Shown here piece after piece: positions 1-64,000 of a DNA stretch of 64,000 nt. The translations under genes were made by a program, and so were the position numbers. Source of the stretch: Alphaproteobacteria bacterium (GTDB lineage: Bacteria; Pseudomonadota; Alphaproteobacteria; GCA-2731375); contig CBDDPY010000002.1 in the NCBI GenBank assembly GCA_965232515.1, forward strand, positions 2,944,001 to 3,008,000, written 5' to 3'. Position 1 is the stretch's first letter; each line of letters begins with the position of its first letter. A model generated the notes under the pieces. It was not told where the DNA came from and made no database searches. It was given only the letters and a program-made list of their open reading frames with translations.

Positions 1-254
1 AGCAGCTTGTAGACGAAGCGGTGGTTGGTCAGGTCCCCGACCCGAAGGTTGATCGGGTTGTTGTTCAGCTCGCGCCAGCGCGCCACCCGGCGGTGCAGCG
101 TCGGCACCGGCCGCAACGGCTGAATGCCCTCCTCCAGCTCCCACTGCCGCTTGGCGAAATTGTCGGCGACCCAGACGTCGTCGCCGGCGGCGGAGAAATG
201 CATGGCGGTGGGCCAGCCGAGATAGCCGTCGCCGCCGAGGATCAAAACACGCAT
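1..254 (-). CDS. sqdB: UDP-sulfoquinovose synthase-like NAD-dependent enzyme (5' part; runs off the window)
   Basis: Not in ORF track; manual translation from ATG 254: MRVLILGGDGYLGWPTAMHFS...VADNFAKRQWELEEG...LHRRVARWREL...GDL, matching the SqdB/SQD1 N-terminus (GGDGYxGWPTA, DN..RR). Confidence 0.8.
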   Translation of the reverse strand, partial: MRVLILGGDGYLGWPTAMHFSAAGDDVWVADNFAKRQWELEEGIQPLRPVPTLHRRVARWRELNNNPINLRVGDLTNHRFVYKL

Positions 255-339
255 GCGTTTGCTTTCGCTTCTGCTCGATATCGAGGACCAATGAAATCAG
301 GCCGATGCATAACGCTTCGACCGGCGGGCGTCCACCGCC

Positions 340-1500
340 TTAGGAGGCTTCGACGAACCGCTTCTCCAGCAGTTCTTGGCCGAGCGGCGTCTTGCGCAGC
401 GCTTCGACGATGCGCTTGTAGCTCTGGCCGTCGCCGAACGGCTGCCGGCAGGCGGCGACGGCCTCCGCGAAGGCCGGATCGTTCAACGCCCGGTCGAGCG
501 CCGCGGCAACGGATTCCTGCCCCATCTCGCAATGGATGACGTTCTCGGCATGCTCGCGTCCGCGCTGGCGTTCGCCCACATTCACCGCGGGGATGCGGGC
601 GTACGGCGTCTCGATCAGGCCGGCCGACGAGTTGCCGACCATGACCGCCGCCATACGCATGAGGCCGAGGAAGTCCGGCGCGTCGATGTTGGTGTGGATC
701 GACAGGCCGGGTGCGCCGCGCCGCGCCTCGATGGCCGCGATCACGCCCTCGTAACCCTGGTCCGAGCAGGGATAGACCGCGAGCGCCCGCCGGCCGGTGT
801 TGAGCACGGCGGCAAGTGTTCCCGCCATGTCGGCGCGGTGGTCGCGCGGCCGGATGGTCTCCGAATGCTGCAGCACCAGGATCGGCCGCTCGTCATCCGC
901 GATCTCGTAGCGCCGCCTGAGATCGTCCGGTTCGGGCTGTTCGAGGGCGAACATCGGATCGACGTGATTGTCGCCGACCACGTGGATGCGCCAGGGCTCC
1001 TCGCCCATCGCCCGGATCCGCGCCGCGCTGGCCTCGGTCGAGGGGAAGTGCAGGTGCGCCAGCTTGCTGACGGCATGCCGGAACAGGTCGTCGACATTGC
1101 CCGACACGTCGCCGCCCTGCATGTGCGCGATCGGCACCGACAGGTTGACCGCCGCCACCGCCGCCGCCACGACCTCGCCGCGGTCCCCGTAGAGCATCAG
1201 GATGTCGGGCCGGAGCCGGTTCAGCACATCAGCCATCTTCGCCATGCAGGTGGCGATCGCCGCTGTGCGCTCCATTGGACTGTCGCCGCTTTGACCCATA
1301 TCGACGGCCGCCGCGATCTCGAAGTCGCGGGCCACCTCGCTGGCGGTCGCGCCGAACTTCGGGTTTACGTGCTGGTCGGTCACGATCAGCGACAGCCTGA
1401 GGTCCGGCGCCTCCTCGATCGCTCTTAGCATCGGCCGCATGGCGCCGTAGCCGCCGCGCTTGCCGGTCAGAACGGCGATATGGCGCTGAGTTGTGGTCAT
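340..1500 (-). CDS. neuC: UDP-N-acetylglucosamine 2-epimerase (hydrolysing), NeuC family
   Basis: IAVLTGKRGGYG, GDRGE, HMQGGDVSGNVDDLFRHAVSKLAHLHF, GNSSAGLIETP, NVGERQRGR, PFGDGQS motifs. Confidence 0.88.
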   Translation of the reverse strand: MTTTQRHIAVLTGKRGGYGAMRPMLRAIEEAPDLRLSLIVTDQHVNPKFGATASEVARDFEIAAAVDMGQSGDSPMERTAAIATCMAKMADVLNRLRPDILMLYGDRGEVVAAAVAAVNLSVPIAHMQGGDVSGNVDDLFRHAVSKLAHLHFPSTEASAARIRAMGEEPWRIHVVGDNHVDPMFALEQPEPDDLRRRYEIADDERPILVLQHSETIRPRDHRADMAGTLAAVLNTGRRALAVYPCSDQGYEGVIAAIEARRGAPGLSIHTNIDAPDFLGLMRMAAVMVGNSSAGLIETPYARIPAVNVGERQRGREHAENVIHCEMGQESVAAALDRALNDPAFAEAVAACRQPFGDGQSYKRIVEALRKTPLGQELLEKRFVEAS

Positions 1501-1523
1501 GAAGGGATCGGCCCGTCGGATAT

Positions 1524-2897
1524 TCAGAAGCGGAAATATATGAAGGTCTGCGAGCGATCAATAAAGGCGAACGCCGCGAACAGCAGGCAGGCGAGCCCGC
1601 CGCCATAGGCCACGGCCCGCAGGCCGTTACGGTCGTCGCGCAGCGCCATGCGCTCGAAATGCGCGCCGAAACAGACCGCCGCCACCGCCGCCAGCAGCAG
1701 CCAGGCGCCGTAGGTCGGCGACCGCGCCGTGCCCTCGCCCAAGCCAACGAGACTCTGCAGCAGGGCGGCCGCGCCCTCGAAGTCGTAGAGGAACAGGCTC
1801 CAGCCCAGCGTCACCAGCAGAAAGGTCAACGCCCGTTGCAACAGGGTCGGCAGCCGGTCCCAGGCCGGCCGCACGGCCCGGTAGCCCGCCACCAGACCGG
1901 CGTGATAAAGGCCCCAGGCGACGAAGTTCCAGCCGGCGCCATGCCAAAGACCGCAGAGCGCGAACACGATGGCGATATTTACGGCGTAGCGCCGGTTGCC
2001 GCCCAGCGGCAGATAGAGATAGTCGCGGATCCAGTAGGACAGCGTGATGTGCCAGCGGCGCCAGAAGTCACGCGGGTTCAGCGCCTCGTAGGGCCGCCGG
2101 AAATTGTCGGGGAAGTGAAAGCCGAACAGCCGGCCGAGGCCGATGGCGATCAGCGAATAGCCGAAGAAATCGAAATAGATCTGAAAGCTGTAACCGAGCG
2201 CCACGAACCAGGCGCCGTCGAGACCGAGCCGCGCCGGATGCGCGACGAACGGCTTCATCACGTTGGCCAGCGCATCGGCGCCCAGCACCTTGGCGGCCAG
2301 GCCCAGACAGATGAAGCCGACGGCGGCCTCGATATCGCGGCGCGCCGGCACGAAGTCGGCCAGACGTTGAATCGCGCCCGACACCTGATCGAAGCGCAGG
2401 ATCGGCCCGGCCACGAGCTGCGGAAAGAAGCTGACATAGAGCGCGAAACTGCGCAGCGGCGGCTGCCCCACGATCTGGCCGCGATAGCGGTCGATGGCGA
2501 AGGCCACCATCTGGAAGGTAAAGAACGAGATGCCCGCCGGCAGCAGCACATCGTCGAACAGCGTGAACGAGGTGCCGACGACGCCATCCGTCGCCAGCCG
2601 CAGCGAGTCGACGGCGAAGCCGGCATACTTGAAATAGAACAACGCCGCCAACGGCCCGACGATGGCGGCGATCAACCGCAGGCGACTGCCGCGAATTGAA
2701 TCCGAACGGGTCGCCACGTAGACCCAGACAACGCCGAGCGCCAGGACCACGGCATGATCGATGCCGGCATAGCCGTAGAAGACCAGCGAGGCCAGGATCA
2801 GCAGCTCGCGCCGACGGTCCCGCGGCGCGACCAGGAAAAACAGCAGCAGCACCAGCGGCAGGAACAGGAGCAGGAAGCGATAATCGTTGAACAGCAC
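1524..2897 (-). CDS. MBOAT family O-acyltransferase (AlgI/PatA/DltB-like)
   Basis: LPAGISFFTFQ, FFPQLVAGPI, QIYFDFFGYS, DFWRRWHITLSYWIRDYLYLPLGG, GLWHGAGWNF; C-terminal FIYFRF. Confidence 0.92.
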   Translation of the reverse strand: MLFNDYRFLLLFLPLVLLLFFLVAPRDRRRELLILASLVFYGYAGIDHAVVLALGVVWVYVATRSDSIRGSRLRLIAAIVGPLAALFYFKYAGFAVDSLRLATDGVVGTSFTLFDDVLLPAGISFFTFQMVAFAIDRYRGQIVGQPPLRSFALYVSFFPQLVAGPILRFDQVSGAIQRLADFVPARRDIEAAVGFICLGLAAKVLGADALANVMKPFVAHPARLGLDGAWFVALGYSFQIYFDFFGYSLIAIGLGRLFGFHFPDNFRRPYEALNPRDFWRRWHITLSYWIRDYLYLPLGGNRRYAVNIAIVFALCGLWHGAGWNFVAWGLYHAGLVAGYRAVRPAWDRLPTLLQRALTFLLVTLGWSLFLYDFEGAAALLQSLVGLGEGTARSPTYGAWLLLAAVAAVCFGAHFERMALRDDRNGLRAVAYGGGLACLLFAAFAFIDRSQTFIYFRF

Positions 2898-2898
2898 G

Positions 2899-3972
2899 TC
2901 AGGCGCCCGCCCCGGCGAGAAGATCGGCGATATAGGGCCCCAGCAGCACGGCCGGCGCGTGGCAGCAATCGGGCCAGTACGGCGGCACGGCGGTCCGACC
3001 CAGACGCGCGGCGGGCAGGCAGGTCAACGCCAACGTCCGGCAGCGTTCATAGAACAGGGCGCGCAGCGGCCGGGCGTCGGCTGCCTCGGTAGCGGCAGTC
3101 TGCACCGCATCGCCGGGATAGAGCGGCGATTCATAGAGCAGCACGATCACGCCCTGCGCCTGAATGCGGGCGAGACGTGCCAGATCCTGTTTCATATAGG
3201 CCTGCGCCAGCACGAACGGTTTTGCCGACGGCAGCGTCATTGGATCGGTCCGCGCCGATGGCATCGCTATCGGCCGGCTGCCGTCGCGCCGGAACGCGAG
3301 TTCGAACACGGTCGGGGCCGCGAAGACATCGGGAAACATGAAGCTCAAGCGGCTGTAGATCTGGCCGAAGCTGTAGACATGCCGGATCTGGGCCCAACCC
3401 GTCTTGATATCGTCGACCAGCGCCCGGACGGCCATGATCCAGCCGTCGTCGGCCGATCGCCAGATCTGCCAGGCACCGGCGGCGGCGTCCGGCAGGCGCC
3501 GGATCAGGCCGGGATAGGCCAGCCGCGACTGGAAGTGCAGCACGGCATTGTCAACGCTGATCACGGCGACGCGGGGCGCGCTGCCGTCCTCGACCAGCAG
3601 CTCGAGCAGTTCGACGCTTTGACGCAACGTCGTGCCCGGCACCGCGAAATTGAAGAACCGGGCGTCGTCGATGCCGATATCGGCGACGCCGACCTGAACC
3701 GCCCGGCTGTTGCCGAACAGGCCGATATCATAGCGCGGCACCGATGCGGCATGACGCCGCTTCAGGGCCGCCAGGTCATGAATCGGCAGCCCGGCGAGGC
3801 GTCGCAGCCCCTCCGCGTCGCCGGTCTCGAACACGTCTTCCGCGAACGGCACGCCACGAAACACAACCGCGCCGATGGCGAGCAAGCACAGGCAAGCCAG
3901 AAAGCTTTGGAAATTCATCCATACGCGCCTTTCAGCGGCGTCCCCCCGGTCCGCGCCACCGAAACCGGACAT
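2899..3972 (-). CDS. SGNH-like periplasmic acyltransferase partner of the MBOAT (AlgJ/DltD-like); alternative start 3918
   Basis: N-terminal TM helix, LFGNSR nucleophile block, FNFAVPG, C-terminal DCCH (DxxH); directly upstream of the MBOAT. Confidence 0.6.
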   Translation of the reverse strand: MSGFGGADRGDAAERRVWMNFQSFLACLCLLAIGAVVFRGVPFAEDVFETGDAEGLRRLAGLPIHDLAALKRRHAASVPRYDIGLFGNSRAVQVGVADIGIDDARFFNFAVPGTTLRQSVELLELLVEDGSAPRVAVISVDNAVLHFQSRLAYPGLIRRLPDAAAGAWQIWRSADDGWIMAVRALVDDIKTGWAQIRHVYSFGQIYSRLSFMFPDVFAAPTVFELAFRRDGSRPIAMPSARTDPMTLPSAKPFVLAQAYMKQDLARLARIQAQGVIVLLYESPLYPGDAVQTAATEAADARPLRALFYERCRTLALTCLPAARLGRTAVPPYWPDCCHAPAVLLGPYIADLLAGAGA

Positions 3973-4131
3973 TTACACATTCGTTGCACTGTCGCCAGCG
4001 CGGGTTTCGCCGGCATTCCCGTCGATCGAAGATCCCGGCCGGGGGCCGGTTCGGGTTTGACCTGCTGGCGGATGTGCATTACGTGCCATGCAACAGGGTT
4101 TGCAAAGCCTGTCGGGACGGATCGGCAAGAA

Positions 4132-5649
4132 ATGAAGGTGGCTGTGATCGGCTCGGGCGCGGCGGCGTTCGCGGCGATTTCGACATTACGCGAGCGGCGG
4201 CCCGATTGCGACATCACCGTCTTCGACCGGGACGGCGAGGTGGCGGTGGCGCCGATGGCGTCTCGCCTGGGCGGTATCGACCATCGAGACTGGACGTCGG
4301 ACGACTTCGATCGGGTCCACGCCGCCGTCAAGGCCCAGGTCGGCGCCAAGTTCCCACCGCCAAAGACCAACTACGGCAAGCTGGTGCCGCGCCACGACAG
4401 CGACGTGAAGCGGGCGTTCTGGCACAGCCGCGAGCCGGGCGGCCTGACCAACTATTGGAGCGCGTCGCTGTTTCCCTTCACCGACCGCGACATGGCCGGC
4501 TGGCCGGTATCGCGCCAGGACCTGGCGCCCTACTATCGCCGCGTCGCCGAGGATGTCGGCGTCGCCGGCCGCGACGACAGCATCGACGGCTATTTCGGCG
4601 ACGGCTATGTCACGCGGCCGCCGATCCCGGCAACGGCGCTGTGCGAGCGGCTGGTTCAAACCGCGGCCCGCGGCGCCGGCGCGAACGGCAGCGGCGTCAT
4701 TTCCGGGCTGAACCGGCTGGGCATCGAGACCCGGCCCGACCACACGCATTCTTGCGTGAAATGCGGCGGGTGCTTCTACGGCTGCTTTCGCGGCGCCATC
4801 TTCAACGGCAATGTCGGCCTGCGGCGTCGCGGCCTGGATTCGAGCTACCGGCGGATCCCAGAAAAAGTCGACCGCCTGGTCAGCGAAAACGGCGGCGGCG
4901 TCGGCGTGACCACCGTCGGCGGCAGCTATGGCGGCTTCGACAAGGTGTTCTGCGCCGCCGGCTGCATCGGCTCGGGCGAGATCGCGCTGCGCAGCTTCGC
5001 CGACGCCGGCACGCGACTGCAGTTCGTCGACAACGATCTTTACGTCTTCCCGATCTTCTATCTCGGCCGCCGCCTGGATCGCGATCTCGCGTCCTACGTC
5101 GCCATCGCCAATGCCGTGATCGGCTTTCCGCCAAACGGCGCGGACGAGGTCTACGCTCAGGCCCACGTCGCGCCGGTGCCGGACTATCTCGTGCGCTTCT
5201 ACGCGCCGGCCAGCTATTGGGCCCTGACGAAGTATCTCGCCGGCGCGCTGAAGGCGCATGTGCTGCTGGCCAAGCTCTATATCGATGGCGGCGTCTCGCC
5301 GCGCTTCGGCCTGGAGCTTGGCAGCGGCGGCAGCCTGGAATTCGGACCCGTGCGGCCGGGCCAGTCGGCCGCGACCCTGAACCGCGCGCGGCGGCAACTG
5401 CGCCGGGCGCTCGCGCGGTCGCCATTCATCGTGCCCCCCTTCCCCGCCATGCTGTCGTCCACCAGCTCGCACTATGCCGGCGGCCTGGATCCCGAGAGCA
5501 GCGCGCTGCCGGCCTCGCGCAACGGCGAGCTGGCGCCGAACGTGCACGTGATCGATTCCGCCCTGTTCGCCAACAGCCCGGCCCAGCCGCTGACCTTCAC
5601 GATCATGGCCAATGCCGCCCGCATCGTCACCGAGGTGATGGATGGCTGA
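4132..5649 (+). CDS. FAD-dependent GMC-type oxidoreductase
   Basis: True start MKVAVIGSGAAA (Rossmann) inside the 920-aa track ORF; GGLTNYWSA, CVKCGGCFYGC, SSHYAG, LTFTIMANAARI. Confidence 0.82.
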   Translation: MKVAVIGSGAAAFAAISTLRERRPDCDITVFDRDGEVAVAPMASRLGGIDHRDWTSDDFDRVHAAVKAQVGAKFPPPKTNYGKLVPRHDSDVKRAFWHSREPGGLTNYWSASLFPFTDRDMAGWPVSRQDLAPYYRRVAEDVGVAGRDDSIDGYFGDGYVTRPPIPATALCERLVQTAARGAGANGSGVISGLNRLGIETRPDHTHSCVKCGGCFYGCFRGAIFNGNVGLRRRGLDSSYRRIPEKVDRLVSENGGGVGVTTVGGSYGGFDKVFCAAGCIGSGEIALRSFADAGTRLQFVDNDLYVFPIFYLGRRLDRDLASYVAIANAVIGFPPNGADEVYAQAHVAPVPDYLVRFYAPASYWALTKYLAGALKAHVLLAKLYIDGGVSPRFGLELGSGGSLEFGPVRPGQSAATLNRARRQLRRALARSPFIVPPFPAMLSSTSSHYAGGLDPESSALPASRNGELAPNVHVIDSALFANSPAQPLTFTIMANAARIVTEVMDG

Positions 5650-6529
5650 GTACCGGCTTGTCGTGACCGGCGCCAACGCGCCGTTGGCGCAGTCGCTGAT
5701 CAAGGGCCTGCTCGCCGACGATGCCGGACCCGTCCTGGGCCTGGTGTCGCCCTGGTGCGACCCGTCCACGCTGCTGGCGGACGAAGGCAAGCTCGCCTAC
5801 CTGGCGGCAGACCTGACCGCCCCACTGCCGGCCGCGGCGGCGGATGCCGTGCGATCAGCCGACGCCGTTCTGCACCTGGCCTGGGTCCGCAGCGGCGACG
5901 TCGAGACCGCGACGGATCGCAACCTGGCGATCCTGGACAACGTCGCCGCGGCGATGGATTCGGCCGAAAAGCTCTATTTCATGTCCTCGGTCGCCGCCGG
6001 CGCCGACGCGCCCAGCGCCTATGGCCGGTCCAAGTACCTGGTCGAGGATCGGGTGCGGACGCTCGGCGGCAATGTGCTGGTCTGCGGGCTGGTAATGAGC
6101 GAGCCGCCGCAGACCGCCTTCAAGATGCTGGTCAGCCTGGTCACCAGGCTGCCGCTGTCGGTGCGGTTCGTGTTGGGCGCGCCGCGGGTCTATCCGGTGG
6201 CGCTGGCCGATCTCGATCGCGGCGTTCGCGACACGCTGAGGGCCGCGGCGCCGGTCGGCACGGTCGCGCTCTATCACGCCGGCGGCGTGGCCCTGAATGC
6301 TTTTCTGAAGCGGCTGGAGGCGCGGCGCGGCGGTTTTCGCCTGCCCCTGCCGCTGCCGGCGGGGCCGATGCTGGCCGTCGGCCGGCTGGCGCGGCGCACG
6401 CCGTTGAAGGGCCTGGGCGAGAAGATCACCACCTTCCTCTACAAGGACGACCGGCGGCTGGCGGCGCTGCCGCCGCCGCCCGGCCTGACCCTCAGCGAAA
6501 CCGACGCGTTCCTGCACGCCGAGCGCTGA
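5642..6529 (+). CDS. NAD-dependent epimerase/dehydratase (extended SDR)
   Basis: VVTGANAPLA, VLHLAW, FMSSVAA, YGRSK; overlaps upstream stop. Confidence 0.75.
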   Translation: MAEYRLVVTGANAPLAQSLIKGLLADDAGPVLGLVSPWCDPSTLLADEGKLAYLAADLTAPLPAAAADAVRSADAVLHLAWVRSGDVETATDRNLAILDNVAAAMDSAEKLYFMSSVAAGADAPSAYGRSKYLVEDRVRTLGGNVLVCGLVMSEPPQTAFKMLVSLVTRLPLSVRFVLGAPRVYPVALADLDRGVRDTLRAAAPVGTVALYHAGGVALNAFLKRLEARRGGFRLPLPLPAGPMLAVGRLARRTPLKGLGEKITTFLYKDDRRLAALPPPPGLTLSETDAFLHAER

Positions 6530-7504
6530 TCAGGTCGTCGAGCGGGCGCGGCCCAGACCCAGCCAATCGTCGGCGATCAAGACCAGCAGCGACAGCAGGA
6601 GGATGGACAGCAAGCCGACGCCGGTAAACAGGAGCGCGCTGGCAATGCCGGCGCTCCAGTCGATGCCGCCGAGCTGGGCGGCGAAGGCCCAGGCCGCCTG
6701 GACCGGCCCGACCCCGGCAATGCCATTGATCGGCAGCGACCAGGCCAGCAGCGCCGTGGCGCCCGCGAACATGCCTTGCCAGTAACCGGCGTCGTCGACG
6801 ACGGCGCGCAGGCAGAACAGACAGAACACGAACTGCAGCAGCCAGATCGAGACCGAGAGCGCGAGAACCGGCAGGTAGTCGCGCGCCCGGGCGATTCGGT
6901 GCAGCCCCTGCAGCAGCCGGCCGAGCAGCTCCGCCGGCTTCGGCCAGCGGCCGACCAGCGGCAATAGAAAGCGCTGCGATACGCCGGCGATCCAGGGCGT
7001 GAGGCCAAGCGCGACGACGGCCGCGACGGCGACCGCCAGGCCAATCTGGACCAGGGCCGGCCGGTCGACGATCACGACGACCGCGGCGATGGCGCAGGTG
7101 GCGACAATCACCAGCAGGTCGAGCACGCGCGAGACCACCAGCACGCCGACGCTGGAGGTGAGATCGACGCCGAAGCGCTGTTTCACCATCAGCGGGAACG
7201 ACAACTCGCCGGCGCGGAACGGCAGCAGGTAGTTGAACAGCAAGAGGAAGGTCGCGACCCGGTACATGGCGAGCGTCGGCCGGCCGCCGGCGGCGTCTTT
7301 CGGCCAGAGCAGACGGGTGAAACGCCAGGCACGAAGATACTGGATGACGGGGCCGACGCCGAGCGCGGCGGCGACGTAGCGCAGATCGACCTGCGGCAGC
7401 AGCGCGCGCAGATCGGCCATGACCTGGTCGGTCAGCAGCAGATAGAGCACGCCGCCGGTGATGGCCAGCGAGAACAGCGTGGTGACGAGCTGTCGGCGGG
7501 TCAT
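6530..7504 (-). CDS. Lysylphosphatidylglycerol synthase TM-domain (UPF0104) membrane protein, putative polyprenyl-P-sugar flippase
   Basis: Multi-TM; LRAWRF, NYLLPFRAGEL, SRVLDL, LPINGIAGVG motifs; adjacent to GT2. Confidence 0.8.
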   Translation of the reverse strand: MTRRQLVTTLFSLAITGGVLYLLLTDQVMADLRALLPQVDLRYVAAALGVGPVIQYLRAWRFTRLLWPKDAAGGRPTLAMYRVATFLLLFNYLLPFRAGELSFPLMVKQRFGVDLTSSVGVLVVSRVLDLLVIVATCAIAAVVVIVDRPALVQIGLAVAVAAVVALGLTPWIAGVSQRFLLPLVGRWPKPAELLGRLLQGLHRIARARDYLPVLALSVSIWLLQFVFCLFCLRAVVDDAGYWQGMFAGATALLAWSLPINGIAGVGPVQAAWAFAAQLGGIDWSAGIASALLFTGVGLLSILLLSLLVLIADDWLGLGRARSTT

Positions 7505-7544
7505 GCGGGCGGCCGCGTCGCTTCCGGGCCGGCGGCTCGTGGCC

Positions 7545-8630
7545 TCAGGCGTCGCCGGACGCCGTCGATGGCGTGTTCTTGCGGCCGAGCCGGACGCGAT
7601 ACTGCGGCTGATTGTCGGACTGATGCAGCAGCCGTACGATCAGTTCGCCCAGCAGGCCCTGGACGATCAGGATCAGGGCGCTGACCGTCAGCGAGACGCC
7701 GAGCGTCAGCAGCGGCCGGTTGCCGATCTGCTCGCCGTAGCCGAGCTTGAGGATCACCAGATAGAGGCAGATCGCCAGTCCGGCCGTGCCCAAAACGGCG
7801 CCGAGGCCGCCGAAGAAATGCAGCGGTCGCTGGATGTACTTGCGCAGGAACACCATCAGGATCAGGTCGAGGGCGACGCGCAGCGTGCGGTCGAGGCTGT
7901 ATTTCGACTGGCCGCGGGTGCGCGGGCGGTGGTTGACCACGACCTCGCGCACCTCGGCGCCGACCTGGGCCATCAGCGCCGGGATGAAGCGGTGCAGTTC
8001 GCCCGAGACGGTGATCTGGTCGAGAATGTCGCGGCGGTAGGCCTTCAACGTGCAGCCATAATCGTGCAGCGAGACGTGCGTCATGCGCGAGATCAGACGG
8101 TTGGCGACGCGCGACAGGCGCACGCGCAGAAAGTCGTCGTGCCGGTCGCGGCGCCATCCCGAGACCAGGTCGACGTCCTCACGCTCCAGCGTCTCGACCA
8201 GGAGCGGGATGTCGGCGGGGTCGTTCTGCAGGTCGCCGTCGAGCGTGACCACGACCTCGCCGCGCGCGTGGTCGAAGCCGGCCTGCATGGCCGTGCTCTG
8301 GCCGTAATTGCGGGCGAGGAACACCGGGCGCAGCTCAGGATAGCGCGCGGCGCAGTCCTGGACCGTGGCCTGGGTGCCGTCGCTGGAGCCGTCGTCGACG
8401 ATGATGATCTCGAAGCTGCGGCCGAAGCCCGAGAGGCTGGCATGGATCTCGGCCAGAAGGTCGGCAACGTTCTCGACCTCGTTGTAGACCGGCACCACGG
8501 CGCTGACCTGCACGGGCGGCGTCTCGGCCGCCGCGGCAGCATCGTCGTCGGCGCCGGCCCGCGCCGGCTTCGCCCCCGGCACCCCGACGACCATCGCCGC
8601 CGCCTGCCGGCTGTCGCTCAGATCATCCAT
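7545..8630 (-). CDS. GT2 polyprenyl-phosphate glycosyltransferase (ArnC/GtrB/DPM1-like)
   Basis: VVPVYNE, VDDGSSD, RNYGQSTAMQAG, LDGDLQNDP, HDYGCTLKAYRR, HRFIP, two C-terminal TMs. Confidence 0.9.
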   Translation of the reverse strand: MDDLSDSRQAAAMVVGVPGAKPARAGADDDAAAAAETPPVQVSAVVPVYNEVENVADLLAEIHASLSGFGRSFEIIIVDDGSSDGTQATVQDCAARYPELRPVFLARNYGQSTAMQAGFDHARGEVVVTLDGDLQNDPADIPLLVETLEREDVDLVSGWRRDRHDDFLRVRLSRVANRLISRMTHVSLHDYGCTLKAYRRDILDQITVSGELHRFIPALMAQVGAEVREVVVNHRPRTRGQSKYSLDRTLRVALDLILMVFLRKYIQRPLHFFGGLGAVLGTAGLAICLYLVILKLGYGEQIGNRPLLTLGVSLTVSALILIVQGLLGELIVRLLHQSDNQPQYRVRLGRKNTPSTASGDA

Positions 8631-8966
8631 CGCCAACCCTCAAATCTCGCCCCGGCCCGCCCACCTGTTACCCCAAGCGCCCGGCATCCGCAATGCAATG
8701 GGTCACACGCGGGACCAGCGCTCGAACGCACAAATTGGCGCGAGAGCCGTTAAGATTTTGTGGCGTCCCATCGATCAGTGTCCGTTATCAGAACAGTGAA
8801 GCAATTGGGCGCAATAAGCACGAAACGTGATATGCCCCAGACATACTAGGTCGATCCAGAAATCTCTCTATTTGCTTGCCATTAACTTCCTGTCGACGCT
8901 CGCCCATTGCCAAGGTTATGAGATCGGACCTTCGAAGATTTCGGAAAAATAAAGAGTATTGTCGTC

Positions 8967-9433
8967 ATGGGTAGTCTCGGTTCCGGTCGTCGACCTTGGA
9001 GCAAACGACGGTTGACCGACGAGGTCGGCTCCATCGATATCGGCGACCTCAAGGCGGGCGGTCTGTTCGACGCAAAGCACGGTAGCCCCGCAGCAGACTA
9101 TCCCTGGCTGGAACTCTTGGCGGCGTGTCGTTCTCACTAACGACGTTCGACGACTCTGAGAAACAGATGCTCCGGGTCACCTATAGATTTATGGATCGCG
9201 AGAACTGCTGGCATGACGGCGAAAGCCTTATCGGCTTTGAGCGCAGGCCATCGAACGTTGGCGGCAGCCGGTTTTGGTTCAGGTGCCCGAGCTGTAACCG
9301 CCGATGTGCAAAGCTCTATGTGGTGCGGCGATTCCAATGCCGGTGCTGTGCGGGACTGTTGTACCGAAGCCAAAGACGATCTCGATTGCCAACACAAAGG
9401 ATATCGCTACCCAATGTCCGAAGACCGACGTAG
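8967..9433 (+). pseudogene. Frameshifted mobile-element-associated Zn-ribbon protein
   Basis: ATG 8967 gives MGSLGSGRR...TDEVGSIDIGDL; a different frame (9125-9433) carries GGSRFWFRCPSCNRRCAKLY..FQCRCCAGLLYRSQ. Confidence 0.55.
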
Positions 9434-9668
9434 GGCAACGAGTTTGGCGCTTTAAGTTTGTGAGATCGTAGTTGCTTTGAACGATTTCAAATAAACCATA
9501 AATGGGAGTTGAACAACTTACTGGTTTGCCGAAACAGCCATGAATGGAGTTGCGCCGCCAGGCCGCGTAAGCAGAGCAGACGTATGCAAGGCAATCAGTC
9601 GGCCAATACAGCCACGTCAGCCAGCTACAGCGCGTTGGCGGTGGGCCGATACGAAATTCGATCGGCTA

Positions 9669-10748
9669 TCAGATTTCAACACTGCAATAGCTCTGCCAAA
9701 GCCGTTTTGCCTCGGCTGTTGGTTCGATCTTGGTCATGGCCCACCAGCCACGTTCATCGCCCGCATCATGCAAATTGCGATGATGCAGGGCGCAAAGCGG
9801 CACCGTCCATTCGTCGCTGACCTTCTTCCCCATGGCGTTCGGCTGCATGAAACGCAGGTGGTGTGCCTGCGTTGGGCGACGACCGCAAACAATGCACGGC
9901 TGCTTGGCGACATATTGGAGGTGGTTCTTGTTTCGTATCCGCTTCGGCTCGCCGAGCGGCAGTACCGACTTGTCTATGGCGGTGCCCTTCCTTTCCGGCG
10001 TTTCAGGAGCTCGGGCGGGAGCTGATTCGAGTGTGGCAAATTGTGCCGCGATCAGGGCTTCGATGATGTCGGCATAGTGCCTGCCGCGCGCGCCCTTCAA
10101 TTCGGGAAGGGATGCCTTGAGATGCTGAAGCGTATCGGCATTTTTGCCATGGACAGCCTTGAGCGCATCCGGGTTGGTCGCAGCTGCGATCAGCTTGCGG
10201 AACTCGGCACAGAACTCGGCCGGATCCTGAAAGCTATCAACCGGCTGACCGTTTTCGGCTCGCAACACCCAACGAACGGCCGTGGTTTCCTTCGCAGCCC
10301 GGCCGCGCCTTGGTTGCCGCACGCCGCGTTGCTCTCGGTCGTAAAGCGCAAGTCCGAAGGGGTTGCCGAATGTCGACAAGGCACGTTTTGTCGCGTCGGT
10401 CTCGGCCTCCTTGAGGGCGTTCTCGTGCGCTTCTCCGGGAGATGATGGATCCGATTGGCCAAAGCCGCTGCCTTCGCGAATGACTAGTAGGTCGCCGGCA
10501 CGGACCCGCATTCGAACCCGGGCGATATAGGCGCATGCCGGTCTGCCATTCTGTTTGCCCTGCCAAACACAGCGGGCTTCGATTGTCTCCCGGTCCCAGC
10601 CATCGAACCCAAAGATCCGATTGGCCTCAGCGATCGCGTGCCAGCCTTCGATGTAGCTCAATTCGCGGCCTTCGCGTGTCCTCGACTTGATGTGCTTGGA
10701 ATTGAGCTTGGCGCCGAGCGCCTTCTTCTATTCGTCGGTGAAAGGCAT
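9669..10748 (-). pseudogene. Rad52/Rad22-family ssDNA-annealing protein fused to DUF968-like Zn/HNH domain; in-frame TAG at codon 7
   Basis: SYIEGWHAIAEANRIFGFDGW, KEAETDATKRAL..FGNPFGLALY; C-terminal QPCIVCG..AHH..PLCALHH; ATG 10748 overlaps upstream TGA, TAG at 10728-10730. Confidence 0.78.
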
Positions 10749-11251
10749 CACTTGGTCCTCACCGAGATCGTGATGCCACCATTCGAGAGGGCCGCACCGG
10801 GCACGGTTTCGCCATCCTTAAGCGACTGAAGCAAACGTCGGCGATCTAATTTCGGGGGCTGTGGGACGAGGAACTCGGCCGGCAGCTGATCCTCTTCTAC
10901 TATTGTTAGGGACGGTGGCGCCTGTCGGCATGACATCGTGAAATCCGCTTCCTTGATCATCTTGATCTCGGCTCTGTCCATCACGGCGGCGATCAGCGAC
11001 CGTTTCTTGTCCGCTGCTTCCTCGAACCGCGATAGACGTTGGCGCGTTTCATCGATGCGTTGGCGGAGTGCCGTCGCAAGCGCCTTGTCGTCGAGATATG
11101 ATCGCGTCATCTCGACGAGCATTTCATTGAGGTTCGTTAGACCTTCCAACGTATCCCGAAGCGTTTCGTCGTCGGCGTCTGGGAAGTCTGCCTTCAGCCG
11201 CTGGCGCAGGAATGCGTGATGTGCCAGCTCACGCGTAACGGGGGTAGTCAT
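10748..11251 (-). CDS. Siphovirus Gp157-family protein
   Basis: DETLRDTLEG, coiled coil, LPAEFLVPQPPKLDRRRL..LKDGETVPGA.L, C-terminal ISVRTK; TGATG-coupled to the Rad52-like gene. Confidence 0.8.
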   Translation of the reverse strand: MTTPVTRELAHHAFLRQRLKADFPDADDETLRDTLEGLTNLNEMLVEMTRSYLDDKALATALRQRIDETRQRLSRFEEAADKKRSLIAAVMDRAEIKMIKEADFTMSCRQAPPSLTIVEEDQLPAEFLVPQPPKLDRRRLLQSLKDGETVPGAALSNGGITISVRTK

Positions 11252-11365
11252 AGTTGCCGGCCTCAATATCGAGTCAATTCAACCGCCATTGTTCGTGCAC
11301 CGATCACTGGCGGGAAGACCTTGGTGTAACGGCAGCCAGTCCGGAGCAGTTGGCGGGCGGACTTG

Positions 11366-11644
11366 TCAGCTCTTTGCTGGTCGGCTGCGGTCCGGACCGT
11401 CGCGAAGTTCTTCGAAAAGGTTGACCGCCTCTCGCCGCAACGTCAGCGCCGGATCGACTTCGGCGTCGCGCAGATGCCTCAAGCCGACGATGAAACTGTC
11501 GAGATCGCTTTCGATGTTGGGGCGCAAGGCAGAGTGCGCGCTAGCCAAAGTGGCCAACCGGACGACACCATCGCAGATCTCTTCCAGAGCAAAAAGCTCA
11601 CGTCGGATTTCGTCATAGTCGTGTTCGTCTCGGAGTCGAATCAT
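11366..11644 (-). CDS. Hypothetical phage-relic protein
   Basis: 92-aa ORF with AAGGA upstream, co-oriented with gp157. Confidence 0.4.
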   Translation of the reverse strand: MIRLRDEHDYDEIRRELFALEEICDGVVRLATLASAHSALRPNIESDLDSFIVGLRHLRDAEVDPALTLRREAVNLFEELRDGPDRSRPAKS

Positions 11645-11750
11645 TGCTCATCCTTTTCACCTTATTCGAAGGTCCGTGGGGGCGATTCGCGGTCGTTTTC
11701 ATGAAAGCGAAATCGCCAAGAACCAAAATGTGATCTAAAATATATTTATA

Positions 11751-11769
11751 TTGATACTAAAACTATCAA
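11751..11769. promoter_or_regulatory. Palindromic operator candidate TTGATA-N7-TATCAA
   Basis: Perfect 6-bp inverted repeat in the AT-rich divergent gap before the XRE gene. Confidence 0.5.
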
Positions 11770-11815
11770 ATCTGCGCGATAGCTGTCAATAAGCGAGCCA
11801 TCACGCTCTAATGGC

Positions 11816-12052
11816 TTGGTGTTGACCGCTCGTCATCTGCGTGCTGCGAGAGCCTTGCTTGGTTGGGACCAAGGTAAGCTGGCGGCAGAAGCCGGTCTCT
11901 CAGTCCCAACCATAAGGCGGTTGGAGGCAAGTGGCTGTTTCTTGCGCGGAAACGCTAGGAGTGTACATGCTGTACAAACGGCGTTGGAGCGAGCCGGTGT
12001 CGAATTCCTGAACGGGGACTCCCCCGGAGTCCGAATTCGATCCATAACTTGA
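11816..12052 (+). CDS. XRE-family HTH transcriptional regulator
   Basis: LRAARALLGWDQGKLAAEAGLSVPTIRRLE...ALERAGVEF..PGVR. Confidence 0.85.
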   Translation: MVLTARHLRAARALLGWDQGKLAAEAGLSVPTIRRLEASGCFLRGNARSVHAVQTALERAGVEFLNGDSPGVRIRSIT

Positions 12053-12597
12053 AGAACTCTGATATCGATAGACCTATCCCTCACCGCTCAAGAGCTCGGG
12101 GTATCTGCAGAGCTTTTTTCAGCCGATTGTCCTCGCTCACCATGGACCGAACTTCCGCCGCAATGGAAGCGCCCCTTCCCGCTATCGGCGAAGAGGCCGT
12201 CAGAGACGATGATCAGATTGAAGTCGCGAACTGGATGTTTGCGGCGGTAGCGGCGAAGCTGGAGGACGCGGTTGAGGCAGGAGCCTCGGGGCAATCGCCC
12301 CGGCACAACGTCGCCCAGCCGACCGACCCCGGCCGCAGTCTCCGGCCCGCAGCATCCGGGATCCCGAGCTCGCCGCCATTGTCGCCGATTTCGACGTTAA
12401 TCAAGGCCTGAATGGCCCGAACCCCTGCCACTGAAACGACTACACTTGCACCGCAATACAAGCAGGTATTATTGACGCTTCGCGCAGGCCGCCCAATTGA
12501 TAGGGCGGCCTGCCAGCCCGGCAGGCACCGCCGGCGGGCCTTCCAATGGTGCAAGCGCCTCAGCAATTGCGGCGCCGGACACCGGCGGAGGCTCGAC

Positions 12598-13126
12598 ATG
12601 GCCAAGATCACCGATACCCAGCTCGTCATCTTGACGTCAGCGGCGTAGCGCGAGGACGGCGCCGCCCTGCCGCTGTCCAAATCCTCGAAGCCGAAAGGCG
12701 GGACCGCCACCGCCAGCCTCAAGAGCGTGCTGAAGCAAGGCTGGCTGGATGAGCGACCAGCTGCTGCCGGCGTCCCGGCCTGGCGCGAGGCCGGTGAGCG
12801 GCGCATGACTCTAATCAACGCCCCTCCCGGTTTGAGCGCGATTGGCATCGAGGCGGAGTCGACGGACGGCGATGAGCCGGCCGCAAAAAAATCGAAACGA
12901 CAGACCGGTCTGACGGCAAGTCCGAGAATGTCATAAGACTGGCGACAAGATTCAAACGTCAAGGCACTCAGCCGAGCACAAAACAGTCTAGCCTAATCGC
13001 ATAGTTGCGCCGTAAGTAGTGCGGGGCGCTATCAGCGGTGCGCTAAAGAAGAAGCTCGGCCTCGCAGTAGCCTCGGAAACAGTCGACGGTCGCGGCCGCG
13101 TCTACCGCATCGTCGAGGAGGCCTGA
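12598..13126 (+). pseudogene. DUF3489-family protein, decayed
   Basis: GGAGG RBS; MAKITDTQLVILTSAA*REDG...; later STKQSSLIA*LRR and VRGAISGALKKKLGLAVASETVDGRGRVYRI*; HTH core missing. Confidence 0.72.
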
Positions 13127-13795
13127 GCGATGGCAATCCCTACTAAGAGCAACGATGAGGGCCGGGACACTAGCTGCGTTAGTTCCTACCTGTTGCGACC
13201 GCTTCGGAGCTATCAACAAGCCCTGCATGACCGTGCAACCAAGCCGGTGCAGGCTTTTGGTCAAGAACAGGCGCGGGCGCAGACGTCAGGCACAGCCGAG
13301 ATCGGGAGGGCGGCCGAGCAACCACTGCGAAATTTCAGAGGATCTTCTAGGGCCCGATTGGCGGTGTCATCCAACAAACGATAGCGATCGCAAAAATCGC
13401 GGACCGGCTAGCGACCGTGCCCTCAGCCATTTCGCTGCTGACAAAATGGATCGTGTTTATCTGGCAGCGCCAACCGAAAGCACTGTATGCACGGCTCATA
13501 GTTCGCAAGCTCGCGTAGTGTGACCATTGAAGTCAGGTTACCTTGACATCGCCAGAAAGATACTGAATGAATATGGCCTGCTTAGCTCGGTGATTCTCAC
13601 CCGGCTTGCGGCAGCTTACCGAGCGTAGTTCATTCTCAATCGTTAGATCCACTCCAAAGCCTTGCCGAACACCTACCGGCATGTGCTTAAGGGCGTTGTT
13701 TTGCTTCAATGAAATGAATTCGAGATTTTGGTGCTACATCCTGCAGGCGATTCCTGCTTGCGCCGACCACTAAAAACACCGTTAGAAACTTCGCT

Positions 13796-15421
13796 ATGAG
13801 TAGGTCGATAAACCACGAAGATCCAAATCTGCACTCGCGAGATGTTAAGAAGAGCGTTGCTGTCATTGGTTGCGGCTACTGGGGGAAAAACCACGTTCGC
13901 AGTTTTGGCGAACTGGGTACCCTGAAGGCTGTTCATGATCAGGATCCTTCTGTCGCCGCAAACTTCGCCGACAGTTATGATGCGACTGCTATGGGTTTCG
14001 AGGACATTCTTGACGATTCGTCGATTTCTTCAGTGGTAATTGCAACTCCTGCGAAACATCACCATAGCCAAGCAAGGCAAGCGCTATTGGCCGGCAAACA
14101 TGTGCTGGTCGAAAAACCGCTGTCACTGAGATGCAGCGAAGCGGAAGAGCTTTGCCAGCTGGCGGAAGAAAGCCACTTGGTCCTGATGGTAGGCCATATC
14201 CTTCAGTATCATCCCGCATTCTTGCGTCTTAGGGAACTAGTTGCGGCCGGCGAACTCGGACGTCTGCAGTATGTCTATTCAAATCGGCTGAACCTAGGAC
14301 GCATCCGGCAGGAGGAGAACATCCTCTGGAGCTTCGCGCCGCACGACCTGTCGATGATCCTCAGCCTGATAGGCAACGAACCGGCTTCAGTTTCAGCCAG
14401 CGGGTCCTATTACCTGCACAAGTCAGTCGCCGACGTCACAGTTACCAACTTGGCATTTCCGGGCGGTGAGAATGCCCACATTTTTGTATCCTGGCTGCAT
14501 CCGTTCAAGGAGCAGAAGCTGGTGGCGGTCGGCGATAAGGCCATGGTCGTGTTCGATGATCTGCAGCCTTGGTCCGAGAAGCTGACTCTCTACCCGCATC
14601 GCATCACCTGGCGAAACGGTTTGCCGATGCCGGAAAAGGCCGATGGTGTGCCAGTGCCGGTCGGCGAGGACGAACCGCTCCGGCGTGAAAGCGAACACTT
14701 TCTCGATTGCGTTGCGGGCGGCATCAAGCCGCAAACCGACGGACGTGAGGGCTTGAGCGTTCTGCGCGTACTCGATGCAGCAGAGCAGTCGATGGCGAGC
14801 GGACAAACCGTGAAGTGCAACGAGTCATCGGCCGCTAAAATCTTCTTCACCTCCGATGTCATGGTCCATGAATCGGCTTATGTCGACGAAGACGTAGAAA
14901 TCGGCGGTCGCACAAAAATCTGGCATTTTTGCCACATATTGGGTGGCACGAAGATCGGCCGCAATGTGTCGGTCGGTCAAAACGTAATGATCGGACCGAA
15001 TGTTAATGTCGGCGATGATTGCAAAGTCCAGAACAATGTCAGTCTTTATCAGGGTGTGACCCTTGAAGACGGCGTGTTTTGCGGACCCAGTTGTGTCTTC
15101 ACGAATGTGCTCAACCCACGGGCCGATGTGAACCGCAAGGACGAGTTTCGCGGAACCATTGTCCGCCGTGGCGCCACAATCGGCGCTAATTCCACCATCG
15201 TCTGTGGTAACGAGATCGGCGCATACAGCATGATCGGTGCCGGCGCCGTGGTAACGCAAGACGTGCCGTCGTATGCCTTGATGGCGGGCGTACCGGCCCG
15301 CCGTATAGGCTGGGTCAGCCACGCCGGCGAAGTGCTGGGTGGCGATCTCGTCTGCCCGCGCAGCGGCCGTCGCTACCGCGAGGCGGCGCCTGACCGTTTG
15401 GTCGAGATCGTCGATGACTAG
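13796..15421 (+). CDS. Fusion of Gfo/Idh/MocA sugar 3-dehydrogenase (WbpB/WlbA-like) and hexapeptide N-acetyltransferase (WbpD/WlbB-like)
   Basis: GCGYWG, VEKP, APHD in N-half; [44 protein letters not shown] in C-half; one uninterrupted ORF. Confidence 0.88.
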
Positions 15422-16589
15422 TCCGAACCTGGCCCAGACCGAACCGGCGATGGCGCCAATCCATTTCATCGATCTGCAAGCGCAGCGTGCTCGCATAAAG
15501 GACCGCATCGACTCCGCCATACAAAACGTGCTGGCCCGCGGGGCCTTTATCATGGGGCCGGAGGTCCAGGAACTGGAAGCCCGGCTGGCGACGTTCGCTG
15601 GCGCCAAACACTGCATTACCTGCTCGAACGGCACCGACGCACTGAGCCTGGCGCTGCGCGCCCTGGGCATCGGCGCCGGAGACGCCGTGTTCGTGCCGGC
15701 CTTCACCTTCGCGGCGACGGCCGAGGTCGTCGCACTGTGCGGCGCCACGCCGGTCTTCGCAGATGTTCTGCCGGACACTTTCAATATCGATCCCGACAGT
15801 CTCGACGCCGCTATTTCGAAAATCATTGCCGACGGCGAATTGCGGCCGCGCGCAGTCATCCCGGTCGACCTTTTCGGCCAGCCAGCCGACTACCGAGCCG
15901 TGACGACAATCGCCGAGCAACACCGGATGGCCGTCATTGCCGACGCTGCGCAGAGCTTCGGCGCAACCTTCGACAACCGGCGCGTCGGCACGCTTGGCGA
16001 TTTGACCACGACTAGCTTCTTTCCGGCCAAGCCGTTGGGATGCTACGGCGACGGCGGCGCCGTCTTTACCGACGACGACGAAGCCGCGACGGCCATGCGC
16101 TCCCTGCGGGTGCACGGCAAGGGCAATGACAAGTATGACAATGTCCGCATCGGCTTGAACGCTCGCCTCGACACGCTGCAAGCCGCCATCCTTCTGGAAA
16201 AGCTGTCAATATTTCCCGACGAAATCGAGGCGAGACAACGGGTTGCCAATCGCTATTCCGTCGCGCTGTCGGACGTGGCCGTCACACCAGCACTGGCGCC
16301 GGGTAGCACATCGGTGTGGGCGCAGTACACGCTGCGACTGGACCGGCGCGACGACGTGCAGGCGGCGCTCAAAGCCGAGGACATTCCGACGGCGGTCTAC
16401 TACCCGATGCCGCTCAATCGACAGACCGCTTACCGTCAGTTTCAGGTAGCGCCCGACGGAGCGCCGGTCAGCGACCGGCACAGCCGTCAGGCTCTCAGCC
16501 TGCCAATGCACCCCTATCTAGAGCCGGACGTTCAGGACCGGATTATCGCCGTCCTGCGCGACGTCATTCGACAAGAGGAACGCGAGTAG
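15414..16589 (+). CDS. DegT/DnrJ/EryC1/StrS aminotransferase (WbpE/WlbC-like); alternative start 15450
   Basis: [40 protein letters not shown]. Confidence 0.9.
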
Positions 16590-17582
16590 ATGGATATTCG
16601 TGGCAAGAAATTCGTTGTGATTGGCGGCGCCGGATTGATTGGATCCCACACCGTCGACGCGCTTGTCCGCGAGGATATCGGCGAAATCCTGATCTACGAC
16701 AACTTCGTCCGTGGCCGCGAGGAGAACCTGGTGGCGGCGCTCCGCGATCCGCGGGTTCGCATTTACGACATCGGCGGCGACATCTGCCAGACCGATATCC
16801 TGAACGCCGCGCTGAAGAATGCCGACGGCGTGTTCCATTTCGCCGCGCTCTGGCTGCTGCAATGCCATGAATTTCCGCGCGCCGCGTTCGACGTCAATAT
16901 TCGAGGCACTTTCAACGTCCTGGAGGCCTGCGTTGCCCAGGGCGTCAAGCGACTGGTCTACTCGTCATCGGCTTCAGTATACGGCGATGCCATTGTCGAG
17001 CCGATGGGAGAGGATCACCCGTTCAACAACACGAACTTTTACGGCGCCACCAAGATCGCCGGCGAGGCGATGGCGCGCGCCTATCATCACCGCTACGGCC
17101 TGCCGCTGGTAGGCTTACGCTACATGAACGTCTACGGCGCCCGCCAAGACTACAAGGGCGCCTATATCGCCGTGATCATGAAAATCCTCGACCGGTTGGA
17201 CCAGAGCGAGCCGCCGACGGTCTACGGCGACGGCAGCCAAGCCTATGATTTCATCTACGTTGGAGACTGCGCCAAAGCCAATATCTGCGCGATGAAGGCC
17301 GATGCCGTGGACGCGTTTTACAATGTCGGCACGGGCACGCGTACGTCGATCAAGGAACTGGCGGAACTTCTCTTGCGCCTGACGGGCTCGAACTTGGGCA
17401 TTCACTACGAACTGGAAGGCCAGACGTTCGTCAAGAACCGTATCGGCGATCCTCGCAAGGCGCGAGACGAAATCGGCTTTGCGGCCGAGGTCGAACTTGA
17501 AGATGGTTTGCGGCGGCTGATCGAATGGCGCAATCTGCACAAGTCGGAAGTCGCCGCCCGCCGGCTTAGGGCAGCGGAATAA
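16590..17582 (+). CDS. NAD-dependent nucleotide-sugar epimerase/dehydratase
   Basis: GGAGLIG, SSSASVYG, YGATK, RYMNVYG. Confidence 0.9.
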   Translation: MDIRGKKFVVIGGAGLIGSHTVDALVREDIGEILIYDNFVRGREENLVAALRDPRVRIYDIGGDICQTDILNAALKNADGVFHFAALWLLQCHEFPRAAFDVNIRGTFNVLEACVAQGVKRLVYSSSASVYGDAIVEPMGEDHPFNNTNFYGATKIAGEAMARAYHHRYGLPLVGLRYMNVYGARQDYKGAYIAVIMKILDRLDQSEPPTVYGDGSQAYDFIYVGDCAKANICAMKADAVDAFYNVGTGTRTSIKELAELLLRLTGSNLGIHYELEGQTFVKNRIGDPRKARDEIGFAAEVELEDGLRRLIEWRNLHKSEVAARRLRAAE

Positions 17583-18724
17583 TGCCTGAGCGCAACATCG
17601 CCATCGCCCTGCCGTCAATCGGCGAAGAGGAATGGCAGGCGCTCCGCGAACCGATCGAAAGCGGCTGGTTGACGCAAGGTCCGAAGGTCGCCGAGTTCGA
17701 ACGCCGGTTCGCGGAGTTGCACGACGTCAAGCACGCTATCGCCGTGACGTCGTGTACGACCGGGTTGCATCTAGCTCTGGCATCGCTGGGCATCGGACCC
17801 GGCGACGAGGTTATCGTGCCAGCCTTTACCTGGGTGGCGACAGCCAATGTCGTCGTTTTGTGCGGGGCGACGCCTGTCTTCGTCGATGTCGACCGGGAAA
17901 CCTTCAACGTCGACATTACGCAGATCGCCTCGAAGCTGACGCCGCGCACCAGGGCGGTCATCGCCGTGCATTTGTTCGGACTCTGTACCGACATCGACGC
18001 GCTAAGGAAAGTTTTGCCGGCAGACGTTCGAGTCATCGAGGACGCGGCCTGCGCCGCCGGCGCCTCCCACAGGGGTCGCAAGGCCGGCGGACTGGGCGAC
18101 GTCGCTGCCTTTTCGTTTCACCCGCGTAAGTCGGTGACGACCGGAGAAGGCGGCATGGTCACCACGAACGATGATGCGATCGCCGAGCGCGCGTCCCAGG
18201 CCCGCAACCACGGCGCAACGATTTCCGAAGAGCAACGCCATCGCGGTCCCAAGCCCTACATTCTTCCCGACTTCGATTGCCTTGGCTTCAACTATCGCAT
18301 GACCGATCTGCAGGGCGCGGTCGGCCTCGTGCAACTCGATAAACTTGAACGTTTCGTCGCCGAGCGCTCAAAATGGGCCGCTTGGTACCGGGATCAGCTC
18401 TACGACCTCAACTGGCTTCGGCTACCGGATGAGCCGGTTGACGGCCTGCATGCCTGGCAGGCGTTCGTAACCTATGTCAACCCAGAGAGCGCACCGGCGG
18501 CGCGCAACGAGATCATGCAACGGCTGCAGGACAAAGGAGTGTCGACCAGGCCGGGCACCCATGCCGTGCACATGCTGACCTATTATCGCGAACAGTTCGG
18601 ATGCCGTCCGGACGACTGTCCCGCCGCCCGAGATTGCGACGCCGAGAGCATGGCAATACCGCTGCACAATCGCATGAACCTGGAAGACTACGCCTATGTC
18701 GTCGACGCCATCCGTAGTATTTGA
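17582..18724 (+). CDS. DegT/DnrJ/EryC1/StrS aminotransferase
   Basis: GWLTQGPKV, EDAACA, FSFHPRKSVTTGEGG, GFNYRMTD. Confidence 0.92.
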   Translation: MPERNIAIALPSIGEEEWQALREPIESGWLTQGPKVAEFERRFAELHDVKHAIAVTSCTTGLHLALASLGIGPGDEVIVPAFTWVATANVVVLCGATPVFVDVDRETFNVDITQIASKLTPRTRAVIAVHLFGLCTDIDALRKVLPADVRVIEDAACAAGASHRGRKAGGLGDVAAFSFHPRKSVTTGEGGMVTTNDDAIAERASQARNHGATISEEQRHRGPKPYILPDFDCLGFNYRMTDLQGAVGLVQLDKLERFVAERSKWAAWYRDQLYDLNWLRLPDEPVDGLHAWQAFVTYVNPESAPAARNEIMQRLQDKGVSTRPGTHAVHMLTYYREQFGCRPDDCPAARDCDAESMAIPLHNRMNLEDYAYVVDAIRSI

Positions 18725-18731
18725 TGCCAAC

Positions 18732-19601
18732 GTGCCACACTGGCTGGAGCAATTGCTAGTTGCCGCCCTGCCCGAGGAGGGATCCACGTGTGACATAGCT
18801 GGGCAATCAACAGTTATGCGAGACGGTATTCTGCGAATTGGCGGTACTGTCTCAGATGAACAGGCACAGACCAGCGACACGTTCGGTTTCAAATGGCACA
18901 AGCGCGATTCGTTCGAATCGGAAGCTTGGCGAGGTCAGCTACGAAATTGGCTGTCGATATCTCGACCGCAGTGGACGTTGCCATGCGGCGGTTCACCGAG
19001 CACCACCTGGATGCAGCGTTCATGCAAGCCGACATCACGGATCTCCCATTACCGCACCGATCGGTAGACATTATTTTTTTCCGAGGGAGTTCTGCATCAT
19101 ACCGACTCGACAGAAAAGGCGCTGTCCTCCCTGGCGAAATTACTGCGCCCGGGCGGCCGCTTTCAGTTCTATGTCTACAATAGGAAGGTGCCGATACGTG
19201 AATTTACTGACGATTACGTCCGCGCACAGCTTCAGCAATTGGACCAGAACGAAGCCTGGCAAGCAGTCATGCCATTGACCAAGCCAGGGGCCGTCCTCGG
19301 CCAACTGGATTTGGAGATCGACGTTCCCGAGCCGATCGATCTGTTGGGCATTCCGGCCGGCCGTATCAATCTGCAGCGTTTGTTCTATTGGCACATCTTC
19401 AAAGCGGTCTATCGGCCCGAGTTCGATCTCGAGGAGCTCAACCACATCAATTTCGACTGGTACGCGCCCGCGAATGCCCATCGACAAACGCCAGAGCAGG
19501 TTCGTGAATGGTGCGCCGCCGCCGACATGCGCACTGAACGCGAGGTTGTCGAGGAAGCGGGCATAACGATAATCGCGCGCAAGCAAGGCAATCCGAATTG
19601 A
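18732..19601 (+). pseudogene. Class I SAM-dependent methyltransferase with internal deletion and frameshift
   Basis: Three segments: QTSDTFGFKW | AVDISTAVD..QADITDLP | SEGVLHHT..LRPGG..PIREFTDD..FDWYAP; SAM motif I absent; extra T in T7 run 19074-19080. Confidence 0.8.
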
Positions 19602-19623
19602 CGGGTCGGCGCACGTAACCGGC

Positions 19624-21522
19624 ATGTGCGGCATTGCAGGCTTCTTGAACCTGGACGGTGAACCGGCGTCCGGCGTGCTTGTCAAACGCATGACCGACGC
19701 CATCATTCATCGCGGACCCGACGGCGAAGGTGTCTTCGCTGAGGGGCCGACCGGCCTGGGGCACCGGCGATTGTCAATCATTGACTTGTCTCCGGCCGGC
19801 CACCAGCCGATGGCGACGGCCGATGGCCGTTATGTCCTGACCTACAATGGCGAGATCTATAACTTTCAGGAACTGCGCATCGAATTGGAGGCGCTTGGCT
19901 ATCAGTTTCGCTCGCGCACCGACTCAGAAGTCGCGCTAAACGCCTTCGCCGAATGGGGTCCAGCCGCCCTGGACCGCTTCAATGGCATGTTCGCGTTCGC
20001 TATCTGGGATCGAAAAGACCGTGAGCTTTGGCTCGTGCGTGACCGCTTTGGCGTCAAACCGCTCTATTATGCCCGTGTCGGCAGCAAGTTATTATTCGCG
20101 TCGGAAGTTAAAGCGTTGCTTGCACATCCTGATCTTGACGCCAGATTGAACCCCAACGCACTTGCCGAGTATTTCACGTTCCAGAACATATTTACCGATC
20201 AGTGTCTGTTCGCTGGTGTACGACTGCTACAGCCGGGTACCTATCTGCGCATCAGCGCGGAGGTCGGCGCGATGACTGAGCCGAGACAGTATTGGGATTT
20301 CGCTTTCTCGGAACCAGGCAATCCCGGCGACGAAAAAGCCTATCTTGACGAACTCGATGCGCTGTTCCGGCAGGCGGTAAACCGCCAGCTCGTCAGCGAC
20401 GTTGACGTCGGCGCCTACCTGAGCGGCGGCATGGATTCCGGATCGATAACAGCGATCGCCAGCGCCCATTTCCGCGACCTCAAGAGCTTCACCGTCGGCT
20501 TCGATCTCAGTTCCGCCTCGGGCATCGAACTGGGTTTCGACGAACGACCGGCGGCCGAACATCTATCGTATCTGTTTGGCACCGAACATTACGAAATGGT
20601 GTTGAAAGCCGGCGACATGGAACGCTGCATGTCACGCCTTGTCTGGCACCTTGAAGATCTGCGCGTTGGACAGAGCTATCCGAATTTTTACGCCGCACAG
20701 CTCGCCGGAAAGTTCGGCAAGGTTGTGCTATCAGGCGCCGGCGGTGACGAACTGTTCGGCGGTTATCCGTGGCGGTACTACCGCGCCGTCGTCAATGACA
20801 GCTTTGAGCAATATGCCGACAAATACTACTCGTACTGGCAGCGGCTCGTGCCCGACGGAAAATTTACGCGACTGTTTGCACCGCTAGGCCACGAAATCTG
20901 CAACTTGGACACGCGAGATATCTTTCGTGATGTGTTCATTTCGCATGCGCATGAACTGACGACGCCGGGGGACTACATAAATCATTCGTTGTATTTTGAA
21001 GCGAAGACATTCTTGCACGGTCTCCTTTTGGTGGAAGACAAGCTGTCGATGGCGCATGGTCTGGAGACGCGCGTGCCTTTCCTGGACAGCGATCTTGTCG
21101 ACTTCGCCATGCGCTGTCCGGTTCGCTTGAAGCTGGGCAAGCTTGGCGAAGTTGTCGCATTGAACGAGAACGAACCCGGCCGGAAAACGCGGAAATACTT
21201 CGAGAAGACGAAAGACGGGAAACTTCTTTTGCGCAAGGCGATGCGGCGGTATGTGCCCGCAGATGTCGCTGGCCGGATCAAACAGGGCTTCTCGGCGCCC
21301 GATGCTACTTGGTTTCGCGGCGAAAGCATCGACTATGTCAATGAGCGGCTGCTCGGCTCGAATGGCGCGATATACGATTACTTCGACAGGGCGACGGTGA
21401 CGGATTTAGTCGACGATCACCTGTCGGGCCGTGAAAACCGACGGCTACTGATCTGGTCTCTGCTATGTTTCGAAGAATGGTGCCAGACATTCCTGTCACC
21501 ACAATTTGCCGCACGTCACTAA
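19624..21522 (+). CDS. asnB: Asparagine synthase-like glutamine amidotransferase (WbpS-like uronamide-forming)
   Basis: MCGIAG, HRGPD, NGEIYN, LSGGMDS, SGAGGDELFGGY, ETRVPFLD. Confidence 0.93.
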   Translation: MCGIAGFLNLDGEPASGVLVKRMTDAIIHRGPDGEGVFAEGPTGLGHRRLSIIDLSPAGHQPMATADGRYVLTYNGEIYNFQELRIELEALGYQFRSRTDSEVALNAFAEWGPAALDRFNGMFAFAIWDRKDRELWLVRDRFGVKPLYYARVGSKLLFASEVKALLAHPDLDARLNPNALAEYFTFQNIFTDQCLFAGVRLLQPGTYLRISAEVGAMTEPRQYWDFAFSEPGNPGDEKAYLDELDALFRQAVNRQLVSDVDVGAYLSGGMDSGSITAIASAHFRDLKSFTVGFDLSSASGIELGFDERPAAEHLSYLFGTEHYEMVLKAGDMERCMSRLVWHLEDLRVGQSYPNFYAAQLAGKFGKVVLSGAGGDELFGGYPWRYYRAVVNDSFEQYADKYYSYWQRLVPDGKFTRLFAPLGHEICNLDTRDIFRDVFISHAHELTTPGDYINHSLYFEAKTFLHGLLLVEDKLSMAHGLETRVPFLDSDLVDFAMRCPVRLKLGKLGEVVALNENEPGRKTRKYFEKTKDGKLLLRKAMRRYVPADVAGRIKQGFSAPDATWFRGESIDYVNERLLGSNGAIYDYFDRATVTDLVDDHLSGRENRRLLIWSLLCFEEWCQTFLSPQFAARH

Positions 21523-21540
21523 TCGAGGCATGCGACGCAG

Positions 21541-21831
21541 GTGAGCGAAGACCTGATGACCCGAATCGAACGGAAGATCGGCGAAGCATTCGCCAGGCAA
21601 TGGCCGCACACGCCGGAGATGGCGGCCATACTGGATGCCGATACCCGTTACGACGAAACTGCCGGAGGTATTGTCGGGGGCATATCAATCAGCGTCACAG
21701 ACCAATCGGGCAAGAGTGTTACCGTGCATCATGAGCCGGCCGACGTCCTTAAATCCGCAGACGACGTTGACGATTGGCTGGCGCGGACGCTTTCGACATT
21801 GCTGTCTAAGCATCCGTCCTGGCCGCGCTGA
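21541..21831 (+). CDS. Hypothetical protein
   Basis: 96-aa GTG-start ORF filling the gap on the operon strand. Confidence 0.45.
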   Translation: MSEDLMTRIERKIGEAFARQWPHTPEMAAILDADTRYDETAGGIVGGISISVTDQSGKSVTVHHEPADVLKSADDVDDWLARTLSTLLSKHPSWPR

Positions 21832-21960
21832 TAAGAGAAACTTGGCTTCCCGTCGGCGAATAACAAAGCGATGAGTTTGAACTCAAATCGAGGTCTGCAA
21901 GCAATGTCTGCATTGCAGTTTCGGACCTTGCCACGACGGTTTGGAAATTAGGGCGATCTG

Positions 21961-23112
21961 ATGGCATCATTCATACGTAAAGCACAATATGTGAGCAACA
22001 TATTGAAAAGCCGTCCGCGCGGCTGGCAGTCGCTGCTGTACAACACCACCATGGCGCAATTGCGCCGGACGGGGCCGCTGATGGCGCCTGTGCATGTTTC
22101 GATCGAACCGACCAATGTCTGCAATGCGCGCTGCCCGGTCTGTGAGACCGGCAAGGGCGATATGCAGCGCGCAAACGGCATGCTAGACCCCAACGCCTAC
22201 AAGACGTTCATAGACGATATTGCCAGCAGCACCAGCGTGCTCATGTTCTATTTCATGGGCGAGCCGTTCATGCACCGCGACGCCTACGACATGATCCGCT
22301 ATGCCAGAGAAAAGGGCATCTACGTCGAATCATGCACCAATGGCGACTTTGTCGACGCCAAGGGCATCATTTACTCTGATATCAATCAGATCAGCTTTCA
22401 GATCGGCGGTACGGACAACAGCACACACCGGACCTATCGCGTCCGCAGCAATCTGGATAAGGCGAAAAAGAACCTCTACGAACTGATCGAAGAACGGCGA
22501 AAGCATCCCAACTCTAATGTAACCATCGAGGTCGGCTTCATCGTGATGCGCCACAACGAGCATCAAGTCGAAGACTTCCTACGCTGGGCGGAGGACATCG
22601 GCATCGACAAGGCGAACATTATCGACCCCTGCGCCCGTAATATGTTGGAGGCGCACGCCTATCTGCCGAAGGATAAGAAGTACTGGTACTATGACGAGGA
22701 AGCCTTCGAGAAAGGCATCCTGAAGCCAAAACATGTACCCGACAATGAATGTACCTGGATATGGAATTCGATCCAGTTGAACTGGAATGGCGATGCCGTG
22801 CCCTGTTGCCGCGACCCGAACGGCGAGTTCGTCCTTGGCAACGTTTTCGATTCCGGCCTGCAAGCGGTATTCAATGGCGACAACGCGCGCGACTTCCGAC
22901 GCCGAATTCTTGATGCTCAGGGTAGTGTGAGTATTTGCGAGCTGTGCTCAGGCTACGGGCTGCCAAACCTCGGTAGGACCCGGCCGGCAAACTTCTCTAT
23001 CGAGCGTCATACCGTGCAACCGAACTACGATGCCGTCGCAGCTTTGCTCCAGGACATCGATCCGGAGATGGCCGCGAATGAGCAACACTCAGTCGCCAGT
23101 GTGAATTCATGA
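21961..23112 (+). CDS. Radical SAM/SPASM-domain protein
   Basis: CNARCPVC, YFMGEP, TNG; SPASM/twitch Cys set C..W...PCC.D...LGN...CELC. Confidence 0.9.
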   Translation: MASFIRKAQYVSNILKSRPRGWQSLLYNTTMAQLRRTGPLMAPVHVSIEPTNVCNARCPVCETGKGDMQRANGMLDPNAYKTFIDDIASSTSVLMFYFMGEPFMHRDAYDMIRYAREKGIYVESCTNGDFVDAKGIIYSDINQISFQIGGTDNSTHRTYRVRSNLDKAKKNLYELIEERRKHPNSNVTIEVGFIVMRHNEHQVEDFLRWAEDIGIDKANIIDPCARNMLEAHAYLPKDKKYWYYDEEAFEKGILKPKHVPDNECTWIWNSIQLNWNGDAVPCCRDPNGEFVLGNVFDSGLQAVFNGDNARDFRRRILDAQGSVSICELCSGYGLPNLGRTRPANFSIERHTVQPNYDAVAALLQDIDPEMAANEQHSVASVNS

Positions 23113-23220
23113 GGTCGGAGAAAGTGCCCTGCCCGCATCGGTTGCGCCATGCGTTTAGTCGCGGTGACCTGACACTGTGAAATTATACTGTCAGAGCACC
23201 GATCGGGCTCGGCTCTCCGG

Positions 23221-24297
23221 TTGCGATACGTAACTAATCAGACCCGAGTCGAGGCCCTGATGGCGTCTGCCATCGAAGATTTTGAGCTCGACCTCAGCGA
23301 TATCAATGTTCTTACCGAAGCCGGCTCGGCGACTTTCGCTGTAACGCCGCTCATTGCCGCTATGGCCGGCGCCAATTACGTATTCGCCGTCTCTCGCGAT
23401 TCCCAACATGGTAGGGCCGCCGACATTTTCGACTATGTACGCAGCTGGGCCGGCCGGTTGGGAGTCCGCAAACAAATAGAGTTCAGCACATGCCCACCGG
23501 CCGACCACGCTCCCGACAGCCACTTAGTGACAAATCTCGGCTTTGTGCGCCCGCTAGATCGCGATCTGCTTCGTCGATTGCCTCCTGATGCTGCCATAGC
23601 CCTCATGTGGGAACCTTGGGAGCTGCGCGATGCCGACATCGATGTTATCGCCTGCCGCGAATTCGACGTTCCGGTGCTTGGGACGAAGGAAACGCACCAC
23701 CGATTGATGACATTCCGCTATGTCGGGATGCTCGCGCTCAAGCTTTTGCTTGAGGCAAAAATCGAGGTGTTTCAGTGCTCGATTGCAGTTGTCGGCTCAG
23801 ACCCGTTCGGTTGCGAGACAGCAAGGGTTCTCGAATCCCTCGACGCCAACGTCATAAGAATTCCGGCAGCGGAGCTTTTTGACGGTGAGGCAACAGCGAT
23901 GCGGGATAGGTTGGCGGGCGTTGATGCCATCGTGCTTGTGGAACATCGCGACCACCGGATGCTGATCTCGGAAGGCGGCTGCATATCCGCCAAGTGGCTT
24001 GCAGATAATGCCGTAACGTTGGTGCATATCTGTGGCCGTGTCGACCTCGACGCCGTACGGGCGGCCTCGGTCAACAGAATACCTGAGAATTCGGCTACGC
24101 CGGGATCCATGACCTTGACGACCGAATATGTCGGACCGCGACCGGTCGTCGACCTGCACGCCGCGGGCCTGCGCGTTGGCGAGCTACTGGTTCGCGGCCG
24201 CCGTGATTTCGGCGACACGCGGCGTGCCGTCGCGTCGGCATTGGCCAGCGGCTTGGCATTAGAGCTTGAACCTGCGAACGCCAGCGAAACGCAATGA
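23221..24297 (+). CDS. Hypothetical protein, possible two-domain NAD-binding fold
   Basis: 358-aa ORF, ATGA overlap with next gene; VLTEAGS..TPLIAAMAGA, IAVVGSDPFG. Confidence 0.55.
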   Translation: MRYVTNQTRVEALMASAIEDFELDLSDINVLTEAGSATFAVTPLIAAMAGANYVFAVSRDSQHGRAADIFDYVRSWAGRLGVRKQIEFSTCPPADHAPDSHLVTNLGFVRPLDRDLLRRLPPDAAIALMWEPWELRDADIDVIACREFDVPVLGTKETHHRLMTFRYVGMLALKLLLEAKIEVFQCSIAVVGSDPFGCETARVLESLDANVIRIPAAELFDGEATAMRDRLAGVDAIVLVEHRDHRMLISEGGCISAKWLADNAVTLVHICGRVDLDAVRAASVNRIPENSATPGSMTLTTEYVGPRPVVDLHAAGLRVGELLVRGRRDFGDTRRAVASALASGLALELEPANASETQ

Positions 24298-25229
24298 GGG
24301 TGGCATTGATCGGCCGCACTGGCATGTTACTGCGATGTGCCGAATTGCTGCGGCGCGATGGCCATCAGATTGGTTTCGTCGCGACCTGTCGCGCCGAGCC
24401 TTACTACGACGTGCGGGAAGTCGATTTCGAAACACTGGCTAACAACGCCTGTGTAGGTTTTTTCAATTCGGCAAACATCAACACGCCAGAACGCGTGGCG
24501 GAACTTCGCGCGGCACAGTGCGACATAGCAATTTCGGTCAATTGGCTGAACATCATCAAAGACGCGGCGATAGCGGCATTTCCGCACGGCATCATCAACG
24601 CGCATGCAGGCGACCTGCCGAGGTTTCGAGGCAACGCTTGTCCGAACTGGGCGATACTCGCTGATGAACCGCATGTCGGACTGTGCGTCCACCAGATGGA
24701 ACCAGGCGCCTTGGATAGCGGACCGGTGCTGTTGCGGACAAAATTTCCGTTGGGACCGGACAGCTACATCTCCGAGGTATATGACTGGCTGAACCAACAG
24801 GTTCCCAAGCAGCTCGTAGACGCAGTTGACGGAATTGCCAGCGGCTCATTGAAGCCGACGCCGCAGCCTAACGATCTTGCCCAGAGCTTGCGCTGCTACA
24901 GCCGTCGTCCCGAGGATGCCCGGATCGATTGGCGGCAGGATGCCAAATCTATTCACCGCTTGGTTCGAGCGTCTTCTCGACCATTCTCCGGCGCTAGCTC
25001 GACTTTGGAAGAGACGCAAAAAGTCACAATCTGGCGAGCTGATTTGCTGGAACCAGAATTCGCCTTTTTGGCGGTTCCCGGCCAGATAATTGACGCAGTT
25101 GACGGCGATCCCGTGATCGCCTGCGGCAACGGCGCCCTAAGGTTGACCGAGGTCAATCTCGACGACGACCCTGATGGGCCGGCGGCGAAGCGCGAGATCG
25201 CCCGTAGCACGCGTCGGAGGCTCGTGTGA
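24294..25229 (+). CDS. Sugar N-formyltransferase (Fmt/ArnA-type N and C domains)
   Basis: INAHAGDLPRFRG..PNWAI, LDSGPV, RRPEDARIDW, LVRA..RPFSGA. Confidence 0.88.
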   Translation: MRVALIGRTGMLLRCAELLRRDGHQIGFVATCRAEPYYDVREVDFETLANNACVGFFNSANINTPERVAELRAAQCDIAISVNWLNIIKDAAIAAFPHGIINAHAGDLPRFRGNACPNWAILADEPHVGLCVHQMEPGALDSGPVLLRTKFPLGPDSYISEVYDWLNQQVPKQLVDAVDGIASGSLKPTPQPNDLAQSLRCYSRRPEDARIDWRQDAKSIHRLVRASSRPFSGASSTLEETQKVTIWRADLLEPEFAFLAVPGQIIDAVDGDPVIACGNGALRLTEVNLDDDPDGPAAKREIARSTRRRLV

Positions 25230-25230
25230 G

Positions 25231-26457
25231 ATGGGATCGGGCAAGCCGCGCATCATGTTTCTGGTTTCCGCCGAATTCGAGAGCCTGGCGCGAAAAAACG
25301 TCGTGCATATGGTTCTCGACAGAGACGAAGGCGGATTTTTCGAACGCGTCGTCACGGTCCATCCCTTTACCCGGAAACATCAGGTTATCAGGTTGAACGA
25401 CGTCCATCAGGTTTACGAACTCGGCGGAATCAAACCGGGTCGCTGGCTGCGGCGACAATTGCGCCTCAGCATTCACCTGCTAGGGGTCGTTCGCGAAACA
25501 ATTCAGCTGGTCGACAATCAACGGATCGACATTATCCGCGCAACCGATCCTTATTGGATGGGCTTCATCGGCTATTGCGTTCGTATGCTGCGCCCCAATG
25601 TGAAAACCTGCGTCTCGATACATGCGGAATATGATAACCGGCATTCTCTAGATGGCGCACAGGGTGCGCCCGTCGTTTTCGGATCGAGGCGGATTGCGAA
25701 GATGCTCGAGCGTTTCGTGCTGTCGCACACACCGTTGATATTGCCGATCCGGGACAGTCTGCGAGACTACGCGATCGCCAATGGCGCACGCGCCGATTCG
25801 ACACGGGTAATTCCTCACGGCATCAACTTTGACGACTTCCGGCATGCTGTATCGTATGACGTTCGGGACCGGTACGGACTAGACCGCAACGTCCAGATAG
25901 TCAGTTTCGTCGGACGCCTGTCCAGAGAAAATTACGTGGACGATGTTCTCGAACTCGCACGCCGACTGGCGAAAAATCGCAGCGATTTCATTATTGTGTT
26001 GGCAGGTGGCGGTACGGAAGAAAATCGACTGCGCGCACTCGTCTCGGAAGATGAGCGTCTGAAGAGATTTATCCGGATGGTCGGCTTCATCCCTCGGGAA
26101 GAAGTGACGGCGCTAAGGCAGGCAAGCGCCATCTCACTTTGCCTGATGGGCGGCTTTAGTCTTATTGAAGCCTGCGCTGCGGCCTCTGCGGTCGTAGCTT
26201 ATGACGTCGAATGGCATGCAGAGTTGGTGCACGACGGCAAAACCGGATTTCTCGTTCCGACAAAAGATATCGACGTATTGACCGAGAGAGTGGATTTTCT
26301 GTTGAGCGATCAGGAAAAGACGCAATTCATGGGGCAAGAGGCGCGCCAACTCGCGAAAAAGCTCCACAGCCTCGAGGCAACCTCCAAAACAAAGGTTGCA
26401 CACTATGCGCACCTGCTCGAATCCGAACTGAAAAGACGCTCAAGACAGACAATCTGA
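25231..26457 (+). CDS. GT4 glycosyltransferase
   Basis: VIPHGI, FVGRLSRE, GFSLIEA, ELVHDGKTGFLV. Confidence 0.85.
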   Translation: MGSGKPRIMFLVSAEFESLARKNVVHMVLDRDEGGFFERVVTVHPFTRKHQVIRLNDVHQVYELGGIKPGRWLRRQLRLSIHLLGVVRETIQLVDNQRIDIIRATDPYWMGFIGYCVRMLRPNVKTCVSIHAEYDNRHSLDGAQGAPVVFGSRRIAKMLERFVLSHTPLILPIRDSLRDYAIANGARADSTRVIPHGINFDDFRHAVSYDVRDRYGLDRNVQIVSFVGRLSRENYVDDVLELARRLAKNRSDFIIVLAGGGTEENRLRALVSEDERLKRFIRMVGFIPREEVTALRQASAISLCLMGGFSLIEACAAASAVVAYDVEWHAELVHDGKTGFLVPTKDIDVLTERVDFLLSDQEKTQFMGQEARQLAKKLHSLEATSKTKVAHYAHLLESELKRRSRQTI

Positions 26458-26492
26458 CGAGAACCGCGCCCGATCTGGCGCAAGTGGAAATT

Positions 26493-27354
26493 ATGTGAAT
26501 TTTACTATTGGGATCGACCGATCTCACCCTGGCAATCGGCAATTAGATGCTGGACATGAATGTCGGTTTGGCTGGCGTCGTCCAAGTCAAGGGGCCTTTC
26601 CGGATATCATATGCGCCCAACGGTCAGGGAAATGCGTGAAGTGAATGTCGGAACTTGGTGCGAGCGTCGCAAGATACCGTCGTACGAATACGAAAATAGC
26701 CAGACGATCATCGATTCAGCGAACGAGACCAATGCCGACGTTCTTTTGGCGGCAGTCTGGTATCACATGTTGGGCCGGCAAGTCAGAGCCAAATTTCCAT
26801 TAGGCGCACTCGGCCTGTATGCCTCGCTTCTGCCCAAATTCAAAGGCGGCACACCGCTCAATTGGGCAATTCTGTCGGGCGAGTCCGAAACAGGAATTTC
26901 GCTGTTTGAACCCGGGGATGGCGTGGACGACGGTAAGGTCTATGGACAGAAGCGGTTTCCGATCGCCTCGGATACGACGATTACCGAATTGGTCAACACG
27001 GCGGAGGTCGGCGCCCTCGAACTGATCGCCGAATGCCTGCCGCGCATCGCGGACCGCTCGCTGGAACCAAGACCGCAACACGGAACCGCCAGCCATTGCC
27101 TACAACACAAGCCCGAAGACCGGCGGATCGATTGGAAAATTTCGGCGATTGGCATATGATAGGTGGTCGGGGCGGTGAACCATCCGTATACGGGTGCTAC
27201 GACACGATTGGACGATCAGACCGTCTACATATGGCGCCGCACAACGCTGCCGATCGATCCGCCCCTGGTGCTCGGCTGTCCCGGCCAGATTGCGCGGATT
27301 CCAGAGACCGTTCTGCCTTGCGTCGTGACCGGCTCGGGCACTCATCACAATTGA
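26493..27354 (+). pseudogene. Second formyltransferase, heavily decayed
   Basis: M*ILLLGS start; stops at 26496, 26544, 27157, 27160; frameshift near 26630; GLYASLLPKFKGGTPLNWAI (catalytic His read as Tyr), DDG, KPEDRRIDW. Confidence 0.82.
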
Positions 27355-27678
27355 AGAGGCATCGGATGAGACCTGAAACGATATTATCCCGCTTCTTAAG
27401 AAATTATACCATCGACGACTGAACTGACTGGCGAACTGGCAAGCCGCAAAATGGATTCCACTGCAAAAGCTTTCCAGAAATTATATTTCAGATTTGTTCT
27501 CAAAGCATTTTACCAAAGAGTGACGGGCGTCAATCGCACTACCATCTTGGCGAGATGCTTTTCCTTGTCTTGATATTCCTCATTTCTACGCAATATCGAA
27601 AATCCAAAAAGCGCACAAAATGAACACTTAACAAAACTCCACTCAAAAGCATCAACTTAAATCGATCTCTCGAGTATC

Positions 27679-28467
27679 GTGCTCAAGAAAACTGAAATAG
27701 AGCAATTTACGGCATCGTTCTGCGAGGCAGCCGCGGACCGAGTAGGTCCAAATTACTTCCGCACTCGACGTTTGGAATTTGTCCTCCAACGCATGTTGTT
27801 GCCAGAACTATTTAGTGATCGCTACCAGCGGGCGCTTGAGCTCGGATGCGGCATCGGCTTCAAGGCTCTGCTGATGAGGGAATTCGCAGAGCAAGTTGAT
27901 GGCATAGACATTGACCAACCCTATCACGGTTTCATGGCAGACGTGCCATCGATTAATATAGGTAAAGAATTATTGAGCAGGATCGGAATTGATGGCATTC
28001 GACTTCGCTCCGCCGATTTCTTGACGTTTATGAATGAACATCATGCTCAATATGATCTGATCTATTCCGACTATCTTTTAGAACATGTTCCTGACTTGCC
28101 ATCTCTCTATACGGCGATCTTGGCAGCACTAAAACCTGGCGGCCTAGCATTGCACATTGTCCCCAATACGCATGATGCTCTGATTCAACTGTCGAATGAA
28201 AATCTGCGTCCAACCTTGTCAGCTTTGAAAAGAGTCGCCAAGGCAAGTCTGAGCCAGGCATTCAGCGGCAGTCGGCGGCGGCCCAAAATGACAGGTGTCG
28301 GGTATTTCATGCCGGAAACTCATTCGGAATTCATTTCCGATTTTCGTGATCAATTCGAAGTTTTTCGAATAGAGAACTACGTATTTCCAATGATAGAGGC
28401 CGGCTTTACAATTGAAAAAATTGTTCCATTAAGAGAACATAGTTATGGTATTTCTTGTCGAAAATAA
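27679..28467 (+). CDS. Class I SAM-dependent methyltransferase
   Basis: LELGCGIG, GIDI, LEHVPD, LKPGG; AT-rich. Confidence 0.85.
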   Translation: MLKKTEIEQFTASFCEAAADRVGPNYFRTRRLEFVLQRMLLPELFSDRYQRALELGCGIGFKALLMREFAEQVDGIDIDQPYHGFMADVPSINIGKELLSRIGIDGIRLRSADFLTFMNEHHAQYDLIYSDYLLEHVPDLPSLYTAILAALKPGGLALHIVPNTHDALIQLSNENLRPTLSALKRVAKASLSQAFSGSRRRPKMTGVGYFMPETHSEFISDFRDQFEVFRIENYVFPMIEAGFTIEKIVPLREHSYGISCRK

Positions 28468-28489
28468 ATAAATTATTTGGAATATATAA

Positions 28490-29722
28490 ATGAAAAAAAA
28501 TAAAATAAAAATCCTGTATCTTGACAGCCTTTTATCTTATATAAATCCATCCAGGAACCTAATTCCCAACATACTATCTAAAGCCGGAGTTTTGTATTGT
28601 TACGGACCCGGATATACCGCATCTGATGAACTAAAACGTGGATGCAAAGCATTTTCAGACAAGCATGGTCCCTTCGACATCATTATTTCTAGCATTCACA
28701 TAACATTAACTAGATTTTATCCAAAAGAAAATATTGAAAATAGACTACGACATTACGCGAGATCATTTCCTAACGAAGATTTATTGCATTTTGATGATAT
28801 GTTCGAATTTTTCTTGAAATTCGATGGTCCAAAACTCGCCTTGATGCTTGAAAGCGATCCGTACAATTTCTCGGCAAAACAAATCGATATATTGAATCAG
28901 ATCAACACTTACCTAATCGGTTGGGGTATTAATTCGATAGAATCGAAAAAAAATCTCCGCTTTATTAAGGAAGAATCGTTCGGACAAAGAATTAATGACA
29001 ATTACTTCGAGTTCATTCGAGAGAGCCGCAATCGTGTCGTTGAATTTCATCACTATGTAAGCGAACACGAGCTCTGCTGGACACCGTTGGCGCATCGCTC
29101 AACGCCGTGGTCGATCCTCGGCGCGATGTATCGGGCACGGCGTATTGCCATAGACACTCTAAAGGAAAACGGAATCAGGGCGTCGAAAGCGCACTATGGT
29201 TTTCCATTTGAATTGGCTCGAAGATTTCGGCTCCTTGGCCCCCCGACTCGCACCGAACAGGCAATTGTAAACTACGCATTTCGACGGAAAATGCAGACGG
29301 CGCGCTATGGCTATACCTGCGGGTCCGCCCTGCGCTATCCGATCCGGAAATACTTTGAAATTCCTGCTGCCGGCGCCGTCCTTGTTTGCGATCCCTGCGC
29401 CGGCTTCGAGGATCTTGGTTTCGTCGACGGCGAAAACGCCATCGTGTGCGAACCGGAAGGCGTGCACAAAGTGCATCACCTCCTGGAAAATGAACCGGAA
29501 CGCGCGCAGAAAATAGCGGACCGTGGACGCGCGTTGGTGCTTGATCGACACGTCGTCGGCGCACGAGCAAGGCAACTGCGGGAATGCCTCGAAGCCATTG
29601 TCGATGGCACGTTCGCCGGTTCGCGCTGGAACAAGGGCCGGTTCGAGGTGATCCGCAAGAAGGAACATTCGCCGAATATCCCGACAAGCGCCCAGGCGTC
29701 GGCCGGCCAGATTCCACATTGA
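28490..29722 (+). CDS. CgeB-like / Glyco_trans_1_2 glycosyltransferase
   Basis: C-terminal KYFEIPAAGAVLV..GFVDGENAI..IADRGR..H; AT-rich N-terminus. Confidence 0.75.
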   Translation: MKKNKIKILYLDSLLSYINPSRNLIPNILSKAGVLYCYGPGYTASDELKRGCKAFSDKHGPFDIIISSIHITLTRFYPKENIENRLRHYARSFPNEDLLHFDDMFEFFLKFDGPKLALMLESDPYNFSAKQIDILNQINTYLIGWGINSIESKKNLRFIKEESFGQRINDNYFEFIRESRNRVVEFHHYVSEHELCWTPLAHRSTPWSILGAMYRARRIAIDTLKENGIRASKAHYGFPFELARRFRLLGPPTRTEQAIVNYAFRRKMQTARYGYTCGSALRYPIRKYFEIPAAGAVLVCDPCAGFEDLGFVDGENAIVCEPEGVHKVHHLLENEPERAQKIADRGRALVLDRHVVGARARQLRECLEAIVDGTFAGSRWNKGRFEVIRKKEHSPNIPTSAQASAGQIPH

Positions 29723-31506
29723 CGTCACGTCTTAGAAATCTGTTCATCGATGCACGCCGGCGCCTGGGCCGACGTCTATACATTCTGTTCGCTGTGATGG
29801 CGCTCACCGGTTTTGTGGAAGGTATCGGCGTTGCCTTGATCCTGCCGCTTTTGGGCATGATTGGCATTGGCGAGGGCTACAAGACGACAATCGTCGCGAC
29901 GACGGTCGCGCAGGGCTTTGCCTGGTTCAATTTGCAACCGAATGTCGCCATCCTTGTCGCCATCATCACAGTTGTCTTCGTTTTGCAGACCAGCGTTTTC
30001 ATCGCGCAAAGCTGGCTGGCCGCCAGCCTGCAAAGCCGCTATGTCAAGATTTGGCGCGACGCATTGTTGGCATCCTACCTGCGGTCTGCCTGGTCGTTCT
30101 TTCATCAAAATCGGTCGGGAGAATTGATTAACGGGCTGATTACCGAAACAAATCGTGTCGGCGGGGCCTTTTATCTCCTTAGCCAGCTGATTGCGACGGT
30201 TCTTGTCACGACAATCTATATCGGTCTCGCGCTGATCGTATCGTGGCAGGTCACGGCTGTCCTGCTGCTCGGGGCCGGCGCAATTTTTTTCCTGACCCGC
30301 GGCCTGATGGGTTTTGCCTATCGTGTTGGCGTCGACATCAGTGCACGCGGGCACGAATTGCAGGAAGCCGCGAACGAATTCGTCGGCGGCGCCAAGCTGG
30401 TCAAGGCAACGGCGACGGAGCAGCTTGCCGAAGCGAAGTTCATGACGCTGACCGAACAAATGCGGCCCCTGTTTTTTTGGAGTTCGTTCAACCCGAACGC
30501 CCTGCGCGCGATCTTTGAGCTTACGGCGATAACTGGGCTGTGCGTCCTGCTTGCCGTCGGAACGACGGCGTTTGGCATCGACTCGGCGTCCATTCTGGTC
30601 GTTCTGGCCATTTTTTTGCGGTTGTATCCCAAGCTCTCGGTCGCGCAGCAGAATATGCAACTCCTCAACGTCTACACACCGGCCGTCGAGACGGCGCAGC
30701 GACTGCTCGCCAGGGCCGTCGCGGGGCTCGAGGTCGAGGATCAGCGCGCCCTGCCCCAGAAACTGCTGGAACAACAGGTCTCAGTCGAGGTCGTCGATCT
30801 TTGCGCGGCCTATGACGAAACGGCGGTACTGGACCGGATCAGGTTTGCGATCCCCGCCGGCCACAACGTCGGCATCGTCGGCAGTTCGGGCGCCGGCAAG
30901 TCGACCCTCGTCGACTGCCTATTGCGTCTGGTCGAACCGAGCGCCGGGTACATCCTGATCGGCGGATATAGGCTCAATGATTTGCCGACGCCGGCATGGC
31001 GCCGCGCCATCGGATATGTCCCGCAGGACACCTTTTTGTTCAATGCGTCGATCCGTGAAAATCTCCTTTGGGGCCACCAAGACGTCGGCGACGACCAGAT
31101 GATCGCGGCTGCCCGACAGGCCAACGCGCACGAGTTCATCAGCCGGATGCCGTCGGGCTACGACACTGTGGTGGGCGACCGCGGTGTGCGCCTTTCCGGC
31201 GGCCAGCGCCAACGTATCGGTCTTGCGCGCGCGTTGGTCGGCCGGCCGAAGCTTCTTATTCTCGACGAAGCGACCAGCGCACTCGACTCCGATTCCGAAC
31301 GTGTCGTGTTGGACGCGATTGACAATCTGCGCGGGGAGCTGACGATCATTGTGGTCGCTCATCGACTGTCCACGGTGCGGGACGCCGACAGCATTCTCGT
31401 CCTTGAATCCGGCCACCTTGTGGAACAGGGCACTTGGAGTGAACTGCTGGATGGCGACCGCCGCTTCCGGCGCTTGTGGGACCTGCAGCAGCAAAGCGGC
31501 TCGTAA
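29719..31506 (+). CDS. ABC transporter permease/ATPase (PglK/Wzk/MsbA-like lipid-linked glycan flippase)
   Basis: N-terminal TM domain, GSSGAGKS, LSGGQRQR, ILDEATSALD; TTG start overlapping upstream TGA. Confidence 0.88.
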   Translation: MTSRLRNLFIDARRRLGRRLYILFAVMALTGFVEGIGVALILPLLGMIGIGEGYKTTIVATTVAQGFAWFNLQPNVAILVAIITVVFVLQTSVFIAQSWLAASLQSRYVKIWRDALLASYLRSAWSFFHQNRSGELINGLITETNRVGGAFYLLSQLIATVLVTTIYIGLALIVSWQVTAVLLLGAGAIFFLTRGLMGFAYRVGVDISARGHELQEAANEFVGGAKLVKATATEQLAEAKFMTLTEQMRPLFFWSSFNPNALRAIFELTAITGLCVLLAVGTTAFGIDSASILVVLAIFLRLYPKLSVAQQNMQLLNVYTPAVETAQRLLARAVAGLEVEDQRALPQKLLEQQVSVEVVDLCAAYDETAVLDRIRFAIPAGHNVGIVGSSGAGKSTLVDCLLRLVEPSAGYILIGGYRLNDLPTPAWRRAIGYVPQDTFLFNASIRENLLWGHQDVGDDQMIAAARQANAHEFISRMPSGYDTVVGDRGVRLSGGQRQRIGLARALVGRPKLLILDEATSALDSDSERVVLDAIDNLRGELTIIVVAHRLSTVRDADSILVLESGHLVEQGTWSELLDGDRRFRRLWDLQQQSGS

Positions 31507-31511
31507 GCAGC

Positions 31512-33059
31512 GTGTTCGAGATATCGGCCGTTGTAGCCATTTCGTTGCTGGTATTTTTTTTCGCACGCCTTTGGCCCAACTGGCAGACGCGCAACAGAGG
31601 TTGCGATGCCTTCTACTTCCTGCTCACCGCCGATGCGTTCCGCCGAGATCGAAAGCTTCCTATCGTCCTGCCCCCGGTGTATCTGCTGGAGTCGAACGAG
31701 CAATGGTATCCACCGGGATTTTCGGTTTTCCTCGGACTATTCCCGCAAAATATTCTCGACCGTTATCACTGGCTCATCTCCAGCCTGCTCGACAGTACCG
31801 TCCTGATTGCCGCGGTTATCTGGGCCGGCTTGCAGTTCGGACCGCCGGCAGCGCTCATGGTCGGCATGAGTTATGCCATCGCCTCGGTCTTGGTGATCGA
31901 GTACAGCAGCCTGACTTCAAGAGCTCTCGCGGTTCCGCTGTTCGCGCTTTTCCTGTTATCAGCCTTCGGCTGGACCGCGGGCAGTTATCTCGCACTGGGC
32001 TGCGCCATCATCGCTGGAACCGCTCTTTTCTTCACGCACAAGCTGTCGATGCAGCTGCTTTGGTTCCTAGTTCCTTTTCTCGCCATCTGGCAAGCCGACC
32101 CAGTATGGCTCGTTCCGCTTGCGGCCGCTTATGCCAGTGCATGCGCTGTTGCGCCGCGTTTGTTCGTGAAAATCCTACGTGCTCATTGGGATATCGTGAC
32201 CTTCTGGAACCGGAACTGGCGGTATTTGGGCGCGCATCAGATCAAGAATTCTCCCGTCTATGGGGACGGCCGTCCGAACGGATTTCACCGACATGGCGAT
32301 CTTGGCAGAGCCGTTCTGAACCAGGCACGAATGCTGCTACAATTCAACCCCTGGCTTTTTGCGCTTCCGATCACACTCTGGCAGTTCGAAACGCTGTCGC
32401 CAGTGCTGCAGTTCTTCGTCATCACCTCCATTGCCGCCCTAATCTGGGCCACGATCACACTCTATGTCGGCCCGCTGCGGTGTCTCGGCGAAGGAACGAA
32501 ATACATCAAATATGGTTTGCCTTTCTCGCTCCTCGTGGCGATCGCATTGCCGCATAGCATGGCGCCGCAAGATGCCTGGATAGGCTGGGTCGCTTTCTAT
32601 ATCAGTGCCGGATCGCAGTTGGCCCACTACATTTGGACGGTCGCAAGGCAACGGAAATCGTCGCACCTGACCGGAATAATGTCTCCGGACTTGATGACAA
32701 TTATCGGTCACTTGCAGAAATCGCCAGATGCGCGCGTTTTGTGCCTGCCAACGAACCTCGCCGACGCTGTTGCCTATCATTCGGGCAAACCCGTCCTGTG
32801 GGGAACACACGGATTTGGCTTTCGCTGGGCGGAACCTTTTTTCCCTGTGCTACGGCAGCCTCTACCGAAATTCGTCGAGCAATATGGCCTAACTCACCTG
32901 CTGTTCGACAGCAAGTTCACATCGCATAAAGAATTGCAGCTTGTGCCTCGGGATGAAGACATGAATGTCGGTGACTTTTGCCTAACAACGCTTGAAAAGA
33001 CCGCCGGCACGTCTGCCGTACTGGCCCCGCCCGTCATGACCTTGAAGACAACGTCGTGA
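31512..33059 (+). CDS. Multi-pass membrane protein, GT-C-fold glycosyltransferase-like
   Basis: TM1 ending in R, loop GCDAFYF then YPPGF, many TMs, small C-terminal soluble domain (YGLTHLLFD); no WWDYG. Confidence 0.6.
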   Translation: MFEISAVVAISLLVFFFARLWPNWQTRNRGCDAFYFLLTADAFRRDRKLPIVLPPVYLLESNEQWYPPGFSVFLGLFPQNILDRYHWLISSLLDSTVLIAAVIWAGLQFGPPAALMVGMSYAIASVLVIEYSSLTSRALAVPLFALFLLSAFGWTAGSYLALGCAIIAGTALFFTHKLSMQLLWFLVPFLAIWQADPVWLVPLAAAYASACAVAPRLFVKILRAHWDIVTFWNRNWRYLGAHQIKNSPVYGDGRPNGFHRHGDLGRAVLNQARMLLQFNPWLFALPITLWQFETLSPVLQFFVITSIAALIWATITLYVGPLRCLGEGTKYIKYGLPFSLLVAIALPHSMAPQDAWIGWVAFYISAGSQLAHYIWTVARQRKSSHLTGIMSPDLMTIIGHLQKSPDARVLCLPTNLADAVAYHSGKPVLWGTHGFGFRWAEPFFPVLRQPLPKFVEQYGLTHLLFDSKFTSHKELQLVPRDEDMNVGDFCLTTLEKTAGTSAVLAPPVMTLKTTS

Positions 33060-33859
33060 GACAGGCCATAAACGCCGACGGTGCCGAACTGCGATTTGGC
33101 TTTGGCGCCAACTGGCAGCGGTTCGTGAAGCACCTAAGCGATGCACGCATTGCCCGAGCTGAAAGCTCGTTACAAGAGATGTTGCGCATACAGAATCTCA
33201 ATGGCATGCGGGTACTGGATGCGGGATCTGGGTCGGGCTTGCTCAGCCTTGCAGCGTGCCGGCTTGGCGCGGATGTCTATTCTTTCGACTATGACCCCGA
33301 CTCCGTTGCCTGCACGAGATTTATCAGAGACCGATACGCATATGGCAATGGGCATTGGACAATCAAACAGGGATCCGTGCTCGACGGCGCGTTCATAGAC
33401 AAGCTAGGCAAGTTCGACATCGTATATTCGTGGGGAGTCCTGCACCACACTGGCGACATGCGCCTGGCTATCGATACCGTCTCACAGGCCGTTGCTCCTG
33501 GCGGGACCTTGATGCTGTCGATCTACAACGATCAGGGGCTGCTTAGCCGATTCTGGCGGATCGTTAAGATACAATTCAACCGGAACCGCCTGAGCCGGGT
33601 CATTACCATCGCAATTTTTGCCCCCTATCTCGTCGGTCTGCGTTATCTCGTGAGATTGACCCGCGGCCGCGTCGAGCTCGAGCGCGGAATGAGCCTCTGG
33701 TACGACATGTTAGATTGGCTAGGCGGCTATCCATTCGAAGTCGCACGCCCCGAAGAAATCGTCGACCAGCTCCACGCCCTAGGCTTCGCGCTGACCAAAA
33801 TCCGCACCGTCGGCGGCCGTAACGGCTGCAATGAGTTCGTCGCGCGGAAATTCGCCTGA
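33056..33859 (+). CDS. Class I SAM-dependent methyltransferase (UbiG-like)
   Basis: FGFGANW, LDAGSGSG, YSWGVLHHTG, DWLGGYPFE. Confidence 0.88.
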   Translation: MRQAINADGAELRFGFGANWQRFVKHLSDARIARAESSLQEMLRIQNLNGMRVLDAGSGSGLLSLAACRLGADVYSFDYDPDSVACTRFIRDRYAYGNGHWTIKQGSVLDGAFIDKLGKFDIVYSWGVLHHTGDMRLAIDTVSQAVAPGGTLMLSIYNDQGLLSRFWRIVKIQFNRNRLSRVITIAIFAPYLVGLRYLVRLTRGRVELERGMSLWYDMLDWLGGYPFEVARPEEIVDQLHALGFALTKIRTVGGRNGCNEFVARKFA

Positions 33860-33881
33860 GGCATTCAGCAGTCGTATATCG

Positions 33882-35066
33882 ATGGTCCGGGTCCTGCATC
33901 TCATCACAAGCCTGGAAACCGGCGGTGCCGAGATGATGCTGTACAAGTATCTGCAAGGAGCAGACCGCATGCGCACCGAAAACACCGTCGTCTGCCTTGG
34001 CAGCGACGGCACCCTCGCGGAACCGATCCGCCAGCTTGGAATAGATGTCCATACGATCCGACTGAAAAAGCGGTTGAGCGCCGTGGTCGCCTTAATTCGT
34101 CTCGCGATTCTTCTGCGCCGGGAGCAGCCGCAGATCCTGCAATCTTGGTTGTACCATGCCGACCTTATCGGCCTGCTGCTCGGAAAACTGGCCGGAGTTT
34201 CTAAAATTGTCTGGAACCTACGTTGCTCAAATACGGGCACTATCTACACAAAAGGAACGGGCGCCCTGCTGTTGAAATCGCTCGCCATGCTTTCAGGCCG
34301 ACCGGCCGCCGTTATTGTGAACTCCGTTGCCGGACGGATCGAGCATGAACGTCTCGGCTACAAGCCGACGCGATGGGAACTCCTGCCAAATGGATTTGAC
34401 CTGGATGCATTCAATCCGAGCCCTGTCGCCCGCGCGCGATTGCGTCAGGAACTTGGGCTAGATAGCAATGCCTTTTTAATCGGGCTTGTAGCCAGATTCG
34501 ACCCGCTGAAAGATCAGGAGAACTTCCTGCGCGCGGCGGCAAAGCTCCAGCGGACACGTAGGAATGTTCAATTCGTCATGGTCGGTCGTGGCATTGTCAA
34601 GAGGAACGCCGAACTTTCGGCCCTGATCGAGCAGACCGGAATTAATGCCACCGGGCTGCATCTTCTAGGCGAACGCCGCGATATCGCGAACATCACCGCC
34701 GCGCTCGACATCGCGACCTGTGCGTCAAATGCTGAGGGATTTCCGAACATCGTCGGCGAAGCCATGGCATGTGGCGTCCCATGTGCCGTCACCGACGTCG
34801 GTGACGCGGCCATCATAGTTGGCGAGACAGGCCGTGTGGTGCCGGCCAAAGATCCAGTCGCGCTGTCTTCAGCTTTCGCATCGCTGGTCGACATTGGCGA
34901 ACAGGCCCGCACGCGGTTGGGCTGCGCAGCACGGACGCGAATTGCCGAGCACTATAGCCTTGCCGCCATCTGTAAACGCTATGACGACCTTTACGAGGAC
35001 CTGGCCGACCCACACTCGGAACATCGGAGCTGGCATCGCGCCCAGCAGGTCAGCGGCAAGATCTGA
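33882..35066 (+). CDS. GT4 glycosyltransferase
   Basis: LHLITSLETGGAE, VARFDPLKD, EGFPNIVGEAMACGVP. Confidence 0.92.
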   Translation: MVRVLHLITSLETGGAEMMLYKYLQGADRMRTENTVVCLGSDGTLAEPIRQLGIDVHTIRLKKRLSAVVALIRLAILLRREQPQILQSWLYHADLIGLLLGKLAGVSKIVWNLRCSNTGTIYTKGTGALLLKSLAMLSGRPAAVIVNSVAGRIEHERLGYKPTRWELLPNGFDLDAFNPSPVARARLRQELGLDSNAFLIGLVARFDPLKDQENFLRAAAKLQRTRRNVQFVMVGRGIVKRNAELSALIEQTGINATGLHLLGERRDIANITAALDIATCASNAEGFPNIVGEAMACGVPCAVTDVGDAAIIVGETGRVVPAKDPVALSSAFASLVDIGEQARTRLGCAARTRIAEHYSLAAICKRYDDLYEDLADPHSEHRSWHRAQQVSGKI

Positions 35067-35190
35067 CGGCAAGACGCAGTTCTTGCCGCTGACGTTTGAC
35101 CAAGTCTCATACGCCGCCTTACGCGTACGTTTTTGTGGATATTCGCCTAACCGCGTTGACAGTCCGTAGTGGCAATTAACCTGCAAATCC

Positions 35191-36204
35191 ATGACATTTG
35201 ACACGTCGTACTACCGCCGAAAACTTGATCTGCTCCAGGACCTATTCGGTGCCCGATCCGTCGCGCTGACTGACAGCGGCCTCGAAGTCGATGGGAAATG
35301 CTACCCCATTGTCGACGACGTAATCATCTTGCTCGATCCGTCCCAATATCCGAAAGAGCTGAGACGGCTGCTTCCCTCCGAGCAGGACGACAACACCGAC
35401 GAGGTCGGCAGTCTGGCGCACGACATCCAGTTCACGTTTGGCGAAGAGTGGCAGAAATTCGATCAGGTTCTGCCCGAGCATGAGCGAGAATTCCATCAAT
35501 ATTTTGACGTCGTGGACATCAACGCGCTGACCGGCCAACGCATCTGCGACCTCGGATGTGGGGTCGGCAGGTGGAGCTATTTCCTACGCAATATCGCCAG
35601 AGAGCTTGTGCTCGTCGATTTTTCGGAAGCCATATTCGTTGCCAGGCGAAACCTTCGCAGCGCCGACAACGCCGTGTACTTTATGGCCGATCTACAGAAC
35701 CTGCCATTCAGGCCGGATTTCGCGGATTTCGGGTTCTGCCTGGGCGTCGCCCATCATCTACCGACCAACGCACTTGACGCGGTGCGCGACATAGCCCGCT
35801 ATGCGCCGCTATTGCTGGTCTACCTATATTCCGCGCTCGATGCCCGGCCAGCCTACTATCGAACGCTGCTGCATGTCGTGACCTGGGTCCGCAAGAGCGC
35901 AAGCCGAGTTTCAAACCGGACATTCCGAAATGTCTTCACCTGGATGGGAACTCTGTTTATCTATCTTCCGTTGGTCTGGCTCGGCGTCATGCTCCGGCCG
36001 TTCGGATTGTCGTCCCGCGTCCCGCTCTACGACTTCTATTGCGGCAAGTCCATCAAACGCATACGCCAGGACGTCTATGACCGCTTTTTTACTCGCATCG
36101 AGCAGAGGTTCAGCCGCAGTGAGATCACAGGCCTCCAAGACAGCTTCCGGCGGGTCACGGTGTCGTCGAGCATTCCCTACTGGCATTTCCTCTGCGAGCG
36201 CTGA
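35191..36204 (+). CDS. Class I SAM-dependent methyltransferase with Trm112-like N-terminal segment
   Basis: YPIVDDVIIL, FTFGEEW, DLGCGVGR, LGVAHH. Confidence 0.85.
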   Translation: MTFDTSYYRRKLDLLQDLFGARSVALTDSGLEVDGKCYPIVDDVIILLDPSQYPKELRRLLPSEQDDNTDEVGSLAHDIQFTFGEEWQKFDQVLPEHEREFHQYFDVVDINALTGQRICDLGCGVGRWSYFLRNIARELVLVDFSEAIFVARRNLRSADNAVYFMADLQNLPFRPDFADFGFCLGVAHHLPTNALDAVRDIARYAPLLLVYLYSALDARPAYYRTLLHVVTWVRKSASRVSNRTFRNVFTWMGTLFIYLPLVWLGVMLRPFGLSSRVPLYDFYCGKSIKRIRQDVYDRFFTRIEQRFSRSEITGLQDSFRRVTVSSSIPYWHFLCER

Positions 36205-36244
36205 GACGAGCACACCCATGCCCGGTATGACGGCCTGAACGGAT

Positions 36245-38218
36245 ATGTGCGGAATCGCGGGCTTCCTGAATCTGCGCAAAACTCGTTCGGCATCGGCCTC
36301 GAACAAAATTGGACGTGCCATGGCCGATGCGATCCGGCATCGCGGGCCTGATGACGCTGGATTATGGACGGATGCCTCGGCGGGGTTGACCTTGGCGCAC
36401 CGCCGGCTTTCGATCATCGACCTTTCGCCCGGCGGCCATCAGCCCATGGTATCGACGAACGGGCGCTGGGTGATTGCCTATAACGGCGAGGTCTATAACT
36501 TTAGGGAACTCCGCCGGGACCTGGAGCAATCCGGGCAGCGCTTTCGCGGCAACTCTGATACCGAAGTCGTCCTTGAGGCCTGCGCGGCCTGGGGCGTCGA
36601 AACGACGCTGCAGCGCCTCATCGGCATGTTCGCGTTCGCCCTTTGGGATCAGTCCGATAAGATATTGTACTTGGCGCGGGATCGGCTTGGCATCAAACCT
36701 CTGTACTGGGGCCAGCATGATGATGTGTTCGTGTTCGGGTCCGAACTGAAATCCCTGACGCAGCAACCGGACTGGGGGCCCGAGGTCGACCGCGATGCGC
36801 TGACCACCTATATGCGCTTTGGCTATGTGCCGAGCCCAATGAGCATCTACAAGGGTGTTTCCAAACTTCCACCAGGTCATCTGCTTCGGTTTCGTCCCGG
36901 TGCGACAGTCCAGACTAATCTTTATTGGGACATCCGGAGCATTGCCCGGGACGGCGTGCGTGACCGGTCCACCCTGAGCGACGCCGATGCGGTATGCCAG
37001 TTCGAGATGTTGCTGCGCGATGCCGTCAAGCGACGCCTTGTAGCTGATGTGCCTATTGGCGCCTTTCTTTCAGGCGGGATCGATTCCTCTTGCGTCGCTG
37101 CCATGATGCAGGATGAGAGCGTCGGACCGATCAGCACATTCTCGATCGGCTTCAACGAGAAGGGCTTTGACGAAGCGCCCCACGCCAAGGCGGTCGCCCG
37201 TCATCTCGGTACGGATCACACCGAGTTGTACGTCACGCCGACGGATGCGTTGGCCGTGGTGCCGTCGTTGCCCGACATGTTCGATGAGCCGTTTGCCGAC
37301 TCCTCTCAGATACCGACGTATCTCATCTCTGCCATGACGCGCCGGTACGTTACTGTCGCGCTGTCCGGCGACGGCGGCGACGAACTATTCGGCGGTTATA
37401 CTCGCTACGCCTGGGGCGAGACTTGGTGGCGGCGGATCGGCGCGCTGCCGCTATCCGGTCGCAGGTTCTTGGGCGACATCATCGAAGGCCTGCCGGAATC
37501 GACCTGGAACCATCTGTTCCGGACTATCCCTCGCAGTCTCCGGCCGCCGACCCCTGGCCGGAAAATGCATGTCCTTTCCAACGTTCTGCGTATCGACAAT
37601 CCGGACGCGCTCTATCGTCGTCAACATACCCATTGGCATCAGCCGGAAGAACTCGTCGTCGGGGGCCGCGAACGGCACGGCGTGCTGAATGATCATTCGA
37701 TCGCCGAGGAAATCCCCAATTTCACGGAGCGGATGCAGCTCTTCGATATATTGACCTACCTTCACGACGATATCCTGACCAAGGTCGATCGGGCGAGCAT
37801 GGCGGTCGGCCTGGAAGCCCGCGTGCCGCTCCTGGACCACCGAGTCGTGGAGTTCGCATGGCGTCTCCCGAGGCATATGAAGATCCGCGGAGGCAGCAGC
37901 AAATGGCTATTGCGCCAAATGCTGGAGCGCTATGTGCCGAAAGCACTGACCGACCGGCCGAAAATGGGATTCGGCGTGCCAATCGACGATTGGCTGCGGG
38001 GCCCGTTGCGTGACTGGGCGGAAACGTTGCTGGACGAGCAACGACTGGCGCGCGAAGGCTACTTAAATCCGGTGCCCATTCGCCAATTCTGGACGGATTT
38101 CATTACCGAGCGCACGAGCAGCGGCTATCGCCTTTGGACGGTGCTGATGTTCCAATCATGGTTGGAGCATCAAACCGGCGCTAAACCACTTCTTTCGCAA
38201 CGGTGTCGGGCCTCGTGA
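36245..38218 (+). CDS. asnB: Second asparagine synthase-like glutamine amidotransferase
   Basis: MCGIAG, HRGPD, LSGGIDS, DEPFADSS, GDGGDELFGGY, KVDRASM, EARVPLLD. Confidence 0.93.
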   Translation: MCGIAGFLNLRKTRSASASNKIGRAMADAIRHRGPDDAGLWTDASAGLTLAHRRLSIIDLSPGGHQPMVSTNGRWVIAYNGEVYNFRELRRDLEQSGQRFRGNSDTEVVLEACAAWGVETTLQRLIGMFAFALWDQSDKILYLARDRLGIKPLYWGQHDDVFVFGSELKSLTQQPDWGPEVDRDALTTYMRFGYVPSPMSIYKGVSKLPPGHLLRFRPGATVQTNLYWDIRSIARDGVRDRSTLSDADAVCQFEMLLRDAVKRRLVADVPIGAFLSGGIDSSCVAAMMQDESVGPISTFSIGFNEKGFDEAPHAKAVARHLGTDHTELYVTPTDALAVVPSLPDMFDEPFADSSQIPTYLISAMTRRYVTVALSGDGGDELFGGYTRYAWGETWWRRIGALPLSGRRFLGDIIEGLPESTWNHLFRTIPRSLRPPTPGRKMHVLSNVLRIDNPDALYRRQHTHWHQPEELVVGGRERHGVLNDHSIAEEIPNFTERMQLFDILTYLHDDILTKVDRASMAVGLEARVPLLDHRVVEFAWRLPRHMKIRGGSSKWLLRQMLERYVPKALTDRPKMGFGVPIDDWLRGPLRDWAETLLDEQRLAREGYLNPVPIRQFWTDFITERTSSGYRLWTVLMFQSWLEHQTGAKPLLSQRCRAS

Positions 38219-39392
38219 GGGCACCGCGTAGGCCACAATTGCCAAGCACGGCTTCATAGACCTCCAACGTTCGACGTACCACTTCCTTCTCGGAAAACTC
38301 CGTCTCGGCGATCTCACGGCCGCGGCGGCCCATCCTTCGACGCAGATCCCGATCCTCGATCAGACGACTTAGGGCCGTGGCAAGTCGATGGGGGTCTTTC
38401 GGGGGCACTAAAAGTCCATTCTCCATATTCCGAACAATATCCCTGCATCCGGGCGTGTCGGTGCTGACAGTCGGCCGACCAGCGGCGGCGGCTTCGATCA
38501 GCACTTTCGGAACACCCTCGCCGTATGAGCTGGGCAGACAGACAATATGGCTCGCCGCATAAATTGCAGGCATATCCTCCCGCCGTCCCCACCACTCGAC
38601 AAATCCTTCGGTTTGCCAGTCACGTAGCACTGAAACAGGGACGGCGCGGGGATTGCTTGGCTGCGTATCGCCAAGCAGGACAAACCGCGCGGACACCCCC
38701 TGTTGCCTCAAAATCCGCGCTGCCGAAGCAAAATCCCCGACGCCTTTGTCCCATATCAGGCGGGCCGGCATGATGATCAACGGGATCTCATCGGGCTCCT
38801 CTGTCGGCACGAACAGATCGAGGGCGACACCCGAGCCGTAAATTAGAACTAGCGACTCGGATTTCGCGGCGCGCGTCGAGAGCAGCATCTCGCCATCGTC
38901 CGGGTTCTGAACAATAACCTTGGCATTTCGGTGCGCCATTGCGAGCCGGTAGCCAAACAGTATAAGTCTGCGCAGGATCGATGCTTTATGGCCCGAAGCG
39001 ATGAAGGCGTCGCCCAGGCCGGTAATGGCGCAGATCATCGCTGGGACGCCGACAAGTCTTGCGACAAGCCCACCGTAAAGCGTGGGCTTAATTGTTATGT
39101 GATGGACGATATCGGGCCGTAATGCGCGATATAACCGGTATAAACCGTAGATCGTCTTCAGCTCGGTGATCGGGTGCTTGCCGCGACGTGACAAAGGAAT
39201 CGAATGGAATTTGAAGCCTTCGGCCCGCAAATCATCGATAGTGAATGTTTTCGGCGCCCAGACATGATCGCTCGGTGCGGCAACATGGACGTCAAATCCC
39301 GCGGCCAGCGCCGCCCTCGCAATCGGCAGGCGATGCGACATGAAGAAGTAAGCTTCATTGACAACATAGAGGAGCCGCAAGCGTCTTTTCAT
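38181..39392 (-). CDS. GT4 glycosyltransferase (CapM/PglA-like)
   Basis: FFMSHR, TIKP..YG, ARLIWDKG, EGVPKVLIEAAA, DTPGCRDIV. Confidence 0.92.
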   Translation of the reverse strand: MKRRLRLLYVVNEAYFFMSHRLPIARAALAAGFDVHVAAPSDHVWAPKTFTIDDLRAEGFKFHSIPLSRRGKHPITELKTIYGLYRLYRALRPDIVHHITIKPTLYGGLVARLVGVPAMICAITGLGDAFIASGHKASILRRLILFGYRLAMAHRNAKVIVQNPDDGEMLLSTRAAKSESLVLIYGSGVALDLFVPTEEPDEIPLIIMPARLIWDKGVGDFASAARILRQQGVSARFVLLGDTQPSNPRAVPVSVLRDWQTEGFVEWWGRREDMPAIYAASHIVCLPSSYGEGVPKVLIEAAAAGRPTVSTDTPGCRDIVRNMENGLLVPPKDPHRLATALSRLIEDRDLRRRMGRRGREIAETEFSEKEVVRRTLEVYEAVLGNCGLRGALTRPDTVAKEVV

Positions 39393-39570
39393 TCAATCTC
39401 CTGAACCGGCCTCGGTGCCAATGTACCAACTCTCCGTACAAGCTGATCGGTGTGCCGTTCAGCCCGGCTCGCAACCGACAACCCTGGCGGCGGCAAGTCC
39501 AATCTCAGCATCCAGAGGGACCTCGGCCAGAATCGGTCGTGTCAATACGGTCATGAGGACATAGAACTAC

Positions 39571-40443
39571 GTGTCGGTTGCAAAGCTAACTCCATGGTGG
39601 GTCAGGTTACCAGCCAAATTGATCCTCTCCCGCATACCGCTCAGCACGGCAGTTTGGCGCAAGCTTTCGCTATTCCGCCATGGAAAGATGGACAATCCGG
39701 AATACGCCCTAAGCAATCTGAAACTGATGTTCGACTATGCGGGTCGCGGCCAGCCAGGCGAGCCGTTTGTCGGACTTGAGCTCGGTCCCGGCGATTCGTT
39801 GTTCTCGGCGCTAACGATGAGGGCGTTCGGCGCCACGCAATCCTATCTGATTGATGTCGGCGCGTTCGCCATAGCGGATATGGGCCCCTACCACCAGATG
39901 CGCGCACAACTCGCCGCCCAGGGTTTCGACATGACGGCGACTAGCACTGCGCAAACACTCGGCGAACTGCTGGCGACCTGCGACGCCCACTATTTGACGG
40001 ACGGCCTGAAATCGCTCGAGGCGATTCCGGATCAGTCGGTTGACCTCATCTGGTCGATCGCTGTGCTGGAACACATCCGGAAGAGCGAATTTCGAGACTA
40101 TCTCAAGCAGATGCACCGCGTTCTCAGCCCCTCAGGCGTGTCGGTGCATTTAATCGATCTCACGGACCATCTTGGCGGCGCCCTGAACAGTCTCCGCTTC
40201 AGCGACACCATCTGGGAAAGCGACCTGTTTGCAACCTCCGGATTCTATACAAACAGATTGAGGGTCTCGGAAATCTTGAAACTGGCCGCTGATGCCGGCT
40301 TCGATGTCCAAGTGCTTCGCGCGGATCGTTGGGACCAACTGCCGACGCCGAAGTCAAAAATGTCGCGACACTTTCAAAATCTCGGACACGATGATCTTGC
40401 CACCTATCGACTGGACGTCGTGCTGTCGCCAGTCAATGTATAG
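39571..40443 (+). CDS. Class I SAM-dependent methyltransferase
   Basis: LELGPGDS, SIAVLEHI, LSPSG, IDLTDHL, YTNRLR. Confidence 0.82.
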   Translation: MSVAKLTPWWVRLPAKLILSRIPLSTAVWRKLSLFRHGKMDNPEYALSNLKLMFDYAGRGQPGEPFVGLELGPGDSLFSALTMRAFGATQSYLIDVGAFAIADMGPYHQMRAQLAAQGFDMTATSTAQTLGELLATCDAHYLTDGLKSLEAIPDQSVDLIWSIAVLEHIRKSEFRDYLKQMHRVLSPSGVSVHLIDLTDHLGGALNSLRFSDTIWESDLFATSGFYTNRLRVSEILKLAADAGFDVQVLRADRWDQLPTPKSKMSRHFQNLGHDDLATYRLDVVLSPVNV

Positions 40444-40444
40444 C

Positions 40445-41626
40445 TCATGCCGACTGGCCGTTGACGGCCAATTTTGCATCTTGCCGGCCGACACGCCTTC
40501 CAGACTGCTTCGATAGAATGCCGAAATATGCCTCGCGGGTCATTAGGAAAACGATCACGACGAAAATCAGAATGATGTAGTCGGTCCGATACCGTATGGC
40601 CGTCCCAGGGTTTGCCACGCCCTGGGGAAAGTTCGGGAACATCACCCAAAACAGCGCAAAGATCCCCATTAGGAAGTTATAGACCGGCAGTCGGGCGGAA
40701 TGCTGGATAAGAAACACAAAAATAACTCCAACGATGAGCGAACTCTCGATAAAGGAAAATGCATGCAGAACACCACTTGTCGCTTCGGACGCCACCGGCC
40801 CGAAGAACGCCTTGAACATGCCTTCCGGCGCCTTTAAGAAGACATCATACTGTTCCGTCAAGAACGGCTCGCGCGAGCTTCGTCCCTTCTCTTCCGCCAA
40901 CCAAATTGTCACAGATAAGGCAAAATCGTCGATAAGATCGCGAAAAATGTAGAGAGGTATCAGAGATACCGAGCATCCAATTATTGCAATGGTCGCTTTC
41001 TGTCGAACTTTTCTCGCGATCAGACTGCCGATTATGATAAATAATACAGCTATCAAAAAATGAGGTTTGAATAAAAACAGAACCAACATCGAGAGCATGT
41101 AGATAAATCTCAATTTTGGCTTACCCATATAAATATTTATTATGTACTTGCAAATAATACAAATCAGTAAAACTATTATAGATTCTTTAGATGCAATCGA
41201 CGACCAAAGCGTGAAAGACGGTGTCATAACCAGGACAGACAGAAACCGGCGATGATGGACCGGCACTGCCGACAATAGAATATACAGACCTAAGAATGCG
41301 ATGGATTGAAATCCAATGTTAATCAGAATTGGATTTCCTGCCGTCAATAGATTGAAAATTCCCCCTACAAGTTTCGTGAACAAAGTTGCCCAGTATTGCA
41401 TCTGGAGGCCGATCGAGCTGAAACTCAGGGCCATCAATCCTTCGAACGCGTCGCCGGCGCTGGAACTCTGATAAGTCACGGTGTCGGGAATTCCCGTAAG
41501 CCGCATCACGACGACTTCACCCAACACGGAAAACACGCTTCGATAGACAAACAATACGAAATAAAACATTCCCCAACTGAAAATCAGGGTTCTTATTCCG
41601 CCAGTTTGCTTTTGAAGCTTGCGCAT
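40445..41626 (-). CDS. Wzy-like polysaccharide polymerase candidate
   Basis: Many TMs, AT-rich codons, KES and NPGTAIRYR motifs, GGAGG RBS, directly downstream of wzz. Confidence 0.6.
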   Translation of the reverse strand: MRKLQKQTGGIRTLIFSWGMFYFVLFVYRSVFSVLGEVVVMRLTGIPDTVTYQSSSAGDAFEGLMALSFSSIGLQMQYWATLFTKLVGGIFNLLTAGNPILINIGFQSIAFLGLYILLSAVPVHHRRFLSVLVMTPSFTLWSSIASKESIIVLLICIICKYIINIYMGKPKLRFIYMLSMLVLFLFKPHFLIAVLFIIIGSLIARKVRQKATIAIIGCSVSLIPLYIFRDLIDDFALSVTIWLAEEKGRSSREPFLTEQYDVFLKAPEGMFKAFFGPVASEATSGVLHAFSFIESSLIVGVIFVFLIQHSARLPVYNFLMGIFALFWVMFPNFPQGVANPGTAIRYRTDYIILIFVVIVFLMTREAYFGILSKQSGRRVGRQDAKLAVNGQSA

Positions 41627-41740
41627 TTAGCCTCCAGATATTGAAAAAGCTTCTGAGAATACTCAGAAGAGCCCATATCTCACCTTCGTCGGGCGCGCCA
41701 CCTAGACACGCCATCGGACCTGTATAAAGACGTCGTCCGA

Positions 41741-42700
41741 CTAGCGACTTTCCTGACGAAACACAACCAAAAGACTGACCACAACTATCGCTAACGCGAA
41801 TCCAAGAATGGTCGGAACTGCCACCAATAGAATTAGATTTGGCGGGACCGACTTTTTCGATACATACGGCTTTTCGACGATCTGCGCCGCGTAAGGCAAG
41901 CTTCCCTCCAACAACATCAGAGTGTACTCAACCCGGCTGAGCAGCGTAATTAGGACACTTCTCTTGTCCACCACTGTCTCACGGCTCAATTGGGCTTCTA
42001 GATAATTCTGGCGTTCCTTGGTTTCGATCCGCTCTTGAGCCCGGACATATTCATCAGCTGAGAAATAGACTGTTTGCAGCATATCGAGCGCCAGTTCCCG
42101 ATCGGCGCTCCTGTAAATGATTTCCTTGAACGGCAGGTCTTCCAACTCGTTGATAGTGATCGTCGATCCGAGATATTCGGCAAGCGTTTCGGTTGATGGC
42201 GGCTCCCAAGTTTCCAGCTTCAACAGTTTCTTGAGCCGTTGCTCGAAATTGAAGCGAGCGCCCGTCGGCCGTACCCACTTTTGTTCGTTATCGTCCCACC
42301 AACCGGAGAAAATGCGCCGAAGGAGTTTGTGCTCGGCTTCAATCTCTTTGGCAAGCGTCACCGACGACAGGGCGATCTGCAGCCGGTCAAAGCTGGTCGG
42401 CTGCTCTTCGCCCAGTCCTTCGCCAACTCCGAGCGCTTTGGCGATGCTAGAGAACTGAGCCGATGACCCGCTGAAATCTGAGGGTGCGGTCGTATTGATA
42501 GGTGAGATAATCAATCGCGCTTCATAGACTGGAACAAAATTGGCGAGATTACGAATTCCCCATGTTAGCCCTATCGCGGTCGCCAGCAATATCCATAGTT
42601 TCTTGCGCCACAAGGCCTGAAACAGAAAATGCAGATCAATAACATCACCTTCATTATACACCTTCGGCTGGGAAATAGCGTCCAACTCACTACACTCCAT
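41741..42700 (-). CDS. wzz: Wzz-type polysaccharide co-polymerase / chain-length determinant
   Basis: IDLHFLFQALWRKKLWI TM1, periplasmic coiled coil, Pro-rich segment then TM2; no kinase domain. Confidence 0.75.
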   Translation of the reverse strand: MECSELDAISQPKVYNEGDVIDLHFLFQALWRKKLWILLATAIGLTWGIRNLANFVPVYEARLIISPINTTAPSDFSGSSAQFSSIAKALGVGEGLGEEQPTSFDRLQIALSSVTLAKEIEAEHKLLRRIFSGWWDDNEQKWVRPTGARFNFEQRLKKLLKLETWEPPSTETLAEYLGSTITINELEDLPFKEIIYRSADRELALDMLQTVYFSADEYVRAQERIETKERQNYLEAQLSRETVVDKRSVLITLLSRVEYTLMLLEGSLPYAAQIVEKPYVSKKSVPPNLILLVAVPTILGFALAIVVVSLLVVFRQESR

Positions 42701-42759
42701 GATCTATTCTTGTTGTTTCCTTCATAACAGACCCTAAGCCGCCCTGCTTCGGAAAATTC

Positions 42760-42775
42760 TGCAGCCGCAATGCCA
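42760..42775 (-). promoter_or_regulatory. Possible sigma-54 promoter (TGGCATTGCGGCTGCA)
   Basis: GG-N10-GC spacing with TGGCA, about 60 bp upstream of wzz. Confidence 0.3.
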
Positions 42776-42962
42776 AAATGTAGTAATTCCTGCCGAACTA
42801 TTTGGGAAACCCCGCACAAAGGACCAACTTCACATGTCGGATGCAACAAAGAATTCTTCGTGATAATTGCCAAGAATTTCCAAGTTCGTTGGTTCCCTAG
42901 GCAAAAGCCAATTGTCACAGTCGACGCAAAACACATCGCCAGCTGACATAAGCGTTAGCGGC

Positions 42963-45900
42963 TCAATCCAACAACCGTGACCAGTCCTGGGCGATGTTGT
43001 CGAGGTTGCCTTCCTCCATCAAGCCGTAGAGGCGGTTCGAGATTGACAGCATCTGGCCGCCGTCGCGGGTGAGCGGGCGGAATGCGAAGGTGCCGCGGCG
43101 GCGGGTCGAGTTGGTCAGCAGCAATTCGAACGGGATCGAGATGAAGAAGCCCTTGTCGAAGCTGCCCTCGCCGAAATCCTCCGCCGACACGTCGGTGAAC
43201 GTCGCCCAGCCTCCAAGCCGCATACCCGACTCGAAAGACCGCGACAGAACGAACTGTGCGCCGCGGTCACCGGCCAGGAATTGGCCCGCATGTACTTCGC
43301 CCGTGAGACCGAACCATGGAAACTTGTAATAGACGTTCAGATGCCCGGTTGTCACCTTGTAATCGAGGAAATCGAAGCGCTGGTCGAAGTCGCGCTGTCG
43401 CACCCGATTGATGTCCACTCCGATTGCCAGCCGTGAGCCGAACGGCCGGTACAGCACCTCGGCGCCGACGCCGGCGAACATCTCCTCCAACAGCCCGGCC
43501 GAGACCCGGGCCGACCAGTCGGGGAACGGTAGGAACAGGTAATCGGCCTGCAGGCGCACGATGTTGCCATCATCGCCCTGCTGCAGATATTTCACGATAT
43601 CGCTGCGCACCCGCGGCAGCACGCTGTCCGATTCCAGCGTCAGCTTGTCGAAATTGTTGGTGATGTTCTTGCCGATGGTGCCGGTGACGCGCAGGCCCCG
43701 GTAGAGCTCGGCCTCGGCCGTCGCCGCCAGCCAGATCTGATAGATGTAGAAGCCGTCCGGTCCGCCGATCTGCTGTCTGAGCGCCGGGCGGACGTTCCAG
43801 CTCAACGTCGGATAACGTTTCGGGTTGCGAATAGCGTCCTTGGGAATCGATCCCTCCGGCCGCAGCGCCGCGACCGGGCCCTCGATCTTGGCGTTGGCCC
43901 AGACCTCCTCGGGGCTGCCGTTGCGCGCCACGGCGGCCTCCAGATCGTGCCGGAACAGGGTGACTCGAGCGATCTCGAGGCCCGCGTTCAAAGTCACGAC
44001 CTCGATCTCCTCGACGCTGTCCGGGACGTGATTGGCCACGGCGCGAGCGGCACGCCCGGTATTGCGCGCGAACTGGCGGAACTTGCCGGGCGTGACGAAG
44101 ATCGTCGCCTTGTACCTGGTCAACTCGAAGGCATCGACGCCAAAGCCCTGCTCGCCCAACTCATCGAAGACCTTCTCGGCGACCGCCCGCTTTTCGTCCT
44201 GGCTCAGATCGGGCACCAGTTCCTCGATGATCGGCGGCCGCACGGCGTCCTGTCCGGCCGTCAGACCGGTCGCCACGGCCTGCCGTCGCAGCGTCACCCG
44301 GGACGCTTCGACGCCCGCCTTCAGGCCAACCAGCACCACCTCATCGAAAGGCTCGGGCGCGGAATCGGCGACCAGCCGGGCCGCGGCCACATAGTCCTCG
44401 CGCGAGCGGGACCGCTCGTCGGACAGGTACACCGTGGCCTGGCTGTCGGAGAACTCGAACGACTCAAGCTCGAAGCCCTGCGCGGCCAGACCATCGAACA
44501 GGGCATCGACCTGCGCGTCCCGTTTCACATCGTCGCGTTCGACAACGACGCGATCGACTTCGACGCCGGCATCGATATGAACGATCTCGAAGCGCTCCAC
44601 CGGTGTCGGCAGCGCTTCCAGCAGCACCTGCGCCGCCCGTCGGTCGCGCGCGCCGCGGGCGGCGGCCACGCCGGCAACAACGACTTTCACCTGCCGGTGT
44701 GAGATATCGAGCGATTCGACCTCGTAGCCCTCGGCTTCCAGGCCATCGAACAGATAGTCGACGATGGCCGACTGCTCGACCTCACGCCGATCTATGGTGA
44801 TCCGGCGCTCCCGGCCGTCTTCATCGGGCTGCACCAGGACCACGCGCTCGATTGCGCCGGGAATGGCGGCGACTACGGATTCGGCCACGTCGGCCACATG
44901 CGCCTGCGGATCATCGGCGACGTCGCGGGCAAGATAAATGCGCGCCTCGCTGTCACTCAGTTCGATGGTTTCCGCATCCAATCCCGCCGCCTCAAGATTG
45001 TCGTATAGATCGTGCGCTGCAATGACATGGACATCGGTGTCTTCGATGTCGCGCGGCACGGCCGGATCCGGCGACGGCGCATCGTTCTCAGGCGTCGGCG
45101 ATGCTGGCGCCGCTTCGACAGGCGCGCCGGGCGCCGGCTTTTCGCGGATCTTCAGCTTCGGCGGCGGATCGTCCAGCTTCGGCAGGCCCAGCGCTTTGAC
45201 GTTGCTGCGCAGCGAGGCGCGAAACATGAACTCGTTGCCACGCTCGTAGGCCGCCGCCATTTCCAGCCACTCGAACGGCCGATAGTTCAAACCGAAATTA
45301 AACCGCGTGCTCTGCTCGAACCTGTTGCCCAGTGGTTCGCTCTGATAGTCATTGCCGTCGTACTCCAGCTTTAAGGTCAAGCCACGGACAGGCGTGTACC
45401 ACTCGACACCGCCGAACAGACCCACGGTCTCGCCCGAAAAGAAATTGTCGAAGATCAGCTCGCCACCCTGCCCCCCTCGACCACCTCGCGTTTCAAACCG
45501 ATCGGAAATAGAGGTAAACGGGTTGCGAATCGTGCCGCCAGCCCCCAACAATCCCCAGCCCATGCCGAAACTAAAATCGAAATCGTACCACCGCTTGCTC
45601 ATGACGACGTACTCGCCGGAGAATTGTCCGGTGCCGAGACCATCCTGCACACCGACGGCGATCTGCGGCACGTATTTGGACTCCGGCCAAAGCATCAGCT
45701 TCAGGTCAGCGCCGCGGTCTTTGAACGACTGATCCCCACTGAACTCCGGGATGTCGGAAAACAACCGGTTGCGGATGTCCGTATAGCGGAACGTGCCCTC
45801 GAGAAATGGCAGAATCTGGAACGTGACGTAGTAACGGCGATAGGGGTCGACGAACGAGGCGCCGACATCCAGCGTGCCGTCCTCGTGAAAACGCGCCGTA

Positions 45901-46079
45901 CGGGTCTGCAACAGCCCGACGCCGCCGAAATCATTCGCCGACGGCTTGTAGTAAGGTTCCCGATCGGCGGTCTGCGCCGATGCGATCGCCGTAAGAGACG
46001 TCGAACCCAGGGCGATAGCGACAACAGAAGCCCACACGTGTCTGCCGCGCATACACATCAGATGGCTAGCCGATCGCAC
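42963..46079 (-). CDS. yjbH: YjbH/GfcD outer-membrane glycan-export protein, enlarged
   Basis: DFGGVGLLQTRTAR, GTGQFSGEY, LPRVRSD, EEMFAGVGAE, QRDF, FGEGSFDKG, PLTRDGG. Confidence 0.92.
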   Translation of the reverse strand: MRSASHLMCMRGRHVWASVVAIALGSTSLTAIASAQTADREPYYKPSANDFGGVGLLQTRTARFHEDGTLDVGASFVDPYRRYYVTFQILPFLEGTFRYTDIRNRLFSDIPEFSGDQSFKDRGADLKLMLWPESKYVPQIAVGVQDGLGTGQFSGEYVVMSKRWYDFDFSFGMGWGLLGAGGTIRNPFTSISDRFETRGGRGGQGGELIFDNFFSGETVGLFGGVEWYTPVRGLTLKLEYDGNDYQSEPLGNRFEQSTRFNFGLNYRPFEWLEMAAAYERGNEFMFRASLRSNVKALGLPKLDDPPPKLKIREKPAPGAPVEAAPASPTPENDAPSPDPAVPRDIEDTDVHVIAAHDLYDNLEAAGLDAETIELSDSEARIYLARDVADDPQAHVADVAESVVAAIPGAIERVVLVQPDEDGRERRITIDRREVEQSAIVDYLFDGLEAEGYEVESLDISHRQVKVVVAGVAAARGARDRRAAQVLLEALPTPVERFEIVHIDAGVEVDRVVVERDDVKRDAQVDALFDGLAAQGFELESFEFSDSQATVYLSDERSRSREDYVAAARLVADSAPEPFDEVVLVGLKAGVEASRVTLRRQAVATGLTAGQDAVRPPIIEELVPDLSQDEKRAVAEKVFDELGEQGFGVDAFELTRYKATIFVTPGKFRQFARNTGRAARAVANHVPDSVEEIEVVTLNAGLEIARVTLFRHDLEAAVARNGSPEEVWANAKIEGPVAALRPEGSIPKDAIRNPKRYPTLSWNVRPALRQQIGGPDGFYIYQIWLAATAEAELYRGLRVTGTIGKNITNNFDKLTLESDSVLPRVRSDIVKYLQQGDDGNIVRLQADYLFLPFPDWSARVSAGLLEEMFAGVGAEVLYRPFGSRLAIGVDINRVRQRDFDQRFDFLDYKVTTGHLNVYYKFPWFGLTGEVHAGQFLAGDRGAQFVLSRSFESGMRLGGWATFTDVSAEDFGEGSFDKGFFISIPFELLLTNSTRRRGTFAFRPLTRDGGQMLSISNRLYGLMEEGNLDNIAQDWSRLLD
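43940..45014 (-). repeat. Four tandem ~84-85-aa domain repeats inside YjbH
   Basis: Starts HDLYDNLEAAGL (45014), DYLFDGLEAEGY (44759), DALFDGLAAQGF (44507), EKVFDELGEQGF (44177); each continues A..V...P..E......G.E..R. Confidence 0.85.
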
Positions 46080-46104
46080 CGCTCCCAGTCGCCCGACCGC
46101 GCGA

Positions 46105-49068
46105 TCAATCGCGCGAGATTACGGCCAGTGATGCCGCCGTCACCGCGAGTTGGCTGACGATCGACGCGCCTTCGCGCACAATGGTCAGCAGATCCAGCGG
46201 CACCGGATCCTTCGGCACGACAATCGTGCTGCCTGGTGGAATCTGCACTGGATTGAAGTTCCACGGACTGAGCGCCAATGGCTCGGCCTCGCCGTTCGGA
46301 TAGACGACGAACACGCGATCCTCGTCCGCCGACGATTGATAGCCGCCCGCTTGACGGATGTATCGATCCGCCGTCGCGCCAGCACGGAACTGCACGGCAC
46401 TGGGGTTCAGCACGTCACCAATGACCGTCACGAAGTTCGGCCGTTTCGGAACAAAGATCCGGTCGCCGGGTTCCAGGACCACATCGAGTTCCGGCTTCAC
46501 TTGCAGCACCGTTGGATCGGCCTCGATGACGACGCGCCCCAGCGCCTCGACTGATTCCAAACGCCCGGACAGCTCCTGAAGGGCTAGAATTGCTGTCGGA
46601 TTCACGCCTCGCTGTACGGCAGCCACCGCCAGCGCCGAATTCAGTTCACGCGCAGCTCGCTGAAAGCCGAGTTCCTGCTCACGCTTCACCCGTTCGCGGG
46701 TGAAGATGGCGCCGTAGGGATAAGCCTGGGCTGTAACGCCACCGGCCCGCGCGATCACTTCTGACAACCGCTCGCCACGCCGGATTTCGTAAAGGCCCGT
46801 ACGGACGAACTCGCCGACCAGCAGCACCGGTCCGGTATCGCGGTCGGTAAAGACCGGGTTGAAGCGGATCACGTCGCCGGGCCCGACGGCGACGTTGTCG
46901 GCGCCGAGGCTCGCCAGATTTACCAGGCCACGCGAAGTGTCGGCGGCACCGCGGATCGAGTCGGGCGTATAGCGCGACACTTCGACCCGTGTCAGGTCGA
47001 CCTCGCGCGCCAGACCGCCGGCAACCGCGATGATCGACGCAACGGGCGCCTCGCCGACCACCGGATAGGCGCCCGGCCGCCGCACTTCGCCGTTGACGGT
47101 GACGACATGTTCCAGCGCCAGCGGCAACAGATCACCGAAGCGGTCGAAGATCTCGGGACACTCGCGCCGCTTCCCCTCGGCCAGTCCATCGGCCGTCTCA
47201 ATCGTCCGAACGGCGCCGGCGAAGCGGCCCGACGACGTCGTCGCCACGATGGCTGCCAGATCCTTTAATCCCTGGCAGACTTCCTCGCGGGCATCGATCA
47301 ACTGCCGTTGTTCGTCGTCAGGTTGGCGGTCAGATTGTTGTTCGCGCGCCGGCGGCTCGCTGGTTGCGTTGGCCCCAGCCAGAAACCGTTGCAGTGTCGA
47401 AAGACCACCGCCCGACGCGGTACCGTCCACGCTCTGCGCGGTCTGATTCTCGGCGGGCCGCCGCTCGTCTTCACCGTCGCCCCGTCGCACATCCCGACGA
47501 ATCTGCTCGGACTCAATGCCCTGTCTGACAATGTCCTGCACGTCTTGGGACGACAGATAGCGGATATCCTCAGCCGACAGCACGATCAGCCGGTCGCCGT
47601 CACGCAGTCTGAAGTCCTGCTTGCCATCTAGGATGTCGAACAGATTGACGGGGAAGAACCGACGCGCGTGGGTCTGTGGATCAGTCGTCTGCAGTACCCC
47701 AAACAGCAGATAAGGATCTGGCCGAAACGTGTTGGGACTCCCCACCAGGCTGCCGAGCGTCTGCGCGCTGGCGAGCGACCGCCGCCCCGGCACCCGGACA
47801 TGGCCATCGATCTCGACGCCGCCGAGCTGAATGTCTTGTTGGCGCGTCACTAGCACGATGTCGCCACCGCGGACAATGCGGTTCGGGTCGGTATGCTCGA
47901 TCAGCCGCTCGCTGCCGGTCTCGTCGAAGGTCAGGTGCATGAATTTGATGCCCTGCGGCCGGAGGCTGCCGCCGGCCAGATCCACGACCTCACCCACTGT
48001 CATGCTGTCGCGGCCGTCGGGCAGCTCGTAGATCGCGGGCCGCTTGACGTCGCCATTGACCGCCACGGTGGCGCCGATCGCCGGCACGATGATGCGGTCG
48101 CCGTCGAACAGGCGCAGGTCGTGCATGGCGACGCCGGAATAGAGCAGGTCATAGGCGTCGAGCCAGAAGATCTTGTCGCCGCGCTGCACGTGAATGCGGC
48201 GCACACTGCCGGTCTTGCGAATGCCGCCGGCGAGCGAAATAGCATCGACGATGCTCGACAATGCCGTCAGCTGCATCAAGCCGGGTTCGCGCACCTCGCC
48301 GACCATGCTGACAGTGACGTTGCGGATCGCGCCAAGGGCGATGAAAACCTCGGTGTTCAGGCGCGAGGTCGCCGTGCGCGCCTCAATCTCGCGGCGCAGG
48401 CTGCCAAAGCTGCGGCCGGCCGCGGCGATCGGCGCCCATTGCGGAATCAGCAGCCGGCCTTCCCGATCGACGCGGCTAATGAAGGTGTTGTTGTCCTGAC
48501 CGTAGAATGTGACGACGAGCTCATCGCCGACGCCAAGCACATAATCCGGCGGAATAGCGCCCGTGCCCAACGCCTCGGGACGGATTGCCTGGAAGAACGT
48601 GTCGTAGCCGTATTGCAGCAGTACTTCTCGGGTGCGGAGGCAATAGTCACGCTCAAGCCGCGAGAAGGCCTCGATCAGGTCGATATTGCGAGCCTCCTCC
48701 GGCGGCAGCTCGCCATTGCAGTAGCGCCGTACCAGCACGCGCTGCTCCGGCGTCAGCTGGCCGGTCCGAAGCCGCAGCTCGCTGACGGCTGCTTCAATCT
48801 CCGTAGGCGGCACCAAGCGGCGCGCGCCGTCTGCTCCTTTTTGCCGCGAACTGTCGAGCCGCGACGGCACCTCGCGCGGCAAAGCCTCCAGAGCGCCGCT
48901 GCCTTGCAGATCCTCCATTTGCCGGAGCAAAGCGCCAACGGTACCGAGCGAAGTCAGGCCGTCCTGCGCCATTATGGTGTCGGTTGTCGCTGCAATCCCC
49001 GCGGCCAACGTCACGGCGCCAACCAGAGCCGGCAGGCTGCTTGCTGAAACGGCGAGCCTATGCCACAT
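46105..49068 (-). CDS. Polysaccharide export protein with multiple SLBB domains (KpsD/WbfF-like)
   Basis: YGYDTF, DYVLGVGDEL, repeated V.G.V..PG.Y...AGG beta-grasp motifs, C-terminal PGSTIVVP plus amphipathic helix. Confidence 0.88.
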   Translation of the reverse strand: MWHRLAVSASSLPALVGAVTLAAGIAATTDTIMAQDGLTSLGTVGALLRQMEDLQGSGALEALPREVPSRLDSSRQKGADGARRLVPPTEIEAAVSELRLRTGQLTPEQRVLVRRYCNGELPPEEARNIDLIEAFSRLERDYCLRTREVLLQYGYDTFFQAIRPEALGTGAIPPDYVLGVGDELVVTFYGQDNNTFISRVDREGRLLIPQWAPIAAAGRSFGSLRREIEARTATSRLNTEVFIALGAIRNVTVSMVGEVREPGLMQLTALSSIVDAISLAGGIRKTGSVRRIHVQRGDKIFWLDAYDLLYSGVAMHDLRLFDGDRIIVPAIGATVAVNGDVKRPAIYELPDGRDSMTVGEVVDLAGGSLRPQGIKFMHLTFDETGSERLIEHTDPNRIVRGGDIVLVTRQQDIQLGGVEIDGHVRVPGRRSLASAQTLGSLVGSPNTFRPDPYLLFGVLQTTDPQTHARRFFPVNLFDILDGKQDFRLRDGDRLIVLSAEDIRYLSSQDVQDIVRQGIESEQIRRDVRRGDGEDERRPAENQTAQSVDGTASGGGLSTLQRFLAGANATSEPPAREQQSDRQPDDEQRQLIDAREEVCQGLKDLAAIVATTSSGRFAGAVRTIETADGLAEGKRRECPEIFDRFGDLLPLALEHVVTVNGEVRRPGAYPVVGEAPVASIIAVAGGLAREVDLTRVEVSRYTPDSIRGAADTSRGLVNLASLGADNVAVGPGDVIRFNPVFTDRDTGPVLLVGEFVRTGLYEIRRGERLSEVIARAGGVTAQAYPYGAIFTRERVKREQELGFQRAARELNSALAVAAVQRGVNPTAILALQELSGRLESVEALGRVVIEADPTVLQVKPELDVVLEPGDRIFVPKRPNFVTVIGDVLNPSAVQFRAGATADRYIRQAGGYQSSADEDRVFVVYPNGEAEPLALSPWNFNPVQIPPGSTIVVPKDPVPLDLLTIVREGASIVSQLAVTAASLAVISRD

Positions 49069-49097
49069 CTAACGTCTCCCAAGGATTGCTGGCAGCC

Positions 49098-49778
49098 ATG
49101 CCGACATTGAAGCCGAAGTCCATGATGCGCAGAACCGTGCTGTTTGGCGGGACTGGTTTGATTGCGTCGGGCTGCATCGAAAGTCCCGTCATCTCAAACT
49201 TCGCGAACGTCATGCGGTCCGCGGCGTTTGGTGGCCCCGAACTTCCCCTCAAGCGCGAGGCGGTGACGAAACTACCATATGCCTCGATGACTGCAAGGGT
49301 CGGCCGCGGACCGCAGGACTTTCTCGTGCTTGGCAAAATCGATGGCCGCGACCAGCATTGGGTAGCGTCCGACAAGTCGATTTTAGTGATCCGCGGCGGC
49401 CGCCTGGTGCGCACAGTTGGCTTCAACGAAAACCTGCTCGGCACAGTCGATGTCGGCGAAGATCCCGTCGACAAGCAGTTGCATGTCGTCGAGAACGGCG
49501 CCCGATACACGCGCCTGGTCGATCTTGACTTCAAGCAGAGCTACGGCGTGCCGATCGATTCGACCTTCGAAGTGCTGGGCGACGCCAAGATCGATATCGT
49601 CGAACTGACGTTCGACACCATCGTCGTGCGCGAGCGCAGTTCAGCGCGTACATTGCAATGGGACTTCGAGAACGTCTACTGGGTCGACCCCGAGGACGGC
49701 TTCGTCTGGCGCAGCCGGCAGCACTTCACGCGGTCGCTGCCACCGGTTTCATACGATGTGCTGAAGCCTGCCGGATAA
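49098..49778 (+). CDS. yjbF: YjbF/GfcB family lipoprotein
   Basis: Lipobox ASGC, LPYASMTAR, GRLVRTVG, FENVYWVD..GFVWRSRQH. Confidence 0.85.
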   Translation: MPTLKPKSMMRRTVLFGGTGLIASGCIESPVISNFANVMRSAAFGGPELPLKREAVTKLPYASMTARVGRGPQDFLVLGKIDGRDQHWVASDKSILVIRGGRLVRTVGFNENLLGTVDVGEDPVDKQLHVVENGARYTRLVDLDFKQSYGVPIDSTFEVLGDAKIDIVELTFDTIVVRERSSARTLQWDFENVYWVDPEDGFVWRSRQHFTRSLPPVSYDVLKPAG

Positions 49779-49804
49779 CACCGGCCTGACTCGCGGCGAG
49801 CGAC

Positions 49805-50083
49805 CTAGTTTGTTGATGTCGCGGTGACGGCGCTGCCGCTGGTCGCATCGTCGTCGTCATCGTCGGTCGACACCGAGACCACGACCGCCGCGGCGGCTGC
49901 GGCAATGGCCGCCAGTGTCAGTGTGCCCGTGGTCAGGGCAACACCGCCGCGCGGCGCCCGCGCGCCCTGCCCGGCCGCAACGCCATAACCGGTCTGCTCG
50001 GCCTGGGATTGCGCACGCAGCGACGTGGTCGGGACGGCCGCAGCGGCAATCAGCAATACGAGGACAAAACTCAGTGTACGCAT
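49805..50083 (-). CDS. Small secreted GfcA/YjbE-like protein, copy 3
   Basis: Signal peptide LRA|QSQ, TGYGVAAG, Ala-rich hydrophobic helix, STDDDDDD, Ser/Thr tail. Confidence 0.75.
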   Translation of the reverse strand: MRTLSFVLVLLIAAAAVPTTSLRAQSQAEQTGYGVAAGQGARAPRGGVALTTGTLTLAAIAAAAAAVVVSVSTDDDDDDATSGSAVTATSTN

Positions 50084-50308
50084 AAATGGCAACTCGGTTG
50101 TGATCTCGGCTTGTCTTGGATGCAGTGATCCGACCGGTCAAGCTTGCAACATAACGGCAAAAAAGCAAACTGCCGTAATCTCGCGAATGGCGCTCCATAG
50201 CTCAAGCTCACGCCCCCTTAGCCACCCTGGCGTTGTGCCTAAAGGTCAGTCGCATCTAGTTTGTTGGGAACCCAGCGACCAAACGCGCCGGAACGTTAGG
50301 TAGAGAAT

Positions 50309-50590
50309 CTAGTTCGTTTGCGGCGCCGTAGACGTACTCGTGCTGGTCGACACGTTGTCGTCGTCGTCATCGGAGACAGTCGCGATGGCAACGGCGATTG
50401 CCGCGGCGATTCCGGCTGCGGATACAGCCGCGCCCCAAGTCAACCCTGGCGCCAGGCCTTCCTGACCGGCGGTGACGCCAGCCGCGTTGCCCGTGCCAGT
50501 TTTGGTGCTTTGGGATTGCGCCTGAAGCGCGCTGGATGACACCGCCAAAAGAAAAGCGGCACAGATTGCCGCCGACTTAGCCCTCGTCAT
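50309..50590 (-). CDS. Small secreted GfcA/YjbE-like protein, copy 2
   Basis: Signal peptide LQA|QSQ, TGTGNAAGVTAGQEG, hydrophobic helix, SDDDDD, STSTSTST tail. Confidence 0.78.
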   Translation of the reverse strand: MTRAKSAAICAAFLLAVSSSALQAQSQSTKTGTGNAAGVTAGQEGLAPGLTWGAAVSAAGIAAAIAVAIATVSDDDDDNVSTSTSTSTAPQTN

Positions 50591-50676
50591 TGCCCATCCC
50601 CCGGCAGGCAGCTCGAGATACGCCGATCTGCCCACCAAACAAACATTGGAACACGACCGCCAAGCGGCCGTCAAAA

Positions 50677-50955
50677 CTATGGAGTGGTCTGAGTTGCCGT
50701 CGACGTAGCAGTGGTCGAATCGTCGTCGTCGTCCGAGACCGCAGCAATCGCAATCGCCAAGGCCGCCGCGGCTGCAACACCACCGACAACGGCAGTCGTC
50801 GACAGGCCCGCGATGCCCCCTTCCTGACCAGCGGTCACGCCCGCAGCCTCACCGGTGCCGGTCTGGGCTGCTTGAGACTGGGCGAACGATGCCGCCGGCG
50901 CTGCAACAAGCGCCGAAACGAGACCGATGGCAGTCAAAGTCTTTTTCACGATCAT
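50677..50955 (-). CDS. Small secreted GfcA/YjbE-like protein, copy 1
   Basis: GGAGG RBS, signal peptide SFA|QSQ, TGTGEAAGVTAGQEG, hydrophobic helix, SDDDDD, STTATSTATQTTP tail. Confidence 0.82.
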   Translation of the reverse strand: MIVKKTLTAIGLVSALVAAPAASFAQSQAAQTGTGEAAGVTAGQEGGIAGLSTTAVVGGVAAAAALAIAIAAVSDDDDDSTTATSTATQTTP

Positions 50956-51297
50956 GTTTGAAGGACCTCCAAAAAAACGCGCTGGAAAGTTAACGGGTTT
51001 ACCATCACCGATCAAGGTGAAATGCCCTTGGGAAACCAGTCTTTACCCCACCTTCCTTCATCCAAATTACGCACATTGCAAGGTAGCGCCGGACATGGAA
51101 CCGATTCGGCACATAGATAATCGCGTGAAACCTACGTTTCAGCAAATACCGATGCAAGAACCTCACAAGTCGTGTACCGGAATAATTACCGCCTGTTGCT
51201 TTCGTGCAACATTTGCGGCAAACCTCTGAAAGCGTTGGGCATCTGGTTGCGACCCCCGTTCAGCAGATTGCCACGACGATGTTATCTATTGAGTCGA

Positions 51298-51312
51298 TTA
51301 AATAACCGTTAA
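51298..51312. promoter_or_regulatory. CtrA-box TTAA-N7-TTAA
   Basis: TTAA ATAACCG TTAA in the divergent gap; GANTC (GAGTC) at 51291-51295. Confidence 0.6.
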
Positions 51313-51391
51313 GATGAAGTTACCGACATTACTTCAAACAAGACAAATTGCCAATTCTCGAGGCAAAAAGTCTTATCGCGCGCCCGACCTC

Positions 51392-52189
51392 ATGTCGGGC
51401 CGTTGGATTGTTCTTGTCGTCTTCGGTCTCCTCGCACTTCACCCGATCGGATCGGCCGATGCGGCACAACAGGTCTCGCTGCAATACAGCATCCATCTCG
51501 GCGGATTCAGCGTCGGATCGGTCGAACTCGACGCCGAACTGTCGGAGAGCAGCTATCATCTGCGCAGCGTCACGCGCACCGATGGCCTGATCGACATGGT
51601 CGTCGGCTTCCTGTCGCAGGCCGAATCGCGGGGCGCCATCGCATCGCGACGGATCAAACCGGCCGAGCATCGCGCGGACAACATCTGGATGGGCGAGGAT
51701 CGTTCCGTTCGCAACGTCTACGAGTCCGGTCGGGTCGCGGCCGTCATCGACCCGTCGCCGGCGGATGATGATCGACCACCGGTGCCGGTCGCGGCAACGG
51801 TCGAAACGCTGGATCCACTCAGCGCCTCCCTGCGTGCGAGCCTGCTTGCCGGCACCAGCACCCCATGTGCCGAACGGGTGCCGGTCTTCGACGGACGACG
51901 CCGCTATGATCTGAACTTCTCGCACGTCGCCAGCAGCACACCCGTTCGTCTCGGCGGCGGCGGCCGGCCGAGCCAGCATTGCCGGGTCACCCTTGAGCGG
52001 ATCGTCGGTTTCTCCCGCAAACCATGGCTCACGCCGGTCAGGGGCGTCGAAGTCGCGGATATCTGGTTCAAACCGCTCGTCGCCGACCTGCCGCTGATCC
52101 CGTTCCGCCTGACGGCCGATACCGGCGTCGGCGAAGCCATCGTTCAGCTGGTCGCGCTCAACGGCAAGGCGGTCGAAAAGGCGCCCTGA
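51392..52189 (+). CDS. DUF3108-family secreted protein
   Basis: Signal peptide, Y.IHLGGF.VG, LDPLSA, VFDGRRRYDL. Confidence 0.75.
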   Translation: MSGRWIVLVVFGLLALHPIGSADAAQQVSLQYSIHLGGFSVGSVELDAELSESSYHLRSVTRTDGLIDMVVGFLSQAESRGAIASRRIKPAEHRADNIWMGEDRSVRNVYESGRVAAVIDPSPADDDRPPVPVAATVETLDPLSASLRASLLAGTSTPCAERVPVFDGRRRYDLNFSHVASSTPVRLGGGGRPSQHCRVTLERIVGFSRKPWLTPVRGVEVADIWFKPLVADLPLIPFRLTADTGVGEAIVQLVALNGKAVEKAP

Positions 52190-52200
52190 CCGCCGCCGTC

Positions 52201-53058
52201 TCAGCTCGGTCGTCCGGCGACGGCCGACAGAAAGTCCAGGATGTACTGCATGGCGGCGGGGTTCTCGAACACGTCGTGGGTGTTCTGCTGATCCAGCACG
52301 ATCGACTGCGAGGCCGGCCGGCCGGCCATGAAGGCGCCGCAATGGCCGCGTTGGCCGACCGTTCGGCTGGCGTCGTACCAGGGATCGTCCGCCTGCACTA
52401 GAGCCAAGACAGGCTCGTCCGCCGGCGCCGCCAGGCCGCGGATCAGCGCGCCGCCGTGACAGGTCCATTGCGCGATCACCCGTCCTCGGAATTCGGTGCC
52501 CCGATAAAGCGCCGCCGCGACGCCGCCCTCGCTGGTGCCCATCAGAAACAGCCGATTCGGATCGACCCAGGGCAGCGCCTCCATGCGGTGCAGCGCATAG
52601 GAGATCTCGGCCATGCGGAAATCGAAAACGAACCGGTTCTCGCCGCCCGTCTGCCGCGAGGGCCGGCACTGCAACGGCCGGTAGCGGCGCGAGAAGCTGT
52701 CGGGCGCGATCACCGCGAAGCCGCGGCGGGCCAGCGCCTTCAGCGTTTCCGTGTTCCTGAGCCCGGTGCAGCCATGCAGATAGATGACCGTCGGATAGCG
52801 CAAGCCGCGCGCGTCGCCGCGGACGAACGCCGACAATTGCCGGTCGGTCATCCGCGCCGTCAACGGTGCGTTGCCGTGCCCGCGCGGCAGCACGACGGTG
52901 GCTTCGTTGAACGTGCGGGCGATATCGCTGTCGTCTTCCGTCCATGCGGACTGGTTGAACCATTCGCTCTGATTCAGCGTGGAATTGCCGCAGCCCGATA
53001 GGCCAAGCGCCAACGCCGCGGCAACGGCACCCGCGCCAAGCCATCGAAACGCGCTCAC
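52201..53058 (-). CDS. Alpha/beta-hydrolase lipoprotein (dienelactone hydrolase-like)
   Basis: Lipobox LSGC, YLHGCTG, APDSF, GTSEGG; GTGA overlap with ispE stop. Confidence 0.78.
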   Translation of the reverse strand: MSAFRWLGAGAVAAALALGLSGCGNSTLNQSEWFNQSAWTEDDSDIARTFNEATVVLPRGHGNAPLTARMTDRQLSAFVRGDARGLRYPTVIYLHGCTGLRNTETLKALARRGFAVIAPDSFSRRYRPLQCRPSRQTGGENRFVFDFRMAEISYALHRMEALPWVDPNRLFLMGTSEGGVAAALYRGTEFRGRVIAQWTCHGGALIRGLAAPADEPVLALVQADDPWYDASRTVGQRGHCGAFMAGRPASQSIVLDQQNTHDVFENPAAMQYILDFLSAVAGRPS

Positions 53059-53930
53059 GCCGGCGCTCCCAACCGGGTCACCGCGCTCCACCAGCCCGGC
53101 TCGCTGCGACGCAGCGCCCTCTCGGCATCCCTGGCCGCACCCGGGTCGTCGAACAGCGCGAAGCAGGTCGCGCCACTGCCGCTCATACGCGCCAGCAAGG
53201 CGCCCGGCAGCGTCGACAGGCGGTCCAACACAACGCCGACGGCCGGCGCCAATGACCGCGCCGCCGCCTCCAGTCCGTTCGACCGGTGCGCCAACAATCC
53301 GGCCAGCGCCGCCACGTCCGCCGGAGATCGGTCGAACCGGCCCGGCGCGTCGTCGGCCTGCCGCCGCGTGGCGAAGACATCGGCCGTGGCGAGCACGATG
53401 CCGGGATTGACCAGCAGCGCGTGAACCGGCGGCAGCATCGGCGCCGGCGTGATCTCGTCGCCAATGCCGGCCATGAAAACAGTGCGCGTTTCGAGGCAGA
53501 CCGGAACATCGGCGCCGAGCGTGCCGCCGATGTCGCGCAACGCGTCAACCGAAAGCCCCAGATCCCAAATTTCGTTCAAGCCCCGCAGCACCGCAGCCGC
53601 ATCGGCCGACCCGCCGCCCAAACCCGCCGCAACCGGCAACCGCTTGGTCAGGCGCATGGCCGCCGCCGCCGGCCTGTCGGCCGCCGCCGCCAACGCGCGC
53701 GCCGCCGACAACATCAGGTTGTCGCCGCATTCGAGCGCCGCGGCGAACGGGCCGTCGACCTGGAGCGTCAGTTTTTCCGATGGCGCGACAACGACCTCGT
53801 CGCCGATATCGGCGAAGGCGACCAGGCTGTCCAGCAGATGATAGCCGTCCGGCCGACGGCCGGTGATATGAAGATAGAGGTTGACCTTGGCGAACGCCGT
53901 CAGGCGTAGCGCCCCGCCGTCAGCTGTCAC
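53055..53930 (-). CDS. ispE: 4-diphosphocytidyl-2-C-methyl-D-erythritol kinase
   Basis: AKVNLYLH, DGYHLL, PVAAGLGGGSADAA, GADVP, MSGSGATCF. Confidence 0.95.
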   Translation of the reverse strand: MTADGGALRLTAFAKVNLYLHITGRRPDGYHLLDSLVAFADIGDEVVVAPSEKLTLQVDGPFAAALECGDNLMLSAARALAAAADRPAAAAMRLTKRLPVAAGLGGGSADAAAVLRGLNEIWDLGLSVDALRDIGGTLGADVPVCLETRTVFMAGIGDEITPAPMLPPVHALLVNPGIVLATADVFATRRQADDAPGRFDRSPADVAALAGLLAHRSNGLEAAARSLAPAVGVVLDRLSTLPGALLARMSGSGATCFALFDDPGAARDAERALRRSEPGWWSAVTRLGAPA

Positions 53931-55650
53931 TGCCGACCGGCTTGACCGGCTGCAAGCCCTCGTCGAGCTTCGTCTCGATAACCGGGATCTGCTCCTCGTC
54001 CGGCTCCAACGCCAATGCATGCCGCCATTGGAACCGCGCCTCCAGCCGGCGGCCGACCTGCCAATAGGCGTCGCCCAGGTGTTCGTTGATGGTCGGATCC
54101 TCGGGCCGCAGTTCGACGGCGCGCTCCAGATGCGTGACCGCCGCGTCGAACTCGCCCATGCGGTACAGCACCCAGCCCAGGCTGTCGACGATATAACCGT
54201 CGTTCGGCCGCTGCTCGACGGCCTTCTCGATCATTTCCCGCGCTTCGGTCAGGTTCTTGGCCCGCTCGACCCAGGAATAACCGAGGTAATTCAGCACCAG
54301 CGGCTGATCGGGGCGCAGCTCCAGGGCGCGCAGGAAATCCGCCTCCGCCAGGTCCCAGTCGCTCGAGCGCTCGCGCGCGATGCCGCGCGTGTAGAGCAAG
54401 GCCCAGTGCCGCTCCTGCAGGTCGCCGGTGCGTTCGATCGCCCGGTCATACTCCACGGCCGCTTCTTCGTAGCGTTCGTGCGTCCGCAGAATATCCGCCA
54501 GCGCAATCGGTGCGCCGGTATCCAGCGGACGTTCGTCCACCATGCTGCGCAGCAGCTCGACCGCCTCGTCGACGCGGTCCAGACGGTTCAAGCTGGTCGC
54601 CGTGCGCAGGCGGCTGTCCCAGCTGTAGGCCGACGACAGCGGGATGGCCTTGTAGACGGCGATCGCCTCGCCCCAGCGCTCGTCGTTCTCGAAGATCTCA
54701 CCCAGCAGCATATGGCCGCTGTCGAGATCGGGCCGCATATAGAGCGCCAGCTGAACGTAGACCTTGGCCGCGTTCCCCGCCCGGTCGCGGGCCAGCGCGC
54801 CGGCGGCGCCATAGAATGCTTCGGCGATGCCGTGCTCGATGGTCCGCACCGGCGGCGTCACGCCCCGCCCGGCCGCGATCTCCGCCAAAGCCGCCTCGAT
54901 CACCGGGTTCTCCGGCACGCGGGTCAGATAATCCTCGAACAGCGTGCGCGCCTCGTCGGCCCTGTCCTGGCGAAACAGAAATGAGCCGTAGGCCAGAACC
55001 ACGCGCGTCGCGTTGGCGGCCCCACCGCCGCGGGTTTCGATATAGGCGGCCTCGGCCTCGGCCGGCTTGTCGAGATAGTCATAGATCAGCGCCGAGTGAT
55101 ACGACTTGAAGGCGGCAAAGGCCGCGCGGTCGCTCAGACCGTCCAGCGCCGCCATGGCCGATTCGACGTCGTCCTTGCCGGCGGCGAGCCAGGCCAGCAG
55201 CAGCGGCCGCAGCAACACCGCGAACCCGGTGCGTTGCGGCTGGTCCAACCGCTGCTGGCCGACATCCAGCCGGCCGTCGCGGATGTCGTCGATGGCCAGC
55301 ACCATTTGCGCCATCACGGCCCGAGGATTGGTCTGGGTCCGCAACTCGGCCAGCTCCACCGCACGCTCCATGCGCCCTTCTTCCAGCATCAGCATGAAGG
55401 TGCGCTGCAGCAGCGTCTGGTTCTCGGGATCTTCCTCCAGCGCCAGGTCGAAATAATCGGCGGCGGCCGAGGTATCGCGGCCGAAGCGGGCACTGCGGCC
55501 GGCCAGATAGCTGCCCAGGGCCGATTCGCCGCCGTTCAGCCCGGCGCCGCCGCCCGCCGGTCCCGCGCCCCGGTTTGCCGTCGGGCTGCAGGCGGCCGTA
55601 ACGCCGGCCACGATGAGCGCCGCCCAGATCAGCTTGGTTCGCGTATCCAT
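53920..55650 (-). CDS. TPR-repeat lipoprotein
   Basis: TAAC lipobox, GSYLAGR, VLNYLGYSW, YIVDSLGW, HLGDAYW..GR..EARFQW; conserved position before ispE. Confidence 0.9.
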   Translation of the reverse strand: MDTRTKLIWAALIVAGVTAACSPTANRGAGPAGGGAGLNGGESALGSYLAGRSARFGRDTSAAADYFDLALEEDPENQTLLQRTFMLMLEEGRMERAVELAELRTQTNPRAVMAQMVLAIDDIRDGRLDVGQQRLDQPQRTGFAVLLRPLLLAWLAAGKDDVESAMAALDGLSDRAAFAAFKSYHSALIYDYLDKPAEAEAAYIETRGGGAANATRVVLAYGSFLFRQDRADEARTLFEDYLTRVPENPVIEAALAEIAAGRGVTPPVRTIEHGIAEAFYGAAGALARDRAGNAAKVYVQLALYMRPDLDSGHMLLGEIFENDERWGEAIAVYKAIPLSSAYSWDSRLRTATSLNRLDRVDEAVELLRSMVDERPLDTGAPIALADILRTHERYEEAAVEYDRAIERTGDLQERHWALLYTRGIARERSSDWDLAEADFLRALELRPDQPLVLNYLGYSWVERAKNLTEAREMIEKAVEQRPNDGYIVDSLGWVLYRMGEFDAAVTHLERAVELRPEDPTINEHLGDAYWQVGRRLEARFQWRHALALEPDEEQIPVIETKLDEGLQPVKPVGSDS

Positions 55651-55787
55651 GACTGCAACCCGTCGATCAGTTCTCGGGATTCAGGAAATCGGCAACATCG
55701 TCGGCCCGTATCAAAACGCCACAGACGGACGAATTGCAAGTGGTGATGCGCGCCGGACCAGGTAATCGCCGGGTTTCGGTCCGGCGG

Positions 55788-57443
55788 TCACATATTCGGA
55801 TAGTTCGGGCCACCGCCGCCTTCCGGAACGACCCAGTTGATATTCTGTGTCGGGTCCTTGATGTCGCATGTCTTGCAGTGCACGCAGTTCTGGGCGTTGA
55901 TCTGCAGCCGCGGCTCGCTGCCGTCGTCGTTGCGCACGATCTCATAGACGCCCGCCGGGCAATAGCGTTGTTCTGGCGCATCATAGAGCGCCAGGTTATG
56001 CGCCACGGGTACTGACGAATCCTTAAGCGTCAGATGCACCGGCTGATCTTCCTCGTGATTTGTGTTCGAAATAAACACCGACGACAGTTTGTCGAAGCTG
56101 ACGACGCCATCGGGCTTCGGATAGTCGATCGGCGCGCAGTCGGCGGCCTTCTTCAAGCTCTCGTGATCGGGCGTCGTGTGATGGAAGGTCCAGGGCACGC
56201 GGCCGCCGATGAACTGCTCGAGGCCATTGTAGAGCGTACCGCCGATCAACCCCCATTTGGCAAAGGCCGCGCGGAAATTGCGGGCAGCGTAGAGTTCGCG
56301 ATAGACCCACGATTCCTCGAACGCGGCGGGATAGTCGCTCAGTAACGGCGCCGTCGCTTCCTCGCCAGCCGATCGCAGCGCCGCGAACGCGGCTTCCGCC
56401 GCCATCATGCCGGTCTTCATGGCGTTGTGGCTGCCCTTGATCTTCGGCACGTTCAGGAACCCGGCCGCGCAGCCGATCAGGGCGCCGCCGGGAAACACCA
56501 GATCCGGAATCGCCTGCAGCCCGCCCTCGTTCAGGGCCCGGGCGCCATAGGCGATGCGCTTGCCGCCCTCCAGATGCGGCCGGATCAGCGGATGCGTCTT
56601 GTAGCGCTGGAACTCGTCGAACGGCGATAAATGCGGATTTTCATAGTCGAGCGCCACGACATAGCCGACCGCGACCTGGTTGTTCTCCAGGTGATAGAGG
56701 AACGAGCCGCCATAGGTCTTGCGGTCCATCGGCCAGCCTGCGGTGTGGACGACAAGTCCCGGCTGGTGATTCTCGTCCGGCACCTCCCACAACTCTTTCA
56801 GGCCGATGCCGTAAGTCTGCGGATCGGCCGACGCCGCCAGGCCGAAGCGCGCCATCAGCGTCTTGGTCAGCGAGCCCCGACAGCCCTCGGCGAACATGGT
56901 GTATTTCGCATGCAGTTCGATGCCGGGCTCGTGCGACGCCTTCGCCTCGCCGTCGCGGCCGATGCCCATATCGCCGGTGGCGACGCCGCGCACGCGGCCG
57001 TCGTCGTCGTACAGCACCTCGGCCGCGGCGAAGCCCGGATAAACCTCGATGCCCATGGCCTCGGCCTGCTCGGCCAGCCAGCGGCACAGATTGCCCAGGC
57101 TGATGATGTAGTAGCCGTGATTCCGCGTCGCCCTAGGCAGCAGGAACGTCGGCATGGAAATGCCGTTGTGTTCGGTCAGGAAATAGAACTTCTCGCCGCT
57201 GACCGGCGTTTCCAGCGGCGCGCCGCGGTCCGCCCAGTCCGGCAGCAACTCGTTCAACGCCCGCGGGTCGAACACCGCGCCCGACAGAATATGGGCGCCG
57301 ACTTCCGAGCCCTTTTCCAGCACGCAAACGCCGAGATCGACATCGTTTTCCTGGCACAGCTGCTTGAAGCGGATAGCTGCCGCGAGTCCGGCGGGACCGC
57401 CGCCAACAATGACGACGTCGTATTCCATCGATTCGCGTGCCAC
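55788..57443 (-). CDS. Electron transfer flavoprotein-ubiquinone oxidoreductase
   Basis: [45 protein letters not shown]; AGGAG RBS. Confidence 0.97.
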
Positions 57444-57628
57444 AGCTCCTCCTCTCGTCCGTATCGCGTCGCGTTCCCCGCGTCGCCATATCCGTGCCGG
57501 CCGACTTGGTTAATTTGCCGTCCCCGCAGGCGTTTATGCCGTTGAAACCCGCACCCGGTCAACGCCGCACCGGCGGCGGACGGGCCGTCATGCTGCGCGG
57601 GCCGGCCCCCTCGTGCTAGCGTCCGGCC

Positions 57629-58441
57629 ATGCAGCAACCGCAATCGGCTTTAGATCTACTCCGCTGGTACATAGATATGGGCGCCGACGAGGCCATCGGC
57701 GAGCGGCCGATCGATCGGTTTCAGCTTTCGGCCGCGGCGCTCGAGCAGCGGACTAAGACGCCGCCAAAGCAGCCGGAACGACGGACCCCTGCCAAGCCGG
57801 CGACGCCCGGCGACGGATTGCGCATGGAATCGCCCGAGGCCGCCGGCGAAAGCGCGCGGAAACTGGCGGAAACCGCGAAAAACCTCGACGAACTGCGGGA
57901 CCTGCTGGCCGCCTTCGACGGATGCCCCCTGAAACGCACGGCGACCAACCTGGTGTTCGGCGACGGCAATCCGGCCGCCGATGTCATGCTGATCGGCGAG
58001 GCGCCCGGCGCCGACGAGGACCGGCAGGGCCTGCCCTTCGTCGGCGTCAGCGGCCAGCTCCTGGACAAAATGCTGGCCTCGATCGGCCTGGACCGGACCT
58101 CGGCCTATATCACCAACATCCTGCCCTGGCGCCCGCCGGGCAATCGCAAGCCGACGCCGGCGGAAAGCGCCATGTGCATGCCGTTCATCCGCCGCCATAT
58201 CGAGCTGGTGGCGCCAAAAGTGCTGGTTCTGCTCGGCGGCACATCGGCGTCGAGCCTGCTCGAACGCAAAGAAGGCATCATGCGGATGCGCGGCCGCTGG
58301 TTCGAGTATCAGAGCCGTGACGGCAAGATTCCGGCCATGCCGACCTATCATCCCGCCTTTCTGCTGCGACAGCCCGCCCTAAAGAAAGACGTATGGAAAG
58401 ACCTCCTCGAAGTAAATAACCGCATTTTAACCTTAAGATGA
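57629..58441 (+). CDS. Uracil-DNA glycosylase family 4
   Basis: [32 protein letters not shown]. Confidence 0.95.
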
Positions 58442-58522
58442 GTTAAGTGATTAATTAAGTATCCGGCCTCTAATCGTTACCAATTCATTATGGTTAACAA
58501 TTTGTTACTTGCTATGGCCGGC

Positions 58523-58538
58523 TTAATGTTCTATTAAC
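58523..58538 (+). promoter_or_regulatory. CtrA-box TTAA-N7-TTAAC
   Basis: TTAA TGTTCTA TTAAC just before the SLT start; further TTAA half-sites at 58427-58458. Confidence 0.7.
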
Positions 58539-58544
58539 CTGGTC

Positions 58545-60419
58545 ATGATGCGTCACAAAGTTGCCATATTCTCCGCGTCCGTCGCTCGCCGCCGCCACGA
58601 TTCGACCAATTTTGGCTGGCTTGGGCTCGCCGCGTTCCTGGCCGCCATGTTGCTCTCGGCGCAGCTGTTCGCCGCCGCGAGCCTGGAGAAGTCGGGTCTG
58701 ACCAACGATGGCGATACGCCGTCGATCGTCGATGGCACCCCGCTGGTGCTGTCGCCCGACGATGTCGCCCGCTACCGCCGCATCTTCACGCTGCAGGAGG
58801 AAGGCCGCTGGAACCAGGCCGACCGTCAGATCCGGCAGTTGCGCAGCGATGCGCTGATGGGTCACGTGCTGTTTCAGCGTTACATGCATCCGACCAAGTA
58901 TCGTTCGCGCTATGTCGAGCTGAAGAAGTGGATGGATGCCTATGCCGACCTGCCCGACGCCGATCGGATTTTCCGCCTGGCGCTGAAGCGGCGTCCGGAC
59001 AATTACAAGGCGCCGTCGCGGCCGGTGCGGCCGAAGTCCTCCATGAGCTATGCCGACGTTGCGCCGGCCGGCCCGATCTACCGTTCGTCGCGCGCCCGCA
59101 GCAAGGAGACGCGCCGGCAGATCCGCAGCTTCAAGCGCCAGATCACCCGCAATCTCCGCCGCGACCGGCCGACCGCGGCCCTGAAGCTGCTGCGGCGCAA
59201 GGACGTCGCCAAGCTGCTCGACGAGGTCGAGCGGGATCAGGTCCTGGCCGAGATCGCCGCCTCCTACTTCGTCAATCGCGAGGACAAGAAGGCCTTCGAC
59301 TTCGCCGTCGATGCGGCAGAGCGCTCGCGCCATGTGGTGACAAAGGCCGATTGGACCGCCGGTCTCGCGGCCTGGCGCCTGCGCGACTTCAAGGCGGCGC
59401 AGAAGCATTTCGAGGCGCTGGCCAAGTCGGCCACGGCATCGCCCTGGGACGTCGCCGCCGGCGCTTTCTGGGCCGCGCGCGCCTACCTTGTCGACCGGCA
59501 ACCGGAGCAGGTGAATGGCCTGCTCGAGATCGCCGCGGTGCATACGCGCACGTTCTACGGCCAGATCGCCGCGCGGACGCTGGGCAAGGACACCGGCATT
59601 TCCTGGCACCGCCCGCCGTTGCGGCACACCGACGCCTCGCGCCTCCTGGACATTCCGGCCGTCGAGCGCGCCATCGCGCTGGCCCAGGTCGGCCAGCACC
59701 ACCTCGCCGACCGCGAGCTGCGCACCGCCTATCTGTCGTCCGACCGCTCGGTCGGCGTCGCTCTCCTGGGCCTCGCCAACCGGCTCGGCATCCCGGCGAC
59801 GCAGCTGCGCATGGCCCGCGGCGTCAAGGACGCCGACGGTCAGCCCTTCGACAGCGCGCTGTTCCCGGTGCCGCCGTGGCAGCCGGAAGGCGGCTTCAAA
59901 GTCGACCGGGCGCTGGTCTACGCCTTCATGCGGCAGGAATCGGGCTTCAACGTGCGGGCCAAGAGCCATGCCGGCGCCCGCGGCCTGATGCAGTTGATGC
60001 CGCGGACGGCCAGCTACATCGCCGGCGACCGCAGCCTGCGCGGCAGCGGCAAGGGCAAGCTGTTCTCGCCGGGCCTGAACATTGCGCTGGGCCAGAAGTA
60101 TCTCGGCTACCTGAACAACCACCCGGCCGTGCGCGGCAACCTGTTCATGATGGCCGTCGCCTATAACGGCGGCCCGGGCAACCTCGAGCGCTGGCTCAAG
60201 TCGACGCCGTACGAGGGCGACCCGCTCCTGTTCATCGAAAGCATCCCGTCCAAGGAGACCCGCACCTTCGTCGAGCGCGTGCTGACCAACTTCTGGATCT
60301 ACCGCGAGCGGCTGGGCCAGGACACGCCGTCATTGGATGCTGTTGCCACCGGACATTGGCCCTATTATCTGAAGCTTGACGACAGCACGCTCACGGTCGC
60401 AAGCAATGTCCAGAATTGA
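58545..60419 (+). CDS. Soluble lytic murein transglycosylase (SLT domain)
   Basis: RQESGF, GARGLMQLMP.TA, AYNGGPG, IESIP.KETR. Confidence 0.93.
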   Translation: MMRHKVAIFSASVARRRHDSTNFGWLGLAAFLAAMLLSAQLFAAASLEKSGLTNDGDTPSIVDGTPLVLSPDDVARYRRIFTLQEEGRWNQADRQIRQLRSDALMGHVLFQRYMHPTKYRSRYVELKKWMDAYADLPDADRIFRLALKRRPDNYKAPSRPVRPKSSMSYADVAPAGPIYRSSRARSKETRRQIRSFKRQITRNLRRDRPTAALKLLRRKDVAKLLDEVERDQVLAEIAASYFVNREDKKAFDFAVDAAERSRHVVTKADWTAGLAAWRLRDFKAAQKHFEALAKSATASPWDVAAGAFWAARAYLVDRQPEQVNGLLEIAAVHTRTFYGQIAARTLGKDTGISWHRPPLRHTDASRLLDIPAVERAIALAQVGQHHLADRELRTAYLSSDRSVGVALLGLANRLGIPATQLRMARGVKDADGQPFDSALFPVPPWQPEGGFKVDRALVYAFMRQESGFNVRAKSHAGARGLMQLMPRTASYIAGDRSLRGSGKGKLFSPGLNIALGQKYLGYLNNHPAVRGNLFMMAVAYNGGPGNLERWLKSTPYEGDPLLFIESIPSKETRTFVERVLTNFWIYRERLGQDTPSLDAVATGHWPYYLKLDDSTLTVASNVQN

Positions 60420-60954
60420 CGAGACGAAACCCTTCCACCCCGTCAACATCGCCGTCCTCACCGTCTCCGACAGCCGCGGCCTCGCCGACGACAAGTCGGG
60501 CGACCTGCTGGTCGGACGGCTAACGGAGGCCGGCCACACGCTCGCCGACCGGCAGATCGTCACCGACGATCAGGACCGTATCGTCGCGCAGCTCCGTGCC
60601 TGGATTGCCGATCCGTCGGTCGAGGTGGTGATCGCCACCGGCGGCACCGGCGTCACCGGCCGCGACGTCACGCCCGAGGCCTTCCATCAGGTCTACGAAA
60701 AGGAAATCGCCGGCTTCGGCGAGGTGTTCCGGATGATCAGCTACAAGTTCATCGGCACCTCGACGATCCAGTCGCGCGCGACAGCGGGCGTCGCCGGCGG
60801 CACCTATCTGTTCGCACTGCCCGGCTCGCCCGGCGCCTGCCGCGACGGTTGGGACCATATTCTGAAAGACCAGCTCGACATCCGTCACAAGCCCTGCAAC
60901 TTCGCCGAGCTGCTGCCGCGCCTGCGCGAGCACGAACAGCCGGCAGCGCAGTAA
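60406..60954 (+). CDS. moaB: Molybdenum cofactor biosynthesis protein B
   Basis: [34 protein letters not shown]. Confidence 0.95.
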
Positions 60955-60968
60955 AGCCTCGGAACCGT

Positions 60969-61568
60969 TCAAATCTCCGCCAGATAGCGCCGGTAGTCGT
61001 CGATCGTATCGACGTCGTTGAGTGTCTCCAGCAGGGCCGTGCGACAACCGTGCGGCAGGTTGCGCAGCGTGTCCGCCAGCGCGTGCTCCGTCGACCAGCG
61101 AACGTTCCGGAAGATATCGGGCCGGAGGGGCCGGCGCTTCAGGCCGACCAGCCAATAGCCGCCGTCGGCCGCCGGTCCGAACACCGCGTCGTGCGTCTCC
61201 AGCGCGGCGAAGGCGTCGACGATATGGTGATGGCGGATGTCGGGGATGTCGCTGCCGACAATCACGACCGGACCACGTGGCCGCGTTGCCATCACCCGGC
61301 CCATACGCACGCCAAGATCGCCTCGGCCTTGTGCGAACCGCGCTACGCGGCGCGGCCAATAACGGCCGTGCCGGCAGAATTCGTCCGGCGTCACGGCGAG
61401 CGACGTGTGCCAGCCCGGCTCGTCGCCGACGGTCCGCAACAGCCGGTCCGTGACCGTGCGGTAGAAGCGCCAGGCGGCGACCGGACCGATGGCTGCGGCC
61501 AAGCGTGTCTTCACGGTGCCGATGCGTGGTGCCTTCACGAACACGACCAGTTGTCGGCGCAGCCGCAT
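60969..61568 (-). CDS. TIGR04282/DUF2064 family nucleotidyltransferase-like protein
   Basis: FVKAP.IG.VKTRL, QGRGDLG.RM, IVGSDIP, GPAADGGYWL, DVDT..D. Confidence 0.88.
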   Translation of the reverse strand: MRLRRQLVVFVKAPRIGTVKTRLAAAIGPVAAWRFYRTVTDRLLRTVGDEPGWHTSLAVTPDEFCRHGRYWPRRVARFAQGRGDLGVRMGRVMATRPRGPVVIVGSDIPDIRHHHIVDAFAALETHDAVFGPAADGGYWLVGLKRRPLRPDIFRNVRWSTEHALADTLRNLPHGCRTALLETLNDVDTIDDYRRYLAEI

Positions 61569-61575
61569 CACATCG

Positions 61576-62268
61576 TCACCGGTAGATCCTGGCAATAGCG
61601 GCCGGCGGTACGCCGAGAAAGTAGAGGCTGAGGCAGGTGAGATTGCGCGCCGAGCGTCGGAGATAGCCTCCCCGGCGATAACGCGCCGCCGACGTCCATG
61701 CCTTGGCCTCGAGCATTGTCAGGCGTCGCCGACCGATCCGTCGCACGATGTCGACATCTTCCATCAGCGGCACGGCCTTGAAGCCGCCAAGACGATGGTA
61801 AAAGCCGCGCTCGATCAACAGCCCCTGGTCGCCATAGGGCAGCGCCAGCACCCGACAACGCCAGGCGACGATGCGCTCCAACCGCCGGGCCGCGGAATCG
61901 TCGTCGCGGAGCGCGAAGCGGAACACCGCCGCCCGCTCGGCATTCTGCGGCATGGCCATGAAATCGGCCGCTGCCCGTTCCCAGCCGGCCGCTAGTTGGG
62001 TGTCTGCATGCAGAAACAGCAGCCAATCGCCCGTCGCTGCCCCGCCTCCCTCGGCGAGCTGTTGGCCGCGCCCGGCCGGCGCCGCGATCACCCGGGCGCC
62101 CGACGCCGCCGCCACGGCGATGGTGTCGTCCGTCGAGCCGCCGTCGACGACGATAGTTTCCAACAGGAATCCGCCGGTTTTAGCCGCGTCCAGCGCCGCC
62201 AGACAGGGCGCCAGGACCGCCCCGGCGTTCAGAGTCGGAATGACCACGCTCAAGCTCGTTGCCGACAT
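61576..62268 (-). CDS. TIGR04283 family GT2 glycosyltransferase
   Basis: VVIPTLN, DGGSTD, FLHAD, PYGDQG, PLMEDV, TSAARY. Confidence 0.9.
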   Translation of the reverse strand: MSATSLSVVIPTLNAGAVLAPCLAALDAAKTGGFLLETIVVDGGSTDDTIAVAAASGARVIAAPAGRGQQLAEGGGAATGDWLLFLHADTQLAAGWERAAADFMAMPQNAERAAVFRFALRDDDSAARRLERIVAWRCRVLALPYGDQGLLIERGFYHRLGGFKAVPLMEDVDIVRRIGRRRLTMLEAKAWTSAARYRRGGYLRRSARNLTCLSLYFLGVPPAAIARIYR

Positions 62269-62297
62269 GGCCGGGATCATAGCCCGCTTGGGCGTAC

Positions 62298-62330
62298 TTG
62301 AATCGATTCGCAAATGTTCTTATTATGTTC
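62298..62330 (+). promoter_or_regulatory. Sigma-70-type promoter (TTGAAT-17-TATTAT) overlapped by alpha-type LexA box GTTC-N7-GTTC
   Basis: -35 at 62298-62303, -10 at 62321-62326; GTTC 62316-62319 and 62327-62330. Confidence 0.75.
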
Positions 62331-62333
62331 TCA

Positions 62334-63419
62334 ATGACCGAGCGGGCGAAAATCCACCCCCAAGGCCGCCGCGGACGCGGCGCCGTCAGCAACGCCAGCG
62401 GCCGCTTCGAGGCGACCCAGCGCGTCGCCACCGATGACGGCTGGGGCGTGCTCGACGCGGAGCCGCCGCCGCTCAGGACCAAGGTCATCCGCGACAGCTC
62501 GCGCACGGTGATCGCCACCAACCAATCGCCCGACATCGCCTTCGATCAGTCGATCAATCCCTATCGCGGTTGCGAGCATGGCTGCATCTACTGCTTCGCC
62601 AGGCCGACGCATGCCTTTCTCGGCCTGTCGCCCGGTCTCGATTTCGAAAGCACCCTGCTGATGAAACCCGACGCGCCGGCCCTGCTGGCGCGCGAGCTGC
62701 GACGGCCGCGCTACGCCTGCAAGGTCATCGCCATGGGCACCAACACCGATCCCTATCAGCCGCTGGAAAAGCGCATGCGCATCACGCGCGAGATCCTGAA
62801 GGTGCTGGACGCCTTCAACCACCCCGTCGGCATCGTCACCAAGTCGAACCTGATCGTCCGCGACCTCGACATCCTCGGACCGATGGCGCGTCGGGGCCTG
62901 GCCAAGGTCTGCGTCTCCGTGACCACGCTCGACCGGACGCTGGCGCGGCGCATGGAGCCGCGCGCGCCGACGCCGAACCGACGTCTCGAAGCCATCGCGG
63001 CGCTGCGCCGGGCCGGCGTGCCGACCGGCGTGATGGCGGCGCCCATGGTGCCGGCGCTGAACGATCCGGAGCTGGAGAACATCCTCGAGGCCGCGGCCGA
63101 GGCCGGCGCGACGGAGGCCGGCTACATCCTGCTGCGGCTGCCGCTGGAGATCAAAGACCTCTGGCGCGAATGGCTGGAGGAGAACTATCCCGACCGCGCC
63201 GCCCGCATCATGAGCCATATCCGCGCCGCCCGCGGCGGCAAGGACTATGACGCGCAATGGAACAAGCGGATGACCGGCGGCGGTCCCTACGCCGCGATGA
63301 TCGCCCGGCGCTTCAAGCTCGCGACCAAAAGGCTCGGCCTGAACGAGCGGCGCCTGAAGCTCGACACCAGCCAGTTCTGCCCGCCGCCCGAACAGGGCGA
63401 CCAGCTCAGCCTGCTATGA
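62334..63419 (+). CDS. PA0069-family radical SAM protein (spore photoproduct lyase-like)
   Basis: GRGAVSN.SGRF, SINPYRGCEHGCIYCFARPTH, TDPYQP, EPRA, C-terminal QLSL. Confidence 0.92.
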   Translation: MTERAKIHPQGRRGRGAVSNASGRFEATQRVATDDGWGVLDAEPPPLRTKVIRDSSRTVIATNQSPDIAFDQSINPYRGCEHGCIYCFARPTHAFLGLSPGLDFESTLLMKPDAPALLARELRRPRYACKVIAMGTNTDPYQPLEKRMRITREILKVLDAFNHPVGIVTKSNLIVRDLDILGPMARRGLAKVCVSVTTLDRTLARRMEPRAPTPNRRLEAIAALRRAGVPTGVMAAPMVPALNDPELENILEAAAEAGATEAGYILLRLPLEIKDLWREWLEENYPDRAARIMSHIRAARGGKDYDAQWNKRMTGGGPYAAMIARRFKLATKRLGLNERRLKLDTSQFCPPPEQGDQLSLL

Positions 63420-63498
63420 TGACTTGAACTGGATCAATCCGATCTGCCCGACGATTGGGCAGCATGCGGGTCGGACGGCAACCGAGGTCGCGGGCGCA

Positions 63499-64000
63499 AT
63501 GGCGGACACGGCGATGCAGGCGATGGTGCTCGACGCGCCGCACGGCGGCCTGGAGCGGCGCACCGTGCCGCGCCCCGAACCGGCCGCCGACCAGGTGCTG
63601 GTCAAGGTCTCGGCCTGCGCCGTCTGCCGCACCGACCTGCACGTGGTCGACGGCGACCTGACCGAGCCGAAGCTGCCGATCATCCCCGGCCACGAGATCG
63701 TCGGCCGCATCGTCGAGACCGGCAGGGACGTGACGCGCTTCCGCGGCGGCGACCGGGTCGGCATTCCCTGGCTCGGCTGGACCTGCGGCGCCTGCGACTA
63801 TTGCCGCGGCGGCCGCGAGAATCTGTGTCCGGAGGCGCGCTTCACCGGCTACCAGATCGACGGCGGCTACGCCGACTATGTCGTCGCCGACGCGCGCTAC
63901 GTGTTCCCGATCAGCGGATCCCACGACGACGCCGAGGCGGCCCCGCTGCTTTGCGCCGGCCTGATCGGCTACCGCACGCTGCGCATGGCCGGCGACGCAC
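63499..64000 (+). CDS. Zinc-dependent alcohol dehydrogenase (truncated by window end)
   Basis: Manual translation: ACAVCRTDLH, IPGHEIVG, CGACDYC...ENLC, APLLCAGLIG. Confidence 0.92.
   Translation, partial: MADTAMQAMVLDAPHGGLERRTVPRPEPAADQVLVKVSACAVCRTDLHVVDGDLTEPKLPIIPGHEIVGRIVETGRDVTRFRGGDRVGIPWLGWTCGACDYCRGGRENLCPEARFTGYQIDGGYADYVVADARYVFPISGSHDDAEAAPLLCAGLIGYRTLRMAGDA

Follow-up and report, generated by a model that had tools for sequence, protein, structure and literature searches.

The question raised by this locus, which lies in a window of 64,000 nucleotides (the whole stretch of DNA analysed), is whether the genes between 29.7 and 51.3 kb make up one undescribed system. An earlier note had proposed so, with a tailored glycan that is flipped, transferred onto three small secreted proteins (mini-proteins) and displayed through YjbH as a glycopeptide coat. 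Every component that it named was found in its place according to Pfam, NCBIfam and structure models; however, the region consists of two separate units side by side and not of one system, because the polysaccharide export module recurs with conserved gene order across the family and in families beyond it, whereas the ABC transporter and the GT-C glycosyltransferase are part of a distinct cassette of low GC content that occurs in many phyla. As a whole, it is probable that a YjbEFGH/Gfc-type export module stands beside a mobile sugar cassette, a reading directly supported by gene identities, folds, synteny and co-occurrence.

The export module is located at 38.2-51.0 kb and shows genes for a GT4 glycosyltransferase, the membrane protein TM393, Wzz, YjbH, a class-2 OPX protein, YjbF and three mini-proteins:

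38181..39392, minus strand, GT4 glycosyltransferase of the export module (Pfam)
39571..40443, plus strand, methyltransferase (Pfam)
40445..41626, minus strand, TM393, polytopic GT-C-type membrane protein of 393 aa (structure model)
41741..42700, minus strand, Wzz-type chain-length determinant (PCP without kinase domain) of 319 aa (PF02706)
42963..46079, minus strand, YjbH/GfcD-family outer-membrane protein of 1038 aa (PF06082)
46105..49068, minus strand, class-2 OPX protein of 987 aa (Pfam Poly_export, five SLBB, two SLBB_2, GfcC_C)
~49125..49778, plus strand, YjbF/GfcB lipoprotein (PF11102, 145 bits)
49805..50083, minus strand, mini-protein 3, 92 aa (ORF, alignment)
50309..50590, minus strand, mini-protein 2, 93 aa (ORF, alignment; PF11106 E 0.019)
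50677..50955, minus strand, mini-protein 1, 92 aa (ORF, alignment; PF11106 E 0.046)

The Wzz-type protein matches PF02706 with 29.1 bits (cut-off 25.5) and has a C-terminal transmembrane segment at residues 290-308 by hydropathy scan, as well as, in its translation, a hydrophobic stretch near the N-terminus. YjbH matches PF06082 with 766 bits in three stretches and has a signal peptide without Cys. Its four repeats, already described in the earlier note, were recovered by phmmer self-matching as four tandem copies of a middle domain of ~90 aa (residues ~354-437, 441-522, 525-602 and 632-715; mutual i-E 4.6e-4 to 8.7e-14). The OPX protein carries the only GfcC_C match of the genome, a signal peptide without lipobox and a C-terminal hydrophobic helix; judged by its domains, it amounts to a fusion of a Wza-like protein with YjbG/GfcC. 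YjbF shows the lipobox IASGC and its gene is syntenic in relatives. The gene at 40445-41626, previously read as Wzy, is present and adjoins that of Wzz, but its product TM393 has no Pfam or NCBIfam family match. The TM393 model (pLDDT 90.8) retrieved nothing with Foldseek at E <= 1e-3, and its 20 best VIA matches are all GT-C enzymes (ALG12 Z 14.7, ArnT 13.2, Pmt 13.0), followed by a drop to 6.4. TM393 is found in 12 of the 33 family genomes. It also adjoins Wzz in G023, G206 and G174, and this proximity makes it a plausible candidate for the polymerase paired with Wzz. In whole-genome profile searches, no AAA_31 (Wzc-type), LMWPc, Polysacc_synt (Wzx) or Wzy_C (WaaL-type) match fell inside the window, which agrees with the reported lack of Wzc, Wzb and WaaL there; two Wzy_C genes are located elsewhere in the genome.

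YjbH was found in 24 of the 33 family genomes, in which the module core is syntenic, as it also is in families elsewhere in the class. The genes yjbF-OPX-yjbH lie beside the same DLH-GHMP-TPR-ETFQO backbone in G031, G032 and two other families (f24 and f143), and homologues of the module GT4 (47-62% identity) are beside or near yjbH in G023, G022, G031, G206 and G174. Regions beyond yjbH vary between genomes; G206 shows a different PMT_2-like GT-C beside its module, and G065 has a bare four-gene module, mini-yjbF-OPX-yjbH, on a different backbone and with no glycosyltransferase nearby. A mini-protein gene was found within 3 kb of yjbF in four of the five other-family genomes examined, in line with the proposed tie between mini-proteins and YjbF/YjbH. 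Several genomes count against our preferred reading: genus g3 has the mini-protein at the backbone beside DUF3108 and yjbF-OPX-yjbH on other contigs, G003 (94% complete) and G007 (98%) have a mini-protein and no YjbH match, and nine YjbH-positive genomes are without a strong mini-protein match.

The three mini-proteins are paralogous, with a signal peptide, a hydrophobic segment, a D5-6 run and a Ser/Thr tail, and mini-protein 1 has a GGAGG 9 nt upstream of its ATG. Their kinship with GfcA/YjbE was upheld by a collinear alignment with K-12 YjbE and GfcA; by sequence they fall outside the Pfam YjbE family (PF11106 E 0.019 for mini-protein 2 and 0.046 for mini-protein 1). By alignment and location, they represent a small unannotated family that is YjbE/GfcA-like in build and position. 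The family comprises 66 representative clusters, nearly all of 80-130 aa, with a near-invariant motif A|QSQ..KTG.G, and a 19-residue window with KD >= 2.04 is present in 52 of 52 members. The S+T fraction is 0.475 in the tails versus 0.19 in the heads, with a median of three D+E and zero K+R, and this tail composition is conserved while the tail sequence is not. An acidic Ser/Thr tail free of K/R, placed after the hydrophobic segment, speaks for export of the entire chain from the cytoplasm. RNA-library contigs, which can contain DNA, covered mini-protein 1 in all four runs of one study, mini-protein 2 fully (X1) and mini-protein 3 partly (X1 and X2).

Complex prediction of YjbF with mature mini-protein 1 gave a score of 0.58 (best control 0.01), in a range in which a passing prediction is wrong more often than right, unless the complex was already likely: 116 of 157 solved complexes and two of 215 mismatches reached the mark, and passing scores <=0.60 included 18 of the 157 solved complexes and both mismatches. 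The runs shared at least 38% of contacts, with a partner pLDDT of only 43-45. Binding of the mini-protein to YjbF is thus weakly predicted by modelling. GfcB, of which YjbF is a homologue, has a LolA-like fold according to Larson et al. (PMC8592465), and we tentatively suggest, at somewhat less than even confidence, that YjbF might take up the mini-protein and hand it on to YjbH, where it would serve as an accessory or anchoring subunit.

The CtrA timing suggested as possible for the coat concerns two features at the right end of the region:

51298..51312, no strand assigned, TTAA-N7-TTAA (CtrA-type) box (motif scan)
51314..52189, plus strand, DUF3108 protein gene, divergent from the mini-proteins (PF11306)

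Two such boxes are found in the window versus 0.10 expected, and none of 100 shuffles reached two. The box exists, but it points to no CtrA timing of the mini-proteins: the likely start of the DUF3108 gene follows ~80 nt after it, and the ATG of mini-protein 1 is 343 nt away. The DUF3108 gene is a frequent neighbour of mini-proteins, which it also adjoins in G023, G005 and G174.

The second unit starts at 13.8 kb, outside the coordinates of the earlier finding (29719..51312):

13796..38218, plus strand, low-GC glycan-synthesis cassette (Pfam, GC content, homologues around GT-C elsewhere)
29719..31506, plus strand, ABC half-transporter of MsbA/HepA/PglK type (Pfam ABC_membrane and ABC_tran)
31476 or 31512..33059, plus strand, TM527, GT-C-fold glycosyltransferase of an unannotated family, 515-527 aa (AF2 model and structural matches)
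33056..38218, plus strand, distal cassette: methyltransferase, GT4, methyltransferase and AsnB-type amidotransferase (Pfam)

The GC content of the cassette is 0.47-0.60 versus 0.65-0.70 in its flanks. According to Pfam, its genes encode an oxidoreductase/acetyltransferase, two DegT aminotransferases, an epimerase, two AsnB-type amidotransferases, a radical-SAM/SPASM protein, two formyltransferases, methyltransferases, GT4s and the ABC exporter, together with the GT-C. Homologues of these genes surround GT-C relatives in 19 loci, each in a different genome, of many phyla, where the radical-SAM gene is kept in 15 of 19 and AsnB and GT4 are also kept; homologues of the distal genes adjoin the GT-C in other phyla too. 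At none of these 19 loci does the DNA within 10 kb of the GT-C encode YjbH, YjbF, OPX, Wzz or mini-proteins (mini-like ORFs by HMM, E <= 10). The ABC half-transporter is likely, by its domains, a flippase for a lipid-linked glycan. It had been called PglK-like, which holds for the transporter type only: the PglK equivalog reached 211.8 bits, where the cut-off is 1000, HepA_fam 370 bits (cut-off 725) and MsbA 316. Twelve of the 19 loci encode a full-length homologue of this transporter no more than 10 kb from the GT-C; an ABC exporter is present by Pfam in L048, and in L042 the GT-C is directly preceded by a Wzx-type flippase instead.

TM527 has no Pfam (STT3 included) or NCBIfam match, and its profile retrieved no PDB sequence. 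Its AF2 model (pLDDT 93) matched GT-C enzymes only with Foldseek and VIA, and no WWD motif is present in the translation, so that the description of a GT-C transferase without WWDYG was confirmed. The best Foldseek matches were STT3/AglB/PglB (E ~1e-6; PglB 1.1e-5), and VIA gave Z-scores of 17-19.5 for Pmt4, STT3B, AglB, ALG12, ArnT and PglB (PglB 17.1), in which PMT, ArnT and ALG12 tie with the oligosaccharyltransferases. The periplasmic domain has only ~110 aa. Among 188 homologues, none of the 120 matches listed carries a Pfam domain and the named ones are "hypothetical"; D32, Y66-P67-P68, R137, H176-K177, Q181, G431 and H433 are invariant in the family. On the model, a protein acceptor for TM527 is possible, because the top Foldseek matches are protein oligosaccharyltransferases.

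We infer all biochemical steps, and likewise what the product is, whether lipid or protein anchors it and what both GT-C proteins do. The horizontally mobile cassette would build a heavily tailored amino/uronic-sugar repeat on undecaprenyl-PP, in keeping with the WecA-like gene upstream of the window. This repeat would be flipped by the cassette's ABC exporter and processed in the periplasm by the cassette's own GT-C, most likely by polymerisation, ligation or branching of glycan. The YjbEFGH/GfcABCD-type module, presumably fixed at one chromosomal backbone site, would contribute the Wzz-type co-polymerase and TM393 as putative polymerase in the inner membrane, and a periplasm-spanning class-2 OPX in place of separate Wza and YjbG. 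This OPX would carry the polysaccharide to the surface together with the lipoprotein YjbF and with YjbH, a two-barrel protein made longer by its four periplasmic repeats. The Sec-exported mini-proteins occupy the YjbE/GfcA position. The joint product may be a strain-variable capsule or O-antigen-like coat.

Other explanations place the glycan or the mini-proteins differently. The scheme of the earlier note, in which the ABC transporter flips the tailored glycan, TM527 loads it as an oligosaccharyltransferase on the mini-protein Ser/Thr tails and YjbH displays the glycopeptide, draws on the fold and best Foldseek matches of TM527, the adjoining flippase gene, tails that are S/T-rich, acidic and probably periplasmic, and the location of all its genes inside 22 kb. 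It is nevertheless highly improbable, given the 19 TM527-family loci without mini-like ORFs, YjbH, YjbF or OPX and the presence of TM527 in one of the 33 family genomes, against 24 with YjbH and 17 with strong mini-protein matches; furthermore, TM527 was not found in the fetched DNA of four other families having mini-yjbF, PMT, ArnT and ALG12 equal the oligosaccharyltransferases in VIA, and both WWD motif and STT3 match are missing. The core idea of a glycopeptide coat is not new, since it is in print as speculation for GfcA (Larson 2021, PMC8592465). In that more general form, the tails would be O-glycosylated by TM393, a Wzy_C protein encoded elsewhere or a PMT-like GT-C, with the hydrophobic segment as anchor, YjbF as chaperone and release through a lateral gate of YjbH. 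The gate modelled in the GfcD C-barrel (PMC11494523), the LolA-like GfcB, the conserved tail composition, the weak YjbF-mini prediction, the two Wzy_C genes and the PMT_2-like GT-C of G206 are consistent with it; however, "glycosylat" has no occurrence in the text of PMC8592465, modification is not known from any organism, G065 has its module without a glycosyltransferase nearby and a lipid anchor accounts equally well for the gate (PMC11494523), which makes this version very unlikely.

A non-covalent role, with unfolded or amyloid-prone mini-proteins that exit through a FapF-like N-barrel of YjbH and, once outside the cell, stabilise the polysaccharide or tether it, is stated in PMC9603273 (Saidi 2022), whose passages on GfcD/YjbH liken this barrel to the amyloid exporter FapF. 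GfcA is predicted natively unstructured (PMC8346858), partner pLDDT was low in the complex runs and the hydrophobic segment is Gly/Ala/Val-rich, but the KD values of all 52 members are closer to a membrane segment than to a typical secreted amyloid and no repeat units are seen, so we regard it as quite unlikely. Finally, the cassette product could be ligated to lipid A-core by a WaaL encoded elsewhere as LPS O-antigen, with the Yjb module confined to an unrelated polymer or to a minor form of the capsule and the neighbourhood reflecting an insertion hot-spot instead of a shared function. LPS-type genes in the left flank of the window and the DNA upstream of it (KpsF, GmhA, UDP-GlcNAc 2-epimerase and a WecA-like gene, this WecA-family gene 5.7-6.7 kb upstream of the window start), the two Wzy_C genes, the cassette without any OPX in 19 other genomes and the variable regions at this site among relatives argue for it. 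Against this, Wzz, TM393 and a GT4 accompany yjbH in several families and border on the variable region, an arrangement also seen in Vibrio K-antigen loci, and we consider the O-antigen explanation unlikely; the E. coli group 4 capsule is itself O-antigen (PMC8592465), so that it overlaps with the reading of an export module beside a mobile cassette.

In relation to known systems, the ABC half-transporter adjoining a GT-C-fold enzyme in a sugar-tailoring cluster resembles Campylobacter PglK/PglB N-glycosylation, and PglB is among the structural matches of TM527; however, the PglK score is 212 vs 1000 bits, and TM527 differs from PglB in the missing STT3 match and WWD motif, the short periplasmic domain and the equally good matches to PMT, ArnT and ALG12. 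The OPX protein shares with class 2 (KpsD type) the order Poly_export-SLBB(n)-GfcC and a C-terminal helix, as outlined by Saidi et al. 2022 (PMC9603273), whose class 2 passages give 1-6 SLBB stretches, versus seven here (five SLBB and two SLBB_2), and 4-5 class 2A and 18-19 class 2B cases of OPX genes near GfcD/YjbH homologues. The E. coli gfcABCDE-etp-etk/yjbEFGH loci likewise contain a small Ser/Thr-tailed signal-peptide protein, the role of which (GfcA/YjbE) is also unknown in E. coli (PMC8592465, PMC11494523, PMC8346858), a YjbF/GfcB lipoprotein, a GfcC domain and a YjbH/GfcD outer-membrane protein. Here, in contrast, the window has no Etk/Etp (Wzc/Wzb), GfcC is the C-terminal domain of the 987-aa OPX instead of a separate protein, YjbH has four middle domains (E. 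coli YjbH has ~698 aa, and the 658-position Pfam model contains a single copy of the middle domain), the mini-protein genes number three instead of one, their products have a motif absent from E. coli YjbE and fall outside the Pfam YjbE family, and yjbF is divergent from the OPX gene instead of in one operon. In the K-antigen (CPS) loci of Vibrio parahaemolyticus and V. cholerae O139 (yjbH-yjbG-yjbF, wbfE, wbfF/kpsD, wzz/wzc), as far as their published description goes (PMC7829505), a sugar region that varies with serotype is bordered by conserved export genes, among them those for a KpsD-like OPX, a Wzz-like gene and homologues of yjbFGH; yjbG is separate there, gene order and taxon differ, and the variable cassette here has an ABC flippase and a GT-C. 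The overall layout, a variable sugar region flanked by conserved export genes, is shared, and the closest analogues of this locus are E. coli gfc/yjb and the Vibrio K-antigen loci.

The genome is 7.39 Mb in size with 65.5% GC; the GC content of the window is 0.47-0.60 from ~8 to 51 kb, and 0.65-0.70 on either side. The gene map was built from ORF lists and codon-position GC, with the long ORFs scanned against Pfam and NCBIfam. A search of the window for island borders found no tRNA, no integrase was recognised among the window ORFs scanned, and the low-GC island has phage-type genes (a Rad52/DUF968 fusion and Siphovirus Gp157; 9669-11266, minus strand) at its left edge. The flank upstream of the window together with window positions 1-8636 encodes KpsF, CysD/CysNC, GmhA, a UDP-GlcNAc 2-epimerase, an MBOAT protein, an LPG_synthase_TM protein and a GT2, and a WecA-family transferase is found at window positions -6748 to -5711 (L004:11252-12289, minus strand). 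These LPS-type genes in the core flank place the low-GC island within a surface-glycan neighbourhood. Two short contigs of the assembly, C3 (5.5 kb) and C4 (10.9 kb), show 42-46% GC versus 65.5% for the chromosome and may be foreign or contaminant DNA. The genes analyzed belong to a low-GC cassette of sugar-tailoring genes (13.8-38.2 kb) and to a Yjb/export module (38.2-51.0 kb):

29719-31506: ABC half-transporter, MsbA/HepA-like (best NCBIfam match HepA_fam, 370 bits against a cut-off of 725)
31476/31512-33059, plus strand: TM527, the GT-C transferase of the earlier note, no Pfam or NCBIfam family match
40445-41626, minus strand: TM393, a protein of 393 aa first read as Wzy
42963-46079, minus strand: YjbH
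46105-49068, minus strand: OPX, a polysaccharide export protein of 987 aa
~49125-49778, plus strand: YjbF
49805-50083, minus strand: mini-protein mini3
50309-50590, minus strand: mini-protein mini2
50677-50955, minus strand: mini-protein mini1

The earlier note had listed a four-repeat YjbH, a YjbF and an SLBB exporter, and all three are borne out. YjbH (1038 aa) shows 765.9 bits against PF06082 (cut-off 24), a full-length match covering model positions 1-356, 279-358 and 266-657, and its middle domain of ~90 residues is found four times in tandem by phmmer with segments (i-E 4.6e-4 to 8.7e-14), whereas BLASTP of the protein against itself gave no repeats. YjbF matches PF11102 with 145.2 bits (cut-off 25.9) and carries the lipobox IASGC. 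The OPX matches, over the Pfam cut-offs, PF02563 (40.4 bits), PF10531 in five stretches, PF22461 in two stretches and PF06251 (32.1 bits), which is the class 2 architecture of Poly_export, SLBB repeats and a C-terminal GfcC; this is the only GfcC domain in the genome, and therefore there is no separate YjbG. Wzz (319 aa) also passes its Pfam cut-off (PF02706, 29.1 bits against 25.5) and shows the two-transmembrane form of its family with no kinase domain, its C-terminal segment (290-308) being found by hydropathy scan and the N-terminal one judged by eye from the translation. The gene read as Wzy in the earlier note is present; its protein shows no Wzy family match and a predicted GT-C-type fold. 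This protein, TM393, has 101 homologues and no Pfam or NCBIfam match, and its model (pLDDT 90.8, based on 36 of these homologues) retrieved nothing by Foldseek at E <= 1e-3; with a wide aligner GT-C enzymes fill the first 20 places (Z 7.6-14.7), after which Z falls to 6.4. Of the 33 family genomes, 12 contain TM393. It is a candidate polymerase, a role backed solely by its adjacency to Wzz in four genomes. As the earlier note stated, the window contains no Wzc/Wzb and no recognisable WaaL: whole-genome searches place no gene for a Wzc-type ATPase (AAA_31), LMW phosphatase (LMWPc), Wzx or Wzy_C inside it. The closest LMWPc match is 62 kb off, a Wzc-like gene lies at 6.57 Mb in a separate cluster, and a canonical Wzx/Wzy_C/Wza/Wzc-like/Bac_transf cluster is located at 6.55-6.58 Mb. 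The two Wzy_C genes of the genome are at 4.07 and 6.55 Mb on C2.

The order contains only this one family, and a search at order level gave nothing more. YjbH was found in 24 of the 33 family genomes; wherever the contigs are long enough to show it, this is the long form, with most open frames at ~920-1120 aa. Synteny was analyzed by tblastn of 37 window proteins against 18 stretches of 11 relatives (at least 40% query coverage, E <= 1e-5). In two relatives, G031 and G032, yjbF-OPX-yjbH adjoins the same core genes as in the window (DLH, GHMP kinase, TPR and ETF-QO), and the genes past yjbH vary between relatives.

The three Ser/Thr-tailed secreted mini-proteins of the earlier note are present as three open frames, each encoding a signal peptide and a Ser/Thr tail. 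They are paralogues of 92-93 aa with 41-53% mutual identity. After a signal peptide that ends in A|QSQ come a stretch rich in Gly and Ala, a segment of strong hydrophobicity, a run of five to six Asp and the tail. The three proteins are collinear in alignment with K-12 YjbE and GfcA, both from the annotated record. Formal membership of Pfam YjbE (PF11106) is not supported at sequence level: two of the mini-proteins reach 14.4 and 15.6 bits against a cut-off of 27.9, mini3 shows no match, at E <= 0.1 the model finds three of the 52 family members, and hhalign against K-12 YjbE gave a probability of 56.7% over 18 columns. By position they do resemble YjbE/GfcA, as small signal-peptide proteins with a Ser/Thr-rich tail encoded beside yjbF. 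Run against 1.84 billion proteins, a profile of six mini-protein sequences retrieved 66 representative clusters, which in nearly all cases are 80-130 aa long and match end to end. In the alignment of the three window copies with 49 of the 66 representatives (52 sequences), A25, Q26, Q28, G33 and G35 are nearly invariant, and all 52 sequences contain a 19-residue window with a KD value of at least 2.04. Across these 52 sequences the tails have a median length of 21 aa and contain 47.5% Ser+Thr, versus 19% ahead of the hydrophobic segment, with a median of three D+E and zero K+R. The side of the membrane on which such a tail lies can be read from the positive-inside rule, and an acidic tail free of K and R past the hydrophobic segment argues against a cytoplasmic location.

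Strong full-length mini-protein matches (E <= 2.5e-19) were found in 17 of the 33 family genomes, with three copies only in the genome of the window and two in G032 and G022. YjbH is present in 15 of these 17 genomes versus 24 of 33 overall, a difference that is too weak to be read, and kinship and incomplete genomes confound it. In two genomes with a mini-protein, G003 and G007, YjbH gave no match. The mini-protein genes adjoin yjbF in the window and in G031, G032, G206, G174 and G065, but not in g3, a genus of the same family. According to Pfam on 32 ORFs from three of eight fetched loci, the mini-protein of g3 has kept its backbone place (UDG, ETF-QO, TPR, two unnamed genes, DUF3108, mini-protein), and yjbF-OPX-yjbH is on other contigs. 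Several g3 genomes (G023:C3:715-939, G005:C51:95368-95607, G009:C193, G004:C35 and others) also show open frames of ~280-320 aa with a stretch matching positions ~23-94 of the mini-protein profile (E 1e-8 to 1e-12), which may be a longer protein with a mini-protein module or a compositional match. In a class sample of 251 genomes, nine gave a mini-protein match at E <= 1e-8, and six of these belong to five other families. Loci were taken from five of the six (G225, with the weakest match, was left out), counting matches that cover at least 30%:

G206: TM393-Wzz-GT4-GT4-YjbH-OPX-YjbF-mini-DLH-GHMP-TPR-ETFQO
G174: order as in G206, plus DUF3108
G065: mini-YjbF-OPX-YjbH, on a different backbone and with no adjoining sugar genes
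G193: transposases in the 2.7 kb that separate mini from YjbF
G055: no Yjb genes near the mini-protein

A mini-protein gene thus lies within 3 kb of yjbF in four of the five, which makes the mini-protein the positional YjbE and the g3 arrangement a derived one. In G193, IS-type transposases part the two genes (L074:10331-15369), and neither OPX nor YjbH turned up within the 40 kb fetched, which points to a decayed module. The sugar regions beside the module vary in the other families too: homologues of TM527 and of the ABC gene are missing from the G206 locus, which has a different GT-C that is PMT_2-like (E 4e-5). Next to the mini-protein gene a divergent DUF3108 gene recurs, even with yjbF elsewhere (51314-52189, plus strand, in the window; L057:6735-7658, L061:6637-7584 and L076:11126-11890).

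The complex of YjbF and mini1, both in mature form, was predicted with a YjbF alignment of five relatives (L033 left out); it reached 0.58 (runs of 0.58, 0.55 and 0.61), and the best control 0.01. The runs share at least 38% of contacts, and the pLDDT of the partner is at least 43. The mark applied is passed by 116 of 157 solved complexes and two of 215 mismatches, and 18 of the 157 and both mismatches do so at values of 0.60 or below; the predicted contact between mini1 and YjbF therefore receives weak support. RNA-library contigs cover mini1 and ~165 nt upstream in four of four runs of one study, on a strain 95-99% identical, although these libraries may hold DNA, and one contig of 1410 nt covers 49994-51396. 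The gaps in cover at 48900-48983 (all runs) and over most of yjbF (X2, X4 and X6) are uninformative. In X2 and X4 the contigs end at 51122, followed by adapter-like letters, and this end was not called as a transcript start because it comes from a single study. The RNA runs compared with the window are labelled organism A. The label organism B is shared by the runs in which the whole stretch is contained and by several poly-A RNA runs (X18-X24); therefore, the bacterium may occur in samples labelled as other organisms. A sigma-70 promoter scan of 49700-51420 gave no sites, and the two terminator-like sites there, versus 2.0 expected, are not meaningful. The motif TTAA-N7-TTAA, the consensus of the CtrA-type box, is found twice in the window versus 0.10 expected. 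One box (51298-51312) is 343 nt away from the ATG of mini1; the probable start of the DUF3108 signal peptide follows this box after ~80 nt. The second (58523-58537) is 8 nt before an ORF encoding an SLT-domain transglycosylase (58545-60419).

On the cassette side, the flippase described as PglK-like is an ABC half-transporter, but one far under the cut-off of the PglK equivalog (NCBIfam NF050066, 211.8 bits against 1000). A homologue search with TM527 gave 188 hits. Pfam domains are absent from all 120 that were listed, and those with a name from their source are hypothetical proteins. The AlphaFold model of TM527 (pLDDT 93, pTM 0.91), whose alignment contains 35 of the 120 listed homologues, shows a predicted GT-C fold: Foldseek retrieved 26 PDB matches at E <= 1e-3, GT-C enzymes only, with STT3/AglB/PglB on top (E 1.4e-6 to 1.4e-4, TMq 0.49-0.60). 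An aligner independent of Foldseek gave Z values of 19.5 for Pmt4, 19.4 for STT3B, 18.3 for AglB, 18.2 for ALG12, 17.7 for ArnT and 17.1 for PglB. Protein-, lipid- and glycan-directed enzymes tie in these values, so the match points to the GT-C fold and leaves the acceptor class undivided. The WWDYG motif is the defining mark of the STT3/PglB/AglB oligosaccharyltransferases, and the earlier description of a GT-C transferase lacking it agrees with the TM527 translation, which contains no WWD. Furthermore, TM527 shows no match to the STT3 family PF02516 at E <= 10, and a profile of its family gave none at E <= 10 against PDB sequences. An atlas look-up with one homologue found unnamed clusters only, plus minority PMT_2/STT3 labels on distant clusters.

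TM527 is found in one of the 33 family genomes, that of the window. A scan of one genome per species found 19 loci (L035-L053) with relatives of it. The alphaproteobacterial hosts include two Bradyrhizobium, Kiloniella, a member of the Stellaceae and other MAGs, and the other hosts include a Coxiella endosymbiont, Magnetococcales, Burkholderiales, Gamma- and Deltaproteobacteria, Lentisphaerae, Planctomycetes, Elusimicrobia and Methylomirabilota. According to tblastn with the window proteins (E <= 1e-6, at least 40% coverage), an rSAM/SPASM homologue is present in 15 of the 19 loci and a full-length ABC homologue in 12, together with homologues of the AsnB, GT4, formyltransferase, methyltransferase and DegT/epimerase genes. 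The rSAM/SPASM gene is mostly directly upstream of the TM527 relative. YjbH, OPX, YjbF, Wzz, TM393 and the mini-proteins were found by tblastn in none of the 19, and a mini-protein HMM that recovers the three copies of the window gave nothing at E <= 10 in six frames of these loci. A Pfam scan of the 47 ORFs left unnamed by tblastn, among 111 ORFs in seven of the 19 loci, found no Wzy_C, Wzz, OPX or priming transferase; it showed an ABC exporter in L048 and a Wzx-type flippase immediately upstream of the TM527 relative in L042. A flippase gene is directly adjacent to the TM527 relative in several loci and within 10 kb in most, and by gene neighbourhood it is the most regular membrane-protein partner of TM527. 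With no Yjb or mini-protein genes in the 19 loci, the cassette occurs independently of the Yjb module. The two GT-C families found here carry no annotation, and that of TM527, which travels in a widely spread sugar-tailoring cassette, may be an unrecognised type of polymerase, ligase or transferase.

The best-supported reading is a conserved Gfc/Yjb-type export module beside a mobile, strain-specific glycan cassette. The earlier note had proposed a single undescribed glycan coat anchored by the mini-proteins, and this does not hold as one system, given that the module is conserved in the family and in other families and the cassette occurs separately in 19 loci. Transfer of the glycan onto the mini-proteins by the GT-C is disfavoured by co-occurrence, with no mini-proteins at any of the 19 TM527 loci and TM527 in one family genome. 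The comparative check proposed at the time, co-occurrence of the GT-C with GfcA arrays and expanded YjbH, likewise came out against it (none of 19 loci; YjbH 24, mini-proteins 17 and TM527 one of the 33 genomes).

A further proposal, which we hold to be improbable, takes the YjbE-like mini-proteins as the missing anchor of Gfc/Yjb capsules. The hydrophobic helix of the mini-protein would be ferried over the periplasm by YjbF, a homologue of the LolA-like GfcB, and would enter the outer membrane via a lateral gate of YjbH, and the polysaccharide would be joined covalently to the acidic Ser/Thr tail by a periplasmic GT-C or Wzy_C-type transferase. If this were true, the capsule anchor would be a protein and not lipid A. 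That YjbE/GfcA-type proteins carry or anchor glycan is an old speculation and not new here. In passages of Larson et al. 2021 (PMC8592465), GfcB, GfcC and GfcD interact, GfcB is LolA-like, and the Ser/Thr-rich GfcA is suggested to be possibly modified with O-antigen and sent to GfcD. The lateral gate modelled in the C-barrel by Fruet et al. 2024 (PMC11494523) is described for lipid-anchored chains, and Saidi et al. 2022 (PMC9603273) floated secretion of amyloidogenic peptides via a FapF-like N-barrel. Among multi-barrel families YjbH-GfcD is reported to be the largest, and GfcA is described as natively unstructured (PMC8346858). Insertions in yjbE-yjbF were tied to capsule anchoring phenotypes in passages that do not give the mechanism (PMC8117528).

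The role of GfcA/YjbE, both in group 4 capsules and in the yjbEFGH exopolysaccharide system, is a standing question, and this locus offers a good test bed for it rather than an answer: a mini-protein family with a conserved A|QSQ..KTG.G core, three diverged copies, presence in RNA libraries, a weak predicted contact with YjbF, and a conserved export apparatus separable from strain-specific chemistry. Compared with known systems, the group 1/4 capsules (Wza-Wzb-Wzc) have the tyrosine autokinase Wzc/Etk and the phosphatase Wzb/Etp in the locus, whereas the window has neither. YjbH/GfcD proteins have two beta-barrels with one periplasmic domain between them, and the Pfam YjbH model has a single middle domain, whereas the YjbH of the window has four copies. 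Class 2 OPX proteins were defined, and counted near GfcD/YjbH homologues, in Saidi et al. 2022 (PMC9603273), and the K-antigen loci of Vibrio are described with a conserved flank of yjbH-yjbG-yjbF, wbfE, kpsD/wbfF and wzz/wzc (PMC7829505). The variant features of the present module are the fused class 2 OPX, the four-repeat YjbH, the three mini-proteins in YjbE position and the kinase-less Wzz.
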